Virus record (IMG/VR): IMGVR_UViG_3300013383_000024
Coordinates: 1 to 64,000 of that record
Source of the DNA: a virus
Taxonomy: Duplodnaviria > Caudoviricetes
Length of the DNA stretch: 64,000 bases
Direction: 5' to 3' (one strand)
Of the stretch, positions 1 through 64,000 are shown piece by piece (position 1 is the first letter of the stretch; each line of letters opens with the position of its first letter). The translations under genes and the position numbers were made by a program. The notes beneath the pieces are model-generated. The model saw only the letters and a program-made list of their open reading frames with translations. It had not been told where the DNA came from and ran no database searches.

Positions 1-29
1 AATATAGCATACCCTTTGCCACTTGTCAA
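1..29 (-). promoter_or_regulatory. Leftward sigma-A-type promoter
   Basis: Minus strand reads TTGACA-N17-TATATT with TG extended -10; it points out of the window. Confidence 0.6.
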
Positions 30-351
30 GGCCTGATTACAATATTTTTTGAATTTGTTTTAAAGCATTCAATCTGCATATGCCATGCAACAAAATAACA
101 GAACGTCGCATAGTGGGCATAGGTTTTGATATTTTGGACAGCTTGCAGACCGTGAAGCAGATGTAGTCGCTCACTCTCTCCGCTCAACTTTTCCCCTCAA
201 AACACCCCTCATTTCCACATTTTATCGCATTATTTCAAACTTTTTATATCATTTTTATAATAACTTTTTAAACTTTTTAATAGTTTCTCACTCATCATTT
301 CAGCTCGTCGGATACTCTAAAAAATAATTTTGAAAAATGTAAAATTATCTC

Positions 352-380
352 TTGACATGAAGACCTATTTTTGATATACT
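352..380 (+). promoter_or_regulatory. sigma-A promoter of the recombinase gene
   Basis: TTGACA(352-357)-N17-TATACT(375-380) with TGn extension, upstream of RBS AGGAAGGA. Confidence 0.75.
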
Positions 381-416
381 ATACTCGTAAATCATGATAG
401 GAAGGAGCATCTCTAT

Positions 417-1253
417 TTGATAATAGATATCAACTCTAAACGATCACCCAGTGATACAACAATAGATATTGGTAAGCTCAAGCAGAGTTCTCGACAGCTC
501 AAAGCCGGTCTTATCGCTCCTGCAGCAGAAGACACGAGCTATGAGATTGCTGCTGAGCATACCAGCGAACCAATAAAGAGCATAGAGGATATCAATCGCA
601 TTACCCAGTACCTTATCGATCAAAAGCGCTGGAGAGACAATATGCTCTTTATTGTAGGTATCAACTTCGGGCTACGAGTTAGTGATCTGGTAAGCTTAAG
701 ATTCTCTCACATAATAAATCCGAACTTCACCTTTAAAGATAAGTTCCCTATCTTAGAGAAGAAAACTAAGAATACCAGAAAGGTAAAAAAGAATAGATAC
801 CTTACCATCAATACCGCAGTCATTGAAGCTGTTACCCTCTACCTTGAGAACACCCCGGGAGTTAAGCTTAGTGACTACATGTTCCGATCAGAGAGCACTG
901 GTGGTAACTACAGCGAAGATAACCAGGACAATAAAGAGAATAGACCTCTAAGCAGAAGTTCTGTGGATAGAATACTTAAAGGTATAGCTAATGATCTTAA
1001 CCTCAACTGCAAGGTATCTACTCACACCTTGAGAAAGACCTTTGCTTATCATCAGATGGTTATGAGCGGCAACTCCTCAAGGAAGCTGCTTGTCCTGCAG
1101 AAGATGTTTAATCACTCCTCAGCTGCTCAGACTCTTGAGTACATAGGTATAACCAGCGAGGAAATTGATGAAGCTTACAAAGCTCTTAACCTTGGTAGTC
1201 TCAACTATAACTACTTGGCAGACAGTACGATAATTGAGATCGATGCCTGTTAA
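417..1253 (+). CDS. Tyrosine recombinase (integrase/resolvase family, catalytic domain)
   Basis: GLRVSD, K, HTLRKTF, NHSS and LEYIG catalytic motifs. Confidence 0.9.
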   Translation: MIIDINSKRSPSDTTIDIGKLKQSSRQLKAGLIAPAAEDTSYEIAAEHTSEPIKSIEDINRITQYLIDQKRWRDNMLFIVGINFGLRVSDLVSLRFSHIINPNFTFKDKFPILEKKTKNTRKVKKNRYLTINTAVIEAVTLYLENTPGVKLSDYMFRSESTGGNYSEDNQDNKENRPLSRSSVDRILKGIANDLNLNCKVSTHTLRKTFAYHQMVMSGNSSRKLLVLQKMFNHSSAAQTLEYIGITSEEIDEAYKALNLGSLNYNYLADSTIIEIDAC

Positions 1254-1416
1254 GTGATTATATAAATAAAAAAATTGTACCTTGATAAATAGGTCGTGAT
1301 GACCTCATATAGATAATTACCTACTGGCCAAAAATAGCTAAGCATTAAATAACCACTATGTAACGAGAACGCTGCGGACGGTTTATGCCGTTGTTGGATA
1401 AAGAGGGAATGTAAGA

Positions 1417-1523
1417 TATTATCCAGTGTTGAATAAAGGGAGAGAGCAGCATCTTTATTAGCGTTCGAGTGGATGGAGAGAGATAGAGCAGAATAATTAC
1501 CAGTGTTATAAAGAGAGATAGAT
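1417..1523. repeat. Imperfect direct repeats (CCAGTGTT..ATAAAG.GAGA; GAGAGATAGA)
   Basis: Copies at ~1423-1446 and ~1500-1521; further ATAAAG-purine motifs nearby. Confidence 0.45.
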
Positions 1524-1720
1524 AATGCTTAGCAAAAAAAATATATTATATAAAATTTATTTCTTTAACGATAAAGGAAAAGATTATATAAAAATAATTT
1601 CTTTATCAATAGAAGAAAAGACTTTCTTTTATTATTTTTTTAGGACTTACTTCGTCGCAATTCCTACTGTAGCTCTCTGCGAACACCAGTTAACGGAATT
1701 GCTCCTCAGATCATGAAGAA

Positions 1721-1858
1721 TTTATAATGTATCTTAACGTTCATGTCCCATTTACTCCGCTGGGTAAATTACACTATTTAAACGAGTCTCTGACTCGGCT
1801 TAAATAGATACGAGATTCCCCGTAGAGGTCAATGTGCCATGAACTAATACATTATAAA
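1721..1858. other. ~140-nt imperfect hairpin (candidate origin, cruciform or ncRNA)
   Basis: Nested pairings TTTATAATGTAT/ATACATTATAAA, GTTCATG/CATGAAC, CTATTTAA/TTAAATAG, CGAGTC/GACTCG. Confidence 0.6.
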
Positions 1859-2022
1859 AGGATTAGAGTCTATTTCTAAGAGAAGTGAGCCCGCAAACCC
1901 TTGCGCCCCAATGGGTTCAGAAAAGCTTAGCAGGGCACCCTGTGCTAAAATGATATTTTCCCTCACCCCCTACCCCCTCTCCCAACGTATAAAATATATC
2001 AAAACACGAAAGAAGGAATTGA

Positions 2023-2130
2023 ATGATTAAAAGGAAAAGAATCTTTAACACAGACACGATCAGCCGCGTCGCTGCGGACTACGAAGAAACTGCCTATGCT
2101 TATTTAGACGAAGAGGTGTGCCGTTGGTAA
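2023..2130 (+). CDS. 35-aa small ORF overlapping the helicase start
   Basis: RBS AGAAGGA, ATG 2023, TAA 2128-2130; MIKRKRIFNTDTISRVAADYEETAYAYLDEEVCRW. Confidence 0.4.
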   Translation: MIKRKRIFNTDTISRVAADYEETAYAYLDEEVCRW

Positions 2131-3389
2131 GAGTTTGCGACGCAATTATGGGCAGCGGTAAGACCGAGTCTGCCATCACATATATGAACGAACACCCCGA
2201 AAAGAAGTACCTCTATGTCACACCGTACCTCAGTGAGACTGAGCGCATTTGTGCTGGGTGTCCTGATTTGAATTTTCAGCTGCCATCCAACAAGTCCGCA
2301 AAGCACAAACACAGAAAAACACTTCACGCTGCCGAGCTTATCGCACAAGGGCATAATGTCGCCACGACCCATCAGGCTATAAACCAGTATCCGCCGGAGA
2401 TGATAGAGCTTATCAAGCAGCAGGACTATACACTGTTCATTGATGAAGAACTGCAAGTGCTTGAAGAGACCAGCAAGCAGAAAATGATATTCTCGCAGGG
2501 GGATCTCGATGCGCTCGTTGATGGCGGGTATGTATGGTTTGACGGAGAATCTTATCGTCTGACAGATAAAGAGTATAACGGAGAGACCGCGAAGCGGCTT
2601 ATTCACCTTATCAGAACGCGCAGCATGCTGAGGATAGACGGCGGCGGAGCTGCCTTTAAGTATTACTGGGTGTTCCCTGCGGAATTCATAAAGGCATTTG
2701 AGGATGTGTTCCTCTTAACCTATATGTTTGATGGGCAGGATATGAAGATATTTCTGGATATGAACGACATCCCCTACAAGAAGATCAGTACCATACGTAC
2801 CCCGGATGGAGAATATAGGTTTGATATGGAGATGGCTTATGGATGGGTCCCTGAGTACACTAAGCATCTTTCAGAGAAAATCCACATTGAGGATGACCGC
2901 AAACTAAACCTTGTTGGCAAGAACTATTACGATATTTCGAAGAATTGGTATGCTAAGAAAGAGAATGCAGCCGCAGTTAAGCAACTTAAGGACAATACCT
3001 ACAACTTCTTTAGAAATCGTCACGGGAATATCCCCGCCGAGTATAGGATGTTTTCTACTTATAAGGATGCGAAAGCAAAAATCAGAGGAGCCGGTTACTC
3101 CAGTGGGTTCGTAGTAGTAAACGCTAAAGCTACGAACGATTATTGCAACAAAACCGTCTTAGCTTACTGTGCAAATCTGTTCTTGGATCGATGTAAGAAA
3201 AACTACCTTGTTAGTATGGGTTATGAGCCCAACGATGATTTGTATGCTCTTTCAAATATGGTTCAATGGATTTGGCGCTCGGCCATCCGTAGAGGTAAAG
3301 ACATATACATATATATTCCCAGTAGACGCATGAGGACTCTCCTTATTGACTGGATCAACTCTTTCAATAAAGGAGGTGAGTGCGAATGA
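2118..3389 (+). CDS. SF2-helicase-like P-loop protein, SPbeta YonV-like
   Basis: N-terminal Walker A DAIMGSGKT, Walker B LFIDEE, QWIWRSAIR motif; lies upstream of the RNAP gene; true start may be TTG 2124. Confidence 0.75.
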   Translation: MPLVRVCDAIMGSGKTESAITYMNEHPEKKYLYVTPYLSETERICAGCPDLNFQLPSNKSAKHKHRKTLHAAELIAQGHNVATTHQAINQYPPEMIELIKQQDYTLFIDEELQVLEETSKQKMIFSQGDLDALVDGGYVWFDGESYRLTDKEYNGETAKRLIHLIRTRSMLRIDGGGAAFKYYWVFPAEFIKAFEDVFLLTYMFDGQDMKIFLDMNDIPYKKISTIRTPDGEYRFDMEMAYGWVPEYTKHLSEKIHIEDDRKLNLVGKNYYDISKNWYAKKENAAAVKQLKDNTYNFFRNRHGNIPAEYRMFSTYKDAKAKIRGAGYSSGFVVVNAKATNDYCNKTVLAYCANLFLDRCKKNYLVSMGYEPNDDLYALSNMVQWIWRSAIRRGKDIYIYIPSRRMRTLLIDWINSFNKGGECE

Positions 3390-3553
3390 ATAGAAGCTTT
3401 TACTATGGAACTACTAAGCGTAAGCCTGCCGAACCTGATTACTATTTAGACATATACAGCTGCTCGGATGCAGCTATTGATCGCGTTATAGAAGCAAGAC
3501 GTGCTGAGTTTATTGAGGAGTGGCTTCAGTACGAGAACCAGTTTTACAACTGA
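3386..3553 (+). CDS. 55-aa hypothetical protein
   Basis: Strong RBS AAGGAGGTGA; ATGA overlap with the upstream stop; not in the ORF track. Confidence 0.7.
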   Translation: MNRSFYYGTTKRKPAEPDYYLDIYSCSDAAIDRVIEARRAEFIEEWLQYENQFYN

Positions 3554-3609
3554 GTTTTATTTTTTGATTATATCAATACTGTTTTTCGTTAAAAACGGAG
3601 GGATTTATA

Positions 3610-5514
3610 CTGTCAAAACAACAAGCGTGTCAAAAATTCATATTCAAAATACATAGCAGCAGGCTGCGCAAAGCTAAATGGAAGCTAAACTTATCGCTGC
3701 CTGATGCACGGAGAAACAACGAACTAATCTCCCTGGCTGATAGTCAGGTACTGAGATGGATAGATGAAATAAATGGAGTATACGACGCTGAACGTCGTGC
3801 GAGAGAAATAAAGAGACGAATACGAGATATACATAAGGCAGATAATTGTGCCGAACACAAACGGCTGCTGCGCACCTTGTACACAGAACTGGATAAGGTG
3901 CAGTTCAAGCCGGATTATATGTGCTTAATAATTGATAAAGATAAGGACTACTATAGAGCCAATCGTGGCTTTTCGATCAACGGAGTAGTGTATGAGAGGC
4001 TGCTGGGCACTGCCGGTGGCATTAAGAACAGGACGATAGTATATGTTAGTAAAGCTGTTGCTCCTGAAATCAAGAGACGAATTAATAACGGGCGTGACTT
4101 GACCAAAGAATTAGTTCCCGCCAAACTTGAAGCATATAAAGCGTTAGCCTGCAGCGCTACGATACCCGTAACTATGCCGTCCGGAGTTTTAGTCGTTCCT
4201 GACTGCGAGACAAAGTTTTATTCAGATATTATATATTTGAGCAATGAGAATTCCGATGAACCGGTTATGGAAGAACGCAGTAACGAGCTTGTAGAGTTGA
4301 CCGAGTCTGATGGTTACGGTCTTATGCTGCCCTCACTGGCTCAGCGGTGGAGCGCTGAGCTAAAGCTGGACTATACCATGAGTGGCTGCACGACAAGGTG
4401 CGCCTATGAAAAGGGCATGGTATTTACATTTGATTTTGTAGACTTCGCTGAAAAGATCGCCGGTACTTTTATAACTAAAGACGCATGGGGTAATGAGGTC
4501 GACATCCGTACAGTCGAGCTTATACTTACAACCTCTATGTTGAAGCTGTGGGATTCCTACGATAGCTGTGACGATTACCTGAAAAATTGCATTGCCAACG
4601 GATATACGTTTGGGATCACCAAGACTTGTCCCGCTCGTCTTGAAAAGGAACGCGGAACCAACTATCAGTTTATCCAGCCTTACGACTTGAGTGACGAAGA
4701 CATAGATGAGTTGATCGCTCCGACAATGTCTGAGATAAGAGATGTGCTTGGCGGAGACTATGTAAAGACCGTGCTATTTCTTAAAGGCTGTGGCTTAAAG
4801 GATGACGATGTTTCGTCGCTGGCAAATAACTATGCCAAGGCTATTATGATCGAGCCTCGCATCCTTAACGATCCCTATATTCAGGGCAACATATATCAGC
4901 TTATAAAGAACCGGGTTAACGAAGCCAAGGTTGGTGTGCTTAATGTCCACGGGAATTACTCAATAATTTGCGGAGACCCATTTTCGCTGTGTCAAAGCAT
5001 TTTCGGACTTCCCGTCACTGGATTACTTAAGGCCGGGGAGATTTATAATAAGTTTTGGCTCGACGCGGGGGCTGACAAGCTTGCCTGTTTCCGAGCGCCT
5101 ATGTCAGTTGCCAACAATATCAGACTGGTAAATGTGCATCGCAGCTATGCAGCTTCGTACTGGTACAGATACCTGACCACCTGTACTCTGATGAATAGCT
5201 TTGATACTGCAGCCCAAGCTCTCAACGGCGCTGATAAAGATGGAGACCTTGTAATGTTAACTGACAACAACACATTGGTTAACTGCCTAACTCCCCTGCC
5301 AGCTATTGTGTGTGCTCAGCGGAGAGCTGCTAAAAAGGTTGTCACAGAGGACGACATTATCATGTCTAACGTAAATAGCTTCGGCGACGAGATCGGCAAG
5401 ATAACAAACCGCGTAACATCCATGTATGAGGTGCAGGCAAGATACGAAAAAGATTCGCCAGAGTATAGAGAGCTGGATTATAGAATCAAGTGCGGCCAGC
5501 TCCTCCAGCAGGAT
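3610..5514 (+). CDS. yonO: Single-subunit RNA polymerase, YonO-like (cRdRP-fold two-barrel), exon 1
   Basis: Open frame from CTG 3610 behind RBS GGAGGGA; SDGYG motif, FRAP motif, catalytic NGADKDGD (5233-5247); spliced product 914 aa. Confidence 0.85.
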
Positions 5515-6579
5515 TTTAGTTTTACTATAAGTCCGCTTACACGGTAACGTGTTTGAAAACGACCCATTGAATTGCTGGAAACCCCTAAAGCTCACAACAC
5601 CACAACGCAGTCCTGAAACAGGCAAACGTGACGGTGACGAAAGTAGAAAAAAGTTGTGAGATGGCATAAGGTTAAATCCTAAGTGCTGTAACAATGGGCA
5701 ATCAGCAGCCAAGCCTCGAACAGAGGAAGGTTCAACGACTAAGCGCCCCGCAAGCGATTGGCGGGGACTGTGGTGGGCACCCCATTGGGGTGAAGATATA
5801 GTCTGGGCTCGCGGGAAATCTGCGAGGGTTTATCCAACGGGGAGTAGCGTCCTGTTCACATCTTAATTAACCTTATAAAATAAATAAGCATGAGTGGAGA
5901 TTTCGTTGAAAGAAAATTTACTGGAAAGGACTTTTGGAAGATTGACGGTTATTGCCTCTGCAGAAGATAGGAGAGGTAAGACTATGTGGAAATGTAGGTG
6001 CGAGTGCGGTAACGTTGTCGTTGTTAGAGCAACGTGTTTAAAATCGGGTGAGACTAAATCGTGCGGTTGTTACCAAAAGGAATGTGCGTCTGACAGAGCC
6101 GCGAAGCACAAAGGTTTTGGCACGAGGTTGTACACTGTTTGGAACAGTATGCGGCAACGTTGTAATAACCCCAACAATCACGCATTTCATAACTACGGGG
6201 GACGTGGGATCAAGATATGCGAGGAGTGGGACGACTTTGGTAAATTCCGCGACTGGGCTATAAAGACTGGTTATGACGATAGCGCATTGCAGGGAGAGTG
6301 TACACTGGATCGTATAGACAACGACGGCCCGTACAGCCCGTCGAATTGCAGATGGGTCAGCATGAGAGAGCAGTCCAGTAACAAAAGAGGCACCCCGCAT
6401 CTATGTTATAACGGGGAGGTTCATACCTTAATGGAGTGGGCTGATATAACCGGCATTAAATACCAAACAATACATAAACGCTATTCTAAGGGTTGGCCTG
6501 CTGAAGCCGTTTTAAAGCCTGTAGGCTGACACGTTGATACAATATATAAATTAAGATGTGATTTACGTTAAACAAAACG
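5515..6579 (+). ncRNA. Group I intron 1 (IA-like), in the RNAP gene
   Basis: P AATTGCTGGAAA, Q AATCAGCAGCC, R GTTCAACGACTA, S AAGATATAGTCT; P1 GGAU/GUCC with U.G; terminal G6579; splicing gives CGQLLQQD-SIDKAKG in frame. Confidence 0.93.
5894..6529 (+). CDS. Intron-encoded HNH-type homing endonuclease
   Basis: FGRLTV..WKCRCECG, YGGRGI, TLDRIDNDGPYSPSNCRW; sits in a loop closed by CACATCTTAATT/AATTAAGATGTG; start possibly TTG 5906. Confidence 0.85.
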   Translation: MEISLKENLLERTFGRLTVIASAEDRRGKTMWKCRCECGNVVVVRATCLKSGETKSCGCYQKECASDRAAKHKGFGTRLYTVWNSMRQRCNNPNNHAFHNYGGRGIKICEEWDDFGKFRDWAIKTGYDDSALQGECTLDRIDNDGPYSPSNCRWVSMREQSSNKRGTPHLCYNGEVHTLMEWADITGIKYQTIHKRYSKGWPAEAVLKPVG

Positions 6580-7419
6580 TCAATAGATAAAGCAAAGGGT
6601 ATTATCTCTAAGCCTATGCCTAAGGCGTGGTATGACTGGAAGACTGCCGTAAACATGCCTGAAGACAAACGTGAGCTGTATACCGCCATTGTTGCGGATA
6701 AGAAGCCTTATTTCATGCGATATATATATCCAGCTTTGATGAAGGACTACAATACATATATAAAGAAATCATCCAGGGCGTGTCTAAGAGAGTTCGGTAA
6801 GACTGTAGATGAATTACTCTCCACTCCCTTCGATGAACTTACCGACAAGCAAACCGCTTTCTTGCGGCAGTATAAGAACAAGATGCCTGTCGGTATGAGC
6901 GACTGTGTTATGAACAAAATATGTCGCAAGTTTGAGGCAGCGTTTGACTCCGCTGAGTCCCGTCGCTTTGGGCTGGATAACTTTGATTATGAGATAATGA
7001 AGTCCGGGGCCGAATATAGCAAAGCCGAGTTTAATAAATTAGCCAAGCTGTATGACGCCTACATAGTTGAAGTAAAAAACGTAGTTGCGTTATCGTCTCA
7101 TTCTCGCTTGTCTTCCGACGAAATTAAGCAGCGGTATGACTCGCTGCATGCACGTTTCACACGTGAGTGTGAAATGGCCTGCCCTAACTCAAAGACCCGC
7201 TGCGATATAATCATTGATCTATGCTATGGCGAGAAAAGAAATAAGAAATTCGTTTGGGATGTGTGCGGGGAACAAATAATCGAGAACCTGCTGGAGAAGA
7301 ATAATCGGATTATCTCCTACCCTATCGAAGATGAGAGCGGAGATATCCGATTCAGAGGGTTGACCTTTACATTAAAACAAATGACCTTAGAGGGGGAATC
7401 TAATGAGTATAATTCTTAA
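6580..7419 (+). CDS. yonO: YonO-like RNA polymerase, exon 2
   Basis: Frame opens at 6580 (SIDKAKGIISKPMPK), continuous with the 6616 ORF; KKPYFMRY motif. Confidence 0.85.
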   Translation, partial: SIDKAKGIISKPMPKAWYDWKTAVNMPEDKRELYTAIVADKKPYFMRYIYPALMKDYNTYIKKSSRACLREFGKTVDELLSTPFDELTDKQTAFLRQYKNKMPVGMSDCVMNKICRKFEAAFDSAESRRFGLDNFDYEIMKSGAEYSKAEFNKLAKLYDAYIVEVKNVVALSSHSRLSSDEIKQRYDSLHARFTRECEMACPNSKTRCDIIIDLCYGEKRNKKFVWDVCGEQIIENLLEKNNRIISYPIEDESGDIRFRGLTFTLKQMTLEGESNEYNS

Positions 7420-8188
7420 TGAAATAAATTGGGCGCAGGACATGAACTCCTGCGCCCAACCGATGCTGGGTAAAAAACCTTTTGAAACTTTATCCCGTAT
7501 GGCCAAATACTACTGTCATGAAGGCATGACCAAGAGCGCTGCTCGTGATGCGCTTGACGTGTTTTTGTTGAAGTGTGACCCTGATGCAAATATTGTCTCA
7601 TGGTCTGATTCTTTAGACAGGGCTTTAAAGAACGGCTATAAGTACCAGCCCATTGAGCTCGATAGTATTGGTGTGTCAGCATCAGAGATCGCAAAAGTGG
7701 ACGAGCTTAAAACAAAGCAGATACGCAGACTCGCTTTTACGCTGCTCTGCCTGTGTAAGTATTGGAATGCTTTTAAACCCGGCAATAATAACTGGGTGCG
7801 GACACCTGATACAGATATTATGCGCATGGCAAATATACACACATCGGTAAAACGGCAATGCGCTTTATTCAGAGAGCTCAGTAATATGGGCTATATTAAA
7901 TTTTCCAGGCAGGTGGACAATCTTAATGTTCAGGTACTTTTTATGGACGATGAACCGCCTGTGCTCTTAATACATAATTTTGACAATCTGGGCTATCAAT
8001 ATTTAAAATATCACGGAGACCCCTATTATTATGAATGCTGCAACTGCGGAGTTACCGAGAAACGAAAAGACTTAAGCTCAAGACCGCCTAAGTACTGCCC
8101 TACTTGCGCCGGTATTATCAAGGCCAAGCAAACAGCCGAAAGCGACAAACGGCGTTACTCTCGGAGGAATATAAATATTCCAAGTTAA
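7403..8188 (+). CDS. Hypothetical protein with possible wHTH and C-terminal zinc ribbon
   Basis: CCNCG..CPTC; overlaps the RNAP stop; RBS GAGGGGG. Confidence 0.7.
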   Translation: MSIILNEINWAQDMNSCAQPMLGKKPFETLSRMAKYYCHEGMTKSAARDALDVFLLKCDPDANIVSWSDSLDRALKNGYKYQPIELDSIGVSASEIAKVDELKTKQIRRLAFTLLCLCKYWNAFKPGNNNWVRTPDTDIMRMANIHTSVKRQCALFRELSNMGYIKFSRQVDNLNVQVLFMDDEPPVLLIHNFDNLGYQYLKYHGDPYYYECCNCGVTEKRKDLSSRPPKYCPTCAGIIKAKQTAESDKRRYSRRNINIPS

Positions 8189-8202
8189 TTTGCGGAAATA
8201 AG

Positions 8203-8242
8203 TACCCCTCAAAAAGCCAGTGTTTTCAATGGTTTGAGGGGT
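8203..8242. other. Inverted repeat/hairpin
   Basis: TACCCCTCAAA...TTTGAGGGGTA; a second hairpin GCGGCCAG...CTGGCCGC lies at ~8277-8305. Confidence 0.55.
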
Positions 8243-8330
8243 ATATGCACTGTGCGATGTGATGATGATGATTATAGCGGCCAGTCTTTTTACAAAGCTG
8301 GCCGCAATACAGAATGAAAGGATGAAGCAT

Positions 8331-8552
8331 TTGATAAAGATAAATGCCGCTGAAAAGCAGGCTATATCAAAGAAATTTCCCCATGTACATATCGTGCGTA
8401 CAATGAAGTCTGACTCCAAGAGGCATCATTACTATTGTGAAGAGCAACGTGATGCTATGCGGTTCCTCCGTGAACTTAGAGGGCAGCTTCCTCGCAAGAA
8501 TAAGAGAAATAGCAAGGGGGCATTTAATGAGCGAGTTAGAACGAAGACCTGA
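8331..8552 (+). CDS. Small basic hypothetical protein
   Basis: TTG start behind GAAAGGA within ORF 8259-8552. Confidence 0.6.
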   Translation: MIKINAAEKQAISKKFPHVHIVRTMKSDSKRHHYYCEEQRDAMRFLRELRGQLPRKNKRNSKGAFNERVRTKT

Positions 8553-9717
8553 TGAAACTGAGCTCGCCCATCACAAACGCCTTATTTACGGTAAGCTTGT
8601 AGATAAGACTTTAGCTGATGTCGATTACTCTGAACTGGCTGAGGAGCTTTATGGGCAGTCATACAGCAGTGACGTTGCGCGACGTATGGCATATGGATCC
8701 CGTAAGACACTCGAACTGATAGAGCGTCAAAGCGAAGATGCATTAGCCGCTGATGGTTTACTCGGTGAGTTAGATATAAAGCGTTTTGAATTGCAGAAAG
8801 AGCGACAAAAGTTTTTTGATTATCGAGCTGCTTTTAATAAGCTGCTTAGAGAGCGCTCTCGGCAGGAAGAACTAAATGACATACTTGTCAAAGCAATCGC
8901 GGATAGCGACCTTCCTGTACTAAATTATATTCCTCACGAGTTTACGCCGTCGGACAATGACTTGTTGGTTAGTCTCAATGATATTCATTATGGTGCTAAC
9001 GTTAAAAATTATTGGAACACGTACAATTCAGAAGTCTGCGCAGAAATGTTTGAGCGCTATATAGATAGGATACTTGAGATTCAACAGATACATAACAGTG
9101 AAAATTGCATCATTTGGTGTAACGGCGATGAAATTAGCGGATCTATTCATCACTCTATCGCTGTGACCAACAAAGAGAATGTAATAGAGCAGATCAAAGG
9201 AGTGTCTGAGCTTATAGCAGAATTTCTTGCCGCACTCAGTCCCTATTTTAAATCAGTAATATTCTTAAGTGTTCCCGGCAATCATAGCCGAATGGATACT
9301 AAGGAGAGAGCTTTGCTCAGCGAAAGACTTGATGATCTTATTGGCTGGTATCTTAATGCCAGGCTACAAACCTTTGAGAACATATTTATAAGCGATAATC
9401 GTATTGATGACACAATGTATCTTATCGATATTCGTGGCAAGCTCTATGTAGGTGTGCATGGAGATTTTGATGAAACGCCTGCTAAGATTCAAGCTATTCA
9501 GACTATGGTTGGTCAACCGATATATGCAGTTCTTGCTGGACATAAGCACCATAACAAAGTAGATGTGATACAGGGTATCAAGGTTGTTATGGGCGGTTCA
9601 TTTATGGGAATGGATGATTATTGTGTCCAAAAGCGAATTTTCGGCAGACCTGAGCAAGCGGTCTGCGTTTGTGACCAAAATGGTATACGCTGCACATATG
9701 ATGTAGCTCTAAATTAA
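8527..9717 (+). CDS. Calcineurin-like metallophosphoesterase (SPbeta YonJ-like)
   Basis: DIHYG, NGD, GNH, HGD, GHKH motifs; ATG 8527 behind AAGGGGG. Confidence 0.85.
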   Translation: MSELERRPDETELAHHKRLIYGKLVDKTLADVDYSELAEELYGQSYSSDVARRMAYGSRKTLELIERQSEDALAADGLLGELDIKRFELQKERQKFFDYRAAFNKLLRERSRQEELNDILVKAIADSDLPVLNYIPHEFTPSDNDLLVSLNDIHYGANVKNYWNTYNSEVCAEMFERYIDRILEIQQIHNSENCIIWCNGDEISGSIHHSIAVTNKENVIEQIKGVSELIAEFLAALSPYFKSVIFLSVPGNHSRMDTKERALLSERLDDLIGWYLNARLQTFENIFISDNRIDDTMYLIDIRGKLYVGVHGDFDETPAKIQAIQTMVGQPIYAVLAGHKHHNKVDVIQGIKVVMGGSFMGMDDYCVQKRIFGRPEQAVCVCDQNGIRCTYDVALN

Positions 9718-9722
9718 AACAG

Positions 9723-9749
9723 AAGCGGAGGCTATTCAGCCTCCGCTTT
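9723..9749 (+). terminator. Intrinsic terminator
   Basis: AAGCGGAGGCT-attc-AGCCTCCGCTT-T. Confidence 0.7.
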
Positions 9750-9882
9750 GTGCGTTATATGGGCGGATTTCTCCTTATGTGGGTCGGTAGACTTCCGGCA
9801 CAATATCGCACTTTCTCAGAACGATTTTAATGCCGAACTTGTCGTATGTCAAGTAAAACACAGAGAAAAAGGAAGTGAATAA

Positions 9883-10350
9883 ATGAATGTAACGAAGAAA
9901 GAGCTGATATTGAGGGTATCTCAGATAATCCGCAGCGCCGGATACCGCAAGACTGTAAAGATACCCAAACATTCTTTTACTATATCAGATAATTGTGGCA
10001 ACACCAACCGCTTTGATGTGACCGGCAGAGTCAAGAAAGTTACCATAGACGAAGCTGATGTTGCTGCTGTCATAGAGGCATGCATAGAGCTTATTTATGA
10101 AACTCTAGCTAAGGGCGACGCGATCAAGCTGAACGGCCTGGGTATATTGGGCGTAAAAACGAGAGCCGCAGGTAAGGTTCGTCGCCTGGACACTAACGAG
10201 ATTGTAGATGTTCCGGAAAGGCGGCTCCCATATTTCGCCGCAAGCGACAAACTCAAAGCAATTGCTAGAGTTAGTGGTAATGGAAGTGACCCTTCAATTT
10301 CTTACTACGAGGAATGTGAGCTCGACGATCCTGAGTTGGACGGTGAGTAA
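9883..10350 (+). CDS. HU/IHF-family DNA-binding protein (YonN-like)
   Basis: TKKELI N-terminus; GDAIKLNGLG..KTRAA..R..T.E...VP.R..PYF..S..LK. Confidence 0.8.
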   Translation: MNVTKKELILRVSQIIRSAGYRKTVKIPKHSFTISDNCGNTNRFDVTGRVKKVTIDEADVAAVIEACIELIYETLAKGDAIKLNGLGILGVKTRAAGKVRRLDTNEIVDVPERRLPYFAASDKLKAIARVSGNGSDPSISYYEECELDDPELDGE

Positions 10351-10352
10351 GA

Positions 10353-11381
10353 ATGGCCGCAATTGATATAAACGTTTCGAGCACTATGTGCCGCAAATGT
10401 GGTAAGGCATACGGCAGACTAAAAGGCAACTTCCCTGTTAATTATGGTCCGCTGTATAAGGGTAACGGATATATTCCCTATTGCCGCAGCTGTATCGATC
10501 AGATGTATGAGAGCTATTTTTCCGAGTGCAAGTCAGAAGCGCTTGCTGTACGTCAAGTATGCCGCAAACTCGACTTATATTGGAATCAAGGCATTTTTAA
10601 TAATGTAGTCAAGCGCAATTCTCAGCGCTCCATGATGACTTCATACATAGCAGCGACAAACTCCCCAAAGTGCGCCGGTAAGTGTTATGACGATACGCTT
10701 CGTGAATATGGCGCTCTTTGGTCATTTGGAATAGGCAGCGTAACCCCTCCTAGGCAAGAAACGACTGACGACGCCGAGGAGCCTGATTGCGATATCCCCC
10801 CTGATGAAATCAAGAGCTTTTGGGGGCCGGGCTACAGCGACTCTATGTACTGGCAACTCAATGAGCGCTATCAGTACTGGCTTGGTCAGTATCCGGACGA
10901 TGCCGAGCTAACTATTGGTGAGGAGGCTCTCCTGCGTCAGGTGTGTAACCTTGAAATCAGCATCGCGCAGTCGCGCTCTCAAAACAAGTCCATAGAAAAA
11001 GAAGTCAATACTCTTAACTCAATTATTGCCAGCCTAAATATTCGCCCTGATAAGAAGAAAGCTGTTGAAGGTTCTCTTAATGAATCCACGCCTTTTGGTG
11101 TGTGGATTAGAAAAATCGAAGACACTCGTCCTATTGCCGAGCCCGATCCTCAGTTTCAAGATATCGATGGCATCAGAAAATATATTACCGTTTGGTTCTT
11201 CGGGCATCTTTGCAAGATGCTTAAAATCAAAAACTCGTACAGCAAATTGTATGAGGACGAGATGGCGAAGTTGCGTGTTGAGCGACCTGAATATGAGGGC
11301 GAAGATGATGACGCTATCATAGAAGATATCTTTGCTCACACAGAACCTCAAGACGATGCTCCGGTGAGTGCCAATGAGTGA
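10353..11381 (+). CDS. Putative terminase small subunit/YonG-like protein with N-terminal Cys cluster
   Basis: CRKC..CRSC; directly upstream of and overlapping terL. Confidence 0.55.
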   Translation: MAAIDINVSSTMCRKCGKAYGRLKGNFPVNYGPLYKGNGYIPYCRSCIDQMYESYFSECKSEALAVRQVCRKLDLYWNQGIFNNVVKRNSQRSMMTSYIAATNSPKCAGKCYDDTLREYGALWSFGIGSVTPPRQETTDDAEEPDCDIPPDEIKSFWGPGYSDSMYWQLNERYQYWLGQYPDDAELTIGEEALLRQVCNLEISIAQSRSQNKSIEKEVNTLNSIIASLNIRPDKKKAVEGSLNESTPFGVWIRKIEDTRPIAEPDPQFQDIDGIRKYITVWFFGHLCKMLKIKNSYSKLYEDEMAKLRVERPEYEGEDDDAIIEDIFAHTEPQDDAPVSANE

Positions 11382-11550
11382 GCGAGAGCATGTATTTTTA
11401 AAGAGTGTTGAATTATGGACGGCGTTCTACAGGGCAAATCCCCAACGATTTGTTGAAGACTATTTACATGTAAAACTTAAACTATTCCAAAAGATACTGA
11501 TTTTCATGATGAACATCAGCAATTTTTTCTGTTACATCGCCGCGAGAGGT
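11374..11550 (+). CDS. terL: Terminase large subunit, exon 1
   Basis: YRANPQRF..L..FQ adenine-binding region ending AARG (first half of Walker A); spliced TerL 572 aa. Confidence 0.88.
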
Positions 11551-11800
11551 TAACACGGCCTCGCCGCATAGTAATATACGGGCAATAAGTGGGCAAAATC
11601 GGTAAACGCTGAGATGCCAATACCGAGGTAAATGTGAAATCACACATCACCGTAACGCATAGGTTGTGAGCGCTATGAGAGCAATAATCAACCCACGAGT
11701 GTCCACCACCCTCGCCTTGGGGGGTGAAAATATATGCTGAACTTGCAGGAAAATGAACCGCAAGAACTTAAAGATAAAAAGCTTTAAGGATAACACATTG
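11551..11800 (+). ncRNA. Group I intron 2 (ORF-less, 250 nt), in terL Walker A
   Basis: P1 GAGGU/GCCUC with U.G; core GTAACGCATAG ... AAAATATATGCTGA; terminal G11800; splicing yields AARG-QGKT. Confidence 0.92.
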
Positions 11801-12078
11801 CAAGGAAAAACATTCCTGTTGGCGATATTTTGCTGTGTTCGCTGCATACTTTTCCCCGGTACCAAAGTAATTATCGCTTCCGGTACACGAGGGCAGAGTT
11901 TAAACATTTTAGAAAAAATTAAAATTGAACTGTTTCCTCGATCTCCGCTCCTTCAGAACGAAGTCGAGGAAATTAAACTATCTGCATCAAATGCGTATGT
12001 ACTATTTAAAAACGGATCGTCTATCAAGGTTGTCACCGCTAGTGATTCTGCTAGAGGCAACCGAAGCACATTGCTGAT
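11801..12078 (+). CDS. terL: Terminase large subunit, exon 2
   Basis: QGKTFLLA...ARGNR; in frame with exon 1. Confidence 0.88.
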
Positions 12079-13124
12079 AAGTTAAATTGTCTAGCCATGC
12101 AGAAATGTATGGTTGTAATCGGGCAAAATCGGTGAAGGCTAAGTAATTAGCAAAACAGTCTAATCAATTAAGGAGAACAATGGCTAAAAAATCATCAACG
12201 GAAGAGTTTAGAAAGAGATTGGAAGATATACATGGCAACCAATTCGAGCTACTGTCAGAGTATGTAAATAACGAAACCAAGGTGCAGCTTCGTTGTCAAA
12301 AATGCGGTAATATTATTTTTAAGCGCCCATCCAAAATCGTTTGCCGCCCATACGAGGGGTGCTATGTCTGTTCGGGCAAAAATCGCTATAAGACAAAAGA
12401 GTCCCTCCAACGAGAAGTAGATGTATTATATCCTGATGAATTTTTAATATTAGGAGATTACCTTGGTGCGCGGAAAAAGACACTCGTAAAAAGAATCCCG
12501 TGCGGTCATACATACGAAGTATCTCCAGATAATTTGTTGCGCGGTAAAGGCTGCCCTAAATGTAATCAGTCGCATTATGCGGACATTGTTGAAGACTACC
12601 TTATTAATAAAGGTATTACCTTCGAGCGAGAAAAGCGGTTTACCGGTTGCCGAAACATTAGAGAGCTTCCTTTTGATTACTATATCCCCGACAGGAATAC
12701 TTGCATAGAGGTCGATGGGCAGTTTCATTATAAATCGTATTATGAGGCTATTAATAATTATGCTGCATTTGAAGCTGTGACCGTGAGAGACAAAATAAAA
12801 ACAGACTACTGTAAGGATAACGGGATTAAACTAATAAGACTTCCGTATTATATGTCGGATCGTTTTCCTGATATTTTAGATTATGAATTATATGCCAACA
12901 CCGAGATAACTCAGTCAACAAATCGGGTGACTGAGTATTGTAACGCATAGAGGGTGACGAAAGAATAATCCCTCCACGAGTGTCCGACACGACCAGCTAT
13001 AGGCTGGCCTGAGCAGGGTTAGCATCTTGCGAACCTAACGTCCATACGAGGGTGAAAATATATGCTGAACTTATAGGAAACTATAAGATCTGTAGGATAA
13101 AAAGCCTACAGGGTAACATATTTG
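12079..13124 (+). ncRNA. Group I intron 3, in terL Walker B
   Basis: Core similar to intron 2 (GGGCAAAATCGGT, GTAACGCATAG, CCACGAGTGTCC, GGTGAAAATATATGCTGAACTT); P1 GCUGAU/GUCUAGC; terminal G13124; splicing yields LLI-VDE. Confidence 0.9.
12180..12950 (+). CDS. Intron-encoded endonuclease, zinc-finger repeats plus Vsr/DUF559-like PD-(D/E)xK domain
   Basis: CQKC, CYVC, CPKC; FEREKRF..PFDYY..IEVDGQFHY..RD..K..YC..NGIKLIRLPY; RBS AAGGAG. Confidence 0.8.
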   Translation: MAKKSSTEEFRKRLEDIHGNQFELLSEYVNNETKVQLRCQKCGNIIFKRPSKIVCRPYEGCYVCSGKNRYKTKESLQREVDVLYPDEFLILGDYLGARKKTLVKRIPCGHTYEVSPDNLLRGKGCPKCNQSHYADIVEDYLINKGITFEREKRFTGCRNIRELPFDYYIPDRNTCIEVDGQFHYKSYYEAINNYAAFEAVTVRDKIKTDYCKDNGIKLIRLPYYMSDRFPDILDYELYANTEITQSTNRVTEYCNA

Positions 13125-14388
13125 AGTTGATGAGTGCCGAATGGTCGACAAAGAGACCATAGGCACCGTGCTTCGAAAATTTTTAACAGACGCCCGACAT
13201 CCGGGCTATATAGACAATCCTAAATACAGTCATCTTGTTGAGCGGAACAAAGAAGTCTATTTAACTTCTGCTTATTATAAAGATAACTGGAGTTACGATA
13301 AGGTCCGCGATTATGCTGAGCATATGGTTTGTGAGGACAGTTATTTTGTATGTGGCTTCCCTTACCAACTCTCAGTAAGTGAGGGGCTTTTGAACCGAGA
13401 AGCCGTCGCTGACGAGATGTCTGAAGCAGATTTCAACGAGATAACCTGGTCAATGGAAATGGAGTGCTTATTCTGGGGAGATGAGAGTGGAACATTCTTT
13501 AGTTATGATTCCATCTCTAAAACGCGGAAAATCAAGTACCCCATGTTACCATCTAGGCTTGCCGGGCTTCTCAATAACAGTGCTAAGATTCGCGTCCCTG
13601 CGAAGCTTCAGGGAGAAATACGCATTCTTTCAGCTGATATCGCATTGATGTCCAGTAAGAAGAACCGTAATGACGCTTCCGCTTTGTTTGTTAATCAGAT
13701 GCTTCCGTCTCGCGGCGGACGCTATACAAGCAATATTGTTTATAGTGACAGCGCCGAAGGATTACGTACAGATGAGCAAGCTCTTATGATACGTCGCTTG
13801 TACGAAGAGTTCCAGTGTGACTACATAGTGCTGGACGCAAACGGACTCGGACTTGGCGTATATGACGAGCTTGCGAAGGACATGGTTGATCCTGACACGG
13901 GCGAAATATACCCTGCCCTGTCATGCTGCAATAATCAGGAGATGGCCGACCGGTGCGTATCACGCTCTGCTGATAAGGTTATTTGGGCAATCAAGGCCAA
14001 CCCGGTAATCAACTCCGAGTGTGCGCTGTTATTGCGCGAAGCGTTCCGCAGTGGCAAGATCAGGCTTTTGATACCCGACCAGGACGGCGACTCCGCCCTT
14101 GCAGATATTAAAGGATACGGTTCGCTCAGCGAGACTGAGCGGCTTTCTCTGCGCATGCCATACGTACATACTACATTACTGATCGATGAGCTCATTAAAC
14201 TGCAGCACGAAGAAAGCAGCGGAAGAGTTAAGATCAGCGAAAAGTCTACGATGCGCAAAGACCGGTACTCCAGTCTTAGCTACAACTATTATGTCGCGAC
14301 TCAACTTGAGGCTAAGCTTGGGAAGAAGCAGAGCGCAAACTTCCAAGTCAGTGACATTTTTAGATTTCGCGCTCCAAAAATACGATAG
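13125..14388 (+). CDS. terL: Terminase large subunit, exon 3 (ATPase C-terminus and RNase H nuclease)
   Basis: VDECRM, LTSA coupling motif, SADIA, LDANGLG, RKDRYSS. Confidence 0.9.
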
Positions 14389-14403
14389 AAAAGAGGTGAG
14401 AGT

Positions 14404-15513
14404 TTGGAAGATAGCCATAGGACAAATATAAAATTAGGTGAACCCGCACTTGACAGCTCAGATGGTGCGGCTCACGCAAAGAGAGCACCGCTGGATATGG
14501 CATCTACGAAAACCTTCCGTCTGTCGAAGAACTTTGCCGCTCTGAATCATCTAATACTCAGAGACTTAAACAACAATCCGACCGCACCTACATTTTATAA
14601 GTATTCTAAAGACGACATCGCGACATATCTGCAGAATCCGTATACATACGAGAAGCAGCTACGAGATGCCGTTGTTTATATTTATGGGGCAAGTTCACAT
14701 TTCAGACGGTTAATACAGTACTTTGTCAGTCTGTCTGATCTTGCGTATGTTGTATCCCCTTATAAGGTTGATCCTTCAAAGGCTAATGTGAAGACTATAA
14801 ACAATAACTATCGAAAAGTCCTAAACACATTATCGTCGATGTCTGTAAAGACGCAGTTCCCTAAAATACTTTCCGTATGTTTAAGAGAAGATTGTTTTTA
14901 TGGAACGCTTTGGGTCACAGCCGACAGCATAACCGTTCAACAGCTCCCCTCTGACTATTGTAGTATCTCGACGATTGAGGGCAATGTTCCTAACGTGTCT
15001 TTTGATTTTTCGTACTTCAGTTCAAGAGAGAGTGATTTACCTTTTTATCCTTCTGAGTTTACCACTAAATACAATCAATATAAGAGCAACAGAAATATGA
15101 GATACCAGGAGCTCGACTCTCCTACCTCGTTTGCTGTTAAGTGTAATAACGACATACTTAGTTACTCAATTCCCCCGTTTGCCGGTATCCTTAGAGAAAT
15201 TTATGATATTGAAGATTATAAATCCTTAAAGCAAACAAAGACGGCGCTTGAGAATTATGCTATGTTGGTTATGAAGCTGGGTCTGAGTGACGATGGAGAC
15301 TGGCAAATAGATTACAACAAAGCGGTAGACTTTTGGCAAAATCTCGACGCAGTGTTGCCGGAAGAAATCGGTTCTGTTTTATCTCCGATGGATATTGACA
15401 AAATCAGTTTTGAGCGTAGCAATACTGCCGACACCGATACTGTTGCTGAAGCGGAGCAAAATCTGTTTACCGCAGCAGGTGTATCATCATTACTATTTAA
15501 TAATGCGAAGGCT
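14404..15513 (+). CDS. Portal protein (YonE-like), exon 1
   Basis: Position between terL and protease; TTG behind AAGAGGTGA; ends AGVSSLLFNNAKA; spliced product 511 aa. Confidence 0.8.
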
Positions 15514-16491
15514 TAACAAGATAGGTCTCTTATGCAGCAATGCATATTAACAACCCATTGAATTGCTGGAAACCCCTTAGAGCAGCGCCGACCACAACAT
15601 AGGCATGAAAACAGCCAAGTGTGACGGTTTGAAAACGGCGTTGATTGGGCAATCAGCAGCCAAGCTCCGAACAGGAGAAGGTTCAACGACTATCCCGTAA
15701 GGGAGTAGGGTCGCAAGCGATTGGCGACCCGAAGTGGTGGGCACCCCATTGGGGTGAAGATATAGTCTGTGCTTAATAGAAATATTAAGAGAAAGGAGTA
15801 GCGTCCTTTAAAATATATTAAGATTTGAGGTTCCAATTGAAAAAAGAAGATTTAACTGGGCACAATTTTGGAAGACTGACTGCAATTGCATCCTACGAAG
15901 ATCATATTCAGCGGAGCGGGAGGCATAAAACCCAATGGCTATGTCGTTGTTCTTGCGGCAACGAAGTCGTCGTTCAAACATTTAATTTGAAAAGCGGAAA
16001 TACAAAGAGCTGCGGATGTCTTAATGCCGAAAATATAAAAACACAAAGCGTAACGCATGGGGATAGGCATACTAGGCTGTACCGAATTTGGTGCGGCATG
16101 AAATCTCGCTGTTACGATACGGCATGCCCCAGTTACGAGCGATATGGTCGCAGAGGAATTATGATGTGTGACGAATGGAAGGAGTCCTATCAAACCTTCA
16201 AAGACTGGGCAGTACAGCGCGGATATAACGACGAACTGTCTATCGACAGGGTCAACAATGACGAGGGGTACTCTCCGGAGAATTGCAGATGGGCCACGCA
16301 GAAAGAGCAAGCCAACAATCGTTCATCCTCTAAGCACTTCCTGTATGAAGGACGAGATGTCACGATTTCCGAACTATCTGAGATAACAGGCATCAAGTAC
16401 CATACACTTTTTGCAAGGTTAAATACTTTACATTGGACAGTAGATGATGCTGTAAAGACCCCAGTTAGAACCACAACTTAATAACACACAG
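15514..16491 (+). ncRNA. Group I intron 4 (IA-like), in the portal gene
   Basis: Same P/Q/R/S elements as intron 1; P1 AGGCU/GGUCU with U.G; P9.0 UGUG/CACA then G16491; splicing yields NNAKA-SANALSLSIKAD. Confidence 0.93.
15825..16481 (+). CDS. Intron-encoded HNH-type homing endonuclease (paralog of 5894-6529)
   Basis: FGRLT..WLCRCSCG, YGRRGI, SIDRVNNDEGYSPENCRWAT..QANN. Confidence 0.85.
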   Translation: MRFQLKKEDLTGHNFGRLTAIASYEDHIQRSGRHKTQWLCRCSCGNEVVVQTFNLKSGNTKSCGCLNAENIKTQSVTHGDRHTRLYRIWCGMKSRCYDTACPSYERYGRRGIMMCDEWKESYQTFKDWAVQRGYNDELSIDRVNNDEGYSPENCRWATQKEQANNRSSSKHFLYEGRDVTISELSEITGIKYHTLFARLNTLHWTVDDAVKTPVRTTT

Positions 16492-16917
16492 AGCGCAAAC
16501 GCATTATCATTATCCATAAAGGCAGATCAAGCTATTACATTTGGCATTGTTAAAGGAATAGAAGATGTTGTGAATCGTTATATTCAAAGCCAGGGTTACG
16601 GGAAGAATTTCAGAGTCACATTCTTGGATTGCAGCCCGTTTAACCGCGAGGAATTAGGTAGCCAATATTTAAAGGCGTGCCAGTATGGTGTGCCAATGGT
16701 GTCTTATTACTGTGCGTCTCAAGGCTTAGGTCAGGCAGAAATTGACTCCATGAATTTCTTGGAGAATAAAGTCTTGAATATCAAAGCCGATTTCATTCCC
16801 TTGAAGAGTTCCTCAACCCAAAGCAGCGACAATATTGATAATCCTGATGGCGGTGCTCCACGCAAAGATGATGAGGATTTATCCGAGAGCGGAATTCAGC
16901 ATAGAGAGGATGAATAA
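16492..16917 (+). CDS. Portal protein, exon 2
   Basis: Open frame from 16492; C-terminal PLKSSST..GGAP acidic tail typical of portals. Confidence 0.8.
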   Translation, partial: SANALSLSIKADQAITFGIVKGIEDVVNRYIQSQGYGKNFRVTFLDCSPFNREELGSQYLKACQYGVPMVSYYCASQGLGQAEIDSMNFLENKVLNIKADFIPLKSSSTQSSDNIDNPDGGAPRKDDEDLSESGIQHREDE

Positions 16918-16920
16918 AAG

Positions 16921-17097
16921 GTGAAGAAATTTGTCTATGTTTATAGCGCCGATGCCAGAGATAAGCTTTTAGCTGCAAACTATACGCTTATGAAATCGGA
17001 TGAACGCAATAATATATACATATTTTTAAATGAGGACAAGCTGTCGTTCTCAAGTTTGGATGTTTCGTACATTCTTTCAGACACAATAACTTTCTAA
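16921..17097 (+). CDS. 58-aa hypothetical protein
   Basis: GTG..TAA open frame filling the portal-protease gap; below the ORF-track cutoff. Confidence 0.55.
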   Translation: MKKFVYVYSADARDKLLAANYTLMKSDERNNIYIFLNEDKLSFSSLDVSYILSDTITF

Positions 17098-17148
17098 CCC
17101 ACGTTTACGGCGTGGGCATTTTTATACCCTGAAGGTGGTGATGCGCCA

Positions 17149-18672
17149 ATGGCATTAGAAAATATGAGCATCATCTTTTCATCCGGCATTACTTCGTTAG
17201 TTGAGCAGAACTCATCCTTTGATAAAGGACTGCTGCGTGTTGCATATGTGGGAGACAACCGTAACGGCTCGTCTATTAGCAAAGAGACATTTGAGCGCTG
17301 TATCAGCACCATCTATAACTGCCCTGTCGTTTGTCGGTATGATCGCGAGGCCGACACAATTGGTTCCCATGACGTAGATATCGTCCGCAAGGACGATGGT
17401 CTGCATTTAGTGAATGCTACGCATCCGGTCGGTGTTGTTCCGGCTGGGGCCGAATATCACTGGGAGACAATCGAAGAGGCTGACGGCGCAGAACACGAAT
17501 ACCTCTGCGTAGAGGTACTGTTGTGGAAGCGTCAAGAAGCTTATCAAAAGATAAAAGACGACGGCGTAGTTGACGAATCGATGGAGATTACTGTGAAGGA
17601 AGGAGAACTTGTAAACGGTGTCTTTGTTATTAAAGATTTTGAGTTTACTGCCTTCTGTCTTTTGGGCACTGCCGAGCCGTGTTATGAATCGGCTTCACTT
17701 GCGGTATTCTCCGATGACCAGTTTAAGGCGCAGTTTGCCACGATGATGCAGGAGTTAAAGGAAAGCATATCACAGGTTAACCCCTCTTTGGAGGCTAACA
17801 TAAACACCCACACTGAAGACTATTCGGAAGGAGGAATAAAGGTTTTGGAAGATAAACTGGCATTGCTTGCTGAGTTTGGTCTCTCCGCTGATGCACTCGA
17901 TTTCAATCTTGATGATTTTACTATAGATGAGCTCAGAGAAAAGTTTGAAGCGATAAAGGCTGAACAAGAGCAGGCTGCGTTTGCACTCGCTCAGCAAGTC
18001 ACGGACGCTATTGTGTCCGCTCTCGGTGTTGAAGAAATTGATACCGACTGGGGCACCATGCGTCGTTATTGCTATGTCGACCATGACCCCGAAGCGTCTG
18101 AAGTTTATTGCTACGATGCTGGGGACAAGTGGAATCTTTACGGTTTTACATACTCGATGAATGGCGACAACGCAGTTATCGATTTTGAGTCTAAGAAACG
18201 CAAAAAGTTTTCCATTGTGGATTTCGACATGGGCGAGCAGCCCTCTCCTGTTCTCAGCATGTTTGAGATCATGAGTAATCGCATTAGCGAAACATCCGCC
18301 CAATGGGAGGCAAAGTATCAGACAGCAGCCGATACTATAACTTCTCTTAATGGCGAGCTCAACGAGCTTAAAGAGTTCAAGAATCAAATCGAAGCTTCCC
18401 AAGCAAAGGCTGATCGCGATGCTGTATTTGCACAGTTCGAGGATTTAGTCGGTGTTGATGCATTCGAGAATCTGCGGCAGTCCTGTGAAGATGGGTCTGT
18501 CGATTTTTCTATCGAAGAGCTGGAAGACAAATGCTACAGCATCCGAGGAAGGCAGGGCATCGTTGCAAAGTTCAGCAATGAGGCCAAACCTGTTACGCCG
18601 CGTCTCAAGGTTACTCGCGATGAGCGTACCGATGAGCCTTATGGCGGCATTTTTAAGAAGTACGGTTATTAA
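17149..18672 (+). CDS. Prohead protease/scaffold (YonD-like)
   Basis: NRNGS, ESMEI, FCLLG..PC motifs followed by an acidic coiled-coil region. Confidence 0.8.
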   Translation: MALENMSIIFSSGITSLVEQNSSFDKGLLRVAYVGDNRNGSSISKETFERCISTIYNCPVVCRYDREADTIGSHDVDIVRKDDGLHLVNATHPVGVVPAGAEYHWETIEEADGAEHEYLCVEVLLWKRQEAYQKIKDDGVVDESMEITVKEGELVNGVFVIKDFEFTAFCLLGTAEPCYESASLAVFSDDQFKAQFATMMQELKESISQVNPSLEANINTHTEDYSEGGIKVLEDKLALLAEFGLSADALDFNLDDFTIDELREKFEAIKAEQEQAAFALAQQVTDAIVSALGVEEIDTDWGTMRRYCYVDHDPEASEVYCYDAGDKWNLYGFTYSMNGDNAVIDFESKKRKKFSIVDFDMGEQPSPVLSMFEIMSNRISETSAQWEAKYQTAADTITSLNGELNELKEFKNQIEASQAKADRDAVFAQFEDLVGVDAFENLRQSCEDGSVDFSIEELEDKCYSIRGRQGIVAKFSNEAKPVTPRLKVTRDERTDEPYGGIFKKYGY

Positions 18673-18710
18673 TCCGTACACATTTAATTACCAATTAGGA
18701 GGAATACACA

Positions 18711-19208
18711 ATGGCAGATAAATACTGTGTTGTGAGAACCGACCTTCTTAGCGGAACTGCGCAGGGCGCAGACCTTGTTTCTTTTCGTTTTTATAACGAC
18801 AAGGACGAGCAGGCGGAGGTCGAAAACGGTGTCATCGTAGAGCTCGGTGAGTACGAAGATGATAACCGTGAAATTATGAAGGCGAAGGCTGCAACTGCAA
18901 GCTCTGATATTAATAAGTGTGCAATCGCTGCCGCTCCCGAAGTTATGTATGACGAGCGCAAGAAAAATCTTTACGAGTACATAAACGAGGCTGGCAAGGC
19001 CGTTCGCGGTTATATCCCCCGTACTCGCAATATTTTCTCCCTGACCGCTGAGGGCTTTGTCGGCGGAACTGCTCCCGCTAAGGGCGGTAAGGTAGGCATT
19101 GGCGCAGGCGGCAAGCTTGACGCGGCTGGCTCCGGTTTCGGCGAATGCATCCGCATCGAAAAGGTCGGTCGCTACACCTACTATGTCATCAGAATTACAA
19201 AGGCATAA
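18711..19208 (+). CDS. Head decoration/minor capsid protein (YonC-like)
   Basis: Between scaffold and capsid; ENG motif; strong RBS. Confidence 0.6.
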   Translation: MADKYCVVRTDLLSGTAQGADLVSFRFYNDKDEQAEVENGVIVELGEYEDDNREIMKAKAATASSDINKCAIAAAPEVMYDERKKNLYEYINEAGKAVRGYIPRTRNIFSLTAEGFVGGTAPAKGGKVGIGAGGKLDAAGSGFGECIRIEKVGRYTYYVIRITKA

Positions 19209-19221
19209 GGAGGGTAGAACT

Positions 19222-20232
19222 ATGACCAACAATGAAATTGTAAAGGTTGCCGTTGATGCTTACCACGGCAAAGTTCAAAAGTATTCTGTAAGCGAATCTC
19301 AGGACGTTCTTCGTCAGGCTCTTATCGAGCTTAACGGCGGCGAGACCAAACTTAATCCGAGAAACCTTCGTGGCGCTAAAGGCGATGAGATGTTTGCTCT
19401 TATCGAAGAGATTCTGAAGCAGACTGTTGTAGAGGGTCTTACCGATGACGATTACTTCAACACACTTGTTGACTTCCGCAATGTAGCAGAGGGCGATAAG
19501 AACGTCTTCGTAGTTAAGGACAATGTCCTGTTTATGGTTTCCGACCTGGCAGATGGTACTCAAGGCGTTCAGCGTCAGAGAATCAGCGGCGTTAGCGAAG
19601 TATCTATTCCCACCTCCCGCAAGGTTATTAAAATTTACGAAGAGCTCGATAGAGTTCTTTCTGGCCGTATCGACTTTAATGAGTTTATTGATCTCGTATC
19701 TAAGTCCTTCCGTCAGGATCTTCTTGAGAAAATTCAGGCTCTTTGGAACAACGCTTCCGCTAACGATTTTGGCGGCGCTGTCTATTTCCCCACTGCCGGT
19801 ACTTACGACGAGGGTGCTTTGCTTGACGTAATTGCTCACGTAGAGGCAGCAGCTAATGGTGAACAGGCGACGATCCTATGCACCAAAAAGGGTGCGCGTA
19901 TGCTCGGTCAGTCACTTCTGGCTGACTCCGCTAAGGAAGATATCTACAATCAGGGCTATGTTGGCAAGTTCTTTGGCACTCCGGTTATTATTACTCCGCA
20001 GCGTCATAAGTTCGGTTCTACCGATTTCATCCTGCCTGACAACGTGTTTACCGTTGTTGCGGGCAGCCAGAAACCTATCAAAGTCGTGTACGAGGGCGAC
20101 CCCATGGTTATCATGGGTAACCCCATGAACAACGCCGATCTCACCTATGAGTACTTGTATAGTGAGAAGTATGGAGCCGCCATCGTTTTGGCTGGCGGAA
20201 ACGCAGGCGTAGGTCGTTACGAGACTACATAA
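19222..20232 (+). CDS. Major capsid protein (YonB-like)
   Basis: 336 aa, RBS AAGGAGGG, high-expression codon usage, G.FFGTPVI motif, followed by a terminator. Confidence 0.85.
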   Translation: MTNNEIVKVAVDAYHGKVQKYSVSESQDVLRQALIELNGGETKLNPRNLRGAKGDEMFALIEEILKQTVVEGLTDDDYFNTLVDFRNVAEGDKNVFVVKDNVLFMVSDLADGTQGVQRQRISGVSEVSIPTSRKVIKIYEELDRVLSGRIDFNEFIDLVSKSFRQDLLEKIQALWNNASANDFGGAVYFPTAGTYDEGALLDVIAHVEAAANGEQATILCTKKGARMLGQSLLADSAKEDIYNQGYVGKFFGTPVIITPQRHKFGSTDFILPDNVFTVVAGSQKPIKVVYEGDPMVIMGNPMNNADLTYEYLYSEKYGAAIVLAGGNAGVGRYETT

Positions 20233-20245
20233 GTAATATTGTTAA

Positions 20246-20274
20246 GAGGAGCTGTTTACGCAGCTCCTCCTTTT
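20246..20274 (+). terminator. Intrinsic terminator after the capsid gene
   Basis: GAGGAGCTGT-ttac-GCAGCTCCTC-CTTTT. Confidence 0.75.
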
Positions 20275-20297
20275 GAACGAAAGGAAAGATAATAATT

Positions 20298-20861
20298 ATG
20301 GCAAAAACAGCACCCAAGTCCTCAGCCTCAAAAGAGGCTACTTCGACCCCAAAAATCGCTGCCAAAGCAGAAGACATCACGCCTCCTGCCGCTACACACC
20401 AAGAGCCGATGGTTGCTAAGGAAATCGACCTACATCAAATTATATCCGTTCGCAACGGTTTCCAGGGCACATTGATTTATAAAGACAAACGTACTGGAGC
20501 CGACTATCGCTGGGAAGACTTTGGCGATGTGCAGGACATCGAGCTCGGGGAGCTTCGAAGCGCCAGGGGTTCTGCAAAAAAGTTTTTTGAGAACAACTGG
20601 TTCCTGTTCGATGAAGACTGGGTTCCTGAGTATCTTGGCATGGGTAAGTATTACAGGCACGCTCTGAACAGTGAAGATTTCGATGATATATTCACTAAAT
20701 CTCCGGAAGAGCTTGAGGCGGCGCTTGCCGAGCTAACAGACGGCCAGCGCAAATCGGTTGGATATCGTGCAAGGCAGCTTATTGCTTCTGGCGAAATTGA
20801 TTCTCGTAAGACCGTCAGCACTTTGGAGCGTTGCTTAGGTGTTGAGTTAGTTGAGAAATAA
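20298..20861 (+). CDS. Hypothetical head-module protein (YonA-like position)
   Basis: ORF with RBS; synteny. Confidence 0.6.
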   Translation: MAKTAPKSSASKEATSTPKIAAKAEDITPPAATHQEPMVAKEIDLHQIISVRNGFQGTLIYKDKRTGADYRWEDFGDVQDIELGELRSARGSAKKFFENNWFLFDEDWVPEYLGMGKYYRHALNSEDFDDIFTKSPEELEAALAELTDGQRKSVGYRARQLIASGEIDSRKTVSTLERCLGVELVEK

Positions 20862-20875
20862 GGAGCGTGATCATT

Positions 20876-21325
20876 ATGAGCGTTTCTTACGACGTTTTTA
20901 CTGATGCATTCCTTGATAAAATCAAGGAGTACGACCTCTTAGAGCTCAAAGATTATGACCGAGCCGCGACTGTGGATGGATATATGCGTCGTGCGATTTC
21001 TCAATTCCGTAGCGTGTGCAAATATGACCTTTCTTTTACGGGAGACGAGGCTACCCGAGAGTTCAATATAAATATACCGACCGGAGACCTTGTTGAGATT
21101 GTCGACATCGTTTCTGAGGGAATGGTTGCTCAGTGGTTAAAGCCTTACTTAAACCAGCAGGATTTTTACGAGCATAATTTGAACACGAAAGACTTCACGG
21201 GCTATTCGAGAGCTAATCTGCTGTCCAAAGCAGCAGAAGCCGCTAAGCAGGCACAGCATAGCTTTATAAAAATGATTAGGGAGTATTCATATGTACATGG
21301 GGACTTAACGGTTCTCCACTTATGA
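20876..21325 (+). CDS. Putative head-tail adaptor
   Basis: Synteny; helical protein of about 150 aa. Confidence 0.55.
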   Translation: MSVSYDVFTDAFLDKIKEYDLLELKDYDRAATVDGYMRRAISQFRSVCKYDLSFTGDEATREFNINIPTGDLVEIVDIVSEGMVAQWLKPYLNQQDFYEHNLNTKDFTGYSRANLLSKAAEAAKQAQHSFIKMIREYSYVHGDLTVLHL

Positions 21326-21639
21326 ATTCAGCTAATACTGTTTCCCCGCGCTATATACACTTCTACTTCCTTAATCTCGTTAATGCTTTTTATAAGATAC
21401 TCCCAATGGCTGAGAATAAGGAACCTACAAGAATCGGATATATGTGCAATTTAAGGCGCGAAATGCTTGGAATGCAATGTTTGATTGAAACGCTTGGACG
21501 TAACACCGGATTCCTATCGCTGCTGAACATTCTGTCGTACTTTATTAATAATCCTGATTGTGATGAGGATATCGTGCGAAGCGATGTTTTTAAAGCAATT
21601 TCAATTTGCAAGCATATTGCCGCCGAGTACAGGAGGTAG
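21322..21639 (+). CDS. Hypothetical protein
   Basis: ATGA-coupled ORF in the head-tail block. Confidence 0.6.
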   Translation: MNSANTVSPRYIHFYFLNLVNAFYKILPMAENKEPTRIGYMCNLRREMLGMQCLIETLGRNTGFLSLLNILSYFINNPDCDEDIVRSDVFKAISICKHIAAEYRR

Positions 21640-21643
21640 TGTG

Positions 21644-22411
21644 ATGAGCGTTTGGGATAGATATAGTTCTCGTGTTCAGGTGCATGGTAAGACACAAAGG
21701 GGCGCTGCCCTACGGCAAGACCGTAGATGGCTCAATTCGTATATGGCAGCCTCCCCTTCCAGCCACCGCATTGTTATAGATAACGAGGAAACCGAGGCCG
21801 TTATACTCGATTCGGATAACCTTAATATCAAAACAATTTGCATGTACCCCGGAGAACCATTAAAGAATGGCAGTTTGGTGTTATGGAACGACCAAAGCTG
21901 GCTTGTTACAGAACTCGACGCTAATAACGAGTTGTATTTTCGCGGCGTTATGCAGCAGTGTAATTACCTTCTTCGCTGGATAAATGCTGATGGCAAGATA
22001 ATTGAACGTTGGAGTATTGTCGAAGATGGAACGAAATATCTTACAGGCGATTACTCTGATAAGGATTTTGTCGTAACTCGCGGCGACTCGCGCATAAGTC
22101 TTACTCTCCCGAAAGATGAAGAGACAATACGACTTGAACGAGAAAATCGCTTTATCATAGACGACTATGATGCGACGCAACCTTTAGCTTATAAGCTGAC
22201 TAAGCCATTCAAGCTTGGCGGTACGTTTAACGGTGAGGGTGTTCTGCGCTTCGTTCTAACGGAGTGCAACACCGAAGACACCGATAATTTACAGCTGCAC
22301 ATACCCAACTACTACAAATACTTCCCCCGAAAAGAACTTGTTGATGGTGATATTTCTGAGGTTGTGCCGGTTATACCGGATCCTCCCCACGGGAAGGAGT
22401 CGTGGTTGTAA
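21644..22411 (+). CDS. Putative head-closure/stopper protein
   Basis: RBS AGGAGGT; beta-rich; synteny. Confidence 0.55.
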   Translation: MSVWDRYSSRVQVHGKTQRGAALRQDRRWLNSYMAASPSSHRIVIDNEETEAVILDSDNLNIKTICMYPGEPLKNGSLVLWNDQSWLVTELDANNELYFRGVMQQCNYLLRWINADGKIIERWSIVEDGTKYLTGDYSDKDFVVTRGDSRISLTLPKDEETIRLERENRFIIDDYDATQPLAYKLTKPFKLGGTFNGEGVLRFVLTECNTEDTDNLQLHIPNYYKYFPRKELVDGDISEVVPVIPDPPHGKESWL

Positions 22412-22914
22412 TGGCATGGTTGCAGGATTTTTATGATTACAAGAATCAGCTAATGAAAGATTTGCTGACGAATGAGGCGATAACGCGCCTCTTACAGGAT
22501 GAACGTGGGGAGCCATCTGACCCAAGGAAATTGGCATATACTCAGATATTTCCGTATGAATATGTGCCTGAGACGGTCGAGCATGGCAGGACGTATATTT
22601 GTTGCGATGTAGATATTACGCGCACATCCAACAAGACATTGTATGCCCCCACTTTGTATATATGGATTTTTACGCATAAGTCTAAATTGAGACTCCCGGA
22701 GGGTGGCGTCAGGATTGACAAGCTTGCTGCTGAGATCGTTGACACGATAAACAGGTCGTATAATTACGGCCTTGGTGAACTACAGTTTTACTCATCCAAG
22801 CGGTTTGCTCCTATTACAGACTATCAGGGCAAGGTACTTACATTCCATGCAAAAGAGTGGAATGCGCCTGGACTTAATTCTAAGCCTGTCCCTGTAAATC
22901 GCAAGGGGTATTAA
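22411..22914 (+). CDS. Putative tail terminator/completion protein
   Basis: TAATG coupling; QIFPYEYVP..RID motifs; upstream of the tail tube gene. Confidence 0.55.
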   Translation: MAWLQDFYDYKNQLMKDLLTNEAITRLLQDERGEPSDPRKLAYTQIFPYEYVPETVEHGRTYICCDVDITRTSNKTLYAPTLYIWIFTHKSKLRLPEGGVRIDKLAAEIVDTINRSYNYGLGELQFYSSKRFAPITDYQGKVLTFHAKEWNAPGLNSKPVPVNRKGY

Positions 22915-23630
22915 TGGCTACTATTAATCTTCTCTATAAAGATAACTATACTATCAATGAAGACATAGTAATATGCATACCGACAGTACGCGAGGTCTTA
23001 CAGGATGAGGATAACTACTATGGCTTGGTCTATTCGTTGACCTCTATGCCAATAGACCGGATGGTGCAGCTCGATGACTTGGGAATTGATTTTACTCAGA
23101 TTAGTGATTACGATCTCTTCCTGTTGTTTTTTTCGGCAATCCGCACTCAGGATACCCACCTGATATTCGGGGATTTGGACTTAAGCAAGTTCGCTCTAGC
23201 GGAAAGCGATGACGGCAGTTCAATTGTTTTAGTTGATGCCGAGAATGATATTGTCATCGATCGACGGGTGCAGCTTCAAATCGCTGCTACGCTGCGAAGA
23301 ATCCACCATTTAGAAAAGAACCGGCGCAGGCCAGGCAATAAGGAAGCGCAAGACTTCATGCTGCAGGTCGAACGTGAAAAAATGAAGCGCCAAAAGAAAC
23401 GAAGCTCGTTTTCAAATCTTGAGAGCTTAATCATTGCGCTAGTCAACACAGAGCAGTTCTGTTATCGGTATGACGACGTATTAGACCTCACTATTTATCA
23501 GTTCAATGAGAGCGTTAGGCAGATAGTGCATAAAGTCGAATACGACAACAGGATGCGAGGCGTATATGCCGGTACTATAAGCGCCAAAGATTTAAGCCAA
23601 GATGATTTGAACTGGCTTGTACATAAATAA
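22914..23630 (+). CDS. Hypothetical tail-module protein
   Basis: TAATG coupling; DLTIYQF motif resembling tail-chaperone C-termini. Confidence 0.55.
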   Translation: MATINLLYKDNYTINEDIVICIPTVREVLQDEDNYYGLVYSLTSMPIDRMVQLDDLGIDFTQISDYDLFLLFFSAIRTQDTHLIFGDLDLSKFALAESDDGSSIVLVDAENDIVIDRRVQLQIAATLRRIHHLEKNRRRPGNKEAQDFMLQVEREKMKRQKKRSSFSNLESLIIALVNTEQFCYRYDDVLDLTIYQFNESVRQIVHKVEYDNRMRGVYAGTISAKDLSQDDLNWLVHK

Positions 23631-23635
23631 TAAGA

Positions 23636-23668
23636 CGAAAGCTCCCTACTTGATATGGGAGCTTTTCG
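23636..23668 (+). terminator. Hairpin/terminator
   Basis: CGAAAGCTCCC...GGGAGCTTTTCG. Confidence 0.6.
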
Positions 23669-23694
23669 CGTATATGAATAAGGAGGACACCATT

Positions 23695-24474
23695 ATGGTT
23701 AATCTTGCCGATCTTACCATCACTGAGTTGGTATATATAAATGCATTCGACATCGTGACCGGCGAGTTCAAGTTTTGCTTGACCGAGCTTCAGAATGCAA
23801 AGATCGCAAACACCCAGGAGAAGACCGATATCACCGGTCGCCAGGGTCGTAAACTTAATAGTCTGAAAAAGAACAAGGCAGTTACCGTTTCCGGCACCAA
23901 CGGTGTTGTTTCTAACGGTATGCTCGCAACTCAGGTTGGCAGCGAATTCGAAGAGAAAGACGAAACGCCCGTTATGTGGCCTGAGACTGTCACTGTCACA
24001 GGGAACGCTGCAACCATTGCATACGCACCTGTTGGCGCAGTCGGCGACGAGGTGCCGTATGCGTACATTAAGGAAGGTGAAATTTATACCACCAAGCTTG
24101 AGCAGGCTGATACAGCCGCAGAGGGCAAATATGCATTTGATCCCACGACTAAGAAGCTGACCTTTAGCGGTCTTACTGACGGTACTACTGTTGCTGTGTT
24201 CTACAAGCGTGCAGTTAAGGGCAATGTGCTTACCAACTACAGCGACAAGTACTCCGGTAAGGCTGAGCTTTATATCGATGCTCTGGCGGAGGATAGCTGC
24301 GCTAAGGTTTACCGCATCCAGTTCCATGTTCCCAAAGCCGACTTCAACGGTGATTTTGACTTTGAGATGGGCGACAACCAAACCGTCCATGCATTTGAAG
24401 CCGAGGCACTCGCAGGCTCCTGCAACACTGCAGGCGAGCTGTGGGATTACACTGTGTGGGGTGAGACCGCTTAA
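23695..24474 (+). CDS. Major tail (tube) protein
   Basis: RBS AAGGAGG, high-expression codon usage, 259 aa, beta-rich; synteny. Confidence 0.7.
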   Translation: MVNLADLTITELVYINAFDIVTGEFKFCLTELQNAKIANTQEKTDITGRQGRKLNSLKKNKAVTVSGTNGVVSNGMLATQVGSEFEEKDETPVMWPETVTVTGNAATIAYAPVGAVGDEVPYAYIKEGEIYTTKLEQADTAAEGKYAFDPTTKKLTFSGLTDGTTVAVFYKRAVKGNVLTNYSDKYSGKAELYIDALAEDSCAKVYRIQFHVPKADFNGDFDFEMGDNQTVHAFEAEALAGSCNTAGELWDYTVWGETA

Positions 24475-24725
24475 TGAGTGGCTTTGCTAAATGCCGTGTG
24501 TGCGGTAAGGATTATACCCCTTGCCGTACCGCAGTACAAAACGGCGTGTTCAGGTGGCAGGCCGTTGCCTGCTCGCCTGAGTGCGGAGCAGAATATCTCC
24601 GTCGCATTGAGGAATCTCGTGCGCCCAAAAAGGTTGAGGCCAAACCTCAGCGTGGAAAGAGAGCTTCTCTCCCGATCTTTGTTGATGATTCCGAGGACAT
24701 TGCTCAGGAAGACACAGCAGAATAA
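24474..24725 (+). CDS. Small Cys-rich (Zn-binding) protein
   Basis: CRVCG..C..CSPEC; followed by hairpin 24730-24756. Confidence 0.6.
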   Translation: MSGFAKCRVCGKDYTPCRTAVQNGVFRWQAVACSPECGAEYLRRIEESRAPKKVEAKPQRGKRASLPIFVDDSEDIAQEDTAE

Positions 24726-24773
24726 TCATAGACCGCTGCGTAATGCAGCGGTCTTTCCTATGGAGCACACAAC

Positions 24774-25214
24774 ATGAATGAGCTCAAAATTACTATAGAC
24801 AAATACGCATTAGAAAGATATGAACATTATTACTTCTCGTTGCATCCACGCGCTCGGAACAAGCCAATCAAGCAGCCGAGGCACGAAAGCATCAATCAGT
24901 GGATGATACTCAAGCGCCCCGCTATGAACGCACTCAAGCAGCGATGGAAGGACTTCATCGTCTGGCTTGCAAACGACTTAGATATTGCCGGGCTGGATAT
25001 CTCCAAATGCGAGATCACACATGTCGTATACTTCTCAACCAATCAGCGGCACGATCCCGACAACACAGTGCCAAAGTTCATTCTCGACGGGCTGGTTGAA
25101 AGTGGAGTTATTGTTGACGATGACAGCAAACATATTACCAAGTTAATTCTTCAGTGCGGAGTAGATAAAGAGAATCCCCGCACCGAAATAATTATAGATA
25201 TCATAGATGAGTAA
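24774..25214 (+). CDS. rusA: RusA-like Holliday junction resolvase
   Basis: RHDPDN..K.ILDGL...G...DDD...I and PRTEI motifs. Confidence 0.75.
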   Translation: MNELKITIDKYALERYEHYYFSLHPRARNKPIKQPRHESINQWMILKRPAMNALKQRWKDFIVWLANDLDIAGLDISKCEITHVVYFSTNQRHDPDNTVPKFILDGLVESGVIVDDDSKHITKLILQCGVDKENPRTEIIIDIIDE

Positions 25215-25225
25215 AAGGAGAAATT

Positions 25226-25891
25226 ATGATGGAAGCAAAGAAAATTACAACATCACAAATAATCGAAGCTAATACGGCTGACGGCGGTAAGCGCCCCGAA
25301 CAGTACTACGTTCAGTATAAAGGCATCCCTGTCGCTGTTAAGGGCGGTCTTACTCTGCATGACATTTTGAAGATTGCTGACAATGTTGCTGACTTTTGTT
25401 TTTTGGATGACGGAGAATACCTCCCTGAACTCAAGGAATTCTTTTTTAGGCGAGAGCTGCTTGAAACGGCTACTAATATTGATCTGCCTGAGGACGTTGC
25501 GGAGTGCTACGAGTTAATTATGAACTCCGATCTCGGCAAGTGGGTTGACAACACATTTTGTGATTACCTTGAGGTTTATGCTGTCCAAATGCCGCAGCTC
25601 AGAGCGGCCATCCAAGACAAAATTGACTATATGGCCGACTCGGGTCTCGCGCTTTTGCGCAGCCGCATGGATGCCCTTATTTATGCCATAGAGAGTTTTA
25701 GCGAGCAAAATGAGAACCTGTTCAATGGGACAAGCCCTGAGGATATGCAAAAGTTTATTTCCTCCGTTGCGTCTATTGAGAAAATAGACGAAGAGAAATT
25801 GGTCAAGGCTGTTGCGGGGCAGCAGAAGAAAACCAAGCCGAAGGCGAAAAAGAAAGACGAGCCCGAGCCGAAATTCGAGGTAATCAAATGA
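25226..25891 (+). CDS. Hypothetical protein (possible tail assembly chaperone)
   Basis: Helical, acidic; upstream of the tape measure gene. Confidence 0.5.
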   Translation: MMEAKKITTSQIIEANTADGGKRPEQYYVQYKGIPVAVKGGLTLHDILKIADNVADFCFLDDGEYLPELKEFFFRRELLETATNIDLPEDVAECYELIMNSDLGKWVDNTFCDYLEVYAVQMPQLRAAIQDKIDYMADSGLALLRSRMDALIYAIESFSEQNENLFNGTSPEDMQKFISSVASIEKIDEEKLVKAVAGQQKKTKPKAKKKDEPEPKFEVIK

Positions 25892-26496
25892 TAAATGCGA
25901 GCGCTCTGCAGAGAAAGGCAGAAGCATGGAGCAGAACGCCCGAAGGCCAAAGACGCATGAAGGAAGTTATTGACCGCTATCGAAAAGAAGGTCGTACAAC
26001 GACCGCCGCCGGGTCGAGGTTAGATTCTCGCGCAATGCTTATTGAAGCTGCGGATAAGATGATGCTCATTCTTCGTAGAGCTGCTATGGAAGCGAACCTG
26101 CCCAGTTCCGTAATGAAGCATTTCGACAGCATGACATACGGAAACCCTATAGCATTGAGCGACGGAACATATATGCTTGGAATTTATTTCACCGACGACC
26201 TCCATCGTGATTCGCTTGAAAATGATTATACAAATTATGAGGGTGTAGATAACATTATAGCCCTCTTTAATAACGGCGCTCATGCAGAGGACTATGTTTA
26301 CGGCTGGTGGAATGGTCACTCTCCATCGGGTGAGGCGATTGCCCACTCTATGACCGGCACAGAAGACTATGCGTGGGTACGAAGCAAAAAAGATCGAGAG
26401 GGTCTTTATTTTATACAGCAAGCCGTAGCTGATTTCAATGGAAATTACGGCTCTCAATATAATGTCACAGCTACCGCCGGTAGCGACTATACGTGA
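25888..26496 (+). CDS. Hypothetical tail-module protein
   Basis: ATGA-coupled ORF. Confidence 0.55.
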   Translation: MINASALQRKAEAWSRTPEGQRRMKEVIDRYRKEGRTTTAAGSRLDSRAMLIEAADKMMLILRRAAMEANLPSSVMKHFDSMTYGNPIALSDGTYMLGIYFTDDLHRDSLENDYTNYEGVDNIIALFNNGAHAEDYVYGWWNGHSPSGEAIAHSMTGTEDYAWVRSKKDREGLYFIQQAVADFNGNYGSQYNVTATAGSDYT

Positions 26497-26500
26497 TTTT

Positions 26501-26529
26501 ATTAACCCCGGTCAGTGACCGGGGTTAAT
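26501..26529. terminator. Perfect 14-bp inverted repeat before the tape measure gene
   Basis: ATTAACCCCGGTCA-g-TGACCGGGGTTAAT. Confidence 0.55.
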
Positions 26530-26548
26530 TACATTCTTTGATAAATAG

Positions 26549-27778
26549 GTGGTGAGGATTTTGGCTACAGGATCTAATTCCGATATTGAACTATTAGCCG
26601 GACTACAAGGTGGAGGTTCGATAGCCGGAGCGTCCGGCAGAAGAATTCAGCACGAACTTGAAAATATAATTAATCGCATAAACAAAAATCCTGCCGGGGT
26701 CAAGATCACACTCAGCAAAAACGGTGAGACGCTACTCAAACAGGATATTGCCAAGGCTGTAGAGTCTGTTAAGATTAAAAGCTTTAATACTACTGCTGCT
26801 GTAGCTAAACTGAAAACAGATATTCAGGCAGCACTTGCTGGAGTTGCAATACCTGTTGGGGCTGTGGCTGCCGGTGCTGCTACCGGAGCAACAGCTACCG
26901 CTCAAGCACAAACCACAACAGGAACTGTAAATGCCGCAGAGATTGACGGAATCACTAAAGCCGTCAAATCGTTTAACGCTCAATTATTGATATCAAATCG
27001 GCGCATAAAAACTGTTAAGGCGACTGCGTCTGGTCTCAAAGAGGCGTTAGACGGTGCGTCGAGTTTAGCTGGAGGCAGCACATCTTCAGGAAGTCCTGCT
27101 AAGAATCCCAGCAGCACTATGGCTAGCCTCCAGCAGATTATCTCGTTGAGCAAGAAGGCAGAATCGCTGCTGAGGAATAATCCGCGCATTGTTAGCACGG
27201 GGTACGGAGATACTCTTAATTCTGTAATTGAGCAACTTAAAACGGGTTCAGTAGGCAAAGACGTTTTTAAGCAACTAAAGAACGACGTACTCCAAGTGGA
27301 AGTCGGGCTTAGAAATGCAGGATTACAGGGTAAGACATTATGGTCTGTCTTAAAGTCCGGTTATGAAAAGTTCGGTGGTTGGGCGCTCATAACGAAGTCT
27401 ATGATGGCAGCGGCAAATTCCGTGCGTCAAATGATAGATAACGTTACGCAGCTGGATGCAGCAATGACCGAATTGCGCAAGGTTACCGACGAAACAAATG
27501 CGACTTATGAGCAGTTCTTCTCGGATGCTACGGTGCGTGCGAGGAGTTTGGGCGCGACCGTTACCGATACGATCAACGCCACGGCGGATTTTGCACGTCT
27601 TGGATATAACATTGACGATGCTGCTACTCTCGCCGATACGGCAATTATATATAAGAATGTCGGCGACGGTATAACCGACATTGGTGTCGCCTCGCAAAGT
27701 ATTATATCTACATTAAAGGGTTTCAGCCTTGAAGCGGAAGATGCAACGCATGTTGTCGATGCATTTAACGAAGTGGGT
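26549..27778 (+). CDS. Tail tape measure protein, exon 1
   Basis: TP901-type core LDAAMTELRKVTD..FARLGY..DAFNEVG; start possibly TTG 26561; spliced product about 2430 aa. Confidence 0.88.
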
Positions 27779-27914
27779 AAATGTTTATGCCCAGCGGCGT
27801 AGTAATACGTCGTAAGCACATAGCTATAACGGTTAAAGGCCGGAGACGGTTCAGACCGTGGAAAGACTTAGTGTTTGTATATATAATGAATATGAATGAA
27901 AGGGTACAATATAA

Positions 27915-28109
27915 ATGAATAACAAAGATCTTTGGAATAATACAATTACCGTTCTTTTTAGAGAACCGAACGGAGAACTCATAAAAAACAAGTGTTATAC
28001 TAAAACTTTTCGGCGCTTCGCATTTGATAACTTACTCGGTGCCGCTGTCGGAGTATTAATTGGAGAACTAGCTTATGATCTCATACAATATATCGAGAAT
28101 CTGCTTTAA
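27915..28109 (+). CDS. Intron-borne 64-aa protein with hydrophobic C-terminal helix
   Basis: RBS GAAAGGG; LLGAAVGVLIGELAY segment; 42-nt 3' overlap with the antisense gene. Confidence 0.5.
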   Translation: MNNKDLWNNTITVLFREPNGELIKNKCYTKTFRRFAFDNLLGAAVGVLIGELAYDLIQYIENLL

Positions 28110-28430
28110 CAGTTCTGTGTCGCCAGGGTACGCTTGTGCTACTTTGTTTATTTCTATATCCAGCAGTCTGTAGATGATATTAATTATGCCGTTTGCAGTT
28201 AGGTTTTCTACGGTTAGATGTTCGGATAATTTACTTGTGATTTTGCAGATTATATCAGCGCTTTTCTTTGAAAGTGTTACTTTCCTGTCGGGATTCTTCT
28301 CCAGCTCCGATAATCTTTGCCGACATATACATACAAGTTCGTCAAAGGTTAGCGTATCTAGTTCTCCCAAAGTAACATGGTCGAGCTCACCCAAAGTTAG
28401 GCTATCTAAATCTCCTATCGTTAACGTCAT
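28068..28430 (-). CDS. Intron-borne antisense 120-aa protein with N-terminal TLGELD repeats
   Basis: RBS GAGGTG 6 nt before ATG 28430; MTLTIGDLDSLTLGELDHVTLGELDTLTFDEL...; own promoter. Confidence 0.8.
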   Translation of the reverse strand: MTLTIGDLDSLTLGELDHVTLGELDTLTFDELVCICRQRLSELEKNPDRKVTLSKKSADIICKITSKLSEHLTVENLTANGIINIIYRLLDIEINKVAQAYPGDTELLKQILDILYEIIS

Positions 28431-28460
28431 ATCGAGCACCTCAAGAAATAATATACACAA

Positions 28461-28489
28461 ATTGTAACACAAAATCATTATATATACAA
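28461..28489 (-). promoter_or_regulatory. sigma-A promoter of the antisense intron cargo gene
   Basis: Minus strand TTGTAT-N17-TACAAT with TGn extended -10. Confidence 0.7.
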
Positions 28490-28684
28490 ACATTATTTAT
28501 CCCGAGAGACTGTAATGCCCACCATGGTAACATGGTGGGCTTCGCTATGCCCCCATATAAATATGGGGTGAAGATCCAGTCCGAACTGCGGCTATAATCT
28601 TAAAATGAAACCGCAGAACGAGGTAGAAATGCCTCGTCGCCGCGCAAGCGGTCAGTACCGTGGCAACGGGAAAGTAACAGATTG

Positions 28685-31600
28685 AATAATTTTGCCATCT
28701 CCTCGGCGGGCATTGGCGATGCGTTAACCCGTTCAGCAGCTTCTTTGTCTGCTGCGAATAATACCATGGAAGAGTCCATTGCGCTTATTACCGCAATGAA
28801 CACCACTCTCCAAGACCCCGAAAAAGTGGGTACAACATTAAAAACAATCACTATGTATCTTCGCGCTTCCAAAGTTGAGCTTGAAGAAGCCGGTGAAAGC
28901 ACAGAAGGTATGGCAGAGTCGACCTCAAAACTGAGAGATTCGGTACTTGCTCTTACAGGGCAAAAGGTTGACATAATGCTTGGTGATGGAAAGACATATA
29001 AATCTACATATCAAATCCTCAAAGAGATATCTCAGGTCTGGTCGTCTATGGCCGATATTGACCAGGCAGCATTGCTGGAACTTCTTGGCGGCAAGAGGAA
29101 TGCAAACGCTACTGCAGCATTAATTCAAAACTTTGGAATTGCTGAACAGGCACTTGAGTCTGCAACCAACTCCGCCGGTTCTGCCGCTGCCGAAAATGAG
29201 AAATATCTCGATTCTATTCTTGGTAAGGTAGCTCAGTTTAACGCCGCATTCGAGACATTATCTGCAACTGTTATTGATGCAGATTTCTCAAAGGGCGTAG
29301 TTGATGCGGGTACTACCATACTCGACATTATAACTAAACTTATTGATGGTCTCGGCACGCTTAATACGCTGGCTATGGGCGTAGGCGCTGCACTTAGTCT
29401 TGGAAAGGTTAATTCAATATTCTCGCCTTTCCAAGTTGGGGTTAAAGCAAATTCAAATGGCGGCGATTTCACCAGCAGCTTCAGCGTCGGCTTTACGTCC
29501 CAGTTGTCCCGGGACAAGGCCGGTATTGATGCGTACAATGCTGCACTTCAAACATATAATAGCGAACGCAAGAAAGCTGAAAAGGATAAGGACGCACTTA
29601 TCAAGGCGCAGAACGATTTCAAAGACGCTACCGAAGCTGCGAAAGCGAGCGTTTCCGGCAGCACTAAAGAACTAATCAATCTCCATGCCGCGCAGGAGAA
29701 GGGCGTCTCTGCTACTAACAGCAGCTCTAAAGCACTCATTACGCTCCGAGCCAAGACGATTGCCGCAACAGTTGCCACTACAGCTTTAAACATGGCAATT
29801 TCCCTTGGTTTATCTTTAGCTATTCAAGGGATCGTAACCGGAATTGACTATTTGATACATAGAGAAGAGCGCATGGCTGAGGCGGCTGAAGAAGCAAGTG
29901 ATTCCGTCTCGAAAATTAGTGCGGAGGCTAAGGAACTTAAATCCTCTACTCAGAGCGCAGCAACCACAATACAGGCGTTTGGAAACCAAATCAAATACGT
30001 TAATGGCAAATTAACTTCTGACACGTTATCTACAGAGCAAATAACCCAGTATTCTGAGGCGGTCAAAAGTTTGACCGAAATGTATCCGTCGCTCATATCC
30101 GGGTACGATGCCGAGGGTAATGCCATTATTAGCCTTAGCGGCGGATACTCAAGCCTAACTAAGAATATTGATGCCGCATATAAAGCCAAGCTTCTTTTGA
30201 TGAATGCTGAGCTCGACGAAAACATGCCCGACATTGTTAAAGATGCATCTTACAAAACGTCATCCCTTACCACACAACTTAAAAACAGTCGGGCTTTAGT
30301 TGAGATGGCGAAACGCTTGGCTAAAGACCCGCATAACAAGACAGATAACATCTCGGTTTCCGAGAGAGATCTCGTTGATTGGCTTTACGGCGAAGACAGT
30401 GCCGAGTTAGCAGTTAATCTAGAGAAGCTCGACCCGTCACGTGCTTTGAATCAGCTTATCGCAAAAGAGGGCGGTAAATGGTTTGAGGACAATAAGTATT
30501 TAGGTGTTACAATTGCCACCGATTCCATGAAAGGATGGGCAACTGGTATTAAGCAAGTGTTTTCCAGTGAGGATGGTGGTAAGAAATTAGATAGTTCCGC
30601 CATCGCGAAATACTTAAGTTATGTAATCAGTCCAGAAAAATTGGAATCTGAAGTTTCTCAGCTTGAAGAACAGATCAAAGCCAAGTGGGCAGCAACAAAT
30701 CAAAACTTACTAAGCTATTTTTCGACAGATGAAAATTTTGTCCAAGTCAACGACGCTTTTAGCGGGCTATTAAGCAACATAATAAATGGAGCTGACTGGA
30801 ATGCGCTTATCGATGGAGATGTTAGCTGGGACAGCATTAAGGATTATGTTCAGACTAACCTTGTTAATGTTTTTAACAAGATCGACCTTGCTAGTGTCCA
30901 GGCGGATATGAAAAGCTTGTTATCCGGCGGTGCTGATTTAACGGCAGATCAGTTTACTGCGGTTTTTGACAACGTAAAGAACGCTTTACTTGAAGCGACT
31001 GGCGGTGATCAAAACCAGGTAAAAGTAATTTTGTCTAGCATTGAAAATGCTATGTCAGTCACTGCTGATGATATTATAAAAATAAACAAGCAGGTCTATG
31101 AGGGGGTCGACGGGGGCGTGAGTGCCCTTAAGATTCTTACTGAAGCGACCAATAACTGGACTACGACTGAGAAAGAAGCAATTGCTACCGGTATTGAGGG
31201 CATTACAGATGAAACCGACGCGGTAAATACGTTTATCGAAGAGATCAAAAATGGCAACCCCACGATTGCCGAACTGCAGGCTTTAATCATAAAGACGTCG
31301 GACGGCAGCCTTGAAGCTGCCGGATCATTCAGTGAGTGGAAAGATCAGTATAAAGAACTTGTCAACGATATCAGCGGGACAAGGTCTTTTAATGATATTG
31401 TTGAAAGTTTCGGCACTATAAAAGAAGCAACCGATTCGGCCTATGAATCATTCCTGAAATTAAACGGCGGTGTGACTCAAGAGGAGTACGAGTCCTGGGA
31501 GCCCGATGAATATTACAACAAGAGTGTTGAGGCATTTAATAAATTCAAAGCGCTTTATAATGAGGGGCTTATTGGTAGACGAGAGTTTGCTCAGTATCAG

Positions 31601-33346
31601 AAGTATTTTGGTTCAGAGAGCTTAGAAGAAACCGCTCAATTCTTTACCGAGCAGGGTGATTATTATATCGAAGGTAAAGAGGGTTTACAGAATTGGATCA
31701 GTAAGATCCACGAGATGAATCAAAGCGGTTTGCTTTCTAAAGATCTTGCTTCTATTGAATTTCTTGCTGACGGCAAGTCCTCATTCCATTTCGATGTCAG
31801 CCGTATTAACGAGCTCGCCGCCGCCCTCAATATGACAGAGGAACAGGCGTGGAACTTTGTGAGAGCAATACGCGCATACTCTGAGAGTTGGGAGTCTATG
31901 AGCGTAGAAGACCTAAACAACGATTTTAAAGATGTCGGAGTAATCAAAAAAATAGGCGAGGAATTCGTCGTCTCATATGAAGATATCGCAAACTATACCG
32001 GTCTATCGCGTGCTGAGATAGAGCTGCTGATAAATAAGCTAAACGAGCTTAATGAATATGACGGCAAGCTTAAGCTTGACCTAGGGCTTGCCGGAGAACT
32101 TGAGGCTGCTGGAAATGAGTTGGCAAAAATAGATTCGATACTGAGAGAGCACAACATTTCATCGTATTTTGATATCGACGAAGGTATTTTTACCGTCACT
32201 CAAAGCATGATTGATGGCATGCTTGAACAGCTGAGTCCTGAGAGAGTCAAACAGTATCTTGTTCAGTGGAGTAAGATTTCCGGCGTTGTAATTCCAACTA
32301 ATTTAAAGATCGACGGAAAAAAGGTGTCCGAGGAGGTAAAGAAGGCCACCGCGCAAGAAGACGGTACTGCCACGATCGAAGTAAAACTCTCTACAGCTAC
32401 AGCAGAGCAGGCGGATGAGCTTAAGGAAAAGCTGATAGATCTCGGTATGACGGATGTTAAAGTAGATATCGAAGACAACACAGTGACGGTTCTCGGTAAT
32501 ATAAAAGAGGTACGAAAAGCTCTATCAGGTCTCCAGCAAGCGAGTTATAACGTGTTATTAGCAGGAATAGGACGCACTCCAGCCAGTCGGTCAGGCATTA
32601 ATATGACTCCATCTCCAGTGTCGGGCGGTCTTGGACTCAATATACCAGGGATAAACGCGACTGGTACGCAAAACGCTTCACCTGGGTTATCTCTTCTTGG
32701 CGACGAACCCTCGCCTACCGGAGCGCCTCGTCCGGAGCTTGTTGTTTCGGGCAACGAAGCATATCTTGCCGGAGTTAACGGTCCGACTATTGGACGGCTC
32801 AACAAAGGCGACATAGTCTATACATATAGTCAAACCAAAGAGATACTCAAAGGTGTTAATGGCAAAGTTAGATTCCCCGCGTTTGCCTCCGGCATAGCAA
32901 ACTTAGGGCATAATGGCAGTATAGGTGCGGGCTCTTTATGGTCGAGTGTTGCTTCATCAAGCAGTAGTTCTGCTGGTGGCAACGACTTTGAAAGTTTGTA
33001 TAAATACCATCAGCACCTTTTGAAGATGGAACAAGAGAGCCAACAGGATTATCTTAATTGGCTCAATAAGGCATACAAAGATGCGTATGCGCAAGGTGTC
33101 ATAGAGTTGGACGATTATTACAAATATCAAGAAGAGGTACACGATCTCATCCGCGAACTCGTCCAAGATAATCTCGACGACGCTGAGCATTACATCGATA
33201 TGCTTGGTCATTATGATGGTAGTGAAACGCAGATAATCGCTATCTATCAAGACTTGATGAGGGCAATTGAGAAGGAGATCTCTGCTGCTCGTGCTGCTGG
33301 GTTGAATGACAACGACGAGTACATTCAAAATTTACAAAAACAGTGG
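28685..33346 (+). CDS. Tail tape measure protein, exon 2
   Basis: NNFAISS..KSTYQIL..ELLGGKRNAN; long helical ORF; 3' boundary uncertain by a few nt. Confidence 0.85.
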
Positions 33347-33833
33347 AAACAACCACACCACCTGTATTCCTAAAGAGTACAGAAAACCCATTGAACTGCT
33401 GGAAACCCCTAAAGCTATCCGTACCACAGCATAAGGATGAAATGCCTAAGTGCGACGGTTACGAAAGTAGAAAGAAACGGATAGATGGCGCAAGGTTAAA
33501 TCCTAAACGCTGCAAAATGGGCAATCAGCAGCCAAGCCTCGAACAGAGGAAGGTTCAACGACTATCCCTTAAGGGAGTAGGGTCGCAAGCGATTGGCGAC
33601 CCGAAGTGGTGGGCACCCCGTCAGGGTGATGATATAGTCTCCTCTGCATAGAAATATGCAGATGTTCGTTAATCGGGCTGATATATTGTAGCGAAATATA
33701 TTGAAGATAATAATTATAGTGCTATAAACAAACATTTATTGATTAGTTAATAAATCAATAAATGAAAAAGGTATATACATATTTAATCACAATAATACCC
33801 ATTTAAAGTTTATAGCTGCGTAATTATTGAAGG
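33347..33833 (+). ncRNA. Group I intron 6 (IA-like, ORF-less), in the tape measure gene; splice sites non-canonical or uncertain
   Basis: AACTGCTGGAAA, AATCAGCAGCC, GTTCAACGACTA, GATATAGTCT, close to introns 1 and 4; removal joins LQKQW to (W)QYRDEI in frame. Confidence 0.85.
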
Positions 33834-35231
33834 TGGCAATACCGCGACGAGATAACTGATATTCAAGATGAGGTTACCGATAACGCCAAGGATGCTGTCG
33901 AGGACTTGATAGACCTTCGTGTCAAGATGATTAAGCAGGATCTCAAAAATGAGAAAGACGCTCTCAAGGAAAAGAAATCTGCTCTTAAGGATTTCTACGA
34001 CGAGCAGAAACAAATGCTTCAGGACGAGTATGACGAGGAGGAATACCTCGATGAGCAGTCCGAGAAGCGTAAGGCTGTTACCAGCCTTGAGATGCAGCTT
34101 AGCCGTCTATCTAACGACGATTCGGCGTGGGCGCAAAAGAAGCGGCTTCAGCTCGAAAGCGAGCTTTCCGACGCACGCAAAGAGCTTCGTGACTTCGAGA
34201 AGCAGCACGCTCTTGAGGCTGCGCAGGATCAAATCGACAAGGCATATGAAATCGAGGAAAAGAATATCGATGACAGCATAGACCTTATCGAGGACAAAGA
34301 AGATAACGCTAAAGCTCTTCGCGATCAGGCATTGGAGGATCTTCGTTCTGCCGACAAGCAAATGTACGAAGATATGATTGAGTGGAATGCGCGTTATGGT
34401 AGTGGAATTGATCAGGATATAACTGAGGTATGGATGGAAGCTACCAGGGCAATGTCTGAGTACTATAAGCTCAATCGGCGATATTACGAGGATATCAATT
34501 TCAACCAAGGCGTTTATCCCGATGTTACTCCGGATGATATCGGTTCGTGGGCGAATAATCCTATTTCCGGCGACAACCCCGACAACAAATCCATCCCTAA
34601 GAATCAGCCATCTGCCGCAAGCAGTAAGGCAGGCTCCGTATCCAATATCGGGCCGCAGCTTCAGTACGGTTCTCGCGGCAGCGATGTTTCTGCGTTGCAG
34701 ACTGCTCTTAAAGAAATGGGGCTTTACTCCGACAAGATTGACGGTCACTTCGGTCCGAATACCAAGGCCGGAGTTATGGCATTCCAACGTCAGGAAGGAA
34801 TATCCGTTGACGGTATCGTCGGCCCGAACACTAAAGCCAAGTTTAAGAAGCATGGCTATGCGTCGGGCACAAGTAACGCTCTTGCCGGTCTGCATGAGAT
34901 TTGGGAAGAGGGCGCTGAGTATATCTTCACTTCTTCTAATGGCAAAAAATACAGGATGTTCTCCGGTGGAGAGAAGGTACTTAATGCTGACGCCACCAAC
35001 TTCTTATATGACTTTGCCAATAACGGCAGTAAGGTTCTTGAAACGATTGTGAGTAAGCTTATGGGTGGTGGGCTGCCTAATGTAAGCCCGTCCGTATACT
35101 CCCCCATTGTTAATATGGGAAACATCGTTGTCCAAGGCGGAGCTTCGGAACGCACTGTTTCCGAGATACGTAGGGCGCAACGTGAGCAAGTAGATTTCAT
35201 GCTCAAGGAATTCAGAAAGCTGCGACCCTAA
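33834..35231 (+). CDS. Tail tape measure protein, exon 3, with peptidoglycan-binding domain
   Basis: Frame open from ~33831; LQYGSRGSDVSALQ..DGHFGPNT..FQ..DGIVGPNT; GYASGT motif. Confidence 0.85.
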   Translation, partial: WQYRDEITDIQDEVTDNAKDAVEDLIDLRVKMIKQDLKNEKDALKEKKSALKDFYDEQKQMLQDEYDEEEYLDEQSEKRKAVTSLEMQLSRLSNDDSAWAQKKRLQLESELSDARKELRDFEKQHALEAAQDQIDKAYEIEEKNIDDSIDLIEDKEDNAKALRDQALEDLRSADKQMYEDMIEWNARYGSGIDQDITEVWMEATRAMSEYYKLNRRYYEDINFNQGVYPDVTPDDIGSWANNPISGDNPDNKSIPKNQPSAASSKAGSVSNIGPQLQYGSRGSDVSALQTALKEMGLYSDKIDGHFGPNTKAGVMAFQRQEGISVDGIVGPNTKAKFKKHGYASGTSNALAGLHEIWEEGAEYIFTSSNGKKYRMFSGGEKVLNADATNFLYDFANNGSKVLETIVSKLMGGGLPNVSPSVYSPIVNMGNIVVQGGASERTVSEIRRAQREQVDFMLKEFRKLRP

Positions 35232-35254
35232 CAAATAATCTATATATTATCCCC

Positions 35255-35290
35255 ATTATCCCCTCTCGGCTTTTGCTGTGAGGGGATAAT
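35255..35290 (+). terminator. Hairpin after the tape measure gene
   Basis: ATTATCCCCTC...GAGGGGATAAT. Confidence 0.5.
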
Positions 35291-35312
35291 TGCATTTAAA
35301 GGAGGTGTGCCT

Positions 35313-36215
35313 ATGGATTTGTACGGCCATCATTTCATATACGCCGGGATTCCGTCCCGCGCCGCCGTGCGAGGCGGCACTGCCGACCTTACTATCGCAA
35401 ACGTTGAGACTTCGCGATACACAAACATCATCGGCGAAGTCGAGACTAAGTCGGTTTTTAACCGACACAATAAGCGCAAATACCTGACGAGTACACTTTA
35501 CGACTCCTCTCCTCTTGAGTTTGATATTGAGATTGTTGCTGAGGAGCCGTTAGACCCACACGAAATGCGTGAGCTTGAAAAGTGGCTCTTCAATCAAAAA
35601 AGATATCGCGCTCTCTACGTCGATATGGACGATATAAAGTATGAGGGCTTGGACACTGTAAACAATCAGGCCATCGGAGAGTATCTCAACTGCATCTTCC
35701 TCAATGCCAAAAAGATTGAGGGCAACGGCGGTATTATGGGGTGGAGCTGCACTATCCAGTGTGACTGCCCTATGGCTTGGCAGGATAAAACCAAAATCGT
35801 GTTTAGTACCGAAAGCACTCCGCGCACCGGTGAGGAGGGGTATACATTCCCCATACCTACCGACGGTACAAATCAAAGAATCGTAGAGGTAATAGTCGAT
35901 ACAGACATCAACGATTACACCTACCCTACTGTTACGCTGGACATAGTAAGCAACTCAGATACCTCCGTTGTAAATTTAAGCGATTCCGCTACGCGCCGTA
36001 CTGAGTTCGTTCAGTTCAGCAACTCGTCGTCCGTATCTACCATCATAATGGATGGAGAACTAAACCAGTTAAGCGGTGCAGGTTCTGCCGGAGATTATTA
36101 CAGTGCCTTTTCAGAACGGAACTTCATTCGATTAAAGGATGGTCTGAATAAGATCGCCCTTTCCGAGAACATAGAATATATTTCATTTGAATGGCAGAAC
36201 ATGAGGTGGTTATAA
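35313..36215 (+). CDS. Distal tail protein (Dit)
   Basis: Immediately after TMP; KWL, CDCP.AW and FIRLKDGLN motifs. Confidence 0.75.
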   Translation: MDLYGHHFIYAGIPSRAAVRGGTADLTIANVETSRYTNIIGEVETKSVFNRHNKRKYLTSTLYDSSPLEFDIEIVAEEPLDPHEMRELEKWLFNQKRYRALYVDMDDIKYEGLDTVNNQAIGEYLNCIFLNAKKIEGNGGIMGWSCTIQCDCPMAWQDKTKIVFSTESTPRTGEEGYTFPIPTDGTNQRIVEVIVDTDINDYTYPTVTLDIVSNSDTSVVNLSDSATRRTEFVQFSNSSSVSTIIMDGELNQLSGAGSAGDYYSAFSERNFIRLKDGLNKIALSENIEYISFEWQNMRWL

Positions 36216-39200
36216 ATGATAGCAAGATTTGATAGCTTTAATCGTTATGAGACGCCCACTATCATGCTCTGCGGCGCAGACAGTGAATACAAGAATGGCG
36301 TTGTCACCAGTGTGCTCGGATATCTCACTGATATATCCGACGAGGAGCTGGTATTGAATTTCAGCACCACTTCCGAGCTCAATTTCCGTGCATACCGAAT
36401 AGTGCGAGACGACGATGGCAGCAACGCCACAATGCTTGATTTGTATGACAAGCTCAAGAATCGTCGTCTGCTATTCGTTGAAGATGTTGGTTACTTTGCC
36501 ATAACAAACATCGATGAACAGTTCTCAGACGGAATGTCGTACAAGGACATAACCGCCACTTCGTGCGAGGTCGAGTTTGAAAATCGCAAGGTTCCCTTTA
36601 TCGGTAAGACTATCGAAAGTGAGGATGAAGACGGGAAAACAGAAGTAGACTATACTTATGCGTTTACCGACTTGCTTGACTTGCTGGTCGGCAGTGTTCC
36701 GAAGTGGACTTATGATATCAATGACATTGACACCGCCGTCATAAACAAGTCTCGAACTTTTGAAGATGTCGATGACGATGAGAACATCCTTGCGTTTATG
36801 CAAAAGGAAGTTCAAGAAGCATATGAGTGCATATTTGACTTCGACATTATAAATCGCATGGTTTCGGTTTATGACCAAAACGACTTCGCTAAAGAAACAA
36901 ATATTCATCTGACGAAGGATGACCTGATCACAGAGCTGGATATTACGGAGAACTCAGACGATCTCTATACTGCACTGACGGTATTCGGAGACTCCGATGA
37001 TATCACCATTAACGGTGTTAACCCTTTAGGAACAAATGCGATATACAATTTTGACTACTACCTCCCTTGGATGTCCTCTGCTTTGCGCTCCAAGCTTGAG
37101 TCGTGGAAAGAGGACGTCAAGGCTGGAGAGAAAGTAATTCAAGAGAAGGCTTCAGACTATGTGACCAAGAAGCAGGCATACCTTGACCAGCAGCTTGAAA
37201 TAGAGCGTCTGGATCAACTTATACAGCTTTACTCAAAAGCTGAGTCTAATATACGTGTTGCGCTAATGAGCGTCCCGGCTAAGGCTGAGGGTAGCGAGGA
37301 TGTCGAGCAGGCTAAGACCGATAAAGCCAAAGAGATAATTTCTGAATATAACAAAGAGATTACTCGTATTTTCGGTGAAGATCGTCCTGAGTATAGGATT
37401 GACGACACAATTATAGATATTGAGAACAACAGTATAAGTATTCCTAAGGAGCAGGCCGAGGCAGACCTTGCTGAGGCTAAGTCTCAACTCGACAGTCTCA
37501 AATCCGAGGTCGATGTGTACGACGATGAGTTCAATGCATTAGCGAAACAGCTAAAGCTCCAAACGTATCTTGGCGACGATCTTTTCATCGAACTGGCCAA
37601 CTATGTTTATGAGGGCAGTTATAGCGATCCGTACATAACCGTTACCGACAAGATGACTCAGGCTGAGATATTCGATCAATCCCTGACGCTGTACAATAGA
37701 GCAAAGGCTCAGCTAAGTAAAATCTCTGCACCAACACAGAAGTTCGATGTCGACACCGAGAGTTTTATTTTCGCTAAAGAGTTTTTACCGTGGAGTGAGC
37801 AGCTCAATACCGGCACATGTGTGAACGTAGAGCTTGAAGAGGGTGACATTGCTTCTCTGTTTTTAACTACGATTACGGTCAATTTCTATGATAAGACTCT
37901 TAAGCTCACGTTCGGTAATCGCCTTAAGCGCAATGACCCCAAAGCTTTGTATGAGGACATTCTGGGCAATGTTCGTAAGACGGCTAATTCGCTCAGCTTT
38001 TTAAACGAGGTAGTCTCCCCTGTTAGAGTCGGCTTGCTTGATGACTTCGCACTTCAGCTCCAAAACTCTCGTAACCTGACTATGCGCAATGCGCTTGCAG
38101 CAGACAATCAGAGTTTTTCGATGGACAATTTCGGCATCACCGGCAGCTCTCTTAATGACGAGGGAGGCCTCGGACCGTATCAAATAAAAATCACCAATGA
38201 GTCCATCGTCTTTACAACGGACGGATGGAAGACTTGCAGTACTGCCTTGGGTAGATTCTTCTATACAGACCCCGAGGACGGCAAGGATAAGAGCTCTTAT
38301 GGCGTTAACGCAGAAGTTGTTGCGGGCGCAAAGATATTGGGTGCATACATCCTCGGCGGAGACATTGAAGGCACGGCTATCCATGGCGCTACCATTTGGG
38401 GAACTGACATATACGCAAGTGCAGCTGATCCCCGCGAGCTGTCCGAAGAAGAGCAAAAGAAGCTTGCCTACATGAAGTACAATACAGCTACCAAGCGAGG
38501 CGAAATATACGGCTTTACTGTTTCCGGTGGTACGATTTACGGAGCAGATATATATGCTACAGATACCGATCCTACCGGGCTGAGCGCCTCCGAGAAAGCA
38601 AAGCTCGCATATATGAAGTACAATGCCAAGGACAAAACCGGCGAAATCCATGGTTTTAAGATTACCGGTGGCAGTCTGAATATTAAAGACAATTTTATTG
38701 TTGACGCTAACGGTAACCTTACGTTGAACGGCAATATCACATGGGGTACCGATAGCGGTAGTCTTATCTGCGCGTTATATGGCAGATCGAATTACTCCAA
38801 ACCGACAAGGGAATATTCATCATACCCCACCTCGTCATCGAGTGGTTGGCATACAGAGCTTAATACTTATTATGACTATTACGCTTCTTACTCATATAAC
38901 GGCGGCAACACTTGGACTGACGCTATAAAGATACATGGTGAAGACGGTACCGATGGTGTTGACGGCTCTGACGGCAGACCGGGCAGAGATGGTGTTGACG
39001 GTTCTGATGCAACTGTAACCCGCAGTGCCATAGCTGAGGCTCTTCTTGCCAAGAATGATGCGTTAAATTTGGGTGATGGTATATACTCAGAAACAGTGGA
39101 TGGGCAACCTCGTATCCTCCTCAATGCGACCGCTATAAAGGCGGGTGCAATTAATGCTGATTTGATTGAAGTAGCCGGTTCGAAAGTTATTTTAAATGGT

Positions 39201-39914
39201 AGTTATATTAAGTTTTATGACAATTCCGATGATAGATATGTACAAATAAATGAGAACGGCATTATGCTGCAAATTAAAAGCGAAGACGACCACATGGTAA
39301 AACAGGGACGTATAATCGGTATGACCGGTCAAGATACCCATGGCAACATTTCTGATGGCATTGCGATGGTAAATAGTCTTGATTATACGAATCATTATAT
39401 AATTGCAACTACAATGGGTACTAGAATGCAGTCAACGAACAGCAAGGTTGTTGCCGCCGGTGATGGAGCCGCAATATCTGCTAATGGTAATGCGATATCA
39501 ATATTTGTTAATACTTCTGGGTGTCACTCCTCACATACAATAGCAGTCGGTTCGGATAGACGCATGAAAGCCAATATCGATTATAATTACGATAAATACT
39601 CAGACTTCTTTATGGCACTCAAGCCCGCTTCGTATACATACAGGACTATGTCCAACGATAAAACCCATACCGGCTTTATAGCTCAGGACGTAGAAGAAGC
39701 CTTAAAAAACTCCGGACTGCTTCCTGCTGATTTTGCGGGCCTATCAATCCCCTCGTCCCCGGATGAGGAGTTTTCCCTTGAAGACTGTTCTTCCGAAAAC
39801 TCCTATATGCTTGCCTACTCCGAGTTTACCTCACTCAACACATACATGATACAGAAGTTATACAGTCGCGTTGAGGCTCTTGAAAAAGAGCTCGCCGAGC
39901 TACGCGGCGCTTGA
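36216..39914 (+). CDS. Tail tip/Tal-like protein with collagen-like repeat and C-terminal intramolecular chaperone (peptidase S74-like)
   Basis: After Dit; GEDGTDGVDGSDGRPGRDG; SDRRMKANI..GFIAQDVE..coiled coil. Confidence 0.8.
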   Translation: MIARFDSFNRYETPTIMLCGADSEYKNGVVTSVLGYLTDISDEELVLNFSTTSELNFRAYRIVRDDDGSNATMLDLYDKLKNRRLLFVEDVGYFAITNIDEQFSDGMSYKDITATSCEVEFENRKVPFIGKTIESEDEDGKTEVDYTYAFTDLLDLLVGSVPKWTYDINDIDTAVINKSRTFEDVDDDENILAFMQKEVQEAYECIFDFDIINRMVSVYDQNDFAKETNIHLTKDDLITELDITENSDDLYTALTVFGDSDDITINGVNPLGTNAIYNFDYYLPWMSSALRSKLESWKEDVKAGEKVIQEKASDYVTKKQAYLDQQLEIERLDQLIQLYSKAESNIRVALMSVPAKAEGSEDVEQAKTDKAKEIISEYNKEITRIFGEDRPEYRIDDTIIDIENNSISIPKEQAEADLAEAKSQLDSLKSEVDVYDDEFNALAKQLKLQTYLGDDLFIELANYVYEGSYSDPYITVTDKMTQAEIFDQSLTLYNRAKAQLSKISAPTQKFDVDTESFIFAKEFLPWSEQLNTGTCVNVELEEGDIASLFLTTITVNFYDKTLKLTFGNRLKRNDPKALYEDILGNVRKTANSLSFLNEVVSPVRVGLLDDFALQLQNSRNLTMRNALAADNQSFSMDNFGITGSSLNDEGGLGPYQIKITNESIVFTTDGWKTCSTALGRFFYTDPEDGKDKSSYGVNAEVVAGAKILGAYILGGDIEGTAIHGATIWGTDIYASAADPRELSEEEQKKLAYMKYNTATKRGEIYGFTVSGGTIYGADIYATDTDPTGLSASEKAKLAYMKYNAKDKTGEIHGFKITGGSLNIKDNFIVDANGNLTLNGNITWGTDSGSLICALYGRSNYSKPTREYSSYPTSSSSGWHTELNTYYDYYASYSYNGGNTWTDAIKIHGEDGTDGVDGSDGRPGRDGVDGSDATVTRSAIAEALLAKNDALNLGDGIYSETVDGQPRILLNATAIKAGAINADLIEVAGSKVILNGSYIKFYDNSDDRYVQINENGIMLQIKSEDDHMVKQGRIIGMTGQDTHGNISDGIAMVNSLDYTNHYIIATTMGTRMQSTNSKVVAAGDGAAISANGNAISIFVNTSGCHSSHTIAVGSDRRMKANIDYNYDKYSDFFMALKPASYTYRTMSNDKTHTGFIAQDVEEALKNSGLLPADFAGLSIPSSPDEEFSLEDCSSENSYMLAYSEFTSLNTYMIQKLYSRVEALEKELAELRGA

Positions 39915-39930
39915 ATGAAAGGATAAAATT

Positions 39931-40314
39931 ATGACACTAAAACAATATACGAGAGCTTATATGGCGCTCAACACTTTAATGGATAAGGAATGTGACTTCA
40001 GAACTGCATATGCGCTGTCCAAACTCCATGCTAAGTTAAAGCCGAGCGTGGAGTTTTTTATTAAGAAAGAGCAGGAACTCATCAATGAATTCACTGATAA
40101 AGATAGTGCCGGTGCTGTGATAACATCCGGCAGCAGACAGTTTTTATTTGCTAAAGACAAAGACCCCGCTGAGTTTACAAGGCTCCATAATGACCTTGAG
40201 AATGTTGAGGTTGATGAGGATATTGTAAAAGAGCGCATTAAGGCTCCCGAGTCCATATCTGCGTCCAATTTGATGGCGCTTGAAGCATTTCTAGATTTTA
40301 CTTTTGATGATTGA
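39931..40314 (+). CDS. Hypothetical tail-module protein
   Basis: ORF with RBS GAAAGGA. Confidence 0.65.
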   Translation: MTLKQYTRAYMALNTLMDKECDFRTAYALSKLHAKLKPSVEFFIKKEQELINEFTDKDSAGAVITSGSRQFLFAKDKDPAEFTRLHNDLENVEVDEDIVKERIKAPESISASNLMALEAFLDFTFDD

Positions 40315-40751
40315 TCGACGGAGAGGTGATACAAACGAGTAAGGTTAAGTTTGAATTAAATGTACTTCCGTCGATAGAAATGTACGGAGGCGATACTACC
40401 CCGTGGGAGATAACCCTTGTTCGTAAAGACGGAAGTAAGGTTTCTTATTACGGAACCGGTGAAAGCTGCAAGGCTACAATAAAGCTTGCACCTTTAAACA
40501 ATATCAATATGTTTGGCCACTCCCCTGTTTTGACACCGGTTCTCACTAAAGCTGCTGCTATCTCGATGATTGAAGAAAATGGCGGTACGTTAGCAACGTT
40601 CTCTTTTAAGACAGAGGACACCATAAACCTGTGGGGTAAATACATATATCAATTAGATGTCGGTTGGCCTGATGAAGGCGGCTCCGGTTCGAGAATTTAT
40701 CAGGGTACGCTCACTATCATTCAGAACGTTGACCGAAGTACTGGGGGTTGA
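40311..40751 (+). CDS. BppU-like/baseplate beta-sandwich protein
   Basis: GDT..W.I, DT..L.GKY.YQL motifs. Confidence 0.5.
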   Translation: MIDGEVIQTSKVKFELNVLPSIEMYGGDTTPWEITLVRKDGSKVSYYGTGESCKATIKLAPLNNINMFGHSPVLTPVLTKAAAISMIEENGGTLATFSFKTEDTINLWGKYIYQLDVGWPDEGGSGSRIYQGTLTIIQNVDRSTGG

Positions 40752-40755
40752 GTGA

Positions 40756-41169
40756 ATGAACAGCTTATATTGGCGCAATAAAATCATGCGCACTATGTAC
40801 ACCAATAACACAGACCCCTTCTATATCGGACTTTCTTCTCTGAAGCCCGATACGGATGCTAACAAAGCGTATGAGCCTACGGGCGGCGGTTATAAAAGGG
40901 TCAAGGTCGGTCCGTTCACCGAGCCGGAGAACGGGCGCGTTTCTCTGAGTGACGCTGTCGAGTTTGGGCGCAGCACAGCTCCATGGTATGAGCACCCTGT
41001 CAGAGCTTGTTATTGGGTGCTGTTTGACGGAGACGGTGCAGACGCCCACATCTTATCTTATGGCGAACTGGATGAACCCAAATGTATCGAAACTAACACT
41101 ATAATCCTGATTGGCGCTCAATCAATCGTCGTCACGCTCAGCGACTATCAGGAAGCAGTAGGTGGGTAA
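40756..41169 (+). CDS. Minor tail protein
   Basis: YIGLS..P..EP.GGGYKR..F..ST..W motif common in siphophage minor tail proteins. Confidence 0.6.
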   Translation: MNSLYWRNKIMRTMYTNNTDPFYIGLSSLKPDTDANKAYEPTGGGYKRVKVGPFTEPENGRVSLSDAVEFGRSTAPWYEHPVRACYWVLFDGDGADAHILSYGELDEPKCIETNTIILIGAQSIVVTLSDYQEAVGG

Positions 41170-41170
41170 T

Positions 41171-41599
41171 ATGCCGGGCTTTAAATTGCCGATAGGAGTT
41201 CAGCCAAGGCGCTTATTTTGTCGTACCGCTGAAGACCTTTCGTTTTTGTGCGAAATCCCTAAGTGCATAAGCTTCCCTTGTTATGTTGAAGATTACGGTA
41301 CATATTTGCTCGTATCTTCGCAGGGACTAAAAATGGTTATTGCCACGTCCGACAGTGTTCTTACCAGCAAAGAAACCATCGCATCAACGAAGCGGCTGGG
41401 CAAAGGGCTTACTACGCTCGGGGATGTCGACAGTCTTACATTGAATGAACTTGATGGTTGTAGCTTTGACGAAATTACATTTGACACAGCAGAGTGGTTA
41501 GTTCTCACTGGCTCTGCGGCAAAGTTCGGGCGACTTCAAACGCTCGGAGATTTTGACAGATTCACCCTGGGAGAGCTTGACCGCCTCCCATTACTATAA
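41171..41599 (+). CDS. Tail-module protein with TLG(D/E)LD repeats
   Basis: TLGDVDSLTLNELDGCSFDEI and TLGDFDRFTLGELD. Confidence 0.6.
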   Translation: MPGFKLPIGVQPRRLFCRTAEDLSFLCEIPKCISFPCYVEDYGTYLLVSSQGLKMVIATSDSVLTSKETIASTKRLGKGLTTLGDVDSLTLNELDGCSFDEITFDTAEWLVLTGSAAKFGRLQTLGDFDRFTLGELDRLPLL

Positions 41600-41640
41600 A
41601 ATTCGGGCGGTTTCTCCGCCTGTCCTGAAAGGAGGAGGCA

Positions 41641-44600
41641 ATGGCTCAAACAGAAAATCTTGGCCTTGTTCTGACCGAAGCCAGTGAAACTTCCATGAAT
41701 TTCTTAGAGTGGCGTCAGATAATCAATGGTTCAAATGATTCAAACGTAAAGAAAATTGATGCGGCTATCGGAGAACTTCAGGATAAGTTCAGTAACTACG
41801 CTGATGGGCTTATCTACAATGCCGATACCGGTGTGTTGCAGCTCAGCAGCGGCGGAACAGCGTTAGAGGGCAATAATGCTTCCGTCACGATAAAGCTCAG
41901 CGACTACTATACTAAATCGGAAGTTGATGAGCTTATAAAGAAGATACCCGGAGGTGGCGGCACAGTCGACCTCAGCGACTACTACACCAAGGCCGAAGCG
42001 GATTCAAAAATAAAAGAGGCAGTCGACAGTGTCCCAGAAGTTGACCTTAGTAATTATTATACCAAGTCTGCGACTGAAGCGTATGTCACTAATGCCATGA
42101 ATGACCTTGCTGGCAATTCGGCCATAGAGGATATTCATAGCCGTGCCGTTGGAGCGCTTGAGTACGATACCACCACATATGAACTTACCACTAAGAATCT
42201 TAATGGTGAGACCATCGGAGACCCTATCGTAATCAAAGGCGGAGGTGGTGGTGGAGATTCATATGCTGTTCGACTCATAAACGGTATGCCTGCTACCATA
42301 TTCACAGTTGCTTATGGCGCTCAGACTTTAATAAGTGCAACCTATAATGAGTATTACGGTACAGACCCCACCGGCAGCAGCGGCGTGTTGACGGTCAGCT
42401 ACAAGCCGTCTACCTCGGAAGACTGGACTGTATTTGCTAAACAGAATGTGCAGCACGGTGTAAGCTTCTCGCTCGACATTACAAGCCTTCTGCAGGAAGG
42501 CAAGACCATGGATATCGAGCTGAGCGTAGTCGGCGGCGAGTCGGGTCAGACAAGGACTTTAACGTACAGCATTACTGCCGTCGAAGCGACTATTTCTGCC
42601 GTAAACTATGACCCTGCCGCCGTTTATACCGGAGATATCAACTTCCAGTATAAGTGCATGGGTCGCAATCTTAAGAAAACTGTTCACTTCCTGATAGACG
42701 GTGTTGAGTATGCACAGGCCGACATTGGCACAAGTCATAACGCAACTCTCACTCAGCAAATAAAGCTTGTGGGTAATTACTCATACGGAGCGCACTTGCT
42801 GACTGTGTATTTTGAGACTGACACCGGTGCAAAGTCTAACGAACTGAGTCTCGCCATTCTTTATAATGACGGTTCCTCCGCTGCTCCGATGATAAGTGCG
42901 ATACCCGTCACAGACGAGATAACGTATGGCGATTCGCTTGGCGTTAACTATATTGTATTTACTCCCGGACAGGAAACCACAGACGAGCTTTTAATCCGTG
43001 TGTATTCTTCCGAAGACGGAGATGAAACGGAGTATGCATCGACAGCTTTGGCAGACATTCCGAACAGTAAACAGTACACATGGCAGACAGTCAATTATCC
43101 GTCTGTCGGCACTGCATACATAGAGTTAGCCAGCGGCGAGACATCTGTAACTGTTCAGGTCTTGGTCAAGGAGATTCAGACCGAATACGACCTGGATCCC
43201 GTAAGTACCAGCCTTGTATACAGCTACTCCGCATCGGGCCGAAGCAATAACGACAGCAACAAAGAGTTGTATGAGTATGAGTACACTACCGGCAGTGGTG
43301 TAACCACAAAAATCAAGGGCGTATTCGACGGATTCAACTGGGTCTCTAACGGTTATCTTGATGGTTCCTCTCTTACACTTAGCGGCGAGGCAAAACATAC
43401 TATCAAGCTGCCTATATTCTCTACGAGTTATACGGATGACGACGGCCAGACTGTTAGCCTCGAGAGTTCCAGCGGCGCAAGTGTTACCACTAATGGCCGT
43501 ACAGTTGAGATAGAATTTGAGTTAAGTAACGTTACCAATATTAATGCTCAGATCATAAAGTGTATGTCTGATGATCACGCCGGTTTTATCGTTACTCCTC
43601 AGACTTGCTACCTGTTGGCCTCTAACGGCGCAGATGCTGCTCTTGATGATACTGGCTTTATCGAGAACGAAGAGAGTATTGCCGCTGCATATATAAAGGA
43701 TAACAGTCGTATACGTCTCAGTTTTGTTATTGAACCCAAGGGGTCTGTTCAGTACGAAGATGACGGACAAACCATCACTGGGCAATGCGTCAACATCTAC
43801 ATCAACGGACAGTTTGCAAACTCGTTCCCCTATCCCGACAATGCCCGCTTTGGTCAGTCTGAATTTATATCTATTGGCGACAATAGCTGTATTACAAATG
43901 TGTATGATGTTCGCATATATAATCGCGGCCTTTCCACTGCTGAGATATGCCAAAACTACAAGGCGTCTCCCATCTCGGTTCAGGATAGGATTGCTCGTTT
44001 TGAAGACAATGATATTCTTACCGATGATGGAGATATTGACTATAACAAGGCTATAGAGAAGTATGCATGTCTGCTTATAACCGGTCCGCTGTCTCCTTAT
44101 AAAGGAGCAAACGGTATAAAAACATCAGGCAAATACGAAAGCGGCGTAACACTCACCAAGCCTGACGGTAACGGTAGCTATACAGTCGAATTCAATCTGC
44201 TTGATAAAGATTCAGATGGCGTATGGGTTAGTTCTAATAATGTACAAGGTACTTCTTCCGTCAAGTTTCCGGTTAAGAACTATAAGATTTATTTGGCTAA
44301 GATGGTCACAGATGAGCTGGGTGCTCCGGTTAAGAAAAAGGTTAAGTACTCTCTTAAAGGGAAAGACCCTGTAACGGGTGACGACTTATCTATTGGCGAG
44401 AGCACTCTCTGCTGGAAGGGCGACTACATGTCTTCCGATCATGCTAATACCTTTAACGCTAATCTTGCAGATACACTTTACAACGATGTTACTGCGTCAC
44501 AAGATCCTGCGCAGGGCGGTGATGCCCGTGTTCAGAATACAGTCTATGGTTTCCGCTGCTTACTATTTAGACGCGACGATATTGATAGCAAAATCGAATT

Positions 44601-47600
44601 CATTGGCGACGGTTGTTTAAACAATGATAAGGGCAATACAAAGACTTTTGGTCTTGAGTGTGATGAAGATTCCGGTAATGTTACCAAACGCCAGAAGTGG
44701 GAGTTTCTCAACAATACTGAGAGCCTTTGTTCTTTTCTCACAGATCGACTCCAAGAAGATATAGTTGCTGATACAGGCACTAAAAAGCGTGTTACGGCTG
44801 GTCTTGAATCATCTTACCCTGATCAGGGAGACCTCGAGGATGAAGGACTTACTCCTAATTATGACTATATACAGGCACTGTTCACATGGGTGTACCAGCG
44901 AGCGAACTTCTTACAGGCTTCCACTGATACGCTTGAGACACCTATAAGTTATAACGGCAGCTCTTATACCACACAGCGAGATTATCGTAAAGCCATATTT
45001 AAGAATGAATTCACACGGCATTTCGACCTTAATCATTCTCTTGTTTACTATCTCTTCTGTGAGTTTACCGCACTTTGTGATAACCGCGCTAAGAACATGT
45101 TTATGAAGAGCGAGGACGTTTTGGTAGAAAGTCTGCTCGATAAAAACGGTGCGGCATTAAATATAAACACCGTTATCGATGCTGGAACCGGCGAGGTACA
45201 CGCTGACCAAATAGACTGGGAGAACTCCACTTTTGCCGTATGGTTCCCTGTGCTGTATGACCTCGACTCCTGTTTTGGCGTAGAGAACTCCGGTTATATG
45301 CAGATACCTTATTATGCAGATTGGAACTATAAGCTCAATGGCGTTCAAAAATTTAATGGCAGAGAGTCTCTTCTCTGGCTTATGTTTGAGGAAGCCTTTG
45401 CCGATGAGATAGAAGCTAAGGCAAAAGAGCTTACAGGGAGAGACAGCGGTAATGGCGGTTTGAATTACGAGTCTTTATATGATTATCATATAAAAAACAA
45501 CGCAAAACTGATGTGCCCCGCTGCTATTAACCGAGATATGGAGACCAAGTACACCGACCCGTGGATAAAAGGTTTCGTGAATTACTCGGTTGAAGGTAAT
45601 CCCTTACAGCACATTTCAGACTATAAATATCTTCAGCGTGGCGATAGAACCGAACAAAAGGATGCTTTTATTTATAAGCGCTGCAATATGCTCTACAGCA
45701 AATATAGATGCGATAAGTTCCTGAATAATAATATCAACTTCCGTGTTGGTACTGATGGTGGCGTGCTCGCTGCGGACACAGGAATAACGATAACCGCTTC
45801 GCAAGCTCTCTATCCTGCGGTTAAATATGGTGATGGTGCTGCCGCAGTAGTGTCTGCTTCTAAAACCGCCGCCGGAATACCAGTAACCATAGTTAAGCCG
45901 GGAACTACCGAGTACGACAAGGTCGGCTTCTCAGATACAGTCCGTATTGCTGGTGGTGGGTTACTGACCGACATAGGCGATATCTCTAAATTCCGGCCTT
46001 ATGAGTTACAGCTTCAGAATGCCACCGGTTTGAAAAAGCTTACTATTGGCTCTGCTGAAGATGGATATACCAACTTTCAAATTAAAGCCATAGACACAAG
46101 TGCGTGTAAAATTCTTGATGAGTTGAATATCATGGGTTGTACAGGCATAGTCGGCAATGTCGACTTGTCTCGAAACGGACTTATTCGTAAGGTTTTTGCA
46201 TCTAAGTCCGGGGCTTCCTCAATAACGCTTCCTGTTGGCGGTGTATTGGAGGAGCTGCACCTCGGGATGGTAAATGACATTGAGGTTTTGAATCATACTG
46301 CGCTGCAAACATTCACATGCGATAGCTACTCCAAGCTTACCTCACTCAGAGTTGAGAATACTCCCAGTATTCCCGTTATGGACATTGTTAAAGAACGTCT
46401 CGCCTATCTCACCAGCGGCTTGCGTCTTGTCGGTATCAACGCTGATATTGGCGATGATCAGAGCATATTTGATTTACTGCTTAGTAACACCGCAAAGGGT
46501 AAGTACATAGATAATAATGGCACTCTGTCTGAGGACAAGGATGCCTATCCTTATATCAGCGGTACTATCACCTGCTCTAGGATAGGTTCTTATGTTCTCG
46601 AAAATATGAATAAGGCATATCCGTATCTGACTATCAAGTACGCCACGCTTGTCAATCAGTACTCCGCCACATTCATGAACGGAGATGAAATATACGATGT
46701 TCAGTATATCATGCACGGCCAGTCCGCGCTCAACCCCATTACACGCTCCGTTAATCCTCTTCCCGCTCCTACAAAAGAAAGTACCGACGCAGTTGACTAT
46801 ACCTTCAGCGGTTGGTCGGGATCTTGGAAGAATGACAATGAAACTACGGCCATAACTTCCAACGTGATATTTAACGCGGAGTACTCAGAGACCCCAAGAG
46901 AGTACACCGTCCGATGGCGGTACTATAAGGGCACCAACACCCAGGTATCGAAATCGGTTAAGATACTCTATGGCGAATCAGCCGAGTTTATTGACGAAGA
47001 TCTCGAAAACAACATCCCTATCAGGGCTGCGCAGAGCACAGACGATATGGGGCACTACTGGCTGTTTGACCATTGGGATAAGTCCACTGCTTGTGTCACC
47101 GGTGACATAACTGTTAACGCTGTTTTCTCTGAGGCATATCTAAACGATACTTGCACAAAATCTCTTAGTAATATGACTCCTGTAGATTTGTATGCGCTGG
47201 TACAGGGCGGCAAGCTCGAAATGACTCGCGAAGGCAGTATGTTCAAGAATAATAACAGCTATATTTCTTGTGCCGATACGATCGATGTTATACTCGGCAG
47301 AGACTACGACTATGACAACATACGTAGTCTTGAGCTTGTTTCGACAGATGACCCCAAGGAATTCTCCGGCACAAGCGGAAGCTATTATCTTCCTCAAGAT
47401 GGACAGGGTAAGGACGTAACACCCTTTAAGGATGGTGAGTCGTTTGTTCTTGCTGTAGACTTTGAATTCGATAAGACTGCTACCGAGAACAGAGTTCTCA
47501 TGAGCTGTTTCAGTTCAAATAACGGATTCAAGCTGCAGTGTGCAAAGGTCGACAATTCATCTGTATTGAACGGATTCGTTTACGGCGGACAGAGCAAGAC

Positions 47601-48504
47601 TTCTGTTTCGACGATAGCTATAAATAACGTTCGTTTTGATAATACTACCTCAACAGCTCCTGATCGTGAAATCGTAGTAATACGAAAAGTAAAGGGCGAT
47701 GACAATTTATATATATATTCGTCCAACAAGTCCGAGAATTCTATAAGCGAGACTGTTCTTACAGGTGCGTTCCTGTCTGCTTCCGGAGATGGTGCCGCCA
47801 GTTACAAAAACGCCCCTATTGCTTTCGGTGCTAATGTCACTACCGTAGGTGTAAGTGCTGCGTGTAAGGGGAAAATCTACTGGTCTAAACTGTGGTACGG
47901 AGATATTGGTGTTGATGCGTGCAGAGAAATAGCTTCGTGGCCGAGACAGCGCATAACGCTGGTCGCAACAGGTAAAGACTCAGACGATGTACACAACTTG
48001 TATGTCGATACAGTCGCGTCCGGTTCTGCGAGTCACTGCTGCTTCATCTCGCAAGGATTGCTTGGTGCAGTGCATACATTCTATTCTGCCGGGGAAATAG
48101 GAAGTTGGGAAAACAGTGATATAAGAAGCTGGATTTCTGCAAGATTAATCAAGGCGTTCCCGATGCAATGGCAGGGTCTTTTTGTCGACGGCAAGTTGCA
48201 GTCTGGCTGCTCTGATGGCAGTACTACGGAAACTGTCGATACTATATGGCTTCCGTCTGCTAAAGACATGGATGACAGTGTGGATACAGAAACCACATCT
48301 CCCTTCACGATATTCTATGATTCAAGTAGCAGAACGAAGATATCTTCGATTACCGGTTCATCTGCTGGTTATTTCACAAGAACATTTGCTCCGAGCACCG
48401 CATCATATCGTTATATACGCGGAATAAGTAATGGCGGCGGTTTTGAAAACTTTACTGTTTCCAATACTACGAAGCGTGACGTCTGCTTTGGTTTATTCAT
48501 ATAA
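41641..48504 (+). CDS. 2287-aa multidomain tail-associated protein: LamG-like, CotH-kinase-like, LRR-like and B-repeat domains
   Basis: DLSDYYTK repeats; QGTSS..PVKNYKI, DNRAKN, YDLDSCFG; LxxLxI/L repeats; YTFSGW. Confidence 0.75.
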   Translation: MAQTENLGLVLTEASETSMNFLEWRQIINGSNDSNVKKIDAAIGELQDKFSNYADGLIYNADTGVLQLSSGGTALEGNNASVTIKLSDYYTKSEVDELIKKIPGGGGTVDLSDYYTKAEADSKIKEAVDSVPEVDLSNYYTKSATEAYVTNAMNDLAGNSAIEDIHSRAVGALEYDTTTYELTTKNLNGETIGDPIVIKGGGGGGDSYAVRLINGMPATIFTVAYGAQTLISATYNEYYGTDPTGSSGVLTVSYKPSTSEDWTVFAKQNVQHGVSFSLDITSLLQEGKTMDIELSVVGGESGQTRTLTYSITAVEATISAVNYDPAAVYTGDINFQYKCMGRNLKKTVHFLIDGVEYAQADIGTSHNATLTQQIKLVGNYSYGAHLLTVYFETDTGAKSNELSLAILYNDGSSAAPMISAIPVTDEITYGDSLGVNYIVFTPGQETTDELLIRVYSSEDGDETEYASTALADIPNSKQYTWQTVNYPSVGTAYIELASGETSVTVQVLVKEIQTEYDLDPVSTSLVYSYSASGRSNNDSNKELYEYEYTTGSGVTTKIKGVFDGFNWVSNGYLDGSSLTLSGEAKHTIKLPIFSTSYTDDDGQTVSLESSSGASVTTNGRTVEIEFELSNVTNINAQIIKCMSDDHAGFIVTPQTCYLLASNGADAALDDTGFIENEESIAAAYIKDNSRIRLSFVIEPKGSVQYEDDGQTITGQCVNIYINGQFANSFPYPDNARFGQSEFISIGDNSCITNVYDVRIYNRGLSTAEICQNYKASPISVQDRIARFEDNDILTDDGDIDYNKAIEKYACLLITGPLSPYKGANGIKTSGKYESGVTLTKPDGNGSYTVEFNLLDKDSDGVWVSSNNVQGTSSVKFPVKNYKIYLAKMVTDELGAPVKKKVKYSLKGKDPVTGDDLSIGESTLCWKGDYMSSDHANTFNANLADTLYNDVTASQDPAQGGDARVQNTVYGFRCLLFRRDDIDSKIEFIGDGCLNNDKGNTKTFGLECDEDSGNVTKRQKWEFLNNTESLCSFLTDRLQEDIVADTGTKKRVTAGLESSYPDQGDLEDEGLTPNYDYIQALFTWVYQRANFLQASTDTLETPISYNGSSYTTQRDYRKAIFKNEFTRHFDLNHSLVYYLFCEFTALCDNRAKNMFMKSEDVLVESLLDKNGAALNINTVIDAGTGEVHADQIDWENSTFAVWFPVLYDLDSCFGVENSGYMQIPYYADWNYKLNGVQKFNGRESLLWLMFEEAFADEIEAKAKELTGRDSGNGGLNYESLYDYHIKNNAKLMCPAAINRDMETKYTDPWIKGFVNYSVEGNPLQHISDYKYLQRGDRTEQKDAFIYKRCNMLYSKYRCDKFLNNNINFRVGTDGGVLAADTGITITASQALYPAVKYGDGAAAVVSASKTAAGIPVTIVKPGTTEYDKVGFSDTVRIAGGGLLTDIGDISKFRPYELQLQNATGLKKLTIGSAEDGYTNFQIKAIDTSACKILDELNIMGCTGIVGNVDLSRNGLIRKVFASKSGASSITLPVGGVLEELHLGMVNDIEVLNHTALQTFTCDSYSKLTSLRVENTPSIPVMDIVKERLAYLTSGLRLVGINADIGDDQSIFDLLLSNTAKGKYIDNNGTLSEDKDAYPYISGTITCSRIGSYVLENMNKAYPYLTIKYATLVNQYSATFMNGDEIYDVQYIMHGQSALNPITRSVNPLPAPTKESTDAVDYTFSGWSGSWKNDNETTAITSNVIFNAEYSETPREYTVRWRYYKGTNTQVSKSVKILYGESAEFIDEDLENNIPIRAAQSTDDMGHYWLFDHWDKSTACVTGDITVNAVFSEAYLNDTCTKSLSNMTPVDLYALVQGGKLEMTREGSMFKNNNSYISCADTIDVILGRDYDYDNIRSLELVSTDDPKEFSGTSGSYYLPQDGQGKDVTPFKDGESFVLAVDFEFDKTATENRVLMSCFSSNNGFKLQCAKVDNSSVLNGFVYGGQSKTSVSTIAINNVRFDNTTSTAPDREIVVIRKVKGDDNLYIYSSNKSENSISETVLTGAFLSASGDGAASYKNAPIAFGANVTTVGVSAACKGKIYWSKLWYGDIGVDACREIASWPRQRITLVATGKDSDDVHNLYVDTVASGSASHCCFISQGLLGAVHTFYSAGEIGSWENSDIRSWISARLIKAFPMQWQGLFVDGKLQSGCSDGSTTETVDTIWLPSAKDMDDSVDTETTSPFTIFYDSSSRTKISSITGSSAGYFTRTFAPSTASYRYIRGISNGGGFENFTVSNTTKRDVCFGLFI

Positions 48505-48516
48505 GGGGGTGTTGGA

Positions 48517-49269
48517 GTGAGTTATAAAATAATTCAAAACGGTGAAGTTGTATCCGTTATAGATTCACCTGTATGGGTCACTCAGCTTTCCAATGGCTCA
48601 ATAATCCGTAGTGGTCTGTCTAACGCTATGGGTGTAGTTTCGGCGGACGGAACTCGAACGTTTCATATTATCGGTGCAAAAAAGTTTGTTAATGCCGGGC
48701 GTAAGTTTGAGGATGTAGAAGCTGTTTATATAAACGCGGCTGAGGCTGAGGAGCTTAAAACACTCCTGGAACTCGGTGCCTCTGTCAGCGGAGACGCAGA
48801 CGTTACATGGGACGAGCCTACTGACGAACCCGAACCCGAGACCATTGAGGATAATGCTACTTTAGACGAGGCCAAAGATCGCAAGATAGCGCTGCTCTCC
48901 GAGGACTCCCGTCAGGTCATTTATAACGGTGTTGACGTAGAGACCACGGCTGGAGTTGAGCACTTTGCTTTGGGTATTAATGAACAGCTCGACCTGATAA
49001 CGCTCTATTCTTTAGCCTCGACGGATGTTGAACAGATACCCTATCACAACTCAGATGGCGATTGCCGCTATTACAGCGGTGAGGACATCCTTAAAATAAT
49101 AAGCGCTGCGAACAAGCTCAAGATGTATCACTCGGCATATATGGACAGCCTGAAAAGATGGGTCTCTGCAATGCAGAGCATCTCTGAGGTTGGCCAAGTT
49201 AAGTATGGCGATACTATCCCTGATGCTTATTGCACAGATGTGTATCGGGATATAGCCTCCAGCGTTTAA
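48517..49269 (+). CDS. Tail-fibre-associated protein (DUF4376-like C-terminus)
   Basis: EHFAL..Q..L, PYH..G.CRYYS, V.YG..IP motifs. Confidence 0.55.
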   Translation: MSYKIIQNGEVVSVIDSPVWVTQLSNGSIIRSGLSNAMGVVSADGTRTFHIIGAKKFVNAGRKFEDVEAVYINAAEAEELKTLLELGASVSGDADVTWDEPTDEPEPETIEDNATLDEAKDRKIALLSEDSRQVIYNGVDVETTAGVEHFALGINEQLDLITLYSLASTDVEQIPYHNSDGDCRYYSGEDILKIISAANKLKMYHSAYMDSLKRWVSAMQSISEVGQVKYGDTIPDAYCTDVYRDIASSV

Positions 49270-49327
49270 TAATAGCCGCCTGTCGTTTTAGGCAGGCGGC
49301 AAACTCTAAGTAAAGGAGGCGAACGAA

Positions 49328-49948
49328 ATGTATGTCATTAAAATGAATGCAGATAAGAGTCTGCAAACGACCATACATGCAAACATATATCAGGGCGAGA
49401 AAAACGCCGATACGCTTGTGTTCCTGATTCCCAAGCTATACGGTAATCAGAATGTGGCTGACTGCGATCTTCTGATGCGTTATATATTGCCCAGTGGATA
49501 TGGTAGGTCTGAGGCTCTCGAATTGGCGCTTGAGCCCTACAATTCAGATTACTATCGTTATGACCTGAAGCTGGATACAAAGCTGACCGAGTTTGCCGGA
49601 GATATAGAAATTTGGTTAAGCGCTATTAGCTTAAACGACAACGTTGTGTTTAAGACCGGCAGTGTTGAGCTGACTGTTCTGCCGTCTAAGGATATTGCAG
49701 ACTACCTCGACCCCAAGAGCAGAGATCAACTGGATAAACTCAGTGAGAAGGTCTCCAAGCTTGAAGTCGAAAAAGCGGATAACATCTTTTATGATGAAGA
49801 AGATAATTATCTTCAACTGTCCTCTAACGGCTCGGCAATCGGGAACAAGATCGACATGTCTAAGGTCAAAGGCGATGACGAAGTCATTGATTTTGATCAA
49901 GTACCTGATATCCCCGATGACGATAATGACAACGTTATTTATTTCTAA
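49328..49948 (+). CDS. BppU N-terminal-like baseplate protein
   Basis: YQGEKNADTLVF, LTEFAGDIE. Confidence 0.55.
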   Translation: MYVIKMNADKSLQTTIHANIYQGEKNADTLVFLIPKLYGNQNVADCDLLMRYILPSGYGRSEALELALEPYNSDYYRYDLKLDTKLTEFAGDIEIWLSAISLNDNVVFKTGSVELTVLPSKDIADYLDPKSRDQLDKLSEKVSKLEVEKADNIFYDEEDNYLQLSSNGSAIGNKIDMSKVKGDDEVIDFDQVPDIPDDDNDNVIYF

Positions 49949-49966
49949 AACAGGAGGTGATTAAAA

Positions 49967-50326
49967 GTGGGTGTAAGAGTTGCGTATGGCAGACGCGAAA
50001 AGATCCCTGCGGCGATTGAAAGCGGAACCGTGCCTAAAGATAGCATCATAATCACCAAAGACGACGAGGCTGAACTCTTATTCTACGATGCCTCTGGAAA
50101 CTTGAGAAACATCCATGAAAGAACTCGGTTCGAAACAACCACTGAAGCCTTGACGTGGATAAAGAAGTATGGTTGTCTTGGCAACATAGTTACGATCCAT
50201 AACGGCGCTGATTGGACCCCGTTTGTTGTTCAGGATGGATATACGTTATCTCCCATCAAAAATGAACCCGGAGAGATAACTGATGTAAAAAGAATAGATG
50301 GCGGTAGACCCGGCGGCCTTATTTAG
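49967..50326 (+). CDS. Hypothetical tail-fibre-module protein
   Basis: RBS AGGAGGTGA; ends with IDGG motif. Confidence 0.6.
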   Translation: MGVRVAYGRREKIPAAIESGTVPKDSIIITKDDEAELLFYDASGNLRNIHERTRFETTTEALTWIKKYGCLGNIVTIHNGADWTPFVVQDGYTLSPIKNEPGEITDVKRIDGGRPGGLI

Positions 50327-50371
50327 GTTGCCGGTTTTATTATATTTAAATTTTAATACAGGAGGTTCTAC

Positions 50372-51607
50372 ATGAGCGAAACAGTATTAAAAACTGTCCT
50401 CCAGTTAAGGAGAGGCACAACCGCCGAATGGGTTGAGAATGCCGACTGCATTCCCGCCGAGGGCGAACCTTGCCTTGATCTTGATACTGGAATGATAAAG
50501 TATGGCGATGGTGTGAGCAAGTACAGCGAGTTGAAGTATGCTGGCGGCGGCTCTCAGGCATCGCACTATGAAGGTGTAAAGCAGGACAGCGAGGCTGACA
50601 CTGCTGTTATTGAGCGTGTTCTCACTGAGTTAGGTGCGACCGCACAGAAGGACGACATTTTTGTCGTCAAGGCTCTAATTACAGAAGGTAAGTATTCTTA
50701 TACCGCATACGTCTATGATGGCGCTGTTTGGGCTGCTATGGATGGCAACTATAGCGCGGAAAATGTCTACTTCTCCGAAGACCTTACATACACTGCTCCC
50801 ATTGGCGTTATGACCGTTCCCTCTTCGGGCTCCGGTACTATTGCCGCTACCGGCAAGAATGTAAAGGAAGTATTCGCTTCCATCCTTGCAAAAGAAAAGA
50901 ATCCTGCAGCAACTCCTCCTGCGGTTACTATAACTTGCGGCCAGGTCGGTGCATATGAGGTTGGCTCTAAGGTAACTCCTGCGTATAGCGCATCTCTTAG
51001 CGCAGGCAGCTATACTTACGGCCCGGCAACCGGCATTGTTGCTACTGCGTGGAGTGTAACCGACGGCACTACCACTAAGGACACCGCAAGCGGCACGTTT
51101 GATGAGCTGACTGTCGGCGACTCTACCAGCTATACGATTACCGCTACCGCAACTCATGGCGAGGGCGCTGTTCCTAAGACTAACCTTGGTAATGAGTATG
51201 CCGATGGTAAGATTGCTGCCGGTTCAAAGAGCAAGGCGACCGGCAAGATTACCGGCTATCGCAACAGCTTCTATGGCACTCTCAAAACTAAGGATGGCGA
51301 GGTTAATTCCGCTATGATTCGTGGCCTGTCCGGCAAGTCTGGCAAAGCACTCGCCAATGGCAGCACTTTTAATCTGTCTATCCCCGTTGGTGCTATCCGC
51401 GTAATGTTCGCATACCCTGCGACCCTGCGCGACGTAAGCTCTGTACAGGATATCAACGGCATGAGCGCCGAGGTTAAGACCGCATTTACTATGAGCGTAG
51501 TCTCCGTTGAGGGTGCAAACGGTTACAACGCAATCGACTATAAGGTGTATGTAATGGATATGGCTAATGCTAACGACACTGCAAATACCTACAAGGTTAC
51601 AATTTAA
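50372..51607 (+). CDS. Tail fibre protein with Mtd/hyaluronidase-type N-terminal anchor
   Basis: LRRGTTAEW..GE..KYGDG..L.Y. Confidence 0.7.
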   Translation: MSETVLKTVLQLRRGTTAEWVENADCIPAEGEPCLDLDTGMIKYGDGVSKYSELKYAGGGSQASHYEGVKQDSEADTAVIERVLTELGATAQKDDIFVVKALITEGKYSYTAYVYDGAVWAAMDGNYSAENVYFSEDLTYTAPIGVMTVPSSGSGTIAATGKNVKEVFASILAKEKNPAATPPAVTITCGQVGAYEVGSKVTPAYSASLSAGSYTYGPATGIVATAWSVTDGTTTKDTASGTFDELTVGDSTSYTITATATHGEGAVPKTNLGNEYADGKIAAGSKSKATGKITGYRNSFYGTLKTKDGEVNSAMIRGLSGKSGKALANGSTFNLSIPVGAIRVMFAYPATLRDVSSVQDINGMSAEVKTAFTMSVVSVEGANGYNAIDYKVYVMDMANANDTANTYKVTI

Positions 51608-51621
51608 AGGAGGTGCGAATT

Positions 51622-52896
51622 ATGGCTAATTTCGGTAAATTGAATTTCGCTGTCTCCTTTAATCCTGTAAGTGCATTTCCCATTGATGCAAGATATTATT
51701 TTGCTACACTGGCGGATGCACAGGCGGCAGCCGCTGCCGCCGTTGGAGTTGGCAGCTCTGACGGCGTATATTTTTACGGTGAAAACGTCTGCGTTGTCAC
51801 CGAATCTTCTGCTGATCTTTATATCATCCAGCCCGATAAGACACTTAAGGCTGTTGGCTCCGAGGTTCTTGGCGACGACAAATCAGTTGAGATCGTCGAT
51901 GGTAAGGTTACCCTTAAGGGCTTTGCAGATGCAACGGCTGGTCAGCAGCCTCGCGTAAGCACTGACGGTGCAAGCATCGAGTGGTATACTCCCGATACTT
52001 CTACGGTCTCCGGTCTTGCTGACACTGTCGCCGGTCATACTCAGGATATTTCAAACCTACAGACCGATAAGGCAGACAAGGCGACTACGCTTGAGGGTTA
52101 CGGCATTGCCGATGCACTGACCAAGGCTCAGACTGAGGCCGCTATTCAGGCAGCTATTGCTGGGACCGGACATGCTCAGTTCATAAAGGCCGAAGCTGTT
52201 CCTGCAAAGGAAGATGCTCAGGACAATGTTCTGTATCTTGTTATGAATGCAGGCACTGGCTTCTACGACATTTATGCCAAGGTCGACGGCGAGGTTGTCA
52301 GACTGGACGACACCAGTGTTAACCTTGCTGACTATGTGACCAATGAGGCTCTCACAGAGGCTCTTGGTGGTAAGGTTGATGTCGTTGATGGTTCTCGCCT
52401 TATGACTGACGTTGAGGGCGAGAAGCTCGCCGGTATCGCCGAGGGTGCCCAGGCCAATGTTATCGACGCTGTTTCTGAACAGTTTGAGATAGCTGACGGT
52501 AAAACTCTGAAACTTAAGACTGACGCGCTTACGCTGCCGATGGACAACATCGAAGGACTGCCCGCCGCACTGGCCGGTAAGGTTAACGCCGTAGAGGGCT
52601 CCCGCCTTATGACCACTGCTGAGGGCGAGAAGCTTGCGGCTCTTGTTGAGGGTGCGCAGCAGAATATCCTTGAGGTCATCAAGCTTAACGGCACAGCGCT
52701 TCCTATTGCTGAGAAATCCGTCAACATCCCCCTTGCGACCGCTGAGGCTCTCGGTGTTGTCAAGGGCACCCCTAATGATAACGGTATTGCTATCGCCGAG
52801 GATGGTACTATGACCGTTAATCGCATAAGTCTGAGCAAGCTCTATCAGGATGAAGGCGAGACGCTTATTCTTGATGGCGGCAGTGCTGCCAGATAA
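51622..52896 (+). CDS. Tail fibre protein with repeated EKLAGIAEGAQ.N motifs
   Basis: Internal repeats GKVDVVDGSRLMT/GKVNAVEGSRLMT; ends with LDGG; hairpin 52903-52928 follows. Confidence 0.7.
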   Translation: MANFGKLNFAVSFNPVSAFPIDARYYFATLADAQAAAAAAVGVGSSDGVYFYGENVCVVTESSADLYIIQPDKTLKAVGSEVLGDDKSVEIVDGKVTLKGFADATAGQQPRVSTDGASIEWYTPDTSTVSGLADTVAGHTQDISNLQTDKADKATTLEGYGIADALTKAQTEAAIQAAIAGTGHAQFIKAEAVPAKEDAQDNVLYLVMNAGTGFYDIYAKVDGEVVRLDDTSVNLADYVTNEALTEALGGKVDVVDGSRLMTDVEGEKLAGIAEGAQANVIDAVSEQFEIADGKTLKLKTDALTLPMDNIEGLPAALAGKVNAVEGSRLMTTAEGEKLAALVEGAQQNILEVIKLNGTALPIAEKSVNIPLATAEALGVVKGTPNDNGIAIAEDGTMTVNRISLSKLYQDEGETLILDGGSAAR

Positions 52897-52965
52897 GTGA
52901 CCAAGCGCACCTGTTTGGGTGCGCTTTTTACAACATAATTCTAATTACCATACGAGGTATTAATA

Positions 52966-54123
52966 ATGGCTAACGAAACTATTTTCAATACAAGGCTGAA
53001 GCTCAAATATGATACTTATGCCAACTGGACTACTGCAAATCCCAAGCTGCTTGAGGGTGAGATTGCCATAGTAGTTGTCCCCGCGCAGGCTGGTGCAGTT
53101 GTTCAGGAGCCTGCTGTTCTGTTCAAAGTTGGCGATGGCACTTCCCTGTTCAATACCCTCAGCTTCGCAGGCGGTCTCGCGGCTGACGTTCATGATTGGG
53201 CTAAAGCGGCAAGCAAGCCTGAGTATAAAGCGTCTGAGATTAGCGGTCTTGCTGAGTACGTCTCCGGCAAGGTACAGGATACCAACACCAAGTACAAGAT
53301 TGAGAAGGACGCCGAGAACGGTCGTAAGTTTACTCTGTCCTATCAGGAGCTCGGCGGCCAGTGGACTGTTCAGGACACCATCGAAATCCCCGAGACTGCT
53401 TACACTCTCGCCGAGGGTACCGAAGACGGTACTGTGAAGTTTAACGGCAACGACGTTAAGGTACATGGTCTTGGCACTGCGGCTTATAAGGACGCCGGTG
53501 CATTTGATGAAGCTGGCGCTGCGGCACAGGCTCTTCAGGATGCAAAGACTTATGCGGATGGTAAGGTTTACGACGATACCACACTGGCAGGCCGCGTATC
53601 CGCCAACGAGACTGCAATCGAGACCCTGAACGGCAGCAAAACGACCGAAGGTTCTGTTGCTTATCAGATCGCACAGATCGTTGCTGATGCTGATGCGAGC
53701 TACGACACTCTGAAGGAGATCGCAGACTGGATTAGCACTCATACCGGTGACGCTGCGACTATGAACTCCAACATTACCAACAATACCAATGCTATCAATA
53801 GTCTTAAGACTATCGTTGGTGATACTGCTGTTGCGACTCAGATTACAAATGCTATTGAACCGCTTGCAACCAAGGAGGCTCTCAAGGCTGTTTCCGACGG
53901 TCTTGGCGCACTCGCAGCTAAGGATAAAGTCGCAGAGGCCGATCTCGATACTGAACTGGCGGCTAAGCTTAACGGTAAGGTCGACTCTGCCAGCTGTGGG
54001 GATATCATCAGCCATAATGCTGATGAATTTGCTGTGACCGGTCATACCCACGATATCTCCGCCCTGACCCAAGAATCCGGCTATATCATCTTTAACTGTG
54101 GTTCTGCCACGACTGTAATCTAA
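52966..54123 (+). CDS. Tail fibre protein with Mtd-type N-terminal anchor
   Basis: LKYDTYANW..LLEGE..KVGDG..F..L; DTLKEIADWI; HTH.I motif. Confidence 0.7.
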   Translation: MANETIFNTRLKLKYDTYANWTTANPKLLEGEIAIVVVPAQAGAVVQEPAVLFKVGDGTSLFNTLSFAGGLAADVHDWAKAASKPEYKASEISGLAEYVSGKVQDTNTKYKIEKDAENGRKFTLSYQELGGQWTVQDTIEIPETAYTLAEGTEDGTVKFNGNDVKVHGLGTAAYKDAGAFDEAGAAAQALQDAKTYADGKVYDDTTLAGRVSANETAIETLNGSKTTEGSVAYQIAQIVADADASYDTLKEIADWISTHTGDAATMNSNITNNTNAINSLKTIVGDTAVATQITNAIEPLATKEALKAVSDGLGALAAKDKVAEADLDTELAAKLNGKVDSASCGDIISHNADEFAVTGHTHDISALTQESGYIIFNCGSATTVI

Positions 54124-54263
54124 CTCCGTTTTTGTCCCGAGTTCTATATAGGATTCGGGACATTCTTATGTAACGAATAATATATAAAATTCGTGACAAC
54201 TAATTAGAAGCAAACCCCGTCGTAGCAATACGGCGGGGTCTTGTCAGCATAAGGAGGTTATTC

Positions 54264-56132
54264 ATGGGCGACAAAATTTACAACGCACGAATTAAACATA
54301 AACGCGATACAAGCGCCAACTGGACTAGTTCCGATCCTGTCCTGTTGGATGGCGAAATAATCATAGTCGACACCGACAACGGTGTTCGGACAAAGACCGG
54401 AGACGGAGAAAAGAAATATACACAGCTACCATTCGACGACGAATTTATTAACGCAAAAATAGATCAGAAATTAGACAAATCCGGCGGTACTATGACCGGC
54501 GATATTGATATGAACGCCCATGATATTACGGGCGCTTCTAAAATTGATACTGGTACTGTACACGCCACGAGTCTCAAACTTAATGGAGTTTATATGGAGG
54601 CAAGCTCTGAAGGAGCTTCGACAGCCGAACGCAAAGTTACTATTACTGGCACTGCAAATGCAGATGACCCTGTAAGATTGGGTGGAGTGGAGACGCCGAC
54701 GGAGGATAATGATGTTGCTAACAAACTTTATGCGGATACAAGAGTTGTTCCTGAAGCTTATTTTGTTACCCTGTTATCTTCGGGCTGGACAGGCTCGTCT
54801 GCTCCTTACTCACAAACAGTTTCCGTCAGTGGAATTTTAGCAACGGATACGCCTTTTGTTATGCCGATCATCGGTAGTGCAAGTTCTACGGCGGTCTCGC
54901 AACAGCAAGCTTGGAACTTGGTAAGTGCGGCAGAGTCCATTGATGGTTCAATTATATTTACATGCTTTGAAGAGAAGCCTGAAACTGATATCCGCTTAAA
55001 AATAGAGGTAGCGCATTACGATTACAGTGTTGCGCAAAATGCTATTCCCAATTATATAGAAACTGCTGCCACTGAACTTGCGGGCAAAATAAATGCTGTG
55101 CAGCAAGATGATAGCATTACTTTTATTGCTGCGGCGGATGCACATCAGGACGTTTTTGATGCAAATACAGTAATCGGTAACAAGCATGCAGGGATGGCAA
55201 TGAAAACTCTCAGAGGGTTAGTCCCAAATATTGATTTTGCTTGTTTCCTTGGCGACTACACCGTTGATACCGGCACGACAACTCTTGCCGAGGGCAGGCA
55301 GCATTTTGCCGAGATAAACGCCGTACTCAAGGATGGCTTTGCCGATATCCCGCAGTTCAGAACTCCCGGCGAGTGCGACGGCCTGAAAGCCTCATGGCTG
55401 TACAACGAGGGAAGCCTGCAATCGGAGGAGATATACTCCTATGTCGGCAAATACAACGAGGGCGCGACCTACGGCAGCACCACAGAGGGCTACTGTTACC
55501 GCGACTTTACCGAGAAGAAGCTGCGCGTTTTCTGCCTGAACACCTCCGTGGGCGGACAGACTTTAGACACGATGGGCACGCCGCAGCTGCTGTGGTTTGC
55601 GCGTATGCTGCGTGCGGTCGGCATGAAGACCGGCTGGGGAGTGGTCGTCCTTTCGCACTATCCGCCGGATTTCACCGACAGCGAGCTTTCCGATGCGGCG
55701 AGCACGATCGGCTCGATACTCTATCAATATGTCACGGGCGGTTCGTTCGAGGTCGGCGGCATGACGATATCCTATAAAAACTGCAACAAGGCGAAGATAT
55801 ACGGCGTTTTCCACGGTCATACGCACAACTTCAAGGCTGCAAAAATAAGCTATGTTCAGGAATCAGGCAATACTGAGTTTGACGTTATGCGCATCGCAAC
55901 GCCGAACATGTGCTATTTCTACAATAACGAGCTCGGGCAAAACGAGGGCGCGGACGCATACGGTATCGAGTTTGGCGAGGAGACGACCTACGCGAAAACG
56001 CACGATACCGCAAACGACACATCCTTTGTCGTAAACGTCATAAACCCGACGGAGGGGAAGATACATTCCTTCTGCTACGGCGCGGGCTACGACCGCGAGA
56101 TAACTATCCCGACTGCAGGAACGGAGGCATAA
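54264..56132 (+). CDS. Tail fibre/spike: Mtd-type anchor plus C-terminal metallophosphoesterase-like domain
   Basis: HKRDTSANW..GDG; DAH, LGDY, PGECD, SHYP, HGHTH. Confidence 0.7.
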   Translation: MGDKIYNARIKHKRDTSANWTSSDPVLLDGEIIIVDTDNGVRTKTGDGEKKYTQLPFDDEFINAKIDQKLDKSGGTMTGDIDMNAHDITGASKIDTGTVHATSLKLNGVYMEASSEGASTAERKVTITGTANADDPVRLGGVETPTEDNDVANKLYADTRVVPEAYFVTLLSSGWTGSSAPYSQTVSVSGILATDTPFVMPIIGSASSTAVSQQQAWNLVSAAESIDGSIIFTCFEEKPETDIRLKIEVAHYDYSVAQNAIPNYIETAATELAGKINAVQQDDSITFIAAADAHQDVFDANTVIGNKHAGMAMKTLRGLVPNIDFACFLGDYTVDTGTTTLAEGRQHFAEINAVLKDGFADIPQFRTPGECDGLKASWLYNEGSLQSEEIYSYVGKYNEGATYGSTTEGYCYRDFTEKKLRVFCLNTSVGGQTLDTMGTPQLLWFARMLRAVGMKTGWGVVVLSHYPPDFTDSELSDAASTIGSILYQYVTGGSFEVGGMTISYKNCNKAKIYGVFHGHTHNFKAAKISYVQESGNTEFDVMRIATPNMCYFYNNELGQNEGADAYGIEFGEETTYAKTHDTANDTSFVVNVINPTEGKIHSFCYGAGYDREITIPTAGTEA

Positions 56133-56134
56133 CG

Positions 56135-56440
56135 ATGGCAACAGCATTTTTATGCGGGCAAACGACAAATAGCTACACTACTGACGAAAAAACTAAACTC
56201 GCAGGCATAGCAACGGGAGCTAACAAAACAGTTGTTGATAGCTCTTTGTCTGCGTCTTCAACTAATCCAGTACAGAACAAGGCTGTAAAAACAGCATTAG
56301 ATAATAAGCTTGACACTGCCGGAGGTACTATAAGCGGAAGGCTTGATTTGGATGGGAAAATTGTCTTATCCTCTGCGTCTTACGGCTCCTCTCTACCGTC
56401 TTCCGGCGTGACAGGTCAGGTGTTTTTCTTAAGGGCGTGA
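56135..56440 (+). CDS. Short tail-fibre-like protein
   Basis: EKTKLAGIA, STNPVQNK, GGTISG motifs. Confidence 0.65.
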   Translation: MATAFLCGQTTNSYTTDEKTKLAGIATGANKTVVDSSLSASSTNPVQNKAVKTALDNKLDTAGGTISGRLDLDGKIVLSSASYGSSLPSSGVTGQVFFLRA

Positions 56441-56450
56441 GGTGAAATAG

Positions 56451-57899
56451 ATGGCAACACCAGTCGTAGGTACACTAAACAGTATCACTCGCGAGCAGAT
56501 ATATAAAGGCTTATACAGCTCCGATCAAACTATAAAGTTTAGCGCCAGTCAATCTGGATATTTATACGTATATTCTCAAAGAGACCAAAAATGGTACAAG
56601 AAAACAACATCTAAATCAACTTCAGGTTCTATTATAATTGACAAGAATGCTTCTGCAACAAGTTTGGCTACGGGATACAGCTGTGCCTTAGTAACAAACG
56701 ATATTGGGAGCTATTATTCCGGCGGTCTAGACCCATATCGAATTGTCACCATTCCAACTTACGCCTTCCAAGGGTATGTTAATTCGTTTACTCCGACCGA
56801 AATAAACAGCTCGGATTATTCAACACCTACACCAAAAACCGCACCGAGCGGATATACTTTCTATGGATGGACAGGCAGTAGTTCGGTTGTCACCACTGTA
56901 GGTTGTCCAGCAGGAACGGCCTGGACAGACTCTACCCGTGGTGGCAAGTGGTTAGATGGCGGCATTTGGTATGCTGTATTTAAAAAACCCGGATCTACAA
57001 CTTCAGTCACCCTTAAATCGCAAGGCACGACTAAAACTGCCTCTAAAACAACGACCGATGCCTATATCGGTGGTGTAGGGACGACTACGTCCGGAGGTAC
57101 TACTTCATATACGAATAATACCGATCCGACCTATGGCAGCTACAGTTTTCAGGGCTGGGCTACAAGCTCTACATCGACCTCTACAACATACAGCACCGCA
57201 AAACAGGCATTAGATGCCGGATATACGGGAACTCTATATGCTGTATTTTATAAGAGTTTCCCGTCAAGCAGTGTTACACTGAACGCAAACGGAGGCAGTT
57301 GTTCTTATTCATCTGCCAGCAAATCAACAACCCCTGAATATCTTTACGGAACCAGCGGTACATCAGGGGGAGATGATAGCTACTACCCTTCCTTTTCTGT
57401 AATACCTAGTCGTAGTGGATACGAGTTCAAAGGGTGGTCAACCAGCCCTTCTGCTACATACGTGACTTACGGCAGCTCCATTACAGCATTGGACGCAGGT
57501 TATACTGGCACTCTCTACGCCGTTTGGGACGAAGAAACCTACACCGCTTATTTTAGTGCTAACGGAGGCAGCGGCTCTGTATCCAGCAGATCGGCAACTT
57601 ACGATTCCGCCTTTACATTCCCGTCGGGCGGCAGCTTGTATTTAGACGGGTATGAATTTCAAGGATGGTCAACGGACAGCAGTGGCTCAGGAATTATCTA
57701 CGGAGCCGGTGAAAGGTGGGTATGGTCGTGGACAGAAGATATGATATTTTATGCTGTGTGGGTAGAAGTACCAAGAGGGGTAAGAATTTTTACTTCTTCA
57801 ACATCGAGCGGCTTGTATTCCGTCTATATTTATAATGGTAGCTCATGGGTGCTCTACGCGCCATACGTCTATGATGGTGGTTGGAGGGAGATGGGATAG
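56451..57899 (+). CDS. Ser/Thr-rich protein with InlB B-repeat-like domains
   Basis: Repeated GY(T/E)F.GW..TLYA.W and ANGG motifs. Confidence 0.7.
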   Translation: MATPVVGTLNSITREQIYKGLYSSDQTIKFSASQSGYLYVYSQRDQKWYKKTTSKSTSGSIIIDKNASATSLATGYSCALVTNDIGSYYSGGLDPYRIVTIPTYAFQGYVNSFTPTEINSSDYSTPTPKTAPSGYTFYGWTGSSSVVTTVGCPAGTAWTDSTRGGKWLDGGIWYAVFKKPGSTTSVTLKSQGTTKTASKTTTDAYIGGVGTTTSGGTTSYTNNTDPTYGSYSFQGWATSSTSTSTTYSTAKQALDAGYTGTLYAVFYKSFPSSSVTLNANGGSCSYSSASKSTTPEYLYGTSGTSGGDDSYYPSFSVIPSRSGYEFKGWSTSPSATYVTYGSSITALDAGYTGTLYAVWDEETYTAYFSANGGSGSVSSRSATYDSAFTFPSGGSLYLDGYEFQGWSTDSSGSGIIYGAGERWVWSWTEDMIFYAVWVEVPRGVRIFTSSTSSGLYSVYIYNGSSWVLYAPYVYDGGWREMG

Positions 57900-57938
57900 T
57901 GTTGATAGCTCAACAAATTTTATATGAGGTGACGCAAT

Positions 57939-58310
57939 GTGAATAGTACCTATAATTCACGGATCATCACAAAAACCGATACATATGCTAATTGGACTGC
58001 TGCGAACCCCGTACTCCTTAACGGTGAGCTCGTCGCTGTAACCAACTGTAAATATAATGACGCAGATGACCTTGGAGTTCTTTTCAAATTCGGAGATGGA
58101 GTATCGAATTTCAACAGTCTCCCATTTATTAATGCAACGATAATTGATACGGTCTATCAATTAGTTCAACTTTACGGTGACCACGACACGGATATAAAGT
58201 CGCTGCAAACACAGGTGCAGAACTCAGTTGTCGTTTATGTTGGTTCAGGTACTCCAACCACAGAAATCGGTAATGATGGTGATTTGTATATAGATATCAG
58301 TTCGAGTTAA
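57939..58310 (+). CDS. Short Mtd-type anchor protein
   Basis: TKTDTYANW..LLNGE..KFGDG..FNSLPF. Confidence 0.65.
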   Translation: MNSTYNSRIITKTDTYANWTAANPVLLNGELVAVTNCKYNDADDLGVLFKFGDGVSNFNSLPFINATIIDTVYQLVQLYGDHDTDIKSLQTQVQNSVVVYVGSGTPTTEIGNDGDLYIDISSS

Positions 58311-58321
58311 AGGAGAATGCT

Positions 58322-58579
58322 ATGAGTGAAATAGATGTTCTAACATATAGAGATTTCTCCGCAGGCTATACTGCAGGAGACGGCATGGCGATACTCGATT
58401 CCGACACGACCGTGGACGAGCTTGTCAATTGGGTTTTCAGTGATAAGCCTCTGTGGTTCTACGACGGAGTCAAGTATCGCTTAATAATTCAATTCGAAGC
58501 AATTGAGAATGGCGGCATCATTTATTACTTCGATGATGAGGGCAATATAGTCAGTCATCAATTTGGTGGTGAGAGCTAA
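58322..58579 (+). CDS. Hypothetical protein
   Basis: RBS AAGGAG; coupled to the next gene. Confidence 0.6.
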   Translation: MSEIDVLTYRDFSAGYTAGDGMAILDSDTTVDELVNWVFSDKPLWFYDGVKYRLIIQFEAIENGGIIYYFDDEGNIVSHQFGGES

Positions 58580-61422
58580 TGGCAACGATTGTTACCAAAA
58601 AACTCAGCATTAATGAAGATAATATAGAGAACTATTGCAGCGCAGATAACGTATCGTTTAGTGTTAGCGGCCACGCTTGGCGTAAATGGCTCAATGGCAG
58701 CACAGATGGCTATGTAATACTTAAAGATAACGGCAAGTCAGAGCTGTACCCGACAAGTACAGCTCACCCGTTCAAAGCAGATTCCACAATGTCTGCATCT
58801 CGCTCTGCGGGCACTTGCACCGTCGACCTACAATTTGCAGGAACTAAAGTTCACGAGGAATCATACACGTCAGGCTCTCAAACGAGCAAGTCAAAGCAGA
58901 ATATAACCGATAGCGCTGTGACCAATAGCACCAGGGCGACAGAAATCAAATGGCACGTCTACGGCAAAAACGGAGACAACCAACGCGGTGATTTGATCGA
59001 GCTGACTCTGTACTTCAATCAGTACAGCGCTCAGGCATTGATCGGTGACGGCGCTAACGGTATTCAATCGGTTAGTGTATCGAATGTTTCACCTTACTAC
59101 GGTGACACTATCGCTTTTGGTATTAAGATGGTGCAAGGTGCGACATTCGATGGCTGGTATAGCGATTCCGCCTGTACTCAGTTAGTAAGTGCTGAGACTA
59201 CTTATTCAATGGCTCCGACCGCCGATGTGATACTCTATGCTAAAGCCACTACAGATGCTACTTTGTATAATGTAAGTGCAATTGCAGGAGCAGAAATTGC
59301 AAGCGTAAGTGTGAGTGATAGTATCGTTCCCGAGGGCGGCACAGCTACATTTACTGCTCAGGTCAATGAGGGATGCTCTTTTGAAGCGTGGTATTCGGAT
59401 GATACATGCACCACGGTTGTGAGCACAGAGAATCCTTATACTGCGACTATAACTGCTGATACTACGCTATACGCTAAGGCACATAGGAACAGCCTCAGTA
59501 TGTCTGTGGGCACTGCTGAACATGGTACTGCGACTGTCAGCGCTACGACCGTTGTTTGGGGCAACGACGTTACTTTTACGTTTACGCCCGAAGATGAGAC
59601 GTGGGAGCTGTATGGGTGGTATTCTGATGAAGGGTTGACGCAGCTTGTTAGTGAAGAAAATCCGTATACGTTTACGGCTACTGAGAATGTGACGCTATAT
59701 CCGAAGGTGGGTGCTAAACGATATACAATTACACTTAAACGTAATCTATATATAGGCAGTGGTATAACACATAATTTGACTATTGCTTCGTTGTATGAAG
59801 ATCAATTAACAGATACAGAACGGAAGTATATTAAAACCGGAGAATTTAGTAAAATTGATCAAACAAAAATATTTGATATAACAACAGTTAAGGGTAATGA
59901 TATGATTAGTATCATTACTGCAACATTAAAAGCACCAAAAAATTTATTATGTGTTTTATATCATACAATGTCGGGTTTTGGCAGTGCAACTTATTATACA
60001 TCAGGATTTGCTCTTAATAAGGACCCCGGAAAAGATTCTGATGGGATGCAAGATAAAGTAACGGACCCTTCCGTCGTTTGTGCATGGAACTATTATTCAT
60101 TTTATCCTACTGCCGCAGATACTTACTATGTAATAGTAGGATATACATGTGATTGTTTTGCTATTGCTAAAGATGGCATTGCTGATGTTTCCGTCCCACT
60201 TCGCGTAATGCAATACGCTAAAGCTCCATTTAGTGCTGAGCTCTCCCCGGGCTATGCATTCACAGGGTGGTATTCTGATGATGCTTGCACTAAATTAGTA
60301 ACAACTGATAATCCTGCTCAGATAACATGCCCATCTTATACGGGCGATTCAGTGTCTTCTACTTCCCTCACCCTCTACGCCAAAGCCGCTAAAGCAACTT
60401 ACTCCATCGGTGTAGGAGCAGCAGAACATTGCACAGCTTCTGTGAGTGCTGCTACAGCTCAGTATGGAGATGAGGTAATATTTAGCTGCGTAGTTGACGA
60501 GGGGTATGAGTTCAAGGGTTGGTACTCCGACGAGGGGCTGACTCAACTTGTGAGTGAGAGTGCAGAGTATGTGCATAGTGTGACGGGAGATGTTACGCTG
60601 TGGGCGAAGGTGGAGTTAATACAATATACTATTACACTTACACGGCCAGGGAAAATACTACAGCAATTTAACCCTTCACTCAAATTAGCTGTAATTAATT
60701 ATGCGGCGCTGACAAGAGAGGAAATAAACCAGCTAAAAACAGGGGACTATGATAAGATTGAGCAGTCAAAAGTTCTCAAAACTGCGAAAGCTTCTGGTTT
60801 GGGAGGTTCTGATGTAATCGCCAAAATCGAGTGCCCATATGGTCTGTATGTGGCTATGCATGTGTCGTTTAATATTCCTGCCAACAACACCTCAAAATAT
60901 ACTCAACCATACATTAACGACACTACCTGGTGGCCGTATTATTGGTACGCTCCTACTGGCGATGAGAATTTCACAGTTGGAGAATCGGGCTACCGTTGTG
61001 ATTGTACGGCGCTTCCTCTTGGCGGCATAGAATATGTGGATGTTACGACTCCTGTTGTCCAGACGAAGAAAGCTATTTTTACTGCCGAAGTTAAGCCCGG
61101 ACACAAATTCGATGCTTGGTATTCAGATGAAACATGCACCATAAAAGTGTCTACCGATAATCCTGCTACAGTTACCACACCTCAAGGTGAGTTGATTAAC
61201 GACTTGTACAACCAATACGGTCTCGCTTCTCTTACACTTTATGCGAAAGCAATATCCACTACCGCCTCAGCTACAGGCATCTCCCTCAAACGCAACAGTT
61301 CTTGGTCAGAAGCAAAATCGGTGTATAGGAAGGTTAGTGACACCTGGGTAGCCGATACCGACTACTGCAAAACCCTATTATCTCAAAAAGACCGCATAGG
61401 TACTTTTGTTCATATCGTGTAA
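58579..61422 (+). CDS. Adhesin-like tail protein with multiple InlB B/divergent bacterial repeats
   Basis: Six F.(G/A)WYSD..CT.LVS..NP..TLYAKA-type repeats. Confidence 0.75.
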   Translation: MATIVTKKLSINEDNIENYCSADNVSFSVSGHAWRKWLNGSTDGYVILKDNGKSELYPTSTAHPFKADSTMSASRSAGTCTVDLQFAGTKVHEESYTSGSQTSKSKQNITDSAVTNSTRATEIKWHVYGKNGDNQRGDLIELTLYFNQYSAQALIGDGANGIQSVSVSNVSPYYGDTIAFGIKMVQGATFDGWYSDSACTQLVSAETTYSMAPTADVILYAKATTDATLYNVSAIAGAEIASVSVSDSIVPEGGTATFTAQVNEGCSFEAWYSDDTCTTVVSTENPYTATITADTTLYAKAHRNSLSMSVGTAEHGTATVSATTVVWGNDVTFTFTPEDETWELYGWYSDEGLTQLVSEENPYTFTATENVTLYPKVGAKRYTITLKRNLYIGSGITHNLTIASLYEDQLTDTERKYIKTGEFSKIDQTKIFDITTVKGNDMISIITATLKAPKNLLCVLYHTMSGFGSATYYTSGFALNKDPGKDSDGMQDKVTDPSVVCAWNYYSFYPTAADTYYVIVGYTCDCFAIAKDGIADVSVPLRVMQYAKAPFSAELSPGYAFTGWYSDDACTKLVTTDNPAQITCPSYTGDSVSSTSLTLYAKAAKATYSIGVGAAEHCTASVSAATAQYGDEVIFSCVVDEGYEFKGWYSDEGLTQLVSESAEYVHSVTGDVTLWAKVELIQYTITLTRPGKILQQFNPSLKLAVINYAALTREEINQLKTGDYDKIEQSKVLKTAKASGLGGSDVIAKIECPYGLYVAMHVSFNIPANNTSKYTQPYINDTTWWPYYWYAPTGDENFTVGESGYRCDCTALPLGGIEYVDVTTPVVQTKKAIFTAEVKPGHKFDAWYSDETCTIKVSTDNPATVTTPQGELINDLYNQYGLASLTLYAKAISTTASATGISLKRNSSWSEAKSVYRKVSDTWVADTDYCKTLLSQKDRIGTFVHIV

Positions 61423-61454
61423 AAAAAAAGACCGCATCATTACGATGCGGTCTT
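61421..61454. terminator. Terminator hairpin with upstream A-run (minus-strand or bidirectional)
   Basis: A9, AAGACCGCATC-attac-GATGCGGTCTT. Confidence 0.6.
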
Positions 61455-61475
61455 ACTTGATGAAAGGAGAAATTT

Positions 61476-61766
61476 ATGGCTCTGCCTAAATATGAAAATA
61501 TTATCGCCAAGGATAACTATCTCGCCGATAGCGAAACCGGCAACAAGGTTGTGTTCTACGAATGCGACCCCAAGAAAAACTGCGAGTGTGCCGATAAAGG
61601 TATGTGCAATCCCTTGTCTGCTGAAGACAGTCGTGGTGTAGGCGGCTGTTCCAAAACCGTTAACCCCGCATTCCGCAAGGACGGCGGACGTTGTTGGTTT
61701 GCAGTTCTGAAGACTCCTGAGGACGGTGAGCCTTACTGGGGCCGCGAATACATAGAGGAGGCATAG
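61476..61766 (+). CDS. Small Cys-rich hypothetical protein
   Basis: RBS GAAAGGAG; YECDPKKNCEC..C. Confidence 0.65.
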   Translation: MALPKYENIIAKDNYLADSETGNKVVFYECDPKKNCECADKGMCNPLSAEDSRGVGGCSKTVNPAFRKDGGRCWFAVLKTPEDGEPYWGREYIEEA

Positions 61767-61769
61767 GTT

Positions 61770-62693
61770 ATGGCTCTGTTTAAAAATGCCGCAGAGGCAG
61801 TTAAGTACGCTGAAAGCCATATGGTCGTGCAGTACGCCACCAATAGTGATTGTTACCGCTCGGGCAGAAATATCACTCCTAACGGCTGCGTTAATCACTC
61901 CATTGGAGTTGCTCAGCCGAACGCAAAAGTTATATATAACATGATGAATCGCTCCGGCGCAGGCTGGGGCGTTAATGCTATTCTCGGAGACTTCCATACA
62001 GGCGAAGGCAAAATCATTCTCGCTATGCCATTGCAGAGGCGGCCTTGGGGATGCGCATCAGGCTGGAACGGCAGTTGGAATAACTCACGTATACAGTGGG
62101 AAGTTTGTGAGCCTGCCGGTCATACATATGCCGGTGGCACTATGATCAATTACAATGTAGCTAATAATGCCGGATACTTTGAGCGCATGTGGAAGCTGCT
62201 CGTCGCGTGGAATGTGTATTGCTGCGTGAAGCTCGGATACAACTCCAAGACAATTGCAGATCACGCGGAGAGTTACAGAGCCGGATATGGCTCTAACCAT
62301 AGTGATATGGGACAGTGGCTGCCTAAGCACGGCAAGAGTATGGATGCTCTCCGTCGTGAGGTGCAGGCTATTTTAGATTCTAAGGAGGACGAAGAAGTGA
62401 CTCAGGCTGAATTTGATAAGATGTTTAATACTCATATGGCGGCTCTCGCTACTAACAACGGCAGCACATGGAGTGAAGCTGCTCGCAAGTGGGCAGTCGA
62501 AACAGGTGTATGTGCCGGTGATGGTAAAGGCGGCTACAGCTGGCCTATGTATGTCACCCGTGAGCAGATGGTACAGTTCCTTTATAATCTGAACGAAAAG
62601 GTTATTAAGAACATCTCTGCTCCCGGTGTAGATAAAGAGGCGCTCGCCAAAGATGTAATCAAGACGATCGCCGATACTTTACAGGAGGTGTAA
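61770..62693 (+). CDS. Endolysin, N-acetylmuramoyl-L-alanine amidase with SLH-like C-terminus
   Basis: HS.G, PWGC, EVCEP, H.E, SNHSD; WSEAARKWA..G..TREQ. Confidence 0.85.
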   Translation: MALFKNAAEAVKYAESHMVVQYATNSDCYRSGRNITPNGCVNHSIGVAQPNAKVIYNMMNRSGAGWGVNAILGDFHTGEGKIILAMPLQRRPWGCASGWNGSWNNSRIQWEVCEPAGHTYAGGTMINYNVANNAGYFERMWKLLVAWNVYCCVKLGYNSKTIADHAESYRAGYGSNHSDMGQWLPKHGKSMDALRREVQAILDSKEDEEVTQAEFDKMFNTHMAALATNNGSTWSEAARKWAVETGVCAGDGKGGYSWPMYVTREQMVQFLYNLNEKVIKNISAPGVDKEALAKDVIKTIADTLQEV

Positions 62694-62696
62694 GTT

Positions 62697-62903
62697 ATGA
62701 AAGATTGGATGGTAAGAGCGATTAAAACATTCATTCAGGCAGCAGGTTCTTTCGTGATTGCCGACATCGCAGTTATCAACAATGCCCTGCTCGACTGGAA
62801 TACCGGTAAGCACGCACTGGCGACCTTGCTTGTTGGTGCTCTTGCGGCAGGTATTTGTGCGGCTTGGAATATCATAGATGAGCATCTGACCGCTAACAAA
62901 TAA
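62697..62903 (+). CDS. Holin
   Basis: RAIKTF.Q motif and two hydrophobic helices; next to the endolysin. Confidence 0.75.
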   Translation: MKDWMVRAIKTFIQAAGSFVIADIAVINNALLDWNTGKHALATLLVGALAAGICAAWNIIDEHLTANK

Positions 62904-62919
62904 GTAAGGAGGTCAGCTC

Positions 62920-63324
62920 ATGACCGACACAGATATTAAAAAGCTGGCCGAAGTGGATCAGCGGTCGAGGTCTAATGAACACAGATTGGATAACCTCGAA
63001 GACAATGTCGCTGATCTACGGAAGGAACAAAGTGCTATCTATCAACTTGCCGCTTCTGTTCAGGTGATTGCCGAGCAGACCAAGACGACAAGCGCAGACG
63101 TTAAGTTACTCAGCGCTAAAATTGATGAGCAAGGCAAAAAGATAGATAAGCAGGACAAAGATAGAGTAAGTGCAGAAAAAGCACTTGAGGACAAGATAGT
63201 TGCGGTTCAGAGCGCACCGGCAGTTGAGAAAGCGGATACTCTTGATAAGGTTAGAGTAGCTGTTATAACTGCGGTGTGTTCGGGTATAGCGACATTGATA
63301 CTGGGTAAATTGCTTGGTATGTAA
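62920..63324 (+). CDS. Coiled-coil protein with C-terminal TM (XhlA/holin-accessory-like)
   Basis: RSRSNEHRLD motif; hydrophobic C-terminus. Confidence 0.6.
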   Translation: MTDTDIKKLAEVDQRSRSNEHRLDNLEDNVADLRKEQSAIYQLAASVQVIAEQTKTTSADVKLLSAKIDEQGKKIDKQDKDRVSAEKALEDKIVAVQSAPAVEKADTLDKVRVAVITAVCSGIATLILGKLLGM

Positions 63325-63386
63325 TCTGAGATGTGTGGGTGTTATCTCAGGTTGTGATTAAGCAAATCAGGATTAGAAAATAATAA

Positions 63387-63417
63387 AGGCGGAGCGCATT
63401 TGCGCTCCGCCTACTTT
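63387..63417 (+). terminator. Terminator ending the late operon
   Basis: AGGCGGAGCGCA-tt-TGCGCTCCGCCT-ACTTT. Confidence 0.75.
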
Positions 63418-63429
63418 ATATGAGATGCA

Positions 63430-63458
63430 TTGACATTCTATTTAGTTTGTGATAATAT
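63430..63458 (+). promoter_or_regulatory. sigma-A promoter
   Basis: TTGACA-N17-TAATAT with TGn. Confidence 0.6.
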
Positions 63459-63506
63459 GTAACTAAATTAATTTCATTACATATATCTGAAATGAGGTGA
63501 TACGTT

Positions 63507-64000
63507 ATGACAGACTACAGGCAACTTTGTATAGACCTGTTTGGAACAGATGATGAAGATGAAATTCGCAAAATTGCCGCAGAAAAGAACGCTCGTAATG
63601 CCGGGCGAAAGAAAAAGTTTACTCAGCAAGATATCGATGACATGGCAGAGATGCGTTCTCGCGGAGTTACGCTTAAGGATATAGCTGTATCTTACGACAC
63701 ATCGAGACAGGTTATCAGCAGGTATCTCAATAACGCCCCCGAACCTGGATACACCATGCGTATGGTTTATATGTATAACGCCACGCCTTGTTCCGATATA
63801 GATGTCAATTTCCTCGACAGAAAAATTAGAGTTCGCAATTATACCGATGACCCCCTGCATCGAGCCTTTGGTGTGCTTACTGACCCTACATGGAATGATT
63901 TTGAGGACTTCCTTGAATACCGCTGTTTCCCTAATACTAGAGGCGATGCTAAGAGGCTTCTTAACCAACTGGGTGTCGATAGCTATGACCCATTACAAAT
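63507..64000 (+). CDS. HTH protein with HipA-N-terminal-like C-terminal domain (truncated by the window end)
   Basis: RBS GAGGTGA, ATG 63507, open to 64000: RNAGRKKKF..TLKDIA..TSRQVISRYL; FLEYRCFPNTR..LGVDSYDPL; missed by the ORF track. Confidence 0.7.
   Translation, partial: MTDYRQLCIDLFGTDDEDEIRKIAAEKNARNAGRKKKFTQQDIDDMAEMRSRGVTLKDIAVSYDTSRQVISRYLNNAPEPGYTMRMVYMYNATPCSDIDVNFLDRKIRVRNYTDDPLHRAFGVLTDPTWNDFEDFLEYRCFPNTRGDAKRLLNQLGVDSYDPLQ

Follow-up and report, generated by a model that had tools for sequence, protein, structure and literature searches.

The window, the whole 64,000-nt stretch of DNA that was analyzed, belongs to an SPbeta-like gut phage of ~99 kb from the Enterocloster-phage neighbourhood. 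Six insertions interrupt four of its genes: one lies in a YonO-type RNA polymerase, two in TerL, one in the portal and two in the tape measure (Table 1). Removal of the insertions yields single uninterrupted ORFs of 915, 575, 512 and 2437 codons for RNA polymerase, TerL, portal and tape measure, and the joined exons contain neither frameshifts nor stops. An earlier sequence-only reading had proposed six group I introns of three lineages in these genes. Rfam matches, covariation and conserved folds bear out the introns at the same positions, and self-BLAST separated them into lineages A (introns 1, 4 and 6), B (introns 2 and 3) and C (intron 5). It is very probable that the six interruptions are six mobile group I introns, with splicing itself predicted from the sequence.

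Table 1. Interrupted genes, predicted group I introns and intron-encoded ORFs in the window
Feature	Position	Strand	Description
YonO-type RNA polymerase exon 1	3610–5514	+	Pfam RdRP PF05183; starts at CTG behind GGAGGG ribosome-binding site
Intron 1	5515–6579	+	1065 nt, lineage A; Rfam 73 bits; ribozyme core 5515–5826
Intron 1 putative homing-endonuclease gene	5894–6529	+	211 aa, HNH-type by PHROG; 3' of P9
RNA polymerase exon 2	6580–7419	+	resumes PMBT24 alignment at residue 591
TerL exon 1	11368–11550	+	ends inside Walker A (...ARG); phrog_15503 positions 35–95
Intron 2	11551–11800	+	250 nt, lineage B, no ORF; within Walker A
TerL exon 2	11801–12078	+	Walker A GKT to Walker B ...STLL; Terminase_6N; phrog_15503 positions 97–187
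Intron 3	12079–13124	+	1046 nt, lineage B, phase 2; within Walker B
Intron 3 putative endonuclease gene	12180–12950	+	256 aa, zinc fingers and C-terminal nuclease-like part
TerL exon 3	13125–14388	+	Walker B IVDE and nuclease domain; Terminase_6C; phrog_26582
Portal exon 1	14404–15513	+	phrog_2739 positions 32–355; homolog alignments
Intron 4	15514–16491	+	978 nt, lineage A; core 15514–15789; Rfam 91.7 bits
Intron 4 putative homing-endonuclease gene	15825–16481	+	218 aa, HNH-type by PHROG
Portal exon 2	16492–16917	+	phrog_2739 positions 384–495; gap-free junction
Tape measure exon 1	26549–27778	+	phrog_4211 positions 563–721; Sundance alignment ends ...FNEVG
Intron 5	27779–28684	+	906 nt, lineage C; no nuclease gene
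Intron 5 cargo ORF (sense)	27915–28109	+	64 aa, hydrophobic C-terminal half
Intron 5 cargo ORF (antisense)	28068–28430	-	120 aa, acidic TLGELD-like repeats, own ribosome-binding site
Tape measure exon 2	28685–33367	+	phrog_4211 from position 722; Sundance alignment begins NNFA...
Intron 6	33368–33833	+	466 nt, lineage A, no ORF; core 33368–33661; Rfam 88 bits
Tape measure exon 3	33834–35231	+	coiled coil and lytic domain; phrog_4211 positions 2233–2396 and endolysin PHROGs

The boundaries follow the same rules throughout. (Junction pairs such as 5514/6580 give the last base of one exon and the first base of the next.) The 5' exon ends in U in six of six cases, and in each a guide complementary to the exon, no more than 30 nt into the intron, forms P1 with a G opposite the terminal U (U.G). 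The last intron base is G in all six, and this holds for both candidate ends of intron 6 (33833 and 33836). P10 pairing is weak or absent in several introns. The sequence-only reading would have been undermined by homologs that were not colinear across the predicted junctions; intron-less homologs proved colinear and gap-free across them, and a near-identical IMG/VR contig, L018, is uninterrupted exactly where introns 3 and 4 would sit. The in-frame stop that had been noted within about 10 codons of each 5' splice site was found at 11, 1, 3, 1, 8 and 2 codons for introns 1–6. Inteins were rejected on the basis of these stops, 1–11 codons past every 5' junction, and the lack of Hint or intein matches. 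Group II introns were likewise rejected, as there was no group II Rfam match at E up to 10 between 5000 and 35000 and no reverse-transcriptase ORF.

Covariance-model searching, suggested in the earlier reading as a check, gave a divided answer. Introns 1, 4 and 6 matched the full-length Rfam model RF00028 (Intron_gpI) above the gathering score, at 5512–5826 (73 bits), 15503–15789 (91.7 bits) and 33358–33661 (88 bits). Introns 2, 3 and 5 gave no Rfam match, even in narrow scans with relaxed filters, and relaxed-threshold scans of 11530–11820 and 27760–28700 returned only noise. Because Rfam does not recognise these three, their assignment to group I comes from our own structure models. For introns 2 and 3, a P3–P9.1 core model was applied to an alignment (A1) of intron 2, the 3' core of intron 3 and their relatives. 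Paired cells amounted to 98.1%, versus 34–44% in slid controls, and 26 of 51 pairs were compensatory, the P3/P7 pseudoknot being counted. For intron 5, RNAalifold on three cargo-deleted cores, its own and those of two relatives, paired 285 of 296 cells with 20 compensatory pairs; P1–P6, P7.1, P8, P9 and P9.1–9.2 were recovered, with P7 assigned by eye only. The models of introns 2, 3 and 5 include an extra helix after P7 (an IA-like P7.1), and these three introns are invisible to RF00028. The standard Rfam model misses two of the three intron lineages.

RNA polymerase exon 1 is 41% identical to the RNA polymerase of Enterocloster phage PMBT24 as far as 5514, the junction is gap-free against the same protein, and phrog_35857 is colinear over both exons. 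The CTG start is kept in 46 of 62 relatives. An insertion of ~1.04 kb occupies the intron 1 site in 5 relatives, and about 66 of 75 are uninterrupted. P1, read from the sequence, pairs GGAU|UU with AAGUCC. A literature search for YonO together with an intron found nothing relevant. In the portal gene, L018 ends in the exact ligated-exon sequence across 15513/16492 and so is without intron 4, and the portal of a second contig, L019, is uninterrupted. The ORFs of introns 1 and 4 strongly match PHROGs named HNH endonuclease (phrog_374, E 1.3e-67 and 4.6e-70, respectively). They are 44% identical to each other, and the intron 1 ORF is 40% identical to a free-standing copy at genome position 79314–79946. 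The intron 4 ORF ends 10 nt short of the 3' splice site and has a weak match to PacI (E 0.08). No Pfam or NCBIfam family matched the intron endonuclease ORFs, and sequence comparison with the PDB gave nothing usable.

TerL exon 1 aligns with the TerL proteins of Sundance and KKP_3916, and the alignment of exon 2 to homologs is gap-free. Intron 2 has a P3–P9.1 core with P7.1 (alignment A1), and its P1 pairs GAGGU with GCCUC. In other phages, related introns interrupt polymerase and tape-measure genes, and one contig (L020) carries a 71% identical copy at the same TerL site. Intron 3 is absent from L018 without any indel, and the divergence of that contig is clustered over about 600 nt adjoining the site; exons 2 and 3 form a single HSP in both L018 and L019. 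The putative nuclease ORF of intron 3 matches phrog_559, phrog_9084, phrog_7140 and DUF4379. Judged from the sequence and A1, it lies in the P5 loop, extends across P4' as well as P6, and terminates within P7. Homing elements typically insert at conserved catalytic or structural motifs, as these introns do at the Walker A and Walker B motifs of TerL.

In intron 5, about 580 nt of cargo occupy the P6 loop, which a stem of 16 bp closes (27874–27889 with 28477–28492; helices read from the sequence). The intron 5 junction is gap-free against Sundance and a distant relative, L098. Both cargo ORFs are present in the same intron of a closer relative, L102. The 64-aa ORF is intact and of equal length there (dN/dS 0.25) and had no family match. 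The 120-aa protein has a 63% identical homolog (dN/dS 0.06); searches found no Pfam, PHROG, PADLOC or NCBIfam family and no Atlas neighbour, and its AlphaFold2 model (pLDDT 62) was too weak for a fold search. The intron core, which had no blastn match among GenBank phages, is ~95% identical in the two phages. In this phage it interrupts the tape measure at residue 410/411, in L102 at 462/463, and neither phage has an intron at the site used by the other. All that the two sites have in common is the 8-nt 5' flank with which the guide pairs. In L098, an intron of this family with a conventional nuclease gene occupies 462/463. Intron insertion sites in the tape measure gene number at least three. 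We tentatively suggest, as a possibility that is less likely than its negation, that intron 5 exchanged its homing endonuclease for a cassette of two genes under purifying selection (the sense membrane-like ORF and the gene of the convergent antisense acidic repeat protein) and moves via its internal guide sequence, in a manner resembling reverse splicing, rather than by a nuclease.

The analysis established ribozyme identity, the junctions, colinearity and presence/absence polymorphism. We infer that each intron would be transcribed within the RNA of its host gene and fold into a P1–P9 ribozyme. Excision would proceed by two guanosine-initiated transesterifications, from the P1 U.G pair to the terminal G, and would restore intact mRNAs for the RNA polymerase, TerL, portal and tape measure. 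Unspliced RNA could yield nothing but truncated products, because a stop codon lies within 11 codons of each 5' splice site. Introns 1, 3 and 4, with their putative endonuclease genes, most likely spread by cleaving intron-less alleles of co-infecting relatives, followed by repair copying. Introns 2 and 6 lack a nuclease gene; intron 5 appears to have lost one and to carry two small conserved genes instead.

Could the genes be truly split by endonuclease insertions, with fragments translated separately and assembled post-translationally, and no RNA splicing? Phages are known to have genes split around free-standing endonucleases, and this genome also contains a free-standing HNH paralog. Two of the insertions, however, have no ORF at all, and in all six a group I core is combined with the expected U and G at the boundaries. 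RNA polymerase exon 2 does offer an ATG 12 codons past the junction, but in TerL exon 2, portal exon 2 and tape measure exon 3 the conserved coding sequence begins before the first possible start codon. We find this explanation scarcely credible.

Two other alternatives concern the state or extent of individual introns. Intron 6 has its P1 U.G pair at 33367, and 172 nt of AT-rich tail lie 3' of its core. Since G33661 already completes the Rfam alignment and 33662–33830 resembles AT-rich intergenic DNA, the intron might end at 33661, with the tape measure stopping 9 codons on and the lytic C-terminal part being a separate gene. This is very unlikely. Introns 1 and 4 belong to the same lineage, and their true 3' splice sites, as placed by empty sites and homologs, also lie well 3' of the point where the Rfam model stops. 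Moreover, 33840–33905, conserved sequence with no start codon ahead of it, is homologous to the continuous tape measure of L098. The frame of exon 3 is not open before 33831, there is no start codon before 33906, and L098 and a further contig, L011, are continuous across the site. The 3' end is placed at 33833 or 33836, with an uncertainty of 3 nt; the alignment with the best homolog shows a gap of 7 residues at this point, and tblastn with the last 200 residues of exon 2 found no match. It is also highly improbable that one or more introns, likeliest 2, 5 or 6, have decayed and become splicing-incompetent, leaving a dead host gene and a phage or prophage that is defective or helper-dependent. 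These three introns have no endonuclease gene, no nuclease remnant is detectable in the intron 6 tail, the intron 5 site is empty in the relatives examined, and CheckV completeness of the contig is 84%. Against decay, core helices are intact in all introns, with changes relative to relatives either compensatory or in loops, the exons are free of frameshifts and stops, and a second contig carries intron 2 at 99.6% identity. Efficient splicing is also documented for group I introns without an ORF in phage tail genes (PMC3706429).

As mobile group I introns, the six elements resemble those of the SPO1 DNA polymerase, SPbeta bnrdE/bnrdF and Staphylococcus phage Twort in their self-splicing-type ribozyme core, their peripheral-loop ORFs for putative nucleases of HNH or zinc-finger type, and their insertion at conserved motifs, patchily among relatives and several per genome. 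Those Firmicutes-phage introns reside in nucleotide-metabolism and replication genes, whereas here they interrupt three morphogenesis genes and the gene of a YonO-type single-subunit RNA polymerase. Cluster J mycobacteriophages have group I introns in capsid and tail genes that are spliced during late expression (PMC3706429), and Bacillus phage Silence has one in TerL (PMC4599081). As in those phages, the introns lie in virion structure or packaging genes with a nuclease gene present or absent; there one or two such introns are found, against five in packaging and tail genes and one in the RNA polymerase here. In the Jug jumbo gut phages (360–402 kb, predicted Bacteroides or Phocaeicola hosts), essential genes including terL are split by group I introns, mostly of ~200 nt and on average 18.5 per genome, and metatranscriptome reads back 37 of 76 predicted introns (PMC12880540). 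The density in the ~99-kb SPbeta-like phage, seven introns in 99 kb with six of them within 28 kb, is comparable or higher. The sequence-only reading had called this density and choice of host genes unusual, which overstates the case given the published terL, capsid and tail introns and the 18.5 introns per genome (PMC4599081, PMC3706429, PMC12880540). For the same reason the novelty is modest: these are new host genes for a known phenomenon, dense but familiar selfish mobile elements with no new mechanism.

The expectation that automated annotation would fragment such genes was confirmed in relatives (the tape measure of Thomasclavelia phage TR-TP1, phiCDIF1296T and the MMB025 DNA polymerase) and in PHROG families, several of which appear to be fragments of intron-split genes. 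Polymerase, packaging and tail genes of SPbeta-like gut phages can be cut into annotated fragments of no assigned function. The clade, in which a near-identical contig differs by two introns, lends itself to studying how introns are gained, lost and co-converted in nature. Speculatively, late transcription might in principle be gated by whether the RNA polymerase gene is spliced. At window position 61313, a seventh lineage-B motif was dismissed as a chance match within an ORF. The phage's seventh intron lies beyond the 64-kb window, in nrdD, a host gene of the classical type.

The phage contig, taken from IMG/VR, is 99,391 bp long, and the window covers its first 64 kb. The late region of the window is SPbeta-like. 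Its products include a single-subunit RNA polymerase of the YonO type (Pfam RdRP), a YonF-like TerL, a portal protein and a tape measure that is very long and contains a lytic domain. Judged by the RNA polymerase, the closest isolates (~44% identity) are the Enterocloster phages PMBT24 and CB457/CB473 and Clostridium phage c-st; relatives of the enzyme occur on 75 IMG/VR contigs, the majority 60–73% identical. The polymerase ORF lacks an ATG, GTG or TTG start and begins at CTG, with a strong ribosome-binding site (GGAGGG) 7 nt ahead; the aligned first codon is CTG in 46 of 62 relatives. Beyond the window, a large serine recombinase gene suggests that the lifestyle may be temperate, and a skipping-rope RNA (RF02924) was matched at 74 bits, well over the gathering score.

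The observation of six interruptions in these four genes is confirmed, and their interpretation as group I introns is supported. Three full-length Rfam matches to Intron_gpI exceed the gathering score. Self-BLAST returned the same three sequence lineages that the sequence-only reading had claimed: the Rfam-detected introns (1, 4 and 6) cluster together, the 3′ ends of introns 2 and 3 match each other, and intron 5 stands alone. Removal of the introns at the junctions proposed in that reading yields uninterrupted ORFs of 915, 575, 512 and 2437 codons, and the early in-frame stops that it described past the 5′ splice sites are present in every case. The last base of the 5′ exon is U and the last base of the intron is G at all six introns.

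Coordinates of the introns and associated features (window positions unless a genome or contig is named; stop, in-frame stop in codons past the 5′ splice site)
Feature	Location	Strand	Details
RNA polymerase ORF, CTG start	3597-3612
Intron 1, RNA polymerase	5515-6579		stop 11; Rfam match 5512-5826
Intron 2, TerL	11551-11800		stop 1
Intron 3, TerL	12079-13124		stop 3
Intron 4, portal	15514-16491		stop 1; Rfam match 15503-15789
Intron 5, tape measure	27779-28684		stop 8
Intron 6, tape measure	33368-33833		stop 2; Rfam match 33358-33661
64-aa ORF, intron 5 P6 loop	within 27915-28430	sense	intact within L102:4955-5530; dN/dS 0.25
120-aa ORF, intron 5 P6 loop	within 27915-28430	antisense	own ribosome-binding site; intact within L102:4955-5530; dN/dS 0.06
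TLGELD-like repeats, 120-aa protein	28340-28430	-
Repeats, tail-module protein	41162-41599	+
Intron 5 copy in L102	L102:4748-5648
Two-intron region, L098 tape measure	L098:3960-5573
TerL with three insertions, L020	L020:1696-4181
Serine recombinase	genome 65124-66800 (L100:1124-2800)	-
nrdD interruption	genome 69783-70758 (L100:5783-6758)	-
Free-standing endonuclease paralog	genome 79314-79946 (L100:15290-15976)	-
Skipping-rope RNA	genome 87756-87835 (L101:5756-5835)	-

Homologs without the introns are colinear across the junctions; a lack of colinearity was what the sequence-only reading had named as a refutation. The PMBT24 RNA polymerase, whose gene is intron-less, aligns up to 5514 and onward from 6580 with a gap of 0, and a single HSP spans this junction in ~66 of the 75 IMG/VR relatives. 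Five relatives carry an insertion of ~1.04 kb at the same residue; in two of them the ribozyme and nuclease sequences are shared with intron 1. Both TerL junctions are gap-free against the Sundance and KKP_3916 homologs, with intron 2 interrupting Walker A (...ARG/QGKT) and intron 3 interrupting Walker B (...STLL/IVDE). In the related contig L019, TerL (59% identity) and portal (71% identity) are both uninterrupted. At the intron 5 junction the tape measures of Sundance and contig L098 are continuous (...FNEVG/NNFA...); at the intron 6 junction those of L098, with a 7-residue gap there, and L011 are continuous.

The most telling comparison is with the related contig L018, which upstream is 99.8% identical to the window. 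It has intron 2 (99.6% identical) and lacks intron 3 without an indel; it also lacks intron 4, the contig end being the exact ligated-exon sequence over 15513/16492. Between L018:3555-4200 and window 12064-13700, divergence is limited to the surroundings of intron 3, in a tract of 78–89% identity running from ~15 nt upstream to ~600 nt downstream of the site, and identity is 99–100% elsewhere. This clustering looks like the pattern expected from co-conversion during homing.

The 5′ splice site of intron 6 was set at 33367 in this analysis, and the 3′ end (33833) was retained from the earlier reading. Ending the intron where the Rfam model ends, at 33661, is unlikely, as in introns 1 and 4, which belong to the intron 6 lineage, the established 3′ sites lie beyond the nuclease ORF, well past the model end. 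The exon 3 frame of the tape measure first opens at 33831 and its earliest start codon is at 33906. Since 33840–33905 is conserved tape-measure sequence, though it lies ahead of any start codon, the splice must join to 33834, or possibly 33837.

Ribozyme cores were also modeled for the three introns that have no Rfam match. Relatives of intron 2 found by blastn lie in the tape-measure genes of C. difficile phages phiCD211 and phiCDIF1296T, Arcanobacterium phage TPWB06 and Caldibacillus phage CBP1, in the gene encoding the DNA polymerase of Alicyclobacillus phage MMB025, and in a Staphylococcus phage. For an eight-sequence alignment of introns 2 and 3 with relatives, we drew a structure comprising P3, P4, P5, P6, P7 (as a pseudoknot), P7.1 (the helix immediately 3′ of P7), a 2-bp P7.2, P8, P9 and P9.1. 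In this model 98.1% of cells are paired, compared with 34–44% when partners are slid by 1–3 columns, and 26 of the 51 pairs have changed on both sides; no shuffle reached the observed values. The extra helix past P7 suggests that these introns may belong to an IA-like subgroup. The nuclease ORF of intron 3 is placed in the P5 loop and reads on through P4′ and P6 to a stop codon within the 5′ strand of P7. For intron 5 we read from the sequence P1 (UGGGU with GCCCA), P2, P3, P4, a GAGA-capped P5, P6 as a 16-bp stem around the cargo, P7 (GACUG with CAGUC), a post-P7 hairpin, P8, P9 and three 3′ hairpins. RNAalifold, run after deletion of the cargo from the window core and from those of L098 and the related phage L102, recovered all of these helices bar the pseudoknotted P7 (285 of 296 cells paired, 20 compensatory pairs).

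By established group I biology, each intron would be transcribed together with its host gene, guanosine would start self-splicing, and RNA left unspliced would give truncated products. Introns 1 and 4 carry genes for two paralogous endonucleases (44% identical) that PHROG classes as HNH, and intron 3 one for a zinc-finger nuclease whose PHROG matches are homing-endonuclease families. From the polymorphism in intron presence and the divergence clustered in the flanks we infer that these enzymes may drive homing. A free-standing third paralog, 40–44% identical to the intron 1 and 4 enzymes, sits between the dnaG primase and DNA polymerase III alpha genes.

Outside the window, nrdD is split into two ORFs around a GIY-YIG endonuclease ORF, adjoined by a weak Intron_gpI match (20.6 bits), and so probably contains the seventh group I intron of this genome. 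The tape measure gene is an intron hot spot. In L098 it holds two introns, which belong to different lineages and flank a micro-exon of ~22 nt; the first has a zinc-finger nuclease gene resembling that of intron 3. The tape measure gene of TR-TP1 has two interruptions, each with a nuclease gene. TerL of contig L020 contains three insertions of ~210–270 nt each, at the intron 2 site, at ~residues 265–270 and at 394/395.

Similar elements have been described. Bacillus phage Silence has a TerL intron carrying a nuclease gene (PMC4599081). Cluster J mycobacteriophages have capsid and tail introns, with splicing demonstrated late in infection, and Tuc2009 has an intron in its capsid gene (PMC3706429). 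Jug gut jumbo phages have a mean of 18.5 group I introns in each genome; of 76 predicted introns, 37 had RNA support, and terL is split two- to three-fold (PMC12880540). This kind of element is therefore already known, and the six-intron phage adds a dense new example of low to moderate novelty. The paper describing PMBT24 makes no mention of introns, and no published intron in a YonO-type polymerase or portal gene turned up in a limited literature search.

The aspects most deserving of further study are the odd cargo and site polymorphism of intron 5. In the window this intron lacks a nuclease gene; the cargo in its P6 loop is two convergent small ORFs, neither with a family match. L098 has the same intron family but a conventional zinc-finger nuclease gene as cargo. 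The L102 copy, with a core ~95% identical, lies at tape-measure residue 462/463, and the window intron at 410/411 (27778/27779). The empty sites are reciprocal: position 410/411 is uninterrupted in L102, as is 462/463 (~28831) in the window. What the two sites have in common is the 8 nt of 5′ flank to which the internal guide sequence pairs; they are otherwise little alike, a pattern that would fit guide-directed, reverse-splicing-like switching of sites. At the N-terminus of the 120-aa cargo protein are TLGELD-like repeats; similar repeats occur in a tail-module protein of this phage (pairwise BLASTP E ~1e-5).

Follow-up and report, generated by a model that had tools for sequence, protein, structure and literature searches.

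What are two genes, neither of them resembling a nuclease, doing inside a group I intron that interrupts the tape measure gene of a phage? The stretch of DNA analysed here, which we refer to as the window, comprises the first 64 kb (64,000 nucleotides) of a 99-kb virus record and belongs to an SPbeta-like phage. YomU/V/W and YonG/J families are present in close relatives of this phage, and Clostridia and Eubacteriales assemblies contain relatives of its tape measure gene. Because it encodes a large serine recombinase the phage is probably temperate, which suits the lysogenic setting assumed in an initial annotation of this DNA. That annotation had described the intron as a safe harbour for a defence gene and its counterpart; the features involved are collected in Table 1, and loci from other phages are designated by L numbers.

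Table 1. Positions in the window of the intron, its host gene, its cargo and related features.
Feature	Position	Strand	Basis
Tape measure gene, exon 1	26549-27778	+	Profile and family matches
Group I intron, IA-like subgroup (P7.1 present), at site A in the tape measure gene	27779-28684	+	
P1, formed by exon end and internal guide, with U27778.G27789 at the 5' splice site	27773-27793	+	Sequence
5' core: P3 5' strand, P4, P5, P6 5' strand	27819-27862	+	Covariation among sister introns
P6a extension, 5' arm (the 21-bp stem)	27866-27889	+	
64-aa sense ORF with purine-rich RBS and C-terminal hydrophobic/amphipathic helix	27915-28109	+	dN/dS; partner kept in 9/9 distinct loci
ORF for 120-aa acidic, all-helical protein with N-terminal triple 8-residue repeat	28068-28430	-	dN/dS; homologues; motif match
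RBS of the antisense gene (28442-28437) and sigma-A-type promoter	28437-28489	-	Kept in L001 and L083
P6a extension, 3' arm, and P6 3' strand	28475-28502	+	
3' core: P7 with G-binding pair, P7.1, P3 3' strand, P8, P9 hairpins, terminal G	28506-28684	+	
Site B, between 28831 and 28832, empty in the window; last 8 exon bases same as at site A	28824-28841	+	
Tail-module ORF with two motif copies, flanked by genes for a Gp80-fibre-like protein and a fibre-like protein of 2287 aa	41162-41599	+	

The element at 27779-28684 can be confirmed by sequence comparison as a genuine group I intron. All of its core helices can be drawn (P1, P2, P3-P6, P7, P7.1, P8 and the P9 hairpins), with P3 pairing 27819-27824 to 28544-28549, a G28508-C28581 pair and a bulged A28507 in P7, and G28684 as the terminal G, and the complete core that had been reported for it, including the U.G pair of P1, is intact. 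Pairing across six sister introns is seen in 34 of 36 cells for P3, which has four compensatory positions, in 30 of 30 for P4 and in 18 of 18 for P6. The three helices together thus pair in 82 of 84 cells and show several compensatory changes. An Rfam search gives no match for the site-A copy with its insert, as would be expected when some 600 nt of inserted DNA sit within the core; a cargo-free sister intron (L116) scores 35.5 bits against RF00028 (E = 7e-6), below the gathering score of 50. When 27779-28684 is excised, the tape measure frame reads through the joint without meeting a stop, positions 563-720 and 722 onward of PHROG 4211 abut across 27778/28685, and the codon at site A is unbroken in 79 of the 80 related IMG/VR tape-measure loci compared there (L003-L082) and also in L001, all of which upholds the earlier claim that excision restores the host frame. 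The sole exception, L077, has a different intron at this codon. From the intact core we infer that the intron splices out of the tape measure mRNA.

RF00028 also recognises three group I introns of a different lineage in the window, at 5512-5826, 15503-15789 and 33358-33661, the last of these being a second intron of the tape measure gene. HNH genes lie downstream of the first two (5894-6529 and 15825-16481 respectively). An endonuclease-like ORF (PHROG 559) at 12180-12950 splits the terminase region and probably marks another intron, one that is missed by Rfam.

The cargo is held in the P6a loop. Earlier attention had been drawn to the 21-bp stem that closes this loop (27869-27889/28475-28495); the stem exists, but it is nothing special and amounts to an ordinary P6a extension, because a similar long stem closes the ORF of a nuclease-bearing sister intron (L069). 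The possibility that its arms are transposon ends was rejected, as the stem is P6a and its sequence differs between loci. In three sister introns (L068, L077 and L098) the P6a loop is empty, with a length of 18-51 nt only, and in three others (L069, L127 and L138) it extends to 1.0-1.6 kb and contains a zinc-finger endonuclease-like ORF. By this comparison, the two-gene cargo is shown to occupy the slot that is used for a homing nuclease in sister introns. Neither ORF contains an HNH, GIY-YIG, LAGLIDADG or PD-(D/E)xK nuclease, and no nuclease family or fold was matched; the intron is therefore nuclease-free, as had been stated, and a search by profile and structure for a decayed nuclease, which the initial annotation had proposed, likewise shows that neither ORF resembles any nuclease. 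That annotation had also proposed that the introns of relatives be searched for different cargo, and here the outcome is mixed, since the same loop is either empty or filled with a nuclease, apart from one possible case. This is the sister intron L121, with a P6a loop of 757 nt and a 142-aa sense ORF without identification, which is possibly another cargo. Scans with DNA patterns taken from the intron gave no match.

Both cargo ORFs are confirmed as real genes under purifying selection. The dN/dS estimates come from one pair only, the window and L001, between which the cargo DNA is 69% identical and the core 93-95%: for the part of the 64-aa ORF beyond the overlap the ratio is 0.21 (p = 5e-5 by Fisher's test), and for the 120-aa ORF it is about 0.06, with dS near saturation. 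The two ORFs share 42 nt. A convergent 64-aa sense ORF is thus present as first described, being selected and placed on the late strand. A longer antisense frame of 141 aa was rejected because the homologues start at 28430, as was a 97-aa sense shadow ORF whose frame is not kept in L001. In L001, the closest diverged relative, the region that separates the tape measure gene from the following tail gene contains a gene pair, RelE/Gp49-like and HTH, at positions 2649-3299.

The antisense gene had been credited with its own sigma-A promoter, and a promoter of sigma-A type is supported. An extended -10 is found at 28469-28461 and a weak -35 at 28489-28484, within the 3' arm of the stem, but the promoter fails a scan with the plain sigma-A consensus, its -35 matching at only 3 of 6 positions. 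Seven of nine distinct loci have an extended -10 box 39-64 nt before the larger gene starts, where about 0.1 would be expected, although the pattern was picked after inspection; a stricter form is found in 6/9. The 120-aa protein belongs to a family of about 23 members with roughly 25-63% identity. Neither cargo product has a match in PADLOC, Pfam, PHROGs, PDB or BFVD, the family has none in GenBank phages, in family scans of IMG/VR and GTDB or among atlas features, and a predicted model of the 120-aa protein, which is poor (pLDDT 54), matches nothing in PDB, BFVD or the atlas. Among 38 related phage records there is no member of the family, only one weak partial match with a stop.

The pair is not confined to this intron. 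Its tail-to-tail layout is kept in all nine of the distinct loci with enough flanking sequence, five of which are outside any intron, and in each of the nine the small gene encodes 35-64 aa, is hydrophobic, has an RBS and lies on the opposite strand to the larger gene, overlapping its 3' end by 18-42 nt. These small partners are mostly basic with one hydrophobic helix, their 19-residue hydropathy ranging from 1.4 to 2.3 (1.54 for the window peptide). The small gene shares the strand of the structural/lysis genes in every locus, and the larger gene runs against it. The pair follows amidase or CHAP endolysin genes in L088, L089/L091, L093/L148/L159/L160 and L147, with the small gene starting 10 nt or less from the endolysin stop in L088, L089/L091 and L147, and in L084 it is situated between HU and an integrase-like gene. 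In L092 (reverse strand, approximately 330-4050) it lies inside a different, 3.7-kb interruption of the tape measure gene, which has group-I-like core motifs without an Rfam call and also contains an AAA ATPase gene and a zinc-ribbon gene; here the pair would have entered a tape measure insert a second time, independently. The pair is an independent mobile moron, with the intron as one landing site and not part of the system. The idea that the intron is a dedicated harbour is not supported, as in other phages the same pair occurs without an intron, behind endolysin or HU genes.

A new clue to the role of the pair, absent from the initial annotation, comes from the tail module. When a profile of the family N-terminus (34 columns, covering the three acidic 8-residue repeats) was compared with the 623 ORFs of the genome, it found besides itself only 41162-41599, which it matches in two stretches with E = 1.3e-10 (E = 1.4e-6 with a single sequence); the Gp80-fibre-like neighbour of this ORF is recognised by PF23140. 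The motif match reaches 39.6 bits, against 12.3 bits for the best of 10,000 shuffles, but a control with the reversed ORF still gives 17.9 bits, the motif being short, acidic and half-palindromic. At the DNA level, a 44-nt stretch of the repeat shares 75% identity with the tail gene. The equivalent tail slot of nine related phages is occupied by a gene whose product has a conserved related motif at its C-terminus, and a profile of eight such C-termini aligns with the N-terminus of the cargo family (hhalign; P = 79%, E = 1.5e-5 pairwise). Most family members beat 200 of 200 local shuffles against the tail motif of other phages; the window's 120-aa protein scores a weak 2.7 bits against it, and is closer to the version of the motif in its own phage. 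These comparisons show that the N-terminal repeats of the 120-aa protein resemble the tail-module motif, which suggests a tail-directed role. The product of 41162-41599 is putatively assigned as a virion part by gene position alone, because the tail-slot protein has no family match and its predicted model is unusable (pLDDT 32).

The best reading of these observations, which we hold tentatively and with confidence a little short of even, is that the pair encodes a tail decoy made in the lysogen together with a late antidote. The P6a loop has captured a mobile two-gene moron, and the group I intron would splice out of the late tape measure mRNA. In the prophage the 120-aa gene would be read from its sigma-A-type promoter against the late operon and, as this promoter is its own and is opposed to the operon, the 120-aa protein could be made by the prophage. 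Its repeats may then act as a decoy for the partner of the tail motif during tail or fibre assembly, such that the particles of superinfecting relatives would be spoiled. During the lytic cycle the late transcript would cross the 120-aa gene as antisense RNA and would also yield the 64-aa partner, a candidate late-expressed antidote that switches the decoy off, by analogy with Tab/anti-Tab, Tai/Ati and Tha/Ith. A tail-to-tail layout is nevertheless common also to morons of other functions, and layout should not be equated with function.

Several other explanations bear on the same observations. The insert might be a decayed homing endonuclease or non-coding filler, given that the loop is where sister introns hold their nuclease, but the lack of any nuclease similarity, the intact ORFs under purifying selection and the full-length homologues outside introns leave this very nearly out of the question. 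The pair could instead be an accessory unrelated to defence, such as a chaperone-like modulator of tail fibres or lysis timing or a moron that alters the host, with the motif as a captured relic of a tail gene. The DNA identity between repeat and tail gene and the endolysin that is often directly upstream of the pair would both suit such a role, which we nonetheless consider unlikely: the promoter opposes the late operon, so that the 120-aa gene would not be co-expressed with the tail genes, the motif is kept across the family at about 30% identity, and the family is absent, save for the one weak match, from the 38 related phage records.

Convergent toxin-antitoxin pairs with overlapping 3' ends are found in Bacillus prophages (txpA/RatA, bsrG/SR4 and yonT/SR6), and by this model the 64-aa hydrophobic peptide would be a membrane toxin countered, in type I-like fashion, by the overlapping antisense mRNA, which also encodes the 120-aa protein. 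The size of the partners, their mostly basic character, the single hydrophobic helix and the extent of the overlap are all in keeping with it. We think it somewhat less likely still, notwithstanding these resemblances, as the small gene has no evident promoter or structured leader of its own and often directly follows the endolysin stop, the hydropathy of the window peptide is moderate, and the antitoxin would not be non-coding, the antisense RNA encoding a conserved 120-aa protein whose tail motif is left unexplained. Tail-sensing abortive infection, in which the repeats sense an incoming tail protein, the C-terminal helices, which are hydrophobic in many members, stop or kill the cell and the partner inhibits them, receives a slightly lower probability again. 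It shares the layout and the motif evidence with the decoy, has a precedent in Tha (PMC11087260) and gains from the hydropathy of the C-terminal half, where values up to 2.1 are found in several family members, but no HEPN or other effector domain was found, and only about 85 residues follow the repeats.

The intron itself has a history at two positions, as read from assemblies. Among phages that are 98.6-100% identical in their site-A exons, a near-identical intron is found at site A only (the window and L149), at site B only, 147 nt downstream (L150-L153, L155 and L157; also L001), or apparently at both, as in L154, whose second copy is cut off by the contig end after 47 nt, and in L083, with a diverged cassette. 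In L156 the start at A is joined to the end at B; L002 and L158 also belong to the set of loci with the intron at A, B or both (L149-L158, L001, L002 and L083). The copies at A and B differ at about 8 of 906 nt (99% identical). The codon at site A is GTG, which matches the guide, in all A-occupied phages and GTA in near-identical A-empty phages. At site B, P10 forms six pairs (-3.7 kcal/mol) and L001 shows a compensatory change; at site A it forms four (-0.1 kcal/mol). Because P10 fits B better than A, site B is probably the older home of the intron. Since the intron is without a nuclease, the pattern of occupancy fits movement by reverse splicing, and we regard it as a candidate natural case of this route, for which a 2014 review found direct evidence to be lacking (PMC3984707). 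Alternatively, an old intron at site A may have been homogenised by recombination with the B copy, in line with the mosaic appearance of the copies, or a nuclease acting in trans may have moved the intron, there being several HNH genes in the window; the matching codon could also have been selected after insertion.

That site A is an assembly artefact was rejected as unlikely. A genome with the intron at site B only cannot yield the intron-to-exon joint observed, the stretch shared by the two sites is only 8 nt, the same joint is seen in L149, L154 and L083, and the site-A copies have intron and exon variants of their own. Exon 2 of the window looks like a recombination tract just past site B (28864-29011), where about 14 substitutions and a 3-nt insertion, all within 180 nt, set it apart from every near-identical phage. 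In L077 this tape measure segment is an insertion hotspot, with three introns (2851-3217, 3365-3650 and 3673-4000) within approximately 170 nt of exon, at site A, site B and one more position.

Tape measure introns and antisense defence/antidote pairs are each already known. A search of the literature, mostly of open papers, found no description of phage group I introns that carry accessory genes other than nucleases. To our knowledge, few defences are known in gut Clostridia phages. The full combination would be a mimicry-based prophage defence family, in which copies of a tail-docking motif made by the lysogen poison related tails, a late overlapping peptide silences them, the pair enters nuclease slots repeatedly and the intron has moved 147 nt by reverse splicing; that all of this holds is rather doubtful. 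As a candidate for anti-phage defence in such gut phages by structural mimicry of a virion motif, the pair nonetheless has the merits of being small and cloneable and of coming with an antidote control, and the nuclease slot of a ribozyme is here seen to serve as a store for ordinary accessory genes within an essential gene. The nuclease-free intron, 99% identical at its two sites, would make ectopic reverse splicing testable with one natural RNA that holds both targets.

Among known systems, the closest in arrangement is Tab/anti-Tab of Pseudomonas phage JBD26, which has an antisense gene with its own promoter and a small plus-strand partner (PMC10884400). In both that system and the present pair the late operon contains a minus-strand gene that has a promoter of its own, a small plus-strand partner overlaps or is coupled to the upstream late gene, and the tail is the likely target. 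The likeness in layout that had been noticed at the outset, with the defence-side gene antisense and its partner on the lytic strand, is borne out. Homology to Tab, Tai or Tha was not found in PADLOC, Pfam, PHROG or PDB searches; Tab and Tai, which may be absent from those libraries, were compared by layout. Tai/Ati (PMC11364771) and Tha/Ith (PMC11087260) share the noncontiguous-operon layout, with a defence gene antisense to the lytic transcript that encodes a small inhibitor; in the accessible parts of the two reports, neither is described with a copied tail motif or a ribozyme location, unlike the present pair, and Tha carries a HEPN domain whereas the 120-aa protein has neither HEPN nor a sequence match. 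The introns TMP-IVS1/2/3 of Bacillus cereus-group prophages (PMC2504315) resemble the intron described here in being of IA class, in lying in tape measure genes and in the presence of related introns at two nearby sites, but there the copies share about 80% identity from site to site and P1 is altered, whereas here the copies are 99% identical with the same P1 and contain non-nuclease genes. IStrons such as CdISt1 (PMC3984707) are likewise group I introns that make inserted coding DNA harmless to a host gene. In an IStron the cargo lies at the 3' end and is a transposase, by which the element is moved, whereas the cargo described here, in which no match to an IS605-family tnpA/tnpB transposase was found, lies in P6a, has no evident mobility function and exists also without the intron.

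Follow-up and report, generated by a model that had tools for sequence, protein, structure and literature searches.

An apparently mobile group I intron in a phage tape-measure gene and its convergent two-gene cassette with an acidic octad repeat

Group I introns that bear open reading frames have been described in several phages, for instance in td, nrdB and sunY of T4, in SPO1 and Twort, and in bnrdE/F of SPbeta. Type I toxin-antitoxin loci (bsrG/SR4 and yonT/SR6) are present in SPbeta-like prophages, and in the known type I toxins the N part is hydrophobic and the tail basic. Ltp of S. thermophilus TP-J34 is a prophage-encoded surface lipoprotein for superinfection exclusion, which targets a tail component from outside the cell.

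The locus analyzed here lies in the window, i.e., the whole 64,000-nt stretch of phage DNA under study, and consists of an intron in the tape-measure gene with a small ORF and a larger antisense gene (hereafter the cargo) facing each other inside it (Table 1). Like the introns of T4, SPO1, Twort and SPbeta, it interrupts an essential gene, has its coding capacity in a peripheral loop and is mobile among related genomes, whereas it differs from them in carrying, instead of a homing endonuclease gene, a convergent two-gene cassette with the larger gene antisense, in having insertion sites that share only 7 guide nucleotides, and in being invisible to the Rfam model. With bsrG/SR4 and yonT/SR6 the cassette has in common the combination of a gene for a small hydrophobic peptide with an opposite transcript that converges on it and overlaps its 3' end, as well as the status of an accessory unit with a (predicted) host-type promoter in a temperate, SPbeta-related phage. 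Unlike in those loci, the antisense transcript encodes a conserved 120-aa protein (dN/dS 0.06), and the peptide, a putative toxin, is basic in its N part and hydrophobic in its C part; no sequence similarity of either locus to the cassette was found. Like Ltp, the cargo is the product of an accessory prophage gene that has its own (predicted) promoter, and its putative target may be a tail component of a related phage. Unlike Ltp, it is acidic, cytoplasmic and free of a signal peptide, and no homology between the two was found.

Table 1 Features of the locus and of the tail-module gene, in window coordinates
Feature	Position	Strand	Remarks
Tape-measure exon 1	26549..27778	+	ends ...FNEVG (GAAGTGGGT)
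Group I intron	27779..28684	+	906 nt; IA-like with P7.1/7.2; two-gene cassette in extended P6 loop
P1 helix	27774..27793	+	UGGGU/A with UGCCCA; U.G wobble at splice site (MFE, alifold)
P3	27819-27824 with 28544-28549	+	structure prediction
Promoter-like site of small ORF	27859-27887	+	TGGAAA-17-TATAAT; scan score 10/12; overlaps left arm of inverted repeat
Inverted repeat, left arm	27873..27889	+	17 nt, perfect; GTTTGTATATATAATGA; closes cassette-bearing loop; stem seen in MFE fold
Small partner ORF	27915..28109	+	64 aa; convergent with cargo, 42-nt 3' overlap; basic N part (+4), hydrophobic C-terminal helix (..LLGAAVGVLIGELAY..)
Cargo gene	28068..28430	-	120 aa; acidic octad-repeat N-terminus and ~90-aa helical bundle (modelled); starts MTLTIGDLDSLTLGELDHVTLGELDTLTFDEL...
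Octad-repeat array of cargo	28335..28421	-	residues 4-32; TIGDLDSL / TLGELDHV / TLGELDTL / TFDEL
Cargo ribosome-binding site	28437-28442	-	GAGGTG; read by eye
Cargo promoter	28461..28489	-	host-type, predicted; TTGTAT, 17-nt spacer, TGtTACAAT (extended -10); read by eye; conserved in L004
Inverted repeat, right arm	28475..28491	+	17 nt; TCATTATATATACAAAC; sequence reading and MFE fold
P7 (GACUG/CAGUC)	28508-28512 with 28577-28581	+	inferred by eye, by analogy with the window's other introns
Tape-measure exon 2	28685..33357	+	starts NNFAISS...; end approximate, next intron starting near 33358
Second insertion site, unoccupied in window	28826-28831/28832	+	GTGGGT/ACA within exon 2
Tail-module protein	41162/41171-41599	+	142 aa; two copies of the repeat module; carries TLGDVDSLTLNELDGCSFDEI and C-terminal TLGDFDRFTLGELDRLPLL
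Tail repeat module 1	41414..41485	+	TLGDVDSLTLNELDGCSFDEITFD; aligns with cargo residues 12-34
Tail repeat module 2	41540..41596	+	extreme C-terminus; TLGDFDRFTLGELDRLPLL

The intron of the tape-measure gene

The interruption of the tape-measure gene is visible in its match to the PF10145 profile, of which positions 4-87 stop at the end of exon 1 and positions 87-200 restart at 28685. A relative (L004) is uninterrupted at this site (...FNEVGNNFAISS...) and has the same intron at a second tape-measure site, where the window is uninterrupted in its turn (...DPEKVGTTLKT...); since the empty sites are reciprocal, the insertion is precise and the coding sequence is restored when the intron is removed. 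These empty sites, together with a fold that has covariation, agree with the original prediction that the cargo resides in an intron. Only AGTGGGT, whose 7 nt base-pair with the guide, is common to both insertion sites (GTGGGT also stands directly before the intron at the other site of L004), consistent with reverse splicing rather than endonuclease homing.

The 5' splice site would fall after U27778, paired with G27789 in P1, and the final base of the intron is G28684. Besides P1, the helices P2, P3, P4/5, P6, P7.1/7.2, P8, P9, P9.1, and P9.2 are present in both the MFE and the alifold folds (based on 3 sequences only), and compensatory changes were seen in P7.1, P9, P9.1, and P9.2 among the three intron copies, the ribozyme cores of which are 90-94% identical. 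The Rfam model RF00028 matched three other introns of the window, but not the cargo-bearing one, either at the gathering score or at E ≤ 10 (the sole Rfam match was a chance ctRNA, E 0.31), likely because of the loop insert of ~600 nt and the different subtype. Neither intron ORF matched a homing endonuclease (LAGLIDADG, HNH, GIY-YIG, PD-(D/E)xK, or EDxHD) significantly in Pfam, NCBIfam, or PHROGs, or by fold. Judged from its sequence, the insert is a precise and mobile group I intron without a nuclease, for which self-splicing is predicted. A mobile group I intron found at two sites of one gene and carrying a non-nuclease, antisense cassette is new, and it offers a rare natural case in which transposition of the reverse-splicing type and a non-endonuclease cargo can be studied together.

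The cassette, its protein family and its genome contexts

The translation of the cargo gene is as the original prediction wrote it. Against L004, the ORF-bearing loop aligns without gaps and the cargo has a dN/dS of 0.06 (within the repeat array, pN 0.13 vs. pS 0.88), and by this substitution pattern it is a real gene under strong purifying selection. The protein is acidic (net charge of residues 1-33: -8; family range: -6 to -8) and without a signal peptide, and it is cytoplasmic. When 1.84 billion proteins were searched exhaustively with a profile, only eight clusters emerged as a family (P0002, P0011-P0016, P0018). Each is 116-128 aa long or truncated and carries the N-terminal repeat, and the full-length matches had E-values of 7e-13 to 4e-7. 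The family was defined by a length of 116-128 aa, N-terminal [DE]-x-h-[TS]-h-x-[DE]-h-D repeats with the end [ST]-[FY]-x-E-L, and a helical C-terminal domain, and the cargo of the window belongs to it by all of these features. The repeat is the most conserved part, with D9, L13, D17, D25, and L32 invariant. The family, which is new and unnamed, has this acidic octad repeat as its hallmark. Low-complexity repeats of the LGEL type produced spurious matches in the same search (P0017, P0019).

IMG/VR, the GTDB species genomes, and the INPHARED phages contained no relatives of either the cargo family or the tail-module protein, and a feature search of the ESM Atlas gave nothing usable for either; the back-translated pattern D-x-F-T-L-G-E-[LF]-D had 11 matches in IMG/VR, all of them due to chance as judged by context. 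The cargo, the small ORF, and the tail-module protein had no significant match in Pfam, PHROGs, PADLOC, NCBIfam, or PDB sequence profiles. More specifically, PADLOC-DB 2.0 assigned no family to the cargo, three of its homologues, or four small ORFs, and no homology of the cassette proteins to known toxins or antitoxins was detected in the PADLOC, Pfam, NCBIfam, and PHROG profile searches.

That the ~90 residues behind the repeat form a helical domain, as had been proposed, is in line with the AF2 model, which is all-helical, albeit of low confidence (pLDDT 62). We tentatively describe this part as a generic three-helix bundle, and the T-L-G-E-L-D-x-h units may, in the model, be capping-box mini-helices, with T-x-x-E read as the helix N-cap. 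Foldseek against the PDB returned nothing at E ≤ 0.001, and VIA-align paired the cargo model only with generic helical bundles at Z 5-6.9, the background level for helical models; among these, the epsilon antitoxin (1gvn_A, Z 5.1) is a three-helix bundle like the cargo model, although with such a background score no family can be assigned. By eye, the repeat was also compared with LAGLIDADG, with EF-hand/dockerin-like calcium loops, and with the YxxxD/FxxxD signals of T7SS, all of which were rejected on the spacing of their key residues.

A convergent ORF of 35-64 aa that overlaps the 3' end of the cargo gene by 18-42 nt accompanies the cargo in all eight distinct loci (the window, L004, L005, L006 with L007 and L008, L009 with L010 and L011, L028, L029, and L030). 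This obligatory small-ORF partner of the cargo family, which does not figure in the original prediction, is likewise new. In the five copies measured, the N parts have charges of +3 to +5 and the C-terminal helices reach 1.4-2.3 on the Kyte-Doolittle scale (19 residues), the helix of the window being borderline hydrophobic (1.5, with E and D inside). Sequence conservation among the small ORFs is poor (15-31% identity, not counting the close pair), and the dN/dS of the window's copy against L004 is 0.21-0.25. A convergent pair that is conserved in 8/8 loci and has complementary charges corresponds to a toxin-antitoxin layout.

The pair occurs in the tape-measure intron, upstream of a tape-measure gene, flanked by a recombinase-like gene and an HU gene, and between an endolysin gene and a gene for a 2-TM protein with an integrase nearby. 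In every context, inside or outside introns, the cargo is antisense to its neighbours, and half of the loci (4/8) lie in or beside a tape-measure gene. The cassette is an accessory unit of uncultured phages, at least three of them temperate, and has four or more genome contexts. The phage of the window is regarded as temperate because it encodes a large serine recombinase and a MrpR/YopR-like protein.

Elements of the type TGnTAnAAT, as in the predicted cargo promoter, also precede the cargo homologues of L005, L006, L009, and L029, so that 6/8 copies have them in all. The cargo promoter escaped the automatic scan because its -35 element matches only at 3/6 positions, and no intrinsic terminator was found by the automatic scan.

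The repeat module shared with a tail-region protein

The second protein of the window that carries the repeat is encoded in the order Dit (DUF6558), Tal (Peptidase_S74), Gp80-like fibre, tail-module protein, and a giant 2287-aa DUF6273 protein, an arrangement kept in all four sequenced relatives (L012-L015). Its putative role in the tail is read from this gene position alone, the AF2 model (pLDDT 35) being unusable. No segment resembling the small ORF was found in the tail genes, nor were longer fused forms of the tail-module protein found, which is weak evidence. Its homologues are 59-92% identical overall. Module 1 is variable, yet L86, G87, D90, D98, and F102 are invariant in the family alignment, and module 2 is nearly invariant from T127 to D140, with a single exchange (Thr to Ala at residue 135 in P0009).

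The original prediction had described an 8-residue period in both proteins with an extra unit in the cargo, and this is what we counted: four units in the cargo, three in the first tail motif, and two in the second. When a degenerate form of the repeat was searched in six frames of the 99-kb genome, it was recovered in the cargo, in the tail ORF, and at one isolated site (94604, - strand) without repeat context. BLASTP aligned the two proteins at E 9e-6 in four overlapping registers. The Smith-Waterman score between them was 67, a value that 0/2000 shuffled sequences reached (26-30 ± 5, maximum 57), whether the cargo, the tail protein, or only the N-terminal 33 aa were shuffled, and the next best score among the 433 ORFs of the window was 37. 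The similarity therefore lies beyond the shuffled controls, and profile searches gave a concordant result: hhalign joined the two families with a probability of 93.9 (E 1.5e-7, 23 columns), and an HMM restricted to the N-terminal 36 columns of an alignment of nine cargo-family proteins recovered 5/5 copies of the tail protein among 5,450 ORFs, each with two domains and with E-values between 4e-11 and 6.5e-10, against E 0.005 for the best unrelated ORF. Over 72 cargo-tail pairs, Z vs. shuffles averaged 7-10 per cargo. The invariant columns coincide (L13/D17/D25 of the cargo with L86/D90/D98 of the tail protein), and the shared acidic octad-repeat module spans 23-28 residues.

The proposal that the cargo copies a tail motif of its own phage holds in part. 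The repeat is shared by the two proteins to a degree well above chance, and each family conserves it, but copying is not borne out: many synonymous positions differ between the motif DNA of the two genes, the repeat is family-wide, and the cargos of foreign, free-standing cassettes have mean Smith-Waterman scores to the tail proteins of 53-65, compared with 69 for the window cargo, i.e., no closer similarity within the own lineage was found. Because the free-standing cargos match the tail protein about as well, sequence comparison indicates that the two families share an old module by ancestry, with neither a recent copy nor lineage-specific mimicry.

Possible roles of the cassette

In the reading that we prefer, with a probability of roughly 0.4, the cargo is a docking or neutralizing protein of a two-gene moron expressed in lysogeny, for which both binding and expression are predictions. 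It would be transcribed by the host RNAP from its own promoter (sigma-A type, extended -10), antisense to the lytic operon. From this promoter-like sequence and the antisense orientation only, we infer that the protein is probably produced during lysogeny or at an early stage of infection; convergent late transcription would silence it, and the small ORF would be transcribed along with the lytic genes. The acidic amphipathic array would most likely act as a peptide that docks on a surface of basic or hydrophobic character. The cassette's own small, putatively membrane-active product is the first-ranked candidate target, its ORF being the partner candidate for the repeat that suggests itself first, in which case the cargo would act as an antitoxin-like or antiholin-like neutralizer. 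The tail protein may use the same ancient module, exposed at its C-terminus, for docking in the tail, and cross-talk between the two, with the cargo as a decoy on the tail partner, is a possible extension. If the repeat is a docking peptide, a short portable interaction module serves both a virion component and an accessory gene of the lysogeny type, which would open a direct way to study the interference of prophages with tail assembly or membrane events, or their timing of these. The four tape-measure contexts could reflect a link to the tail that the neutralizer reading leaves unexplained.

In a rather doubtful alternative, the decoy of the original prediction, the array would compete with the C-terminal module of the tail protein for a baseplate or fibre partner and thereby poison the tails of superinfecting or co-resident kin phages, the phage's own assembly being spared as convergent late transcription, and perhaps the small protein, turns the cargo off. 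The homology of the module with coinciding invariant positions in both families, its place at a free terminus in each (N-terminal in the cargo, C-terminal in the tail protein), the predicted promoter of the cargo antisense to the tail operon, and the 4/8 contexts in or beside the tape-measure gene would all suit a decoy. However, no motif-bearing tail protein was seen near the free-standing cassettes of L009, L028, and L029 (12-15 kb available, coverage incomplete), the window cargo is no closer to its own tail protein than foreign cargos are and gives no sign of mutual adaptation, and the lineage has eight tail clusters vs. three cargo clusters, the cargo being undetected in most carriers of the tail protein.

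Homology without a functional link also seems on the unlikely side. It would mean that an old, portable oligomerization or docking module was shuffled into two unrelated proteins and that the cargo has a target outside the tail, for instance as an acidic, DNA-mimic-like regulator of a host DNA-binding or transcription protein. The similarity holds between the families and not within the lineage, the DNA has diverged, the array is strongly acidic, and one free-standing copy adjoins an HU gene, all as this alternative would have it. A widely portable module should nevertheless turn up elsewhere, whereas no other family carried it (the IMG/VR matches were due to chance, no longer fusions were found, and the search of 1.84 billion proteins returned none).

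Two further scenarios connect the tail to the small peptide. We consider it unlikely that the cassette works as a decoy-guard, i.e., that the look-alike of a nearly invariant tail docking peptide binds a tail-assembly partner (of a kin phage or, late, of the own phage) and so releases the small basic/hydrophobic protein onto the membrane, or else that the cargo poisons the tail assembly of competitors, the unit travelling in a nuclease-free intron that spreads by reverse splicing at 7-nt guide matches. Quite improbable, in our estimation, is abortive infection of the guard type, an extension of the sensor-effector put forward in the original prediction, in which the cargo restrains the small membrane peptide until the tail-module binder of an incoming phage takes up the look-alike repeat, whereupon the peptide is freed and the cell is killed. 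The layout of a two-gene toxin/neutralizer pair with complementary charge, the moron-like position and promoter, and the module held in common with a structural protein are compatible with a guard; however, PADLOC had no match, without silencing, the phage's own late proteins would set off the system, the peptide is a putative toxin, and the evidence from co-occurrence is the same as for the decoy.

Very improbable is a role of the cassette in the mobility or maintenance of the intron, as a new homing function or an addiction module. The cassette occupies the loop that is usual for homing endonuclease genes, the intron is mobile (relatives differ in which of two sites is occupied), and the cassette also occurs outside introns as free-standing homing genes do, but no nuclease motif or fold was found, the sharing of only 7 guide-pairing nucleotides between the sites points to reverse splicing instead of endonuclease homing, and relative to the intron the cargo gene lies on the opposite strand.

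Chance or convergent low complexity is disfavoured as hardly tenable, for even though spurious LGEL-type matches do occur (P0017, P0019), the 72 pairs keep their high Z averages, the cargo-only HMM separates the tail copies (E 4e-11) from the best decoy (E 0.005), the invariant columns coincide, and the match reaches the S/T-F-D-E-L end of the module.

The tape-measure intron and its cassette

The tape-measure gene is split by an insert of 906 nt, whose boundaries are exact because the related locus L004 reads through the insertion site without interruption (...DAFNEVGNNFAISS...). The first piece matches the PhageMin_Tail profile up to its position 87, and the second matches it from position 87 onwards. 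The predicted fold fits a group I intron: in P1 (UGGGUA/UGCCCA) the last exon base, U27778, pairs with G27789, the final intron base is G, and P2, P3 (CAUAGC/GCUAUG), P4/5, a long P6, a P7.1/7.2 hairpin, P8, P9, P9.1 and P9.2 fold, with compensatory changes in P7.1, P9, P9.1 and P9.2 among three copies (window, L004 and contig L005). P7 (GACUG/CAGUC) was placed by eye, on the model of the window's other introns. Rfam returned no match for this intron, although it detects three other group I introns in the window, a miss that we attribute to the loop insert of ~600 nt and a different subtype.

The loop, closed by a 17-nt perfect inverted repeat, bears a cassette of two convergent genes overlapping by 42 nt, the cargo gene and a small ORF of 64 aa. 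In a comparison of the window with L004, identity was 90–94% in the ribozyme cores and 67–72% in the loop, which aligned without gaps. The dN/dS of the cargo was 0.06 with saturated synonymous sites (repeat region: pN 0.13 vs. pS 0.88) and that of the small ORF, on the sense strand, 0.21–0.25; other frames of the cargo DNA gave 0.8–1.2 and contained many stops. Judged from sequence, the cargo is a real gene with a partner. Upstream of it come TTGTAT and, after a 17-nt spacer, TGtTACAAT, then the ribosome-binding site GAGGTG; the −35 and −10 elements are kept in L004, where the ribosome-binding site is GGAGGC.

Positions of the features discussed
Locus	Feature	Position	Strand
Window	Tape-measure gene, first piece	26549-27802	
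Window	Cargo-bearing intron	27779-28684	
Window	Inverted repeat	27873-27889 / 28475-28491	
Window	Small ORF	27915-28109	+
Window	Cargo gene	28068-28430	-
Window	Tape-measure gene, second piece	28682-33373	
Window	Empty second intron site	28826-28832	
Window	Further tape-measure intron	33358-33661	
Window	PG_binding_1 end of tape-measure protein	33906-35231	
Window	Tail-module gene	41171-41599	+
Window	N-terminal half of tail-module gene	41171-41395	
Window	Mtd_N domain proteins	50372-51607, 57939-58310	
L004	Gp49/HTH gene pair	2649-3299	
L004	Further group I intron	9141-9500	-
L004	Cargo-bearing intron	9749-10652	
L028	Uma2-family nuclease gene	2745-3350	
L028	Zinc-ribbon membrane protein gene	8949-9965	
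L029	Tandem small ORFs	4676-4915	-
L031	GIY-YIG gene and NrdD fragment	5883-7799 (genome 69883-71799)	

Only two close relatives of the cargo came out of a word-based search; profile searching, done exhaustively over 1.84 billion representatives, brought in seven protein clusters (P0011–P0016 and P0018; 116–128 aa, one truncated) and nothing else credible. No match was found in Pfam, PHROG, PADLOC, NCBIfam or PDB, and fold searches with the AF2 model (pLDDT 62; a short helical turn per octad, then helices 29–45, 55–66, 79–100 and 105–119) returned only generic helical bundles. The N-terminal repeat is the best-conserved part of the family (M-x-L-T-L-x-D-[LM]-D-[ND]-F-T-L-x-E-L-D-x-x-T-L-x-E-L-D-x-M-[ST]-Y-x-E-L), with D9, L13, D17, D25 and L32 invariant. 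While phage accessory cassettes and ORF-bearing group I introns are already known as kinds, the libraries searched contain no description of this family, of its partner ORF or of a mobile, nuclease-free intron that carries them.

Movement of the intron and of the cassette

The L004 copy of the intron is inserted 141 nt downstream of the window's insertion site, following ...DPEKVG, at a place uninterrupted in the window, and each genome's other site is empty. GTGGGT precedes both insertions and the flanks otherwise have in common one A upstream and one A downstream, so that AGTGGGT, the 7-nt complement of the guide sequence, is the sole sequence shared by the sites, as reverse splicing predicts. 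L005 (1.1 kb) includes the intron's 3′ junction at site 1 and its 5′ junction at site 2, hence both sites were occupied in that sample. Such two-site occupancy is what an intron transposing by reverse splicing would be expected to leave; spread by endonuclease homing would predict a shared target longer than 7 nt. The L004 tape-measure gene has one more group I intron that Rfam detects, following ...LLELLGG; the window has none there, and its related intron splits the PG_binding_1 end from the rest of the tape-measure protein.

The cassette lies inside the tape-measure intron in the window, L004 and L005. In L028 an AAA-ATPase gene flanks it on one side and the start of an uninterrupted tape-measure gene on the other, and it comes behind a 338-aa zinc-ribbon membrane protein. 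L009, L010 and L011 (SPbeta-like phage with YonG, YonJ and YonO-type genes) have it between genes for a tyrosine-recombinase-like protein and HU, and L029 has it between those for an endolysin and a 2-TM protein, near an integrase. In L006 it adjoins a homologue of that 2-TM protein, and in L030 the flanks are not visible. The cargo is opposite in strand to its neighbours wherever flanks are visible, and a small ORF (35–64 aa, neighbours' strand) overlaps its 3′ end by 18–42 nt in every case. The five small ORFs measured have basic N parts (+3 to +5) and terminate in a hydrophobic helix, cargo N-termini carry −6 to −8, and an extended −10 (TGnTAnAAT) precedes the cargo in 6 of 8 copies. No cassette lies at the HU-like gene of the window genome, since the next gene starts 2 nt after it. 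From these varied contexts and the cassette-free HU site, the cassette is evidently a movable accessory unit.

The L029 endolysin gene is followed, within a lysis module, by a tandem pair of short hydrophobic ORFs of 35 aa and 33 aa (the latter with G-H-L-I-G-N-E), convergent with the cargo homologue; the partner may be duplicated there. Additional antisense inserts in the L028 tail module are the zinc-ribbon gene, co-oriented with the cargo homologue, and a gene for a Uma2-family nuclease that separates those for the tape measure and Dit. In L004 a HigB/HigA-like pair separates the tape-measure and Dit genes, which are adjacent in the window (35231/35307).

The repeat shared with a tail-module protein

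The tail-module gene sits between a Gp80-like fibre gene and a 2287-aa DUF6273 giant gene, with Dit (DUF6558) and Tal (Peptidase_S74) upstream, an order kept in all four sequenced relatives (L012–L015). Its protein family (8 clusters, 59–92% identity) has two repeat modules, the first variable and the C-terminal one (TLGDFDRFTLGELD..LL) nearly invariant (one Thr-to-Ala in one homologue). In the N-terminal half, for which no known fold was found, C20, C30 and C40 are invariant and C35 is kept in most homologues (R-L-F-C...C-E-I-P-x-C-I-S-F-P-C-Y-V-E-D-Y-G); these cysteines could bind metal or form disulfides.

The original prediction took the cargo repeat for a copy of that of the phage's own tail protein. 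The resemblance lies far beyond chance: each cargo-family N-terminus, free-standing foreign ones included, matches each tail protein (mean Smith-Waterman 51–69, Z 7–10), and the two families keep their invariant residues in matching columns. Copying did not hold up, as the free-standing P0012 scores about as high as the window cargo (65 vs. 69) and the motif DNAs differ at many synonymous positions. Since foreign cargos match about as well, the relation is one between two families, and old; by these comparisons the repeat is not a recent copy and does not look like lineage-specific tuning. No third family with the module was found in the searches made.

The cassette thus described comprises two selected genes with a conserved convergent overlap, an accessory distribution, a host-type promoter motif and antisense orientation, and the tail-module protein has a homologous terminal acidic repeat with its near-invariant C-terminal module. 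We propose that the cargo would be expressed during lysogeny or at an early stage of infection, and that late transcription would shut it off. Its repeat would be an exposed docking peptide, being terminal, low in pLDDT, acidic and amphipathic, with T-x-x-E capping boxes, and the basic/hydrophobic small protein would be its first candidate partner. It is unlikely that the repeat is a decoy competing for a putative baseplate/fibre partner of the tail module, and more doubtful still that the cargo is a sensor-effector docking on a tail-related protein of an incoming phage; either would explain why half of the contexts touch a tape-measure gene, but cargo and tail families show no sign of mutual adaptation.

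The phage

The window covers the first 64 kb of an IMG/VR virus record of 99,391 bp. The genome codes for a large serine recombinase, an MrpR/YopR-like protein, a Pol III alpha subunit, a primase and NrdD, and a close relative has SPbeta-type tail genes (Pfam families YomU, YomV and YomW); by this gene content the phage is temperate and related to SPbeta. No DNA relative was found among GenBank phages. In L031, a GIY-YIG endonuclease gene adjoins a truncated-looking 346-aa NrdD fragment; a further intron or mobile endonuclease probably splits the gene for the anaerobic ribonucleotide reductase. In the window and in L012, L013 and L014 (411-aa ORF), proteins of the tail-fibre region contain Mtd_N (major tropism determinant N-terminal) domains, a hint that the receptor-binding proteins of this phage group may be targets of a diversity-generating retroelement.
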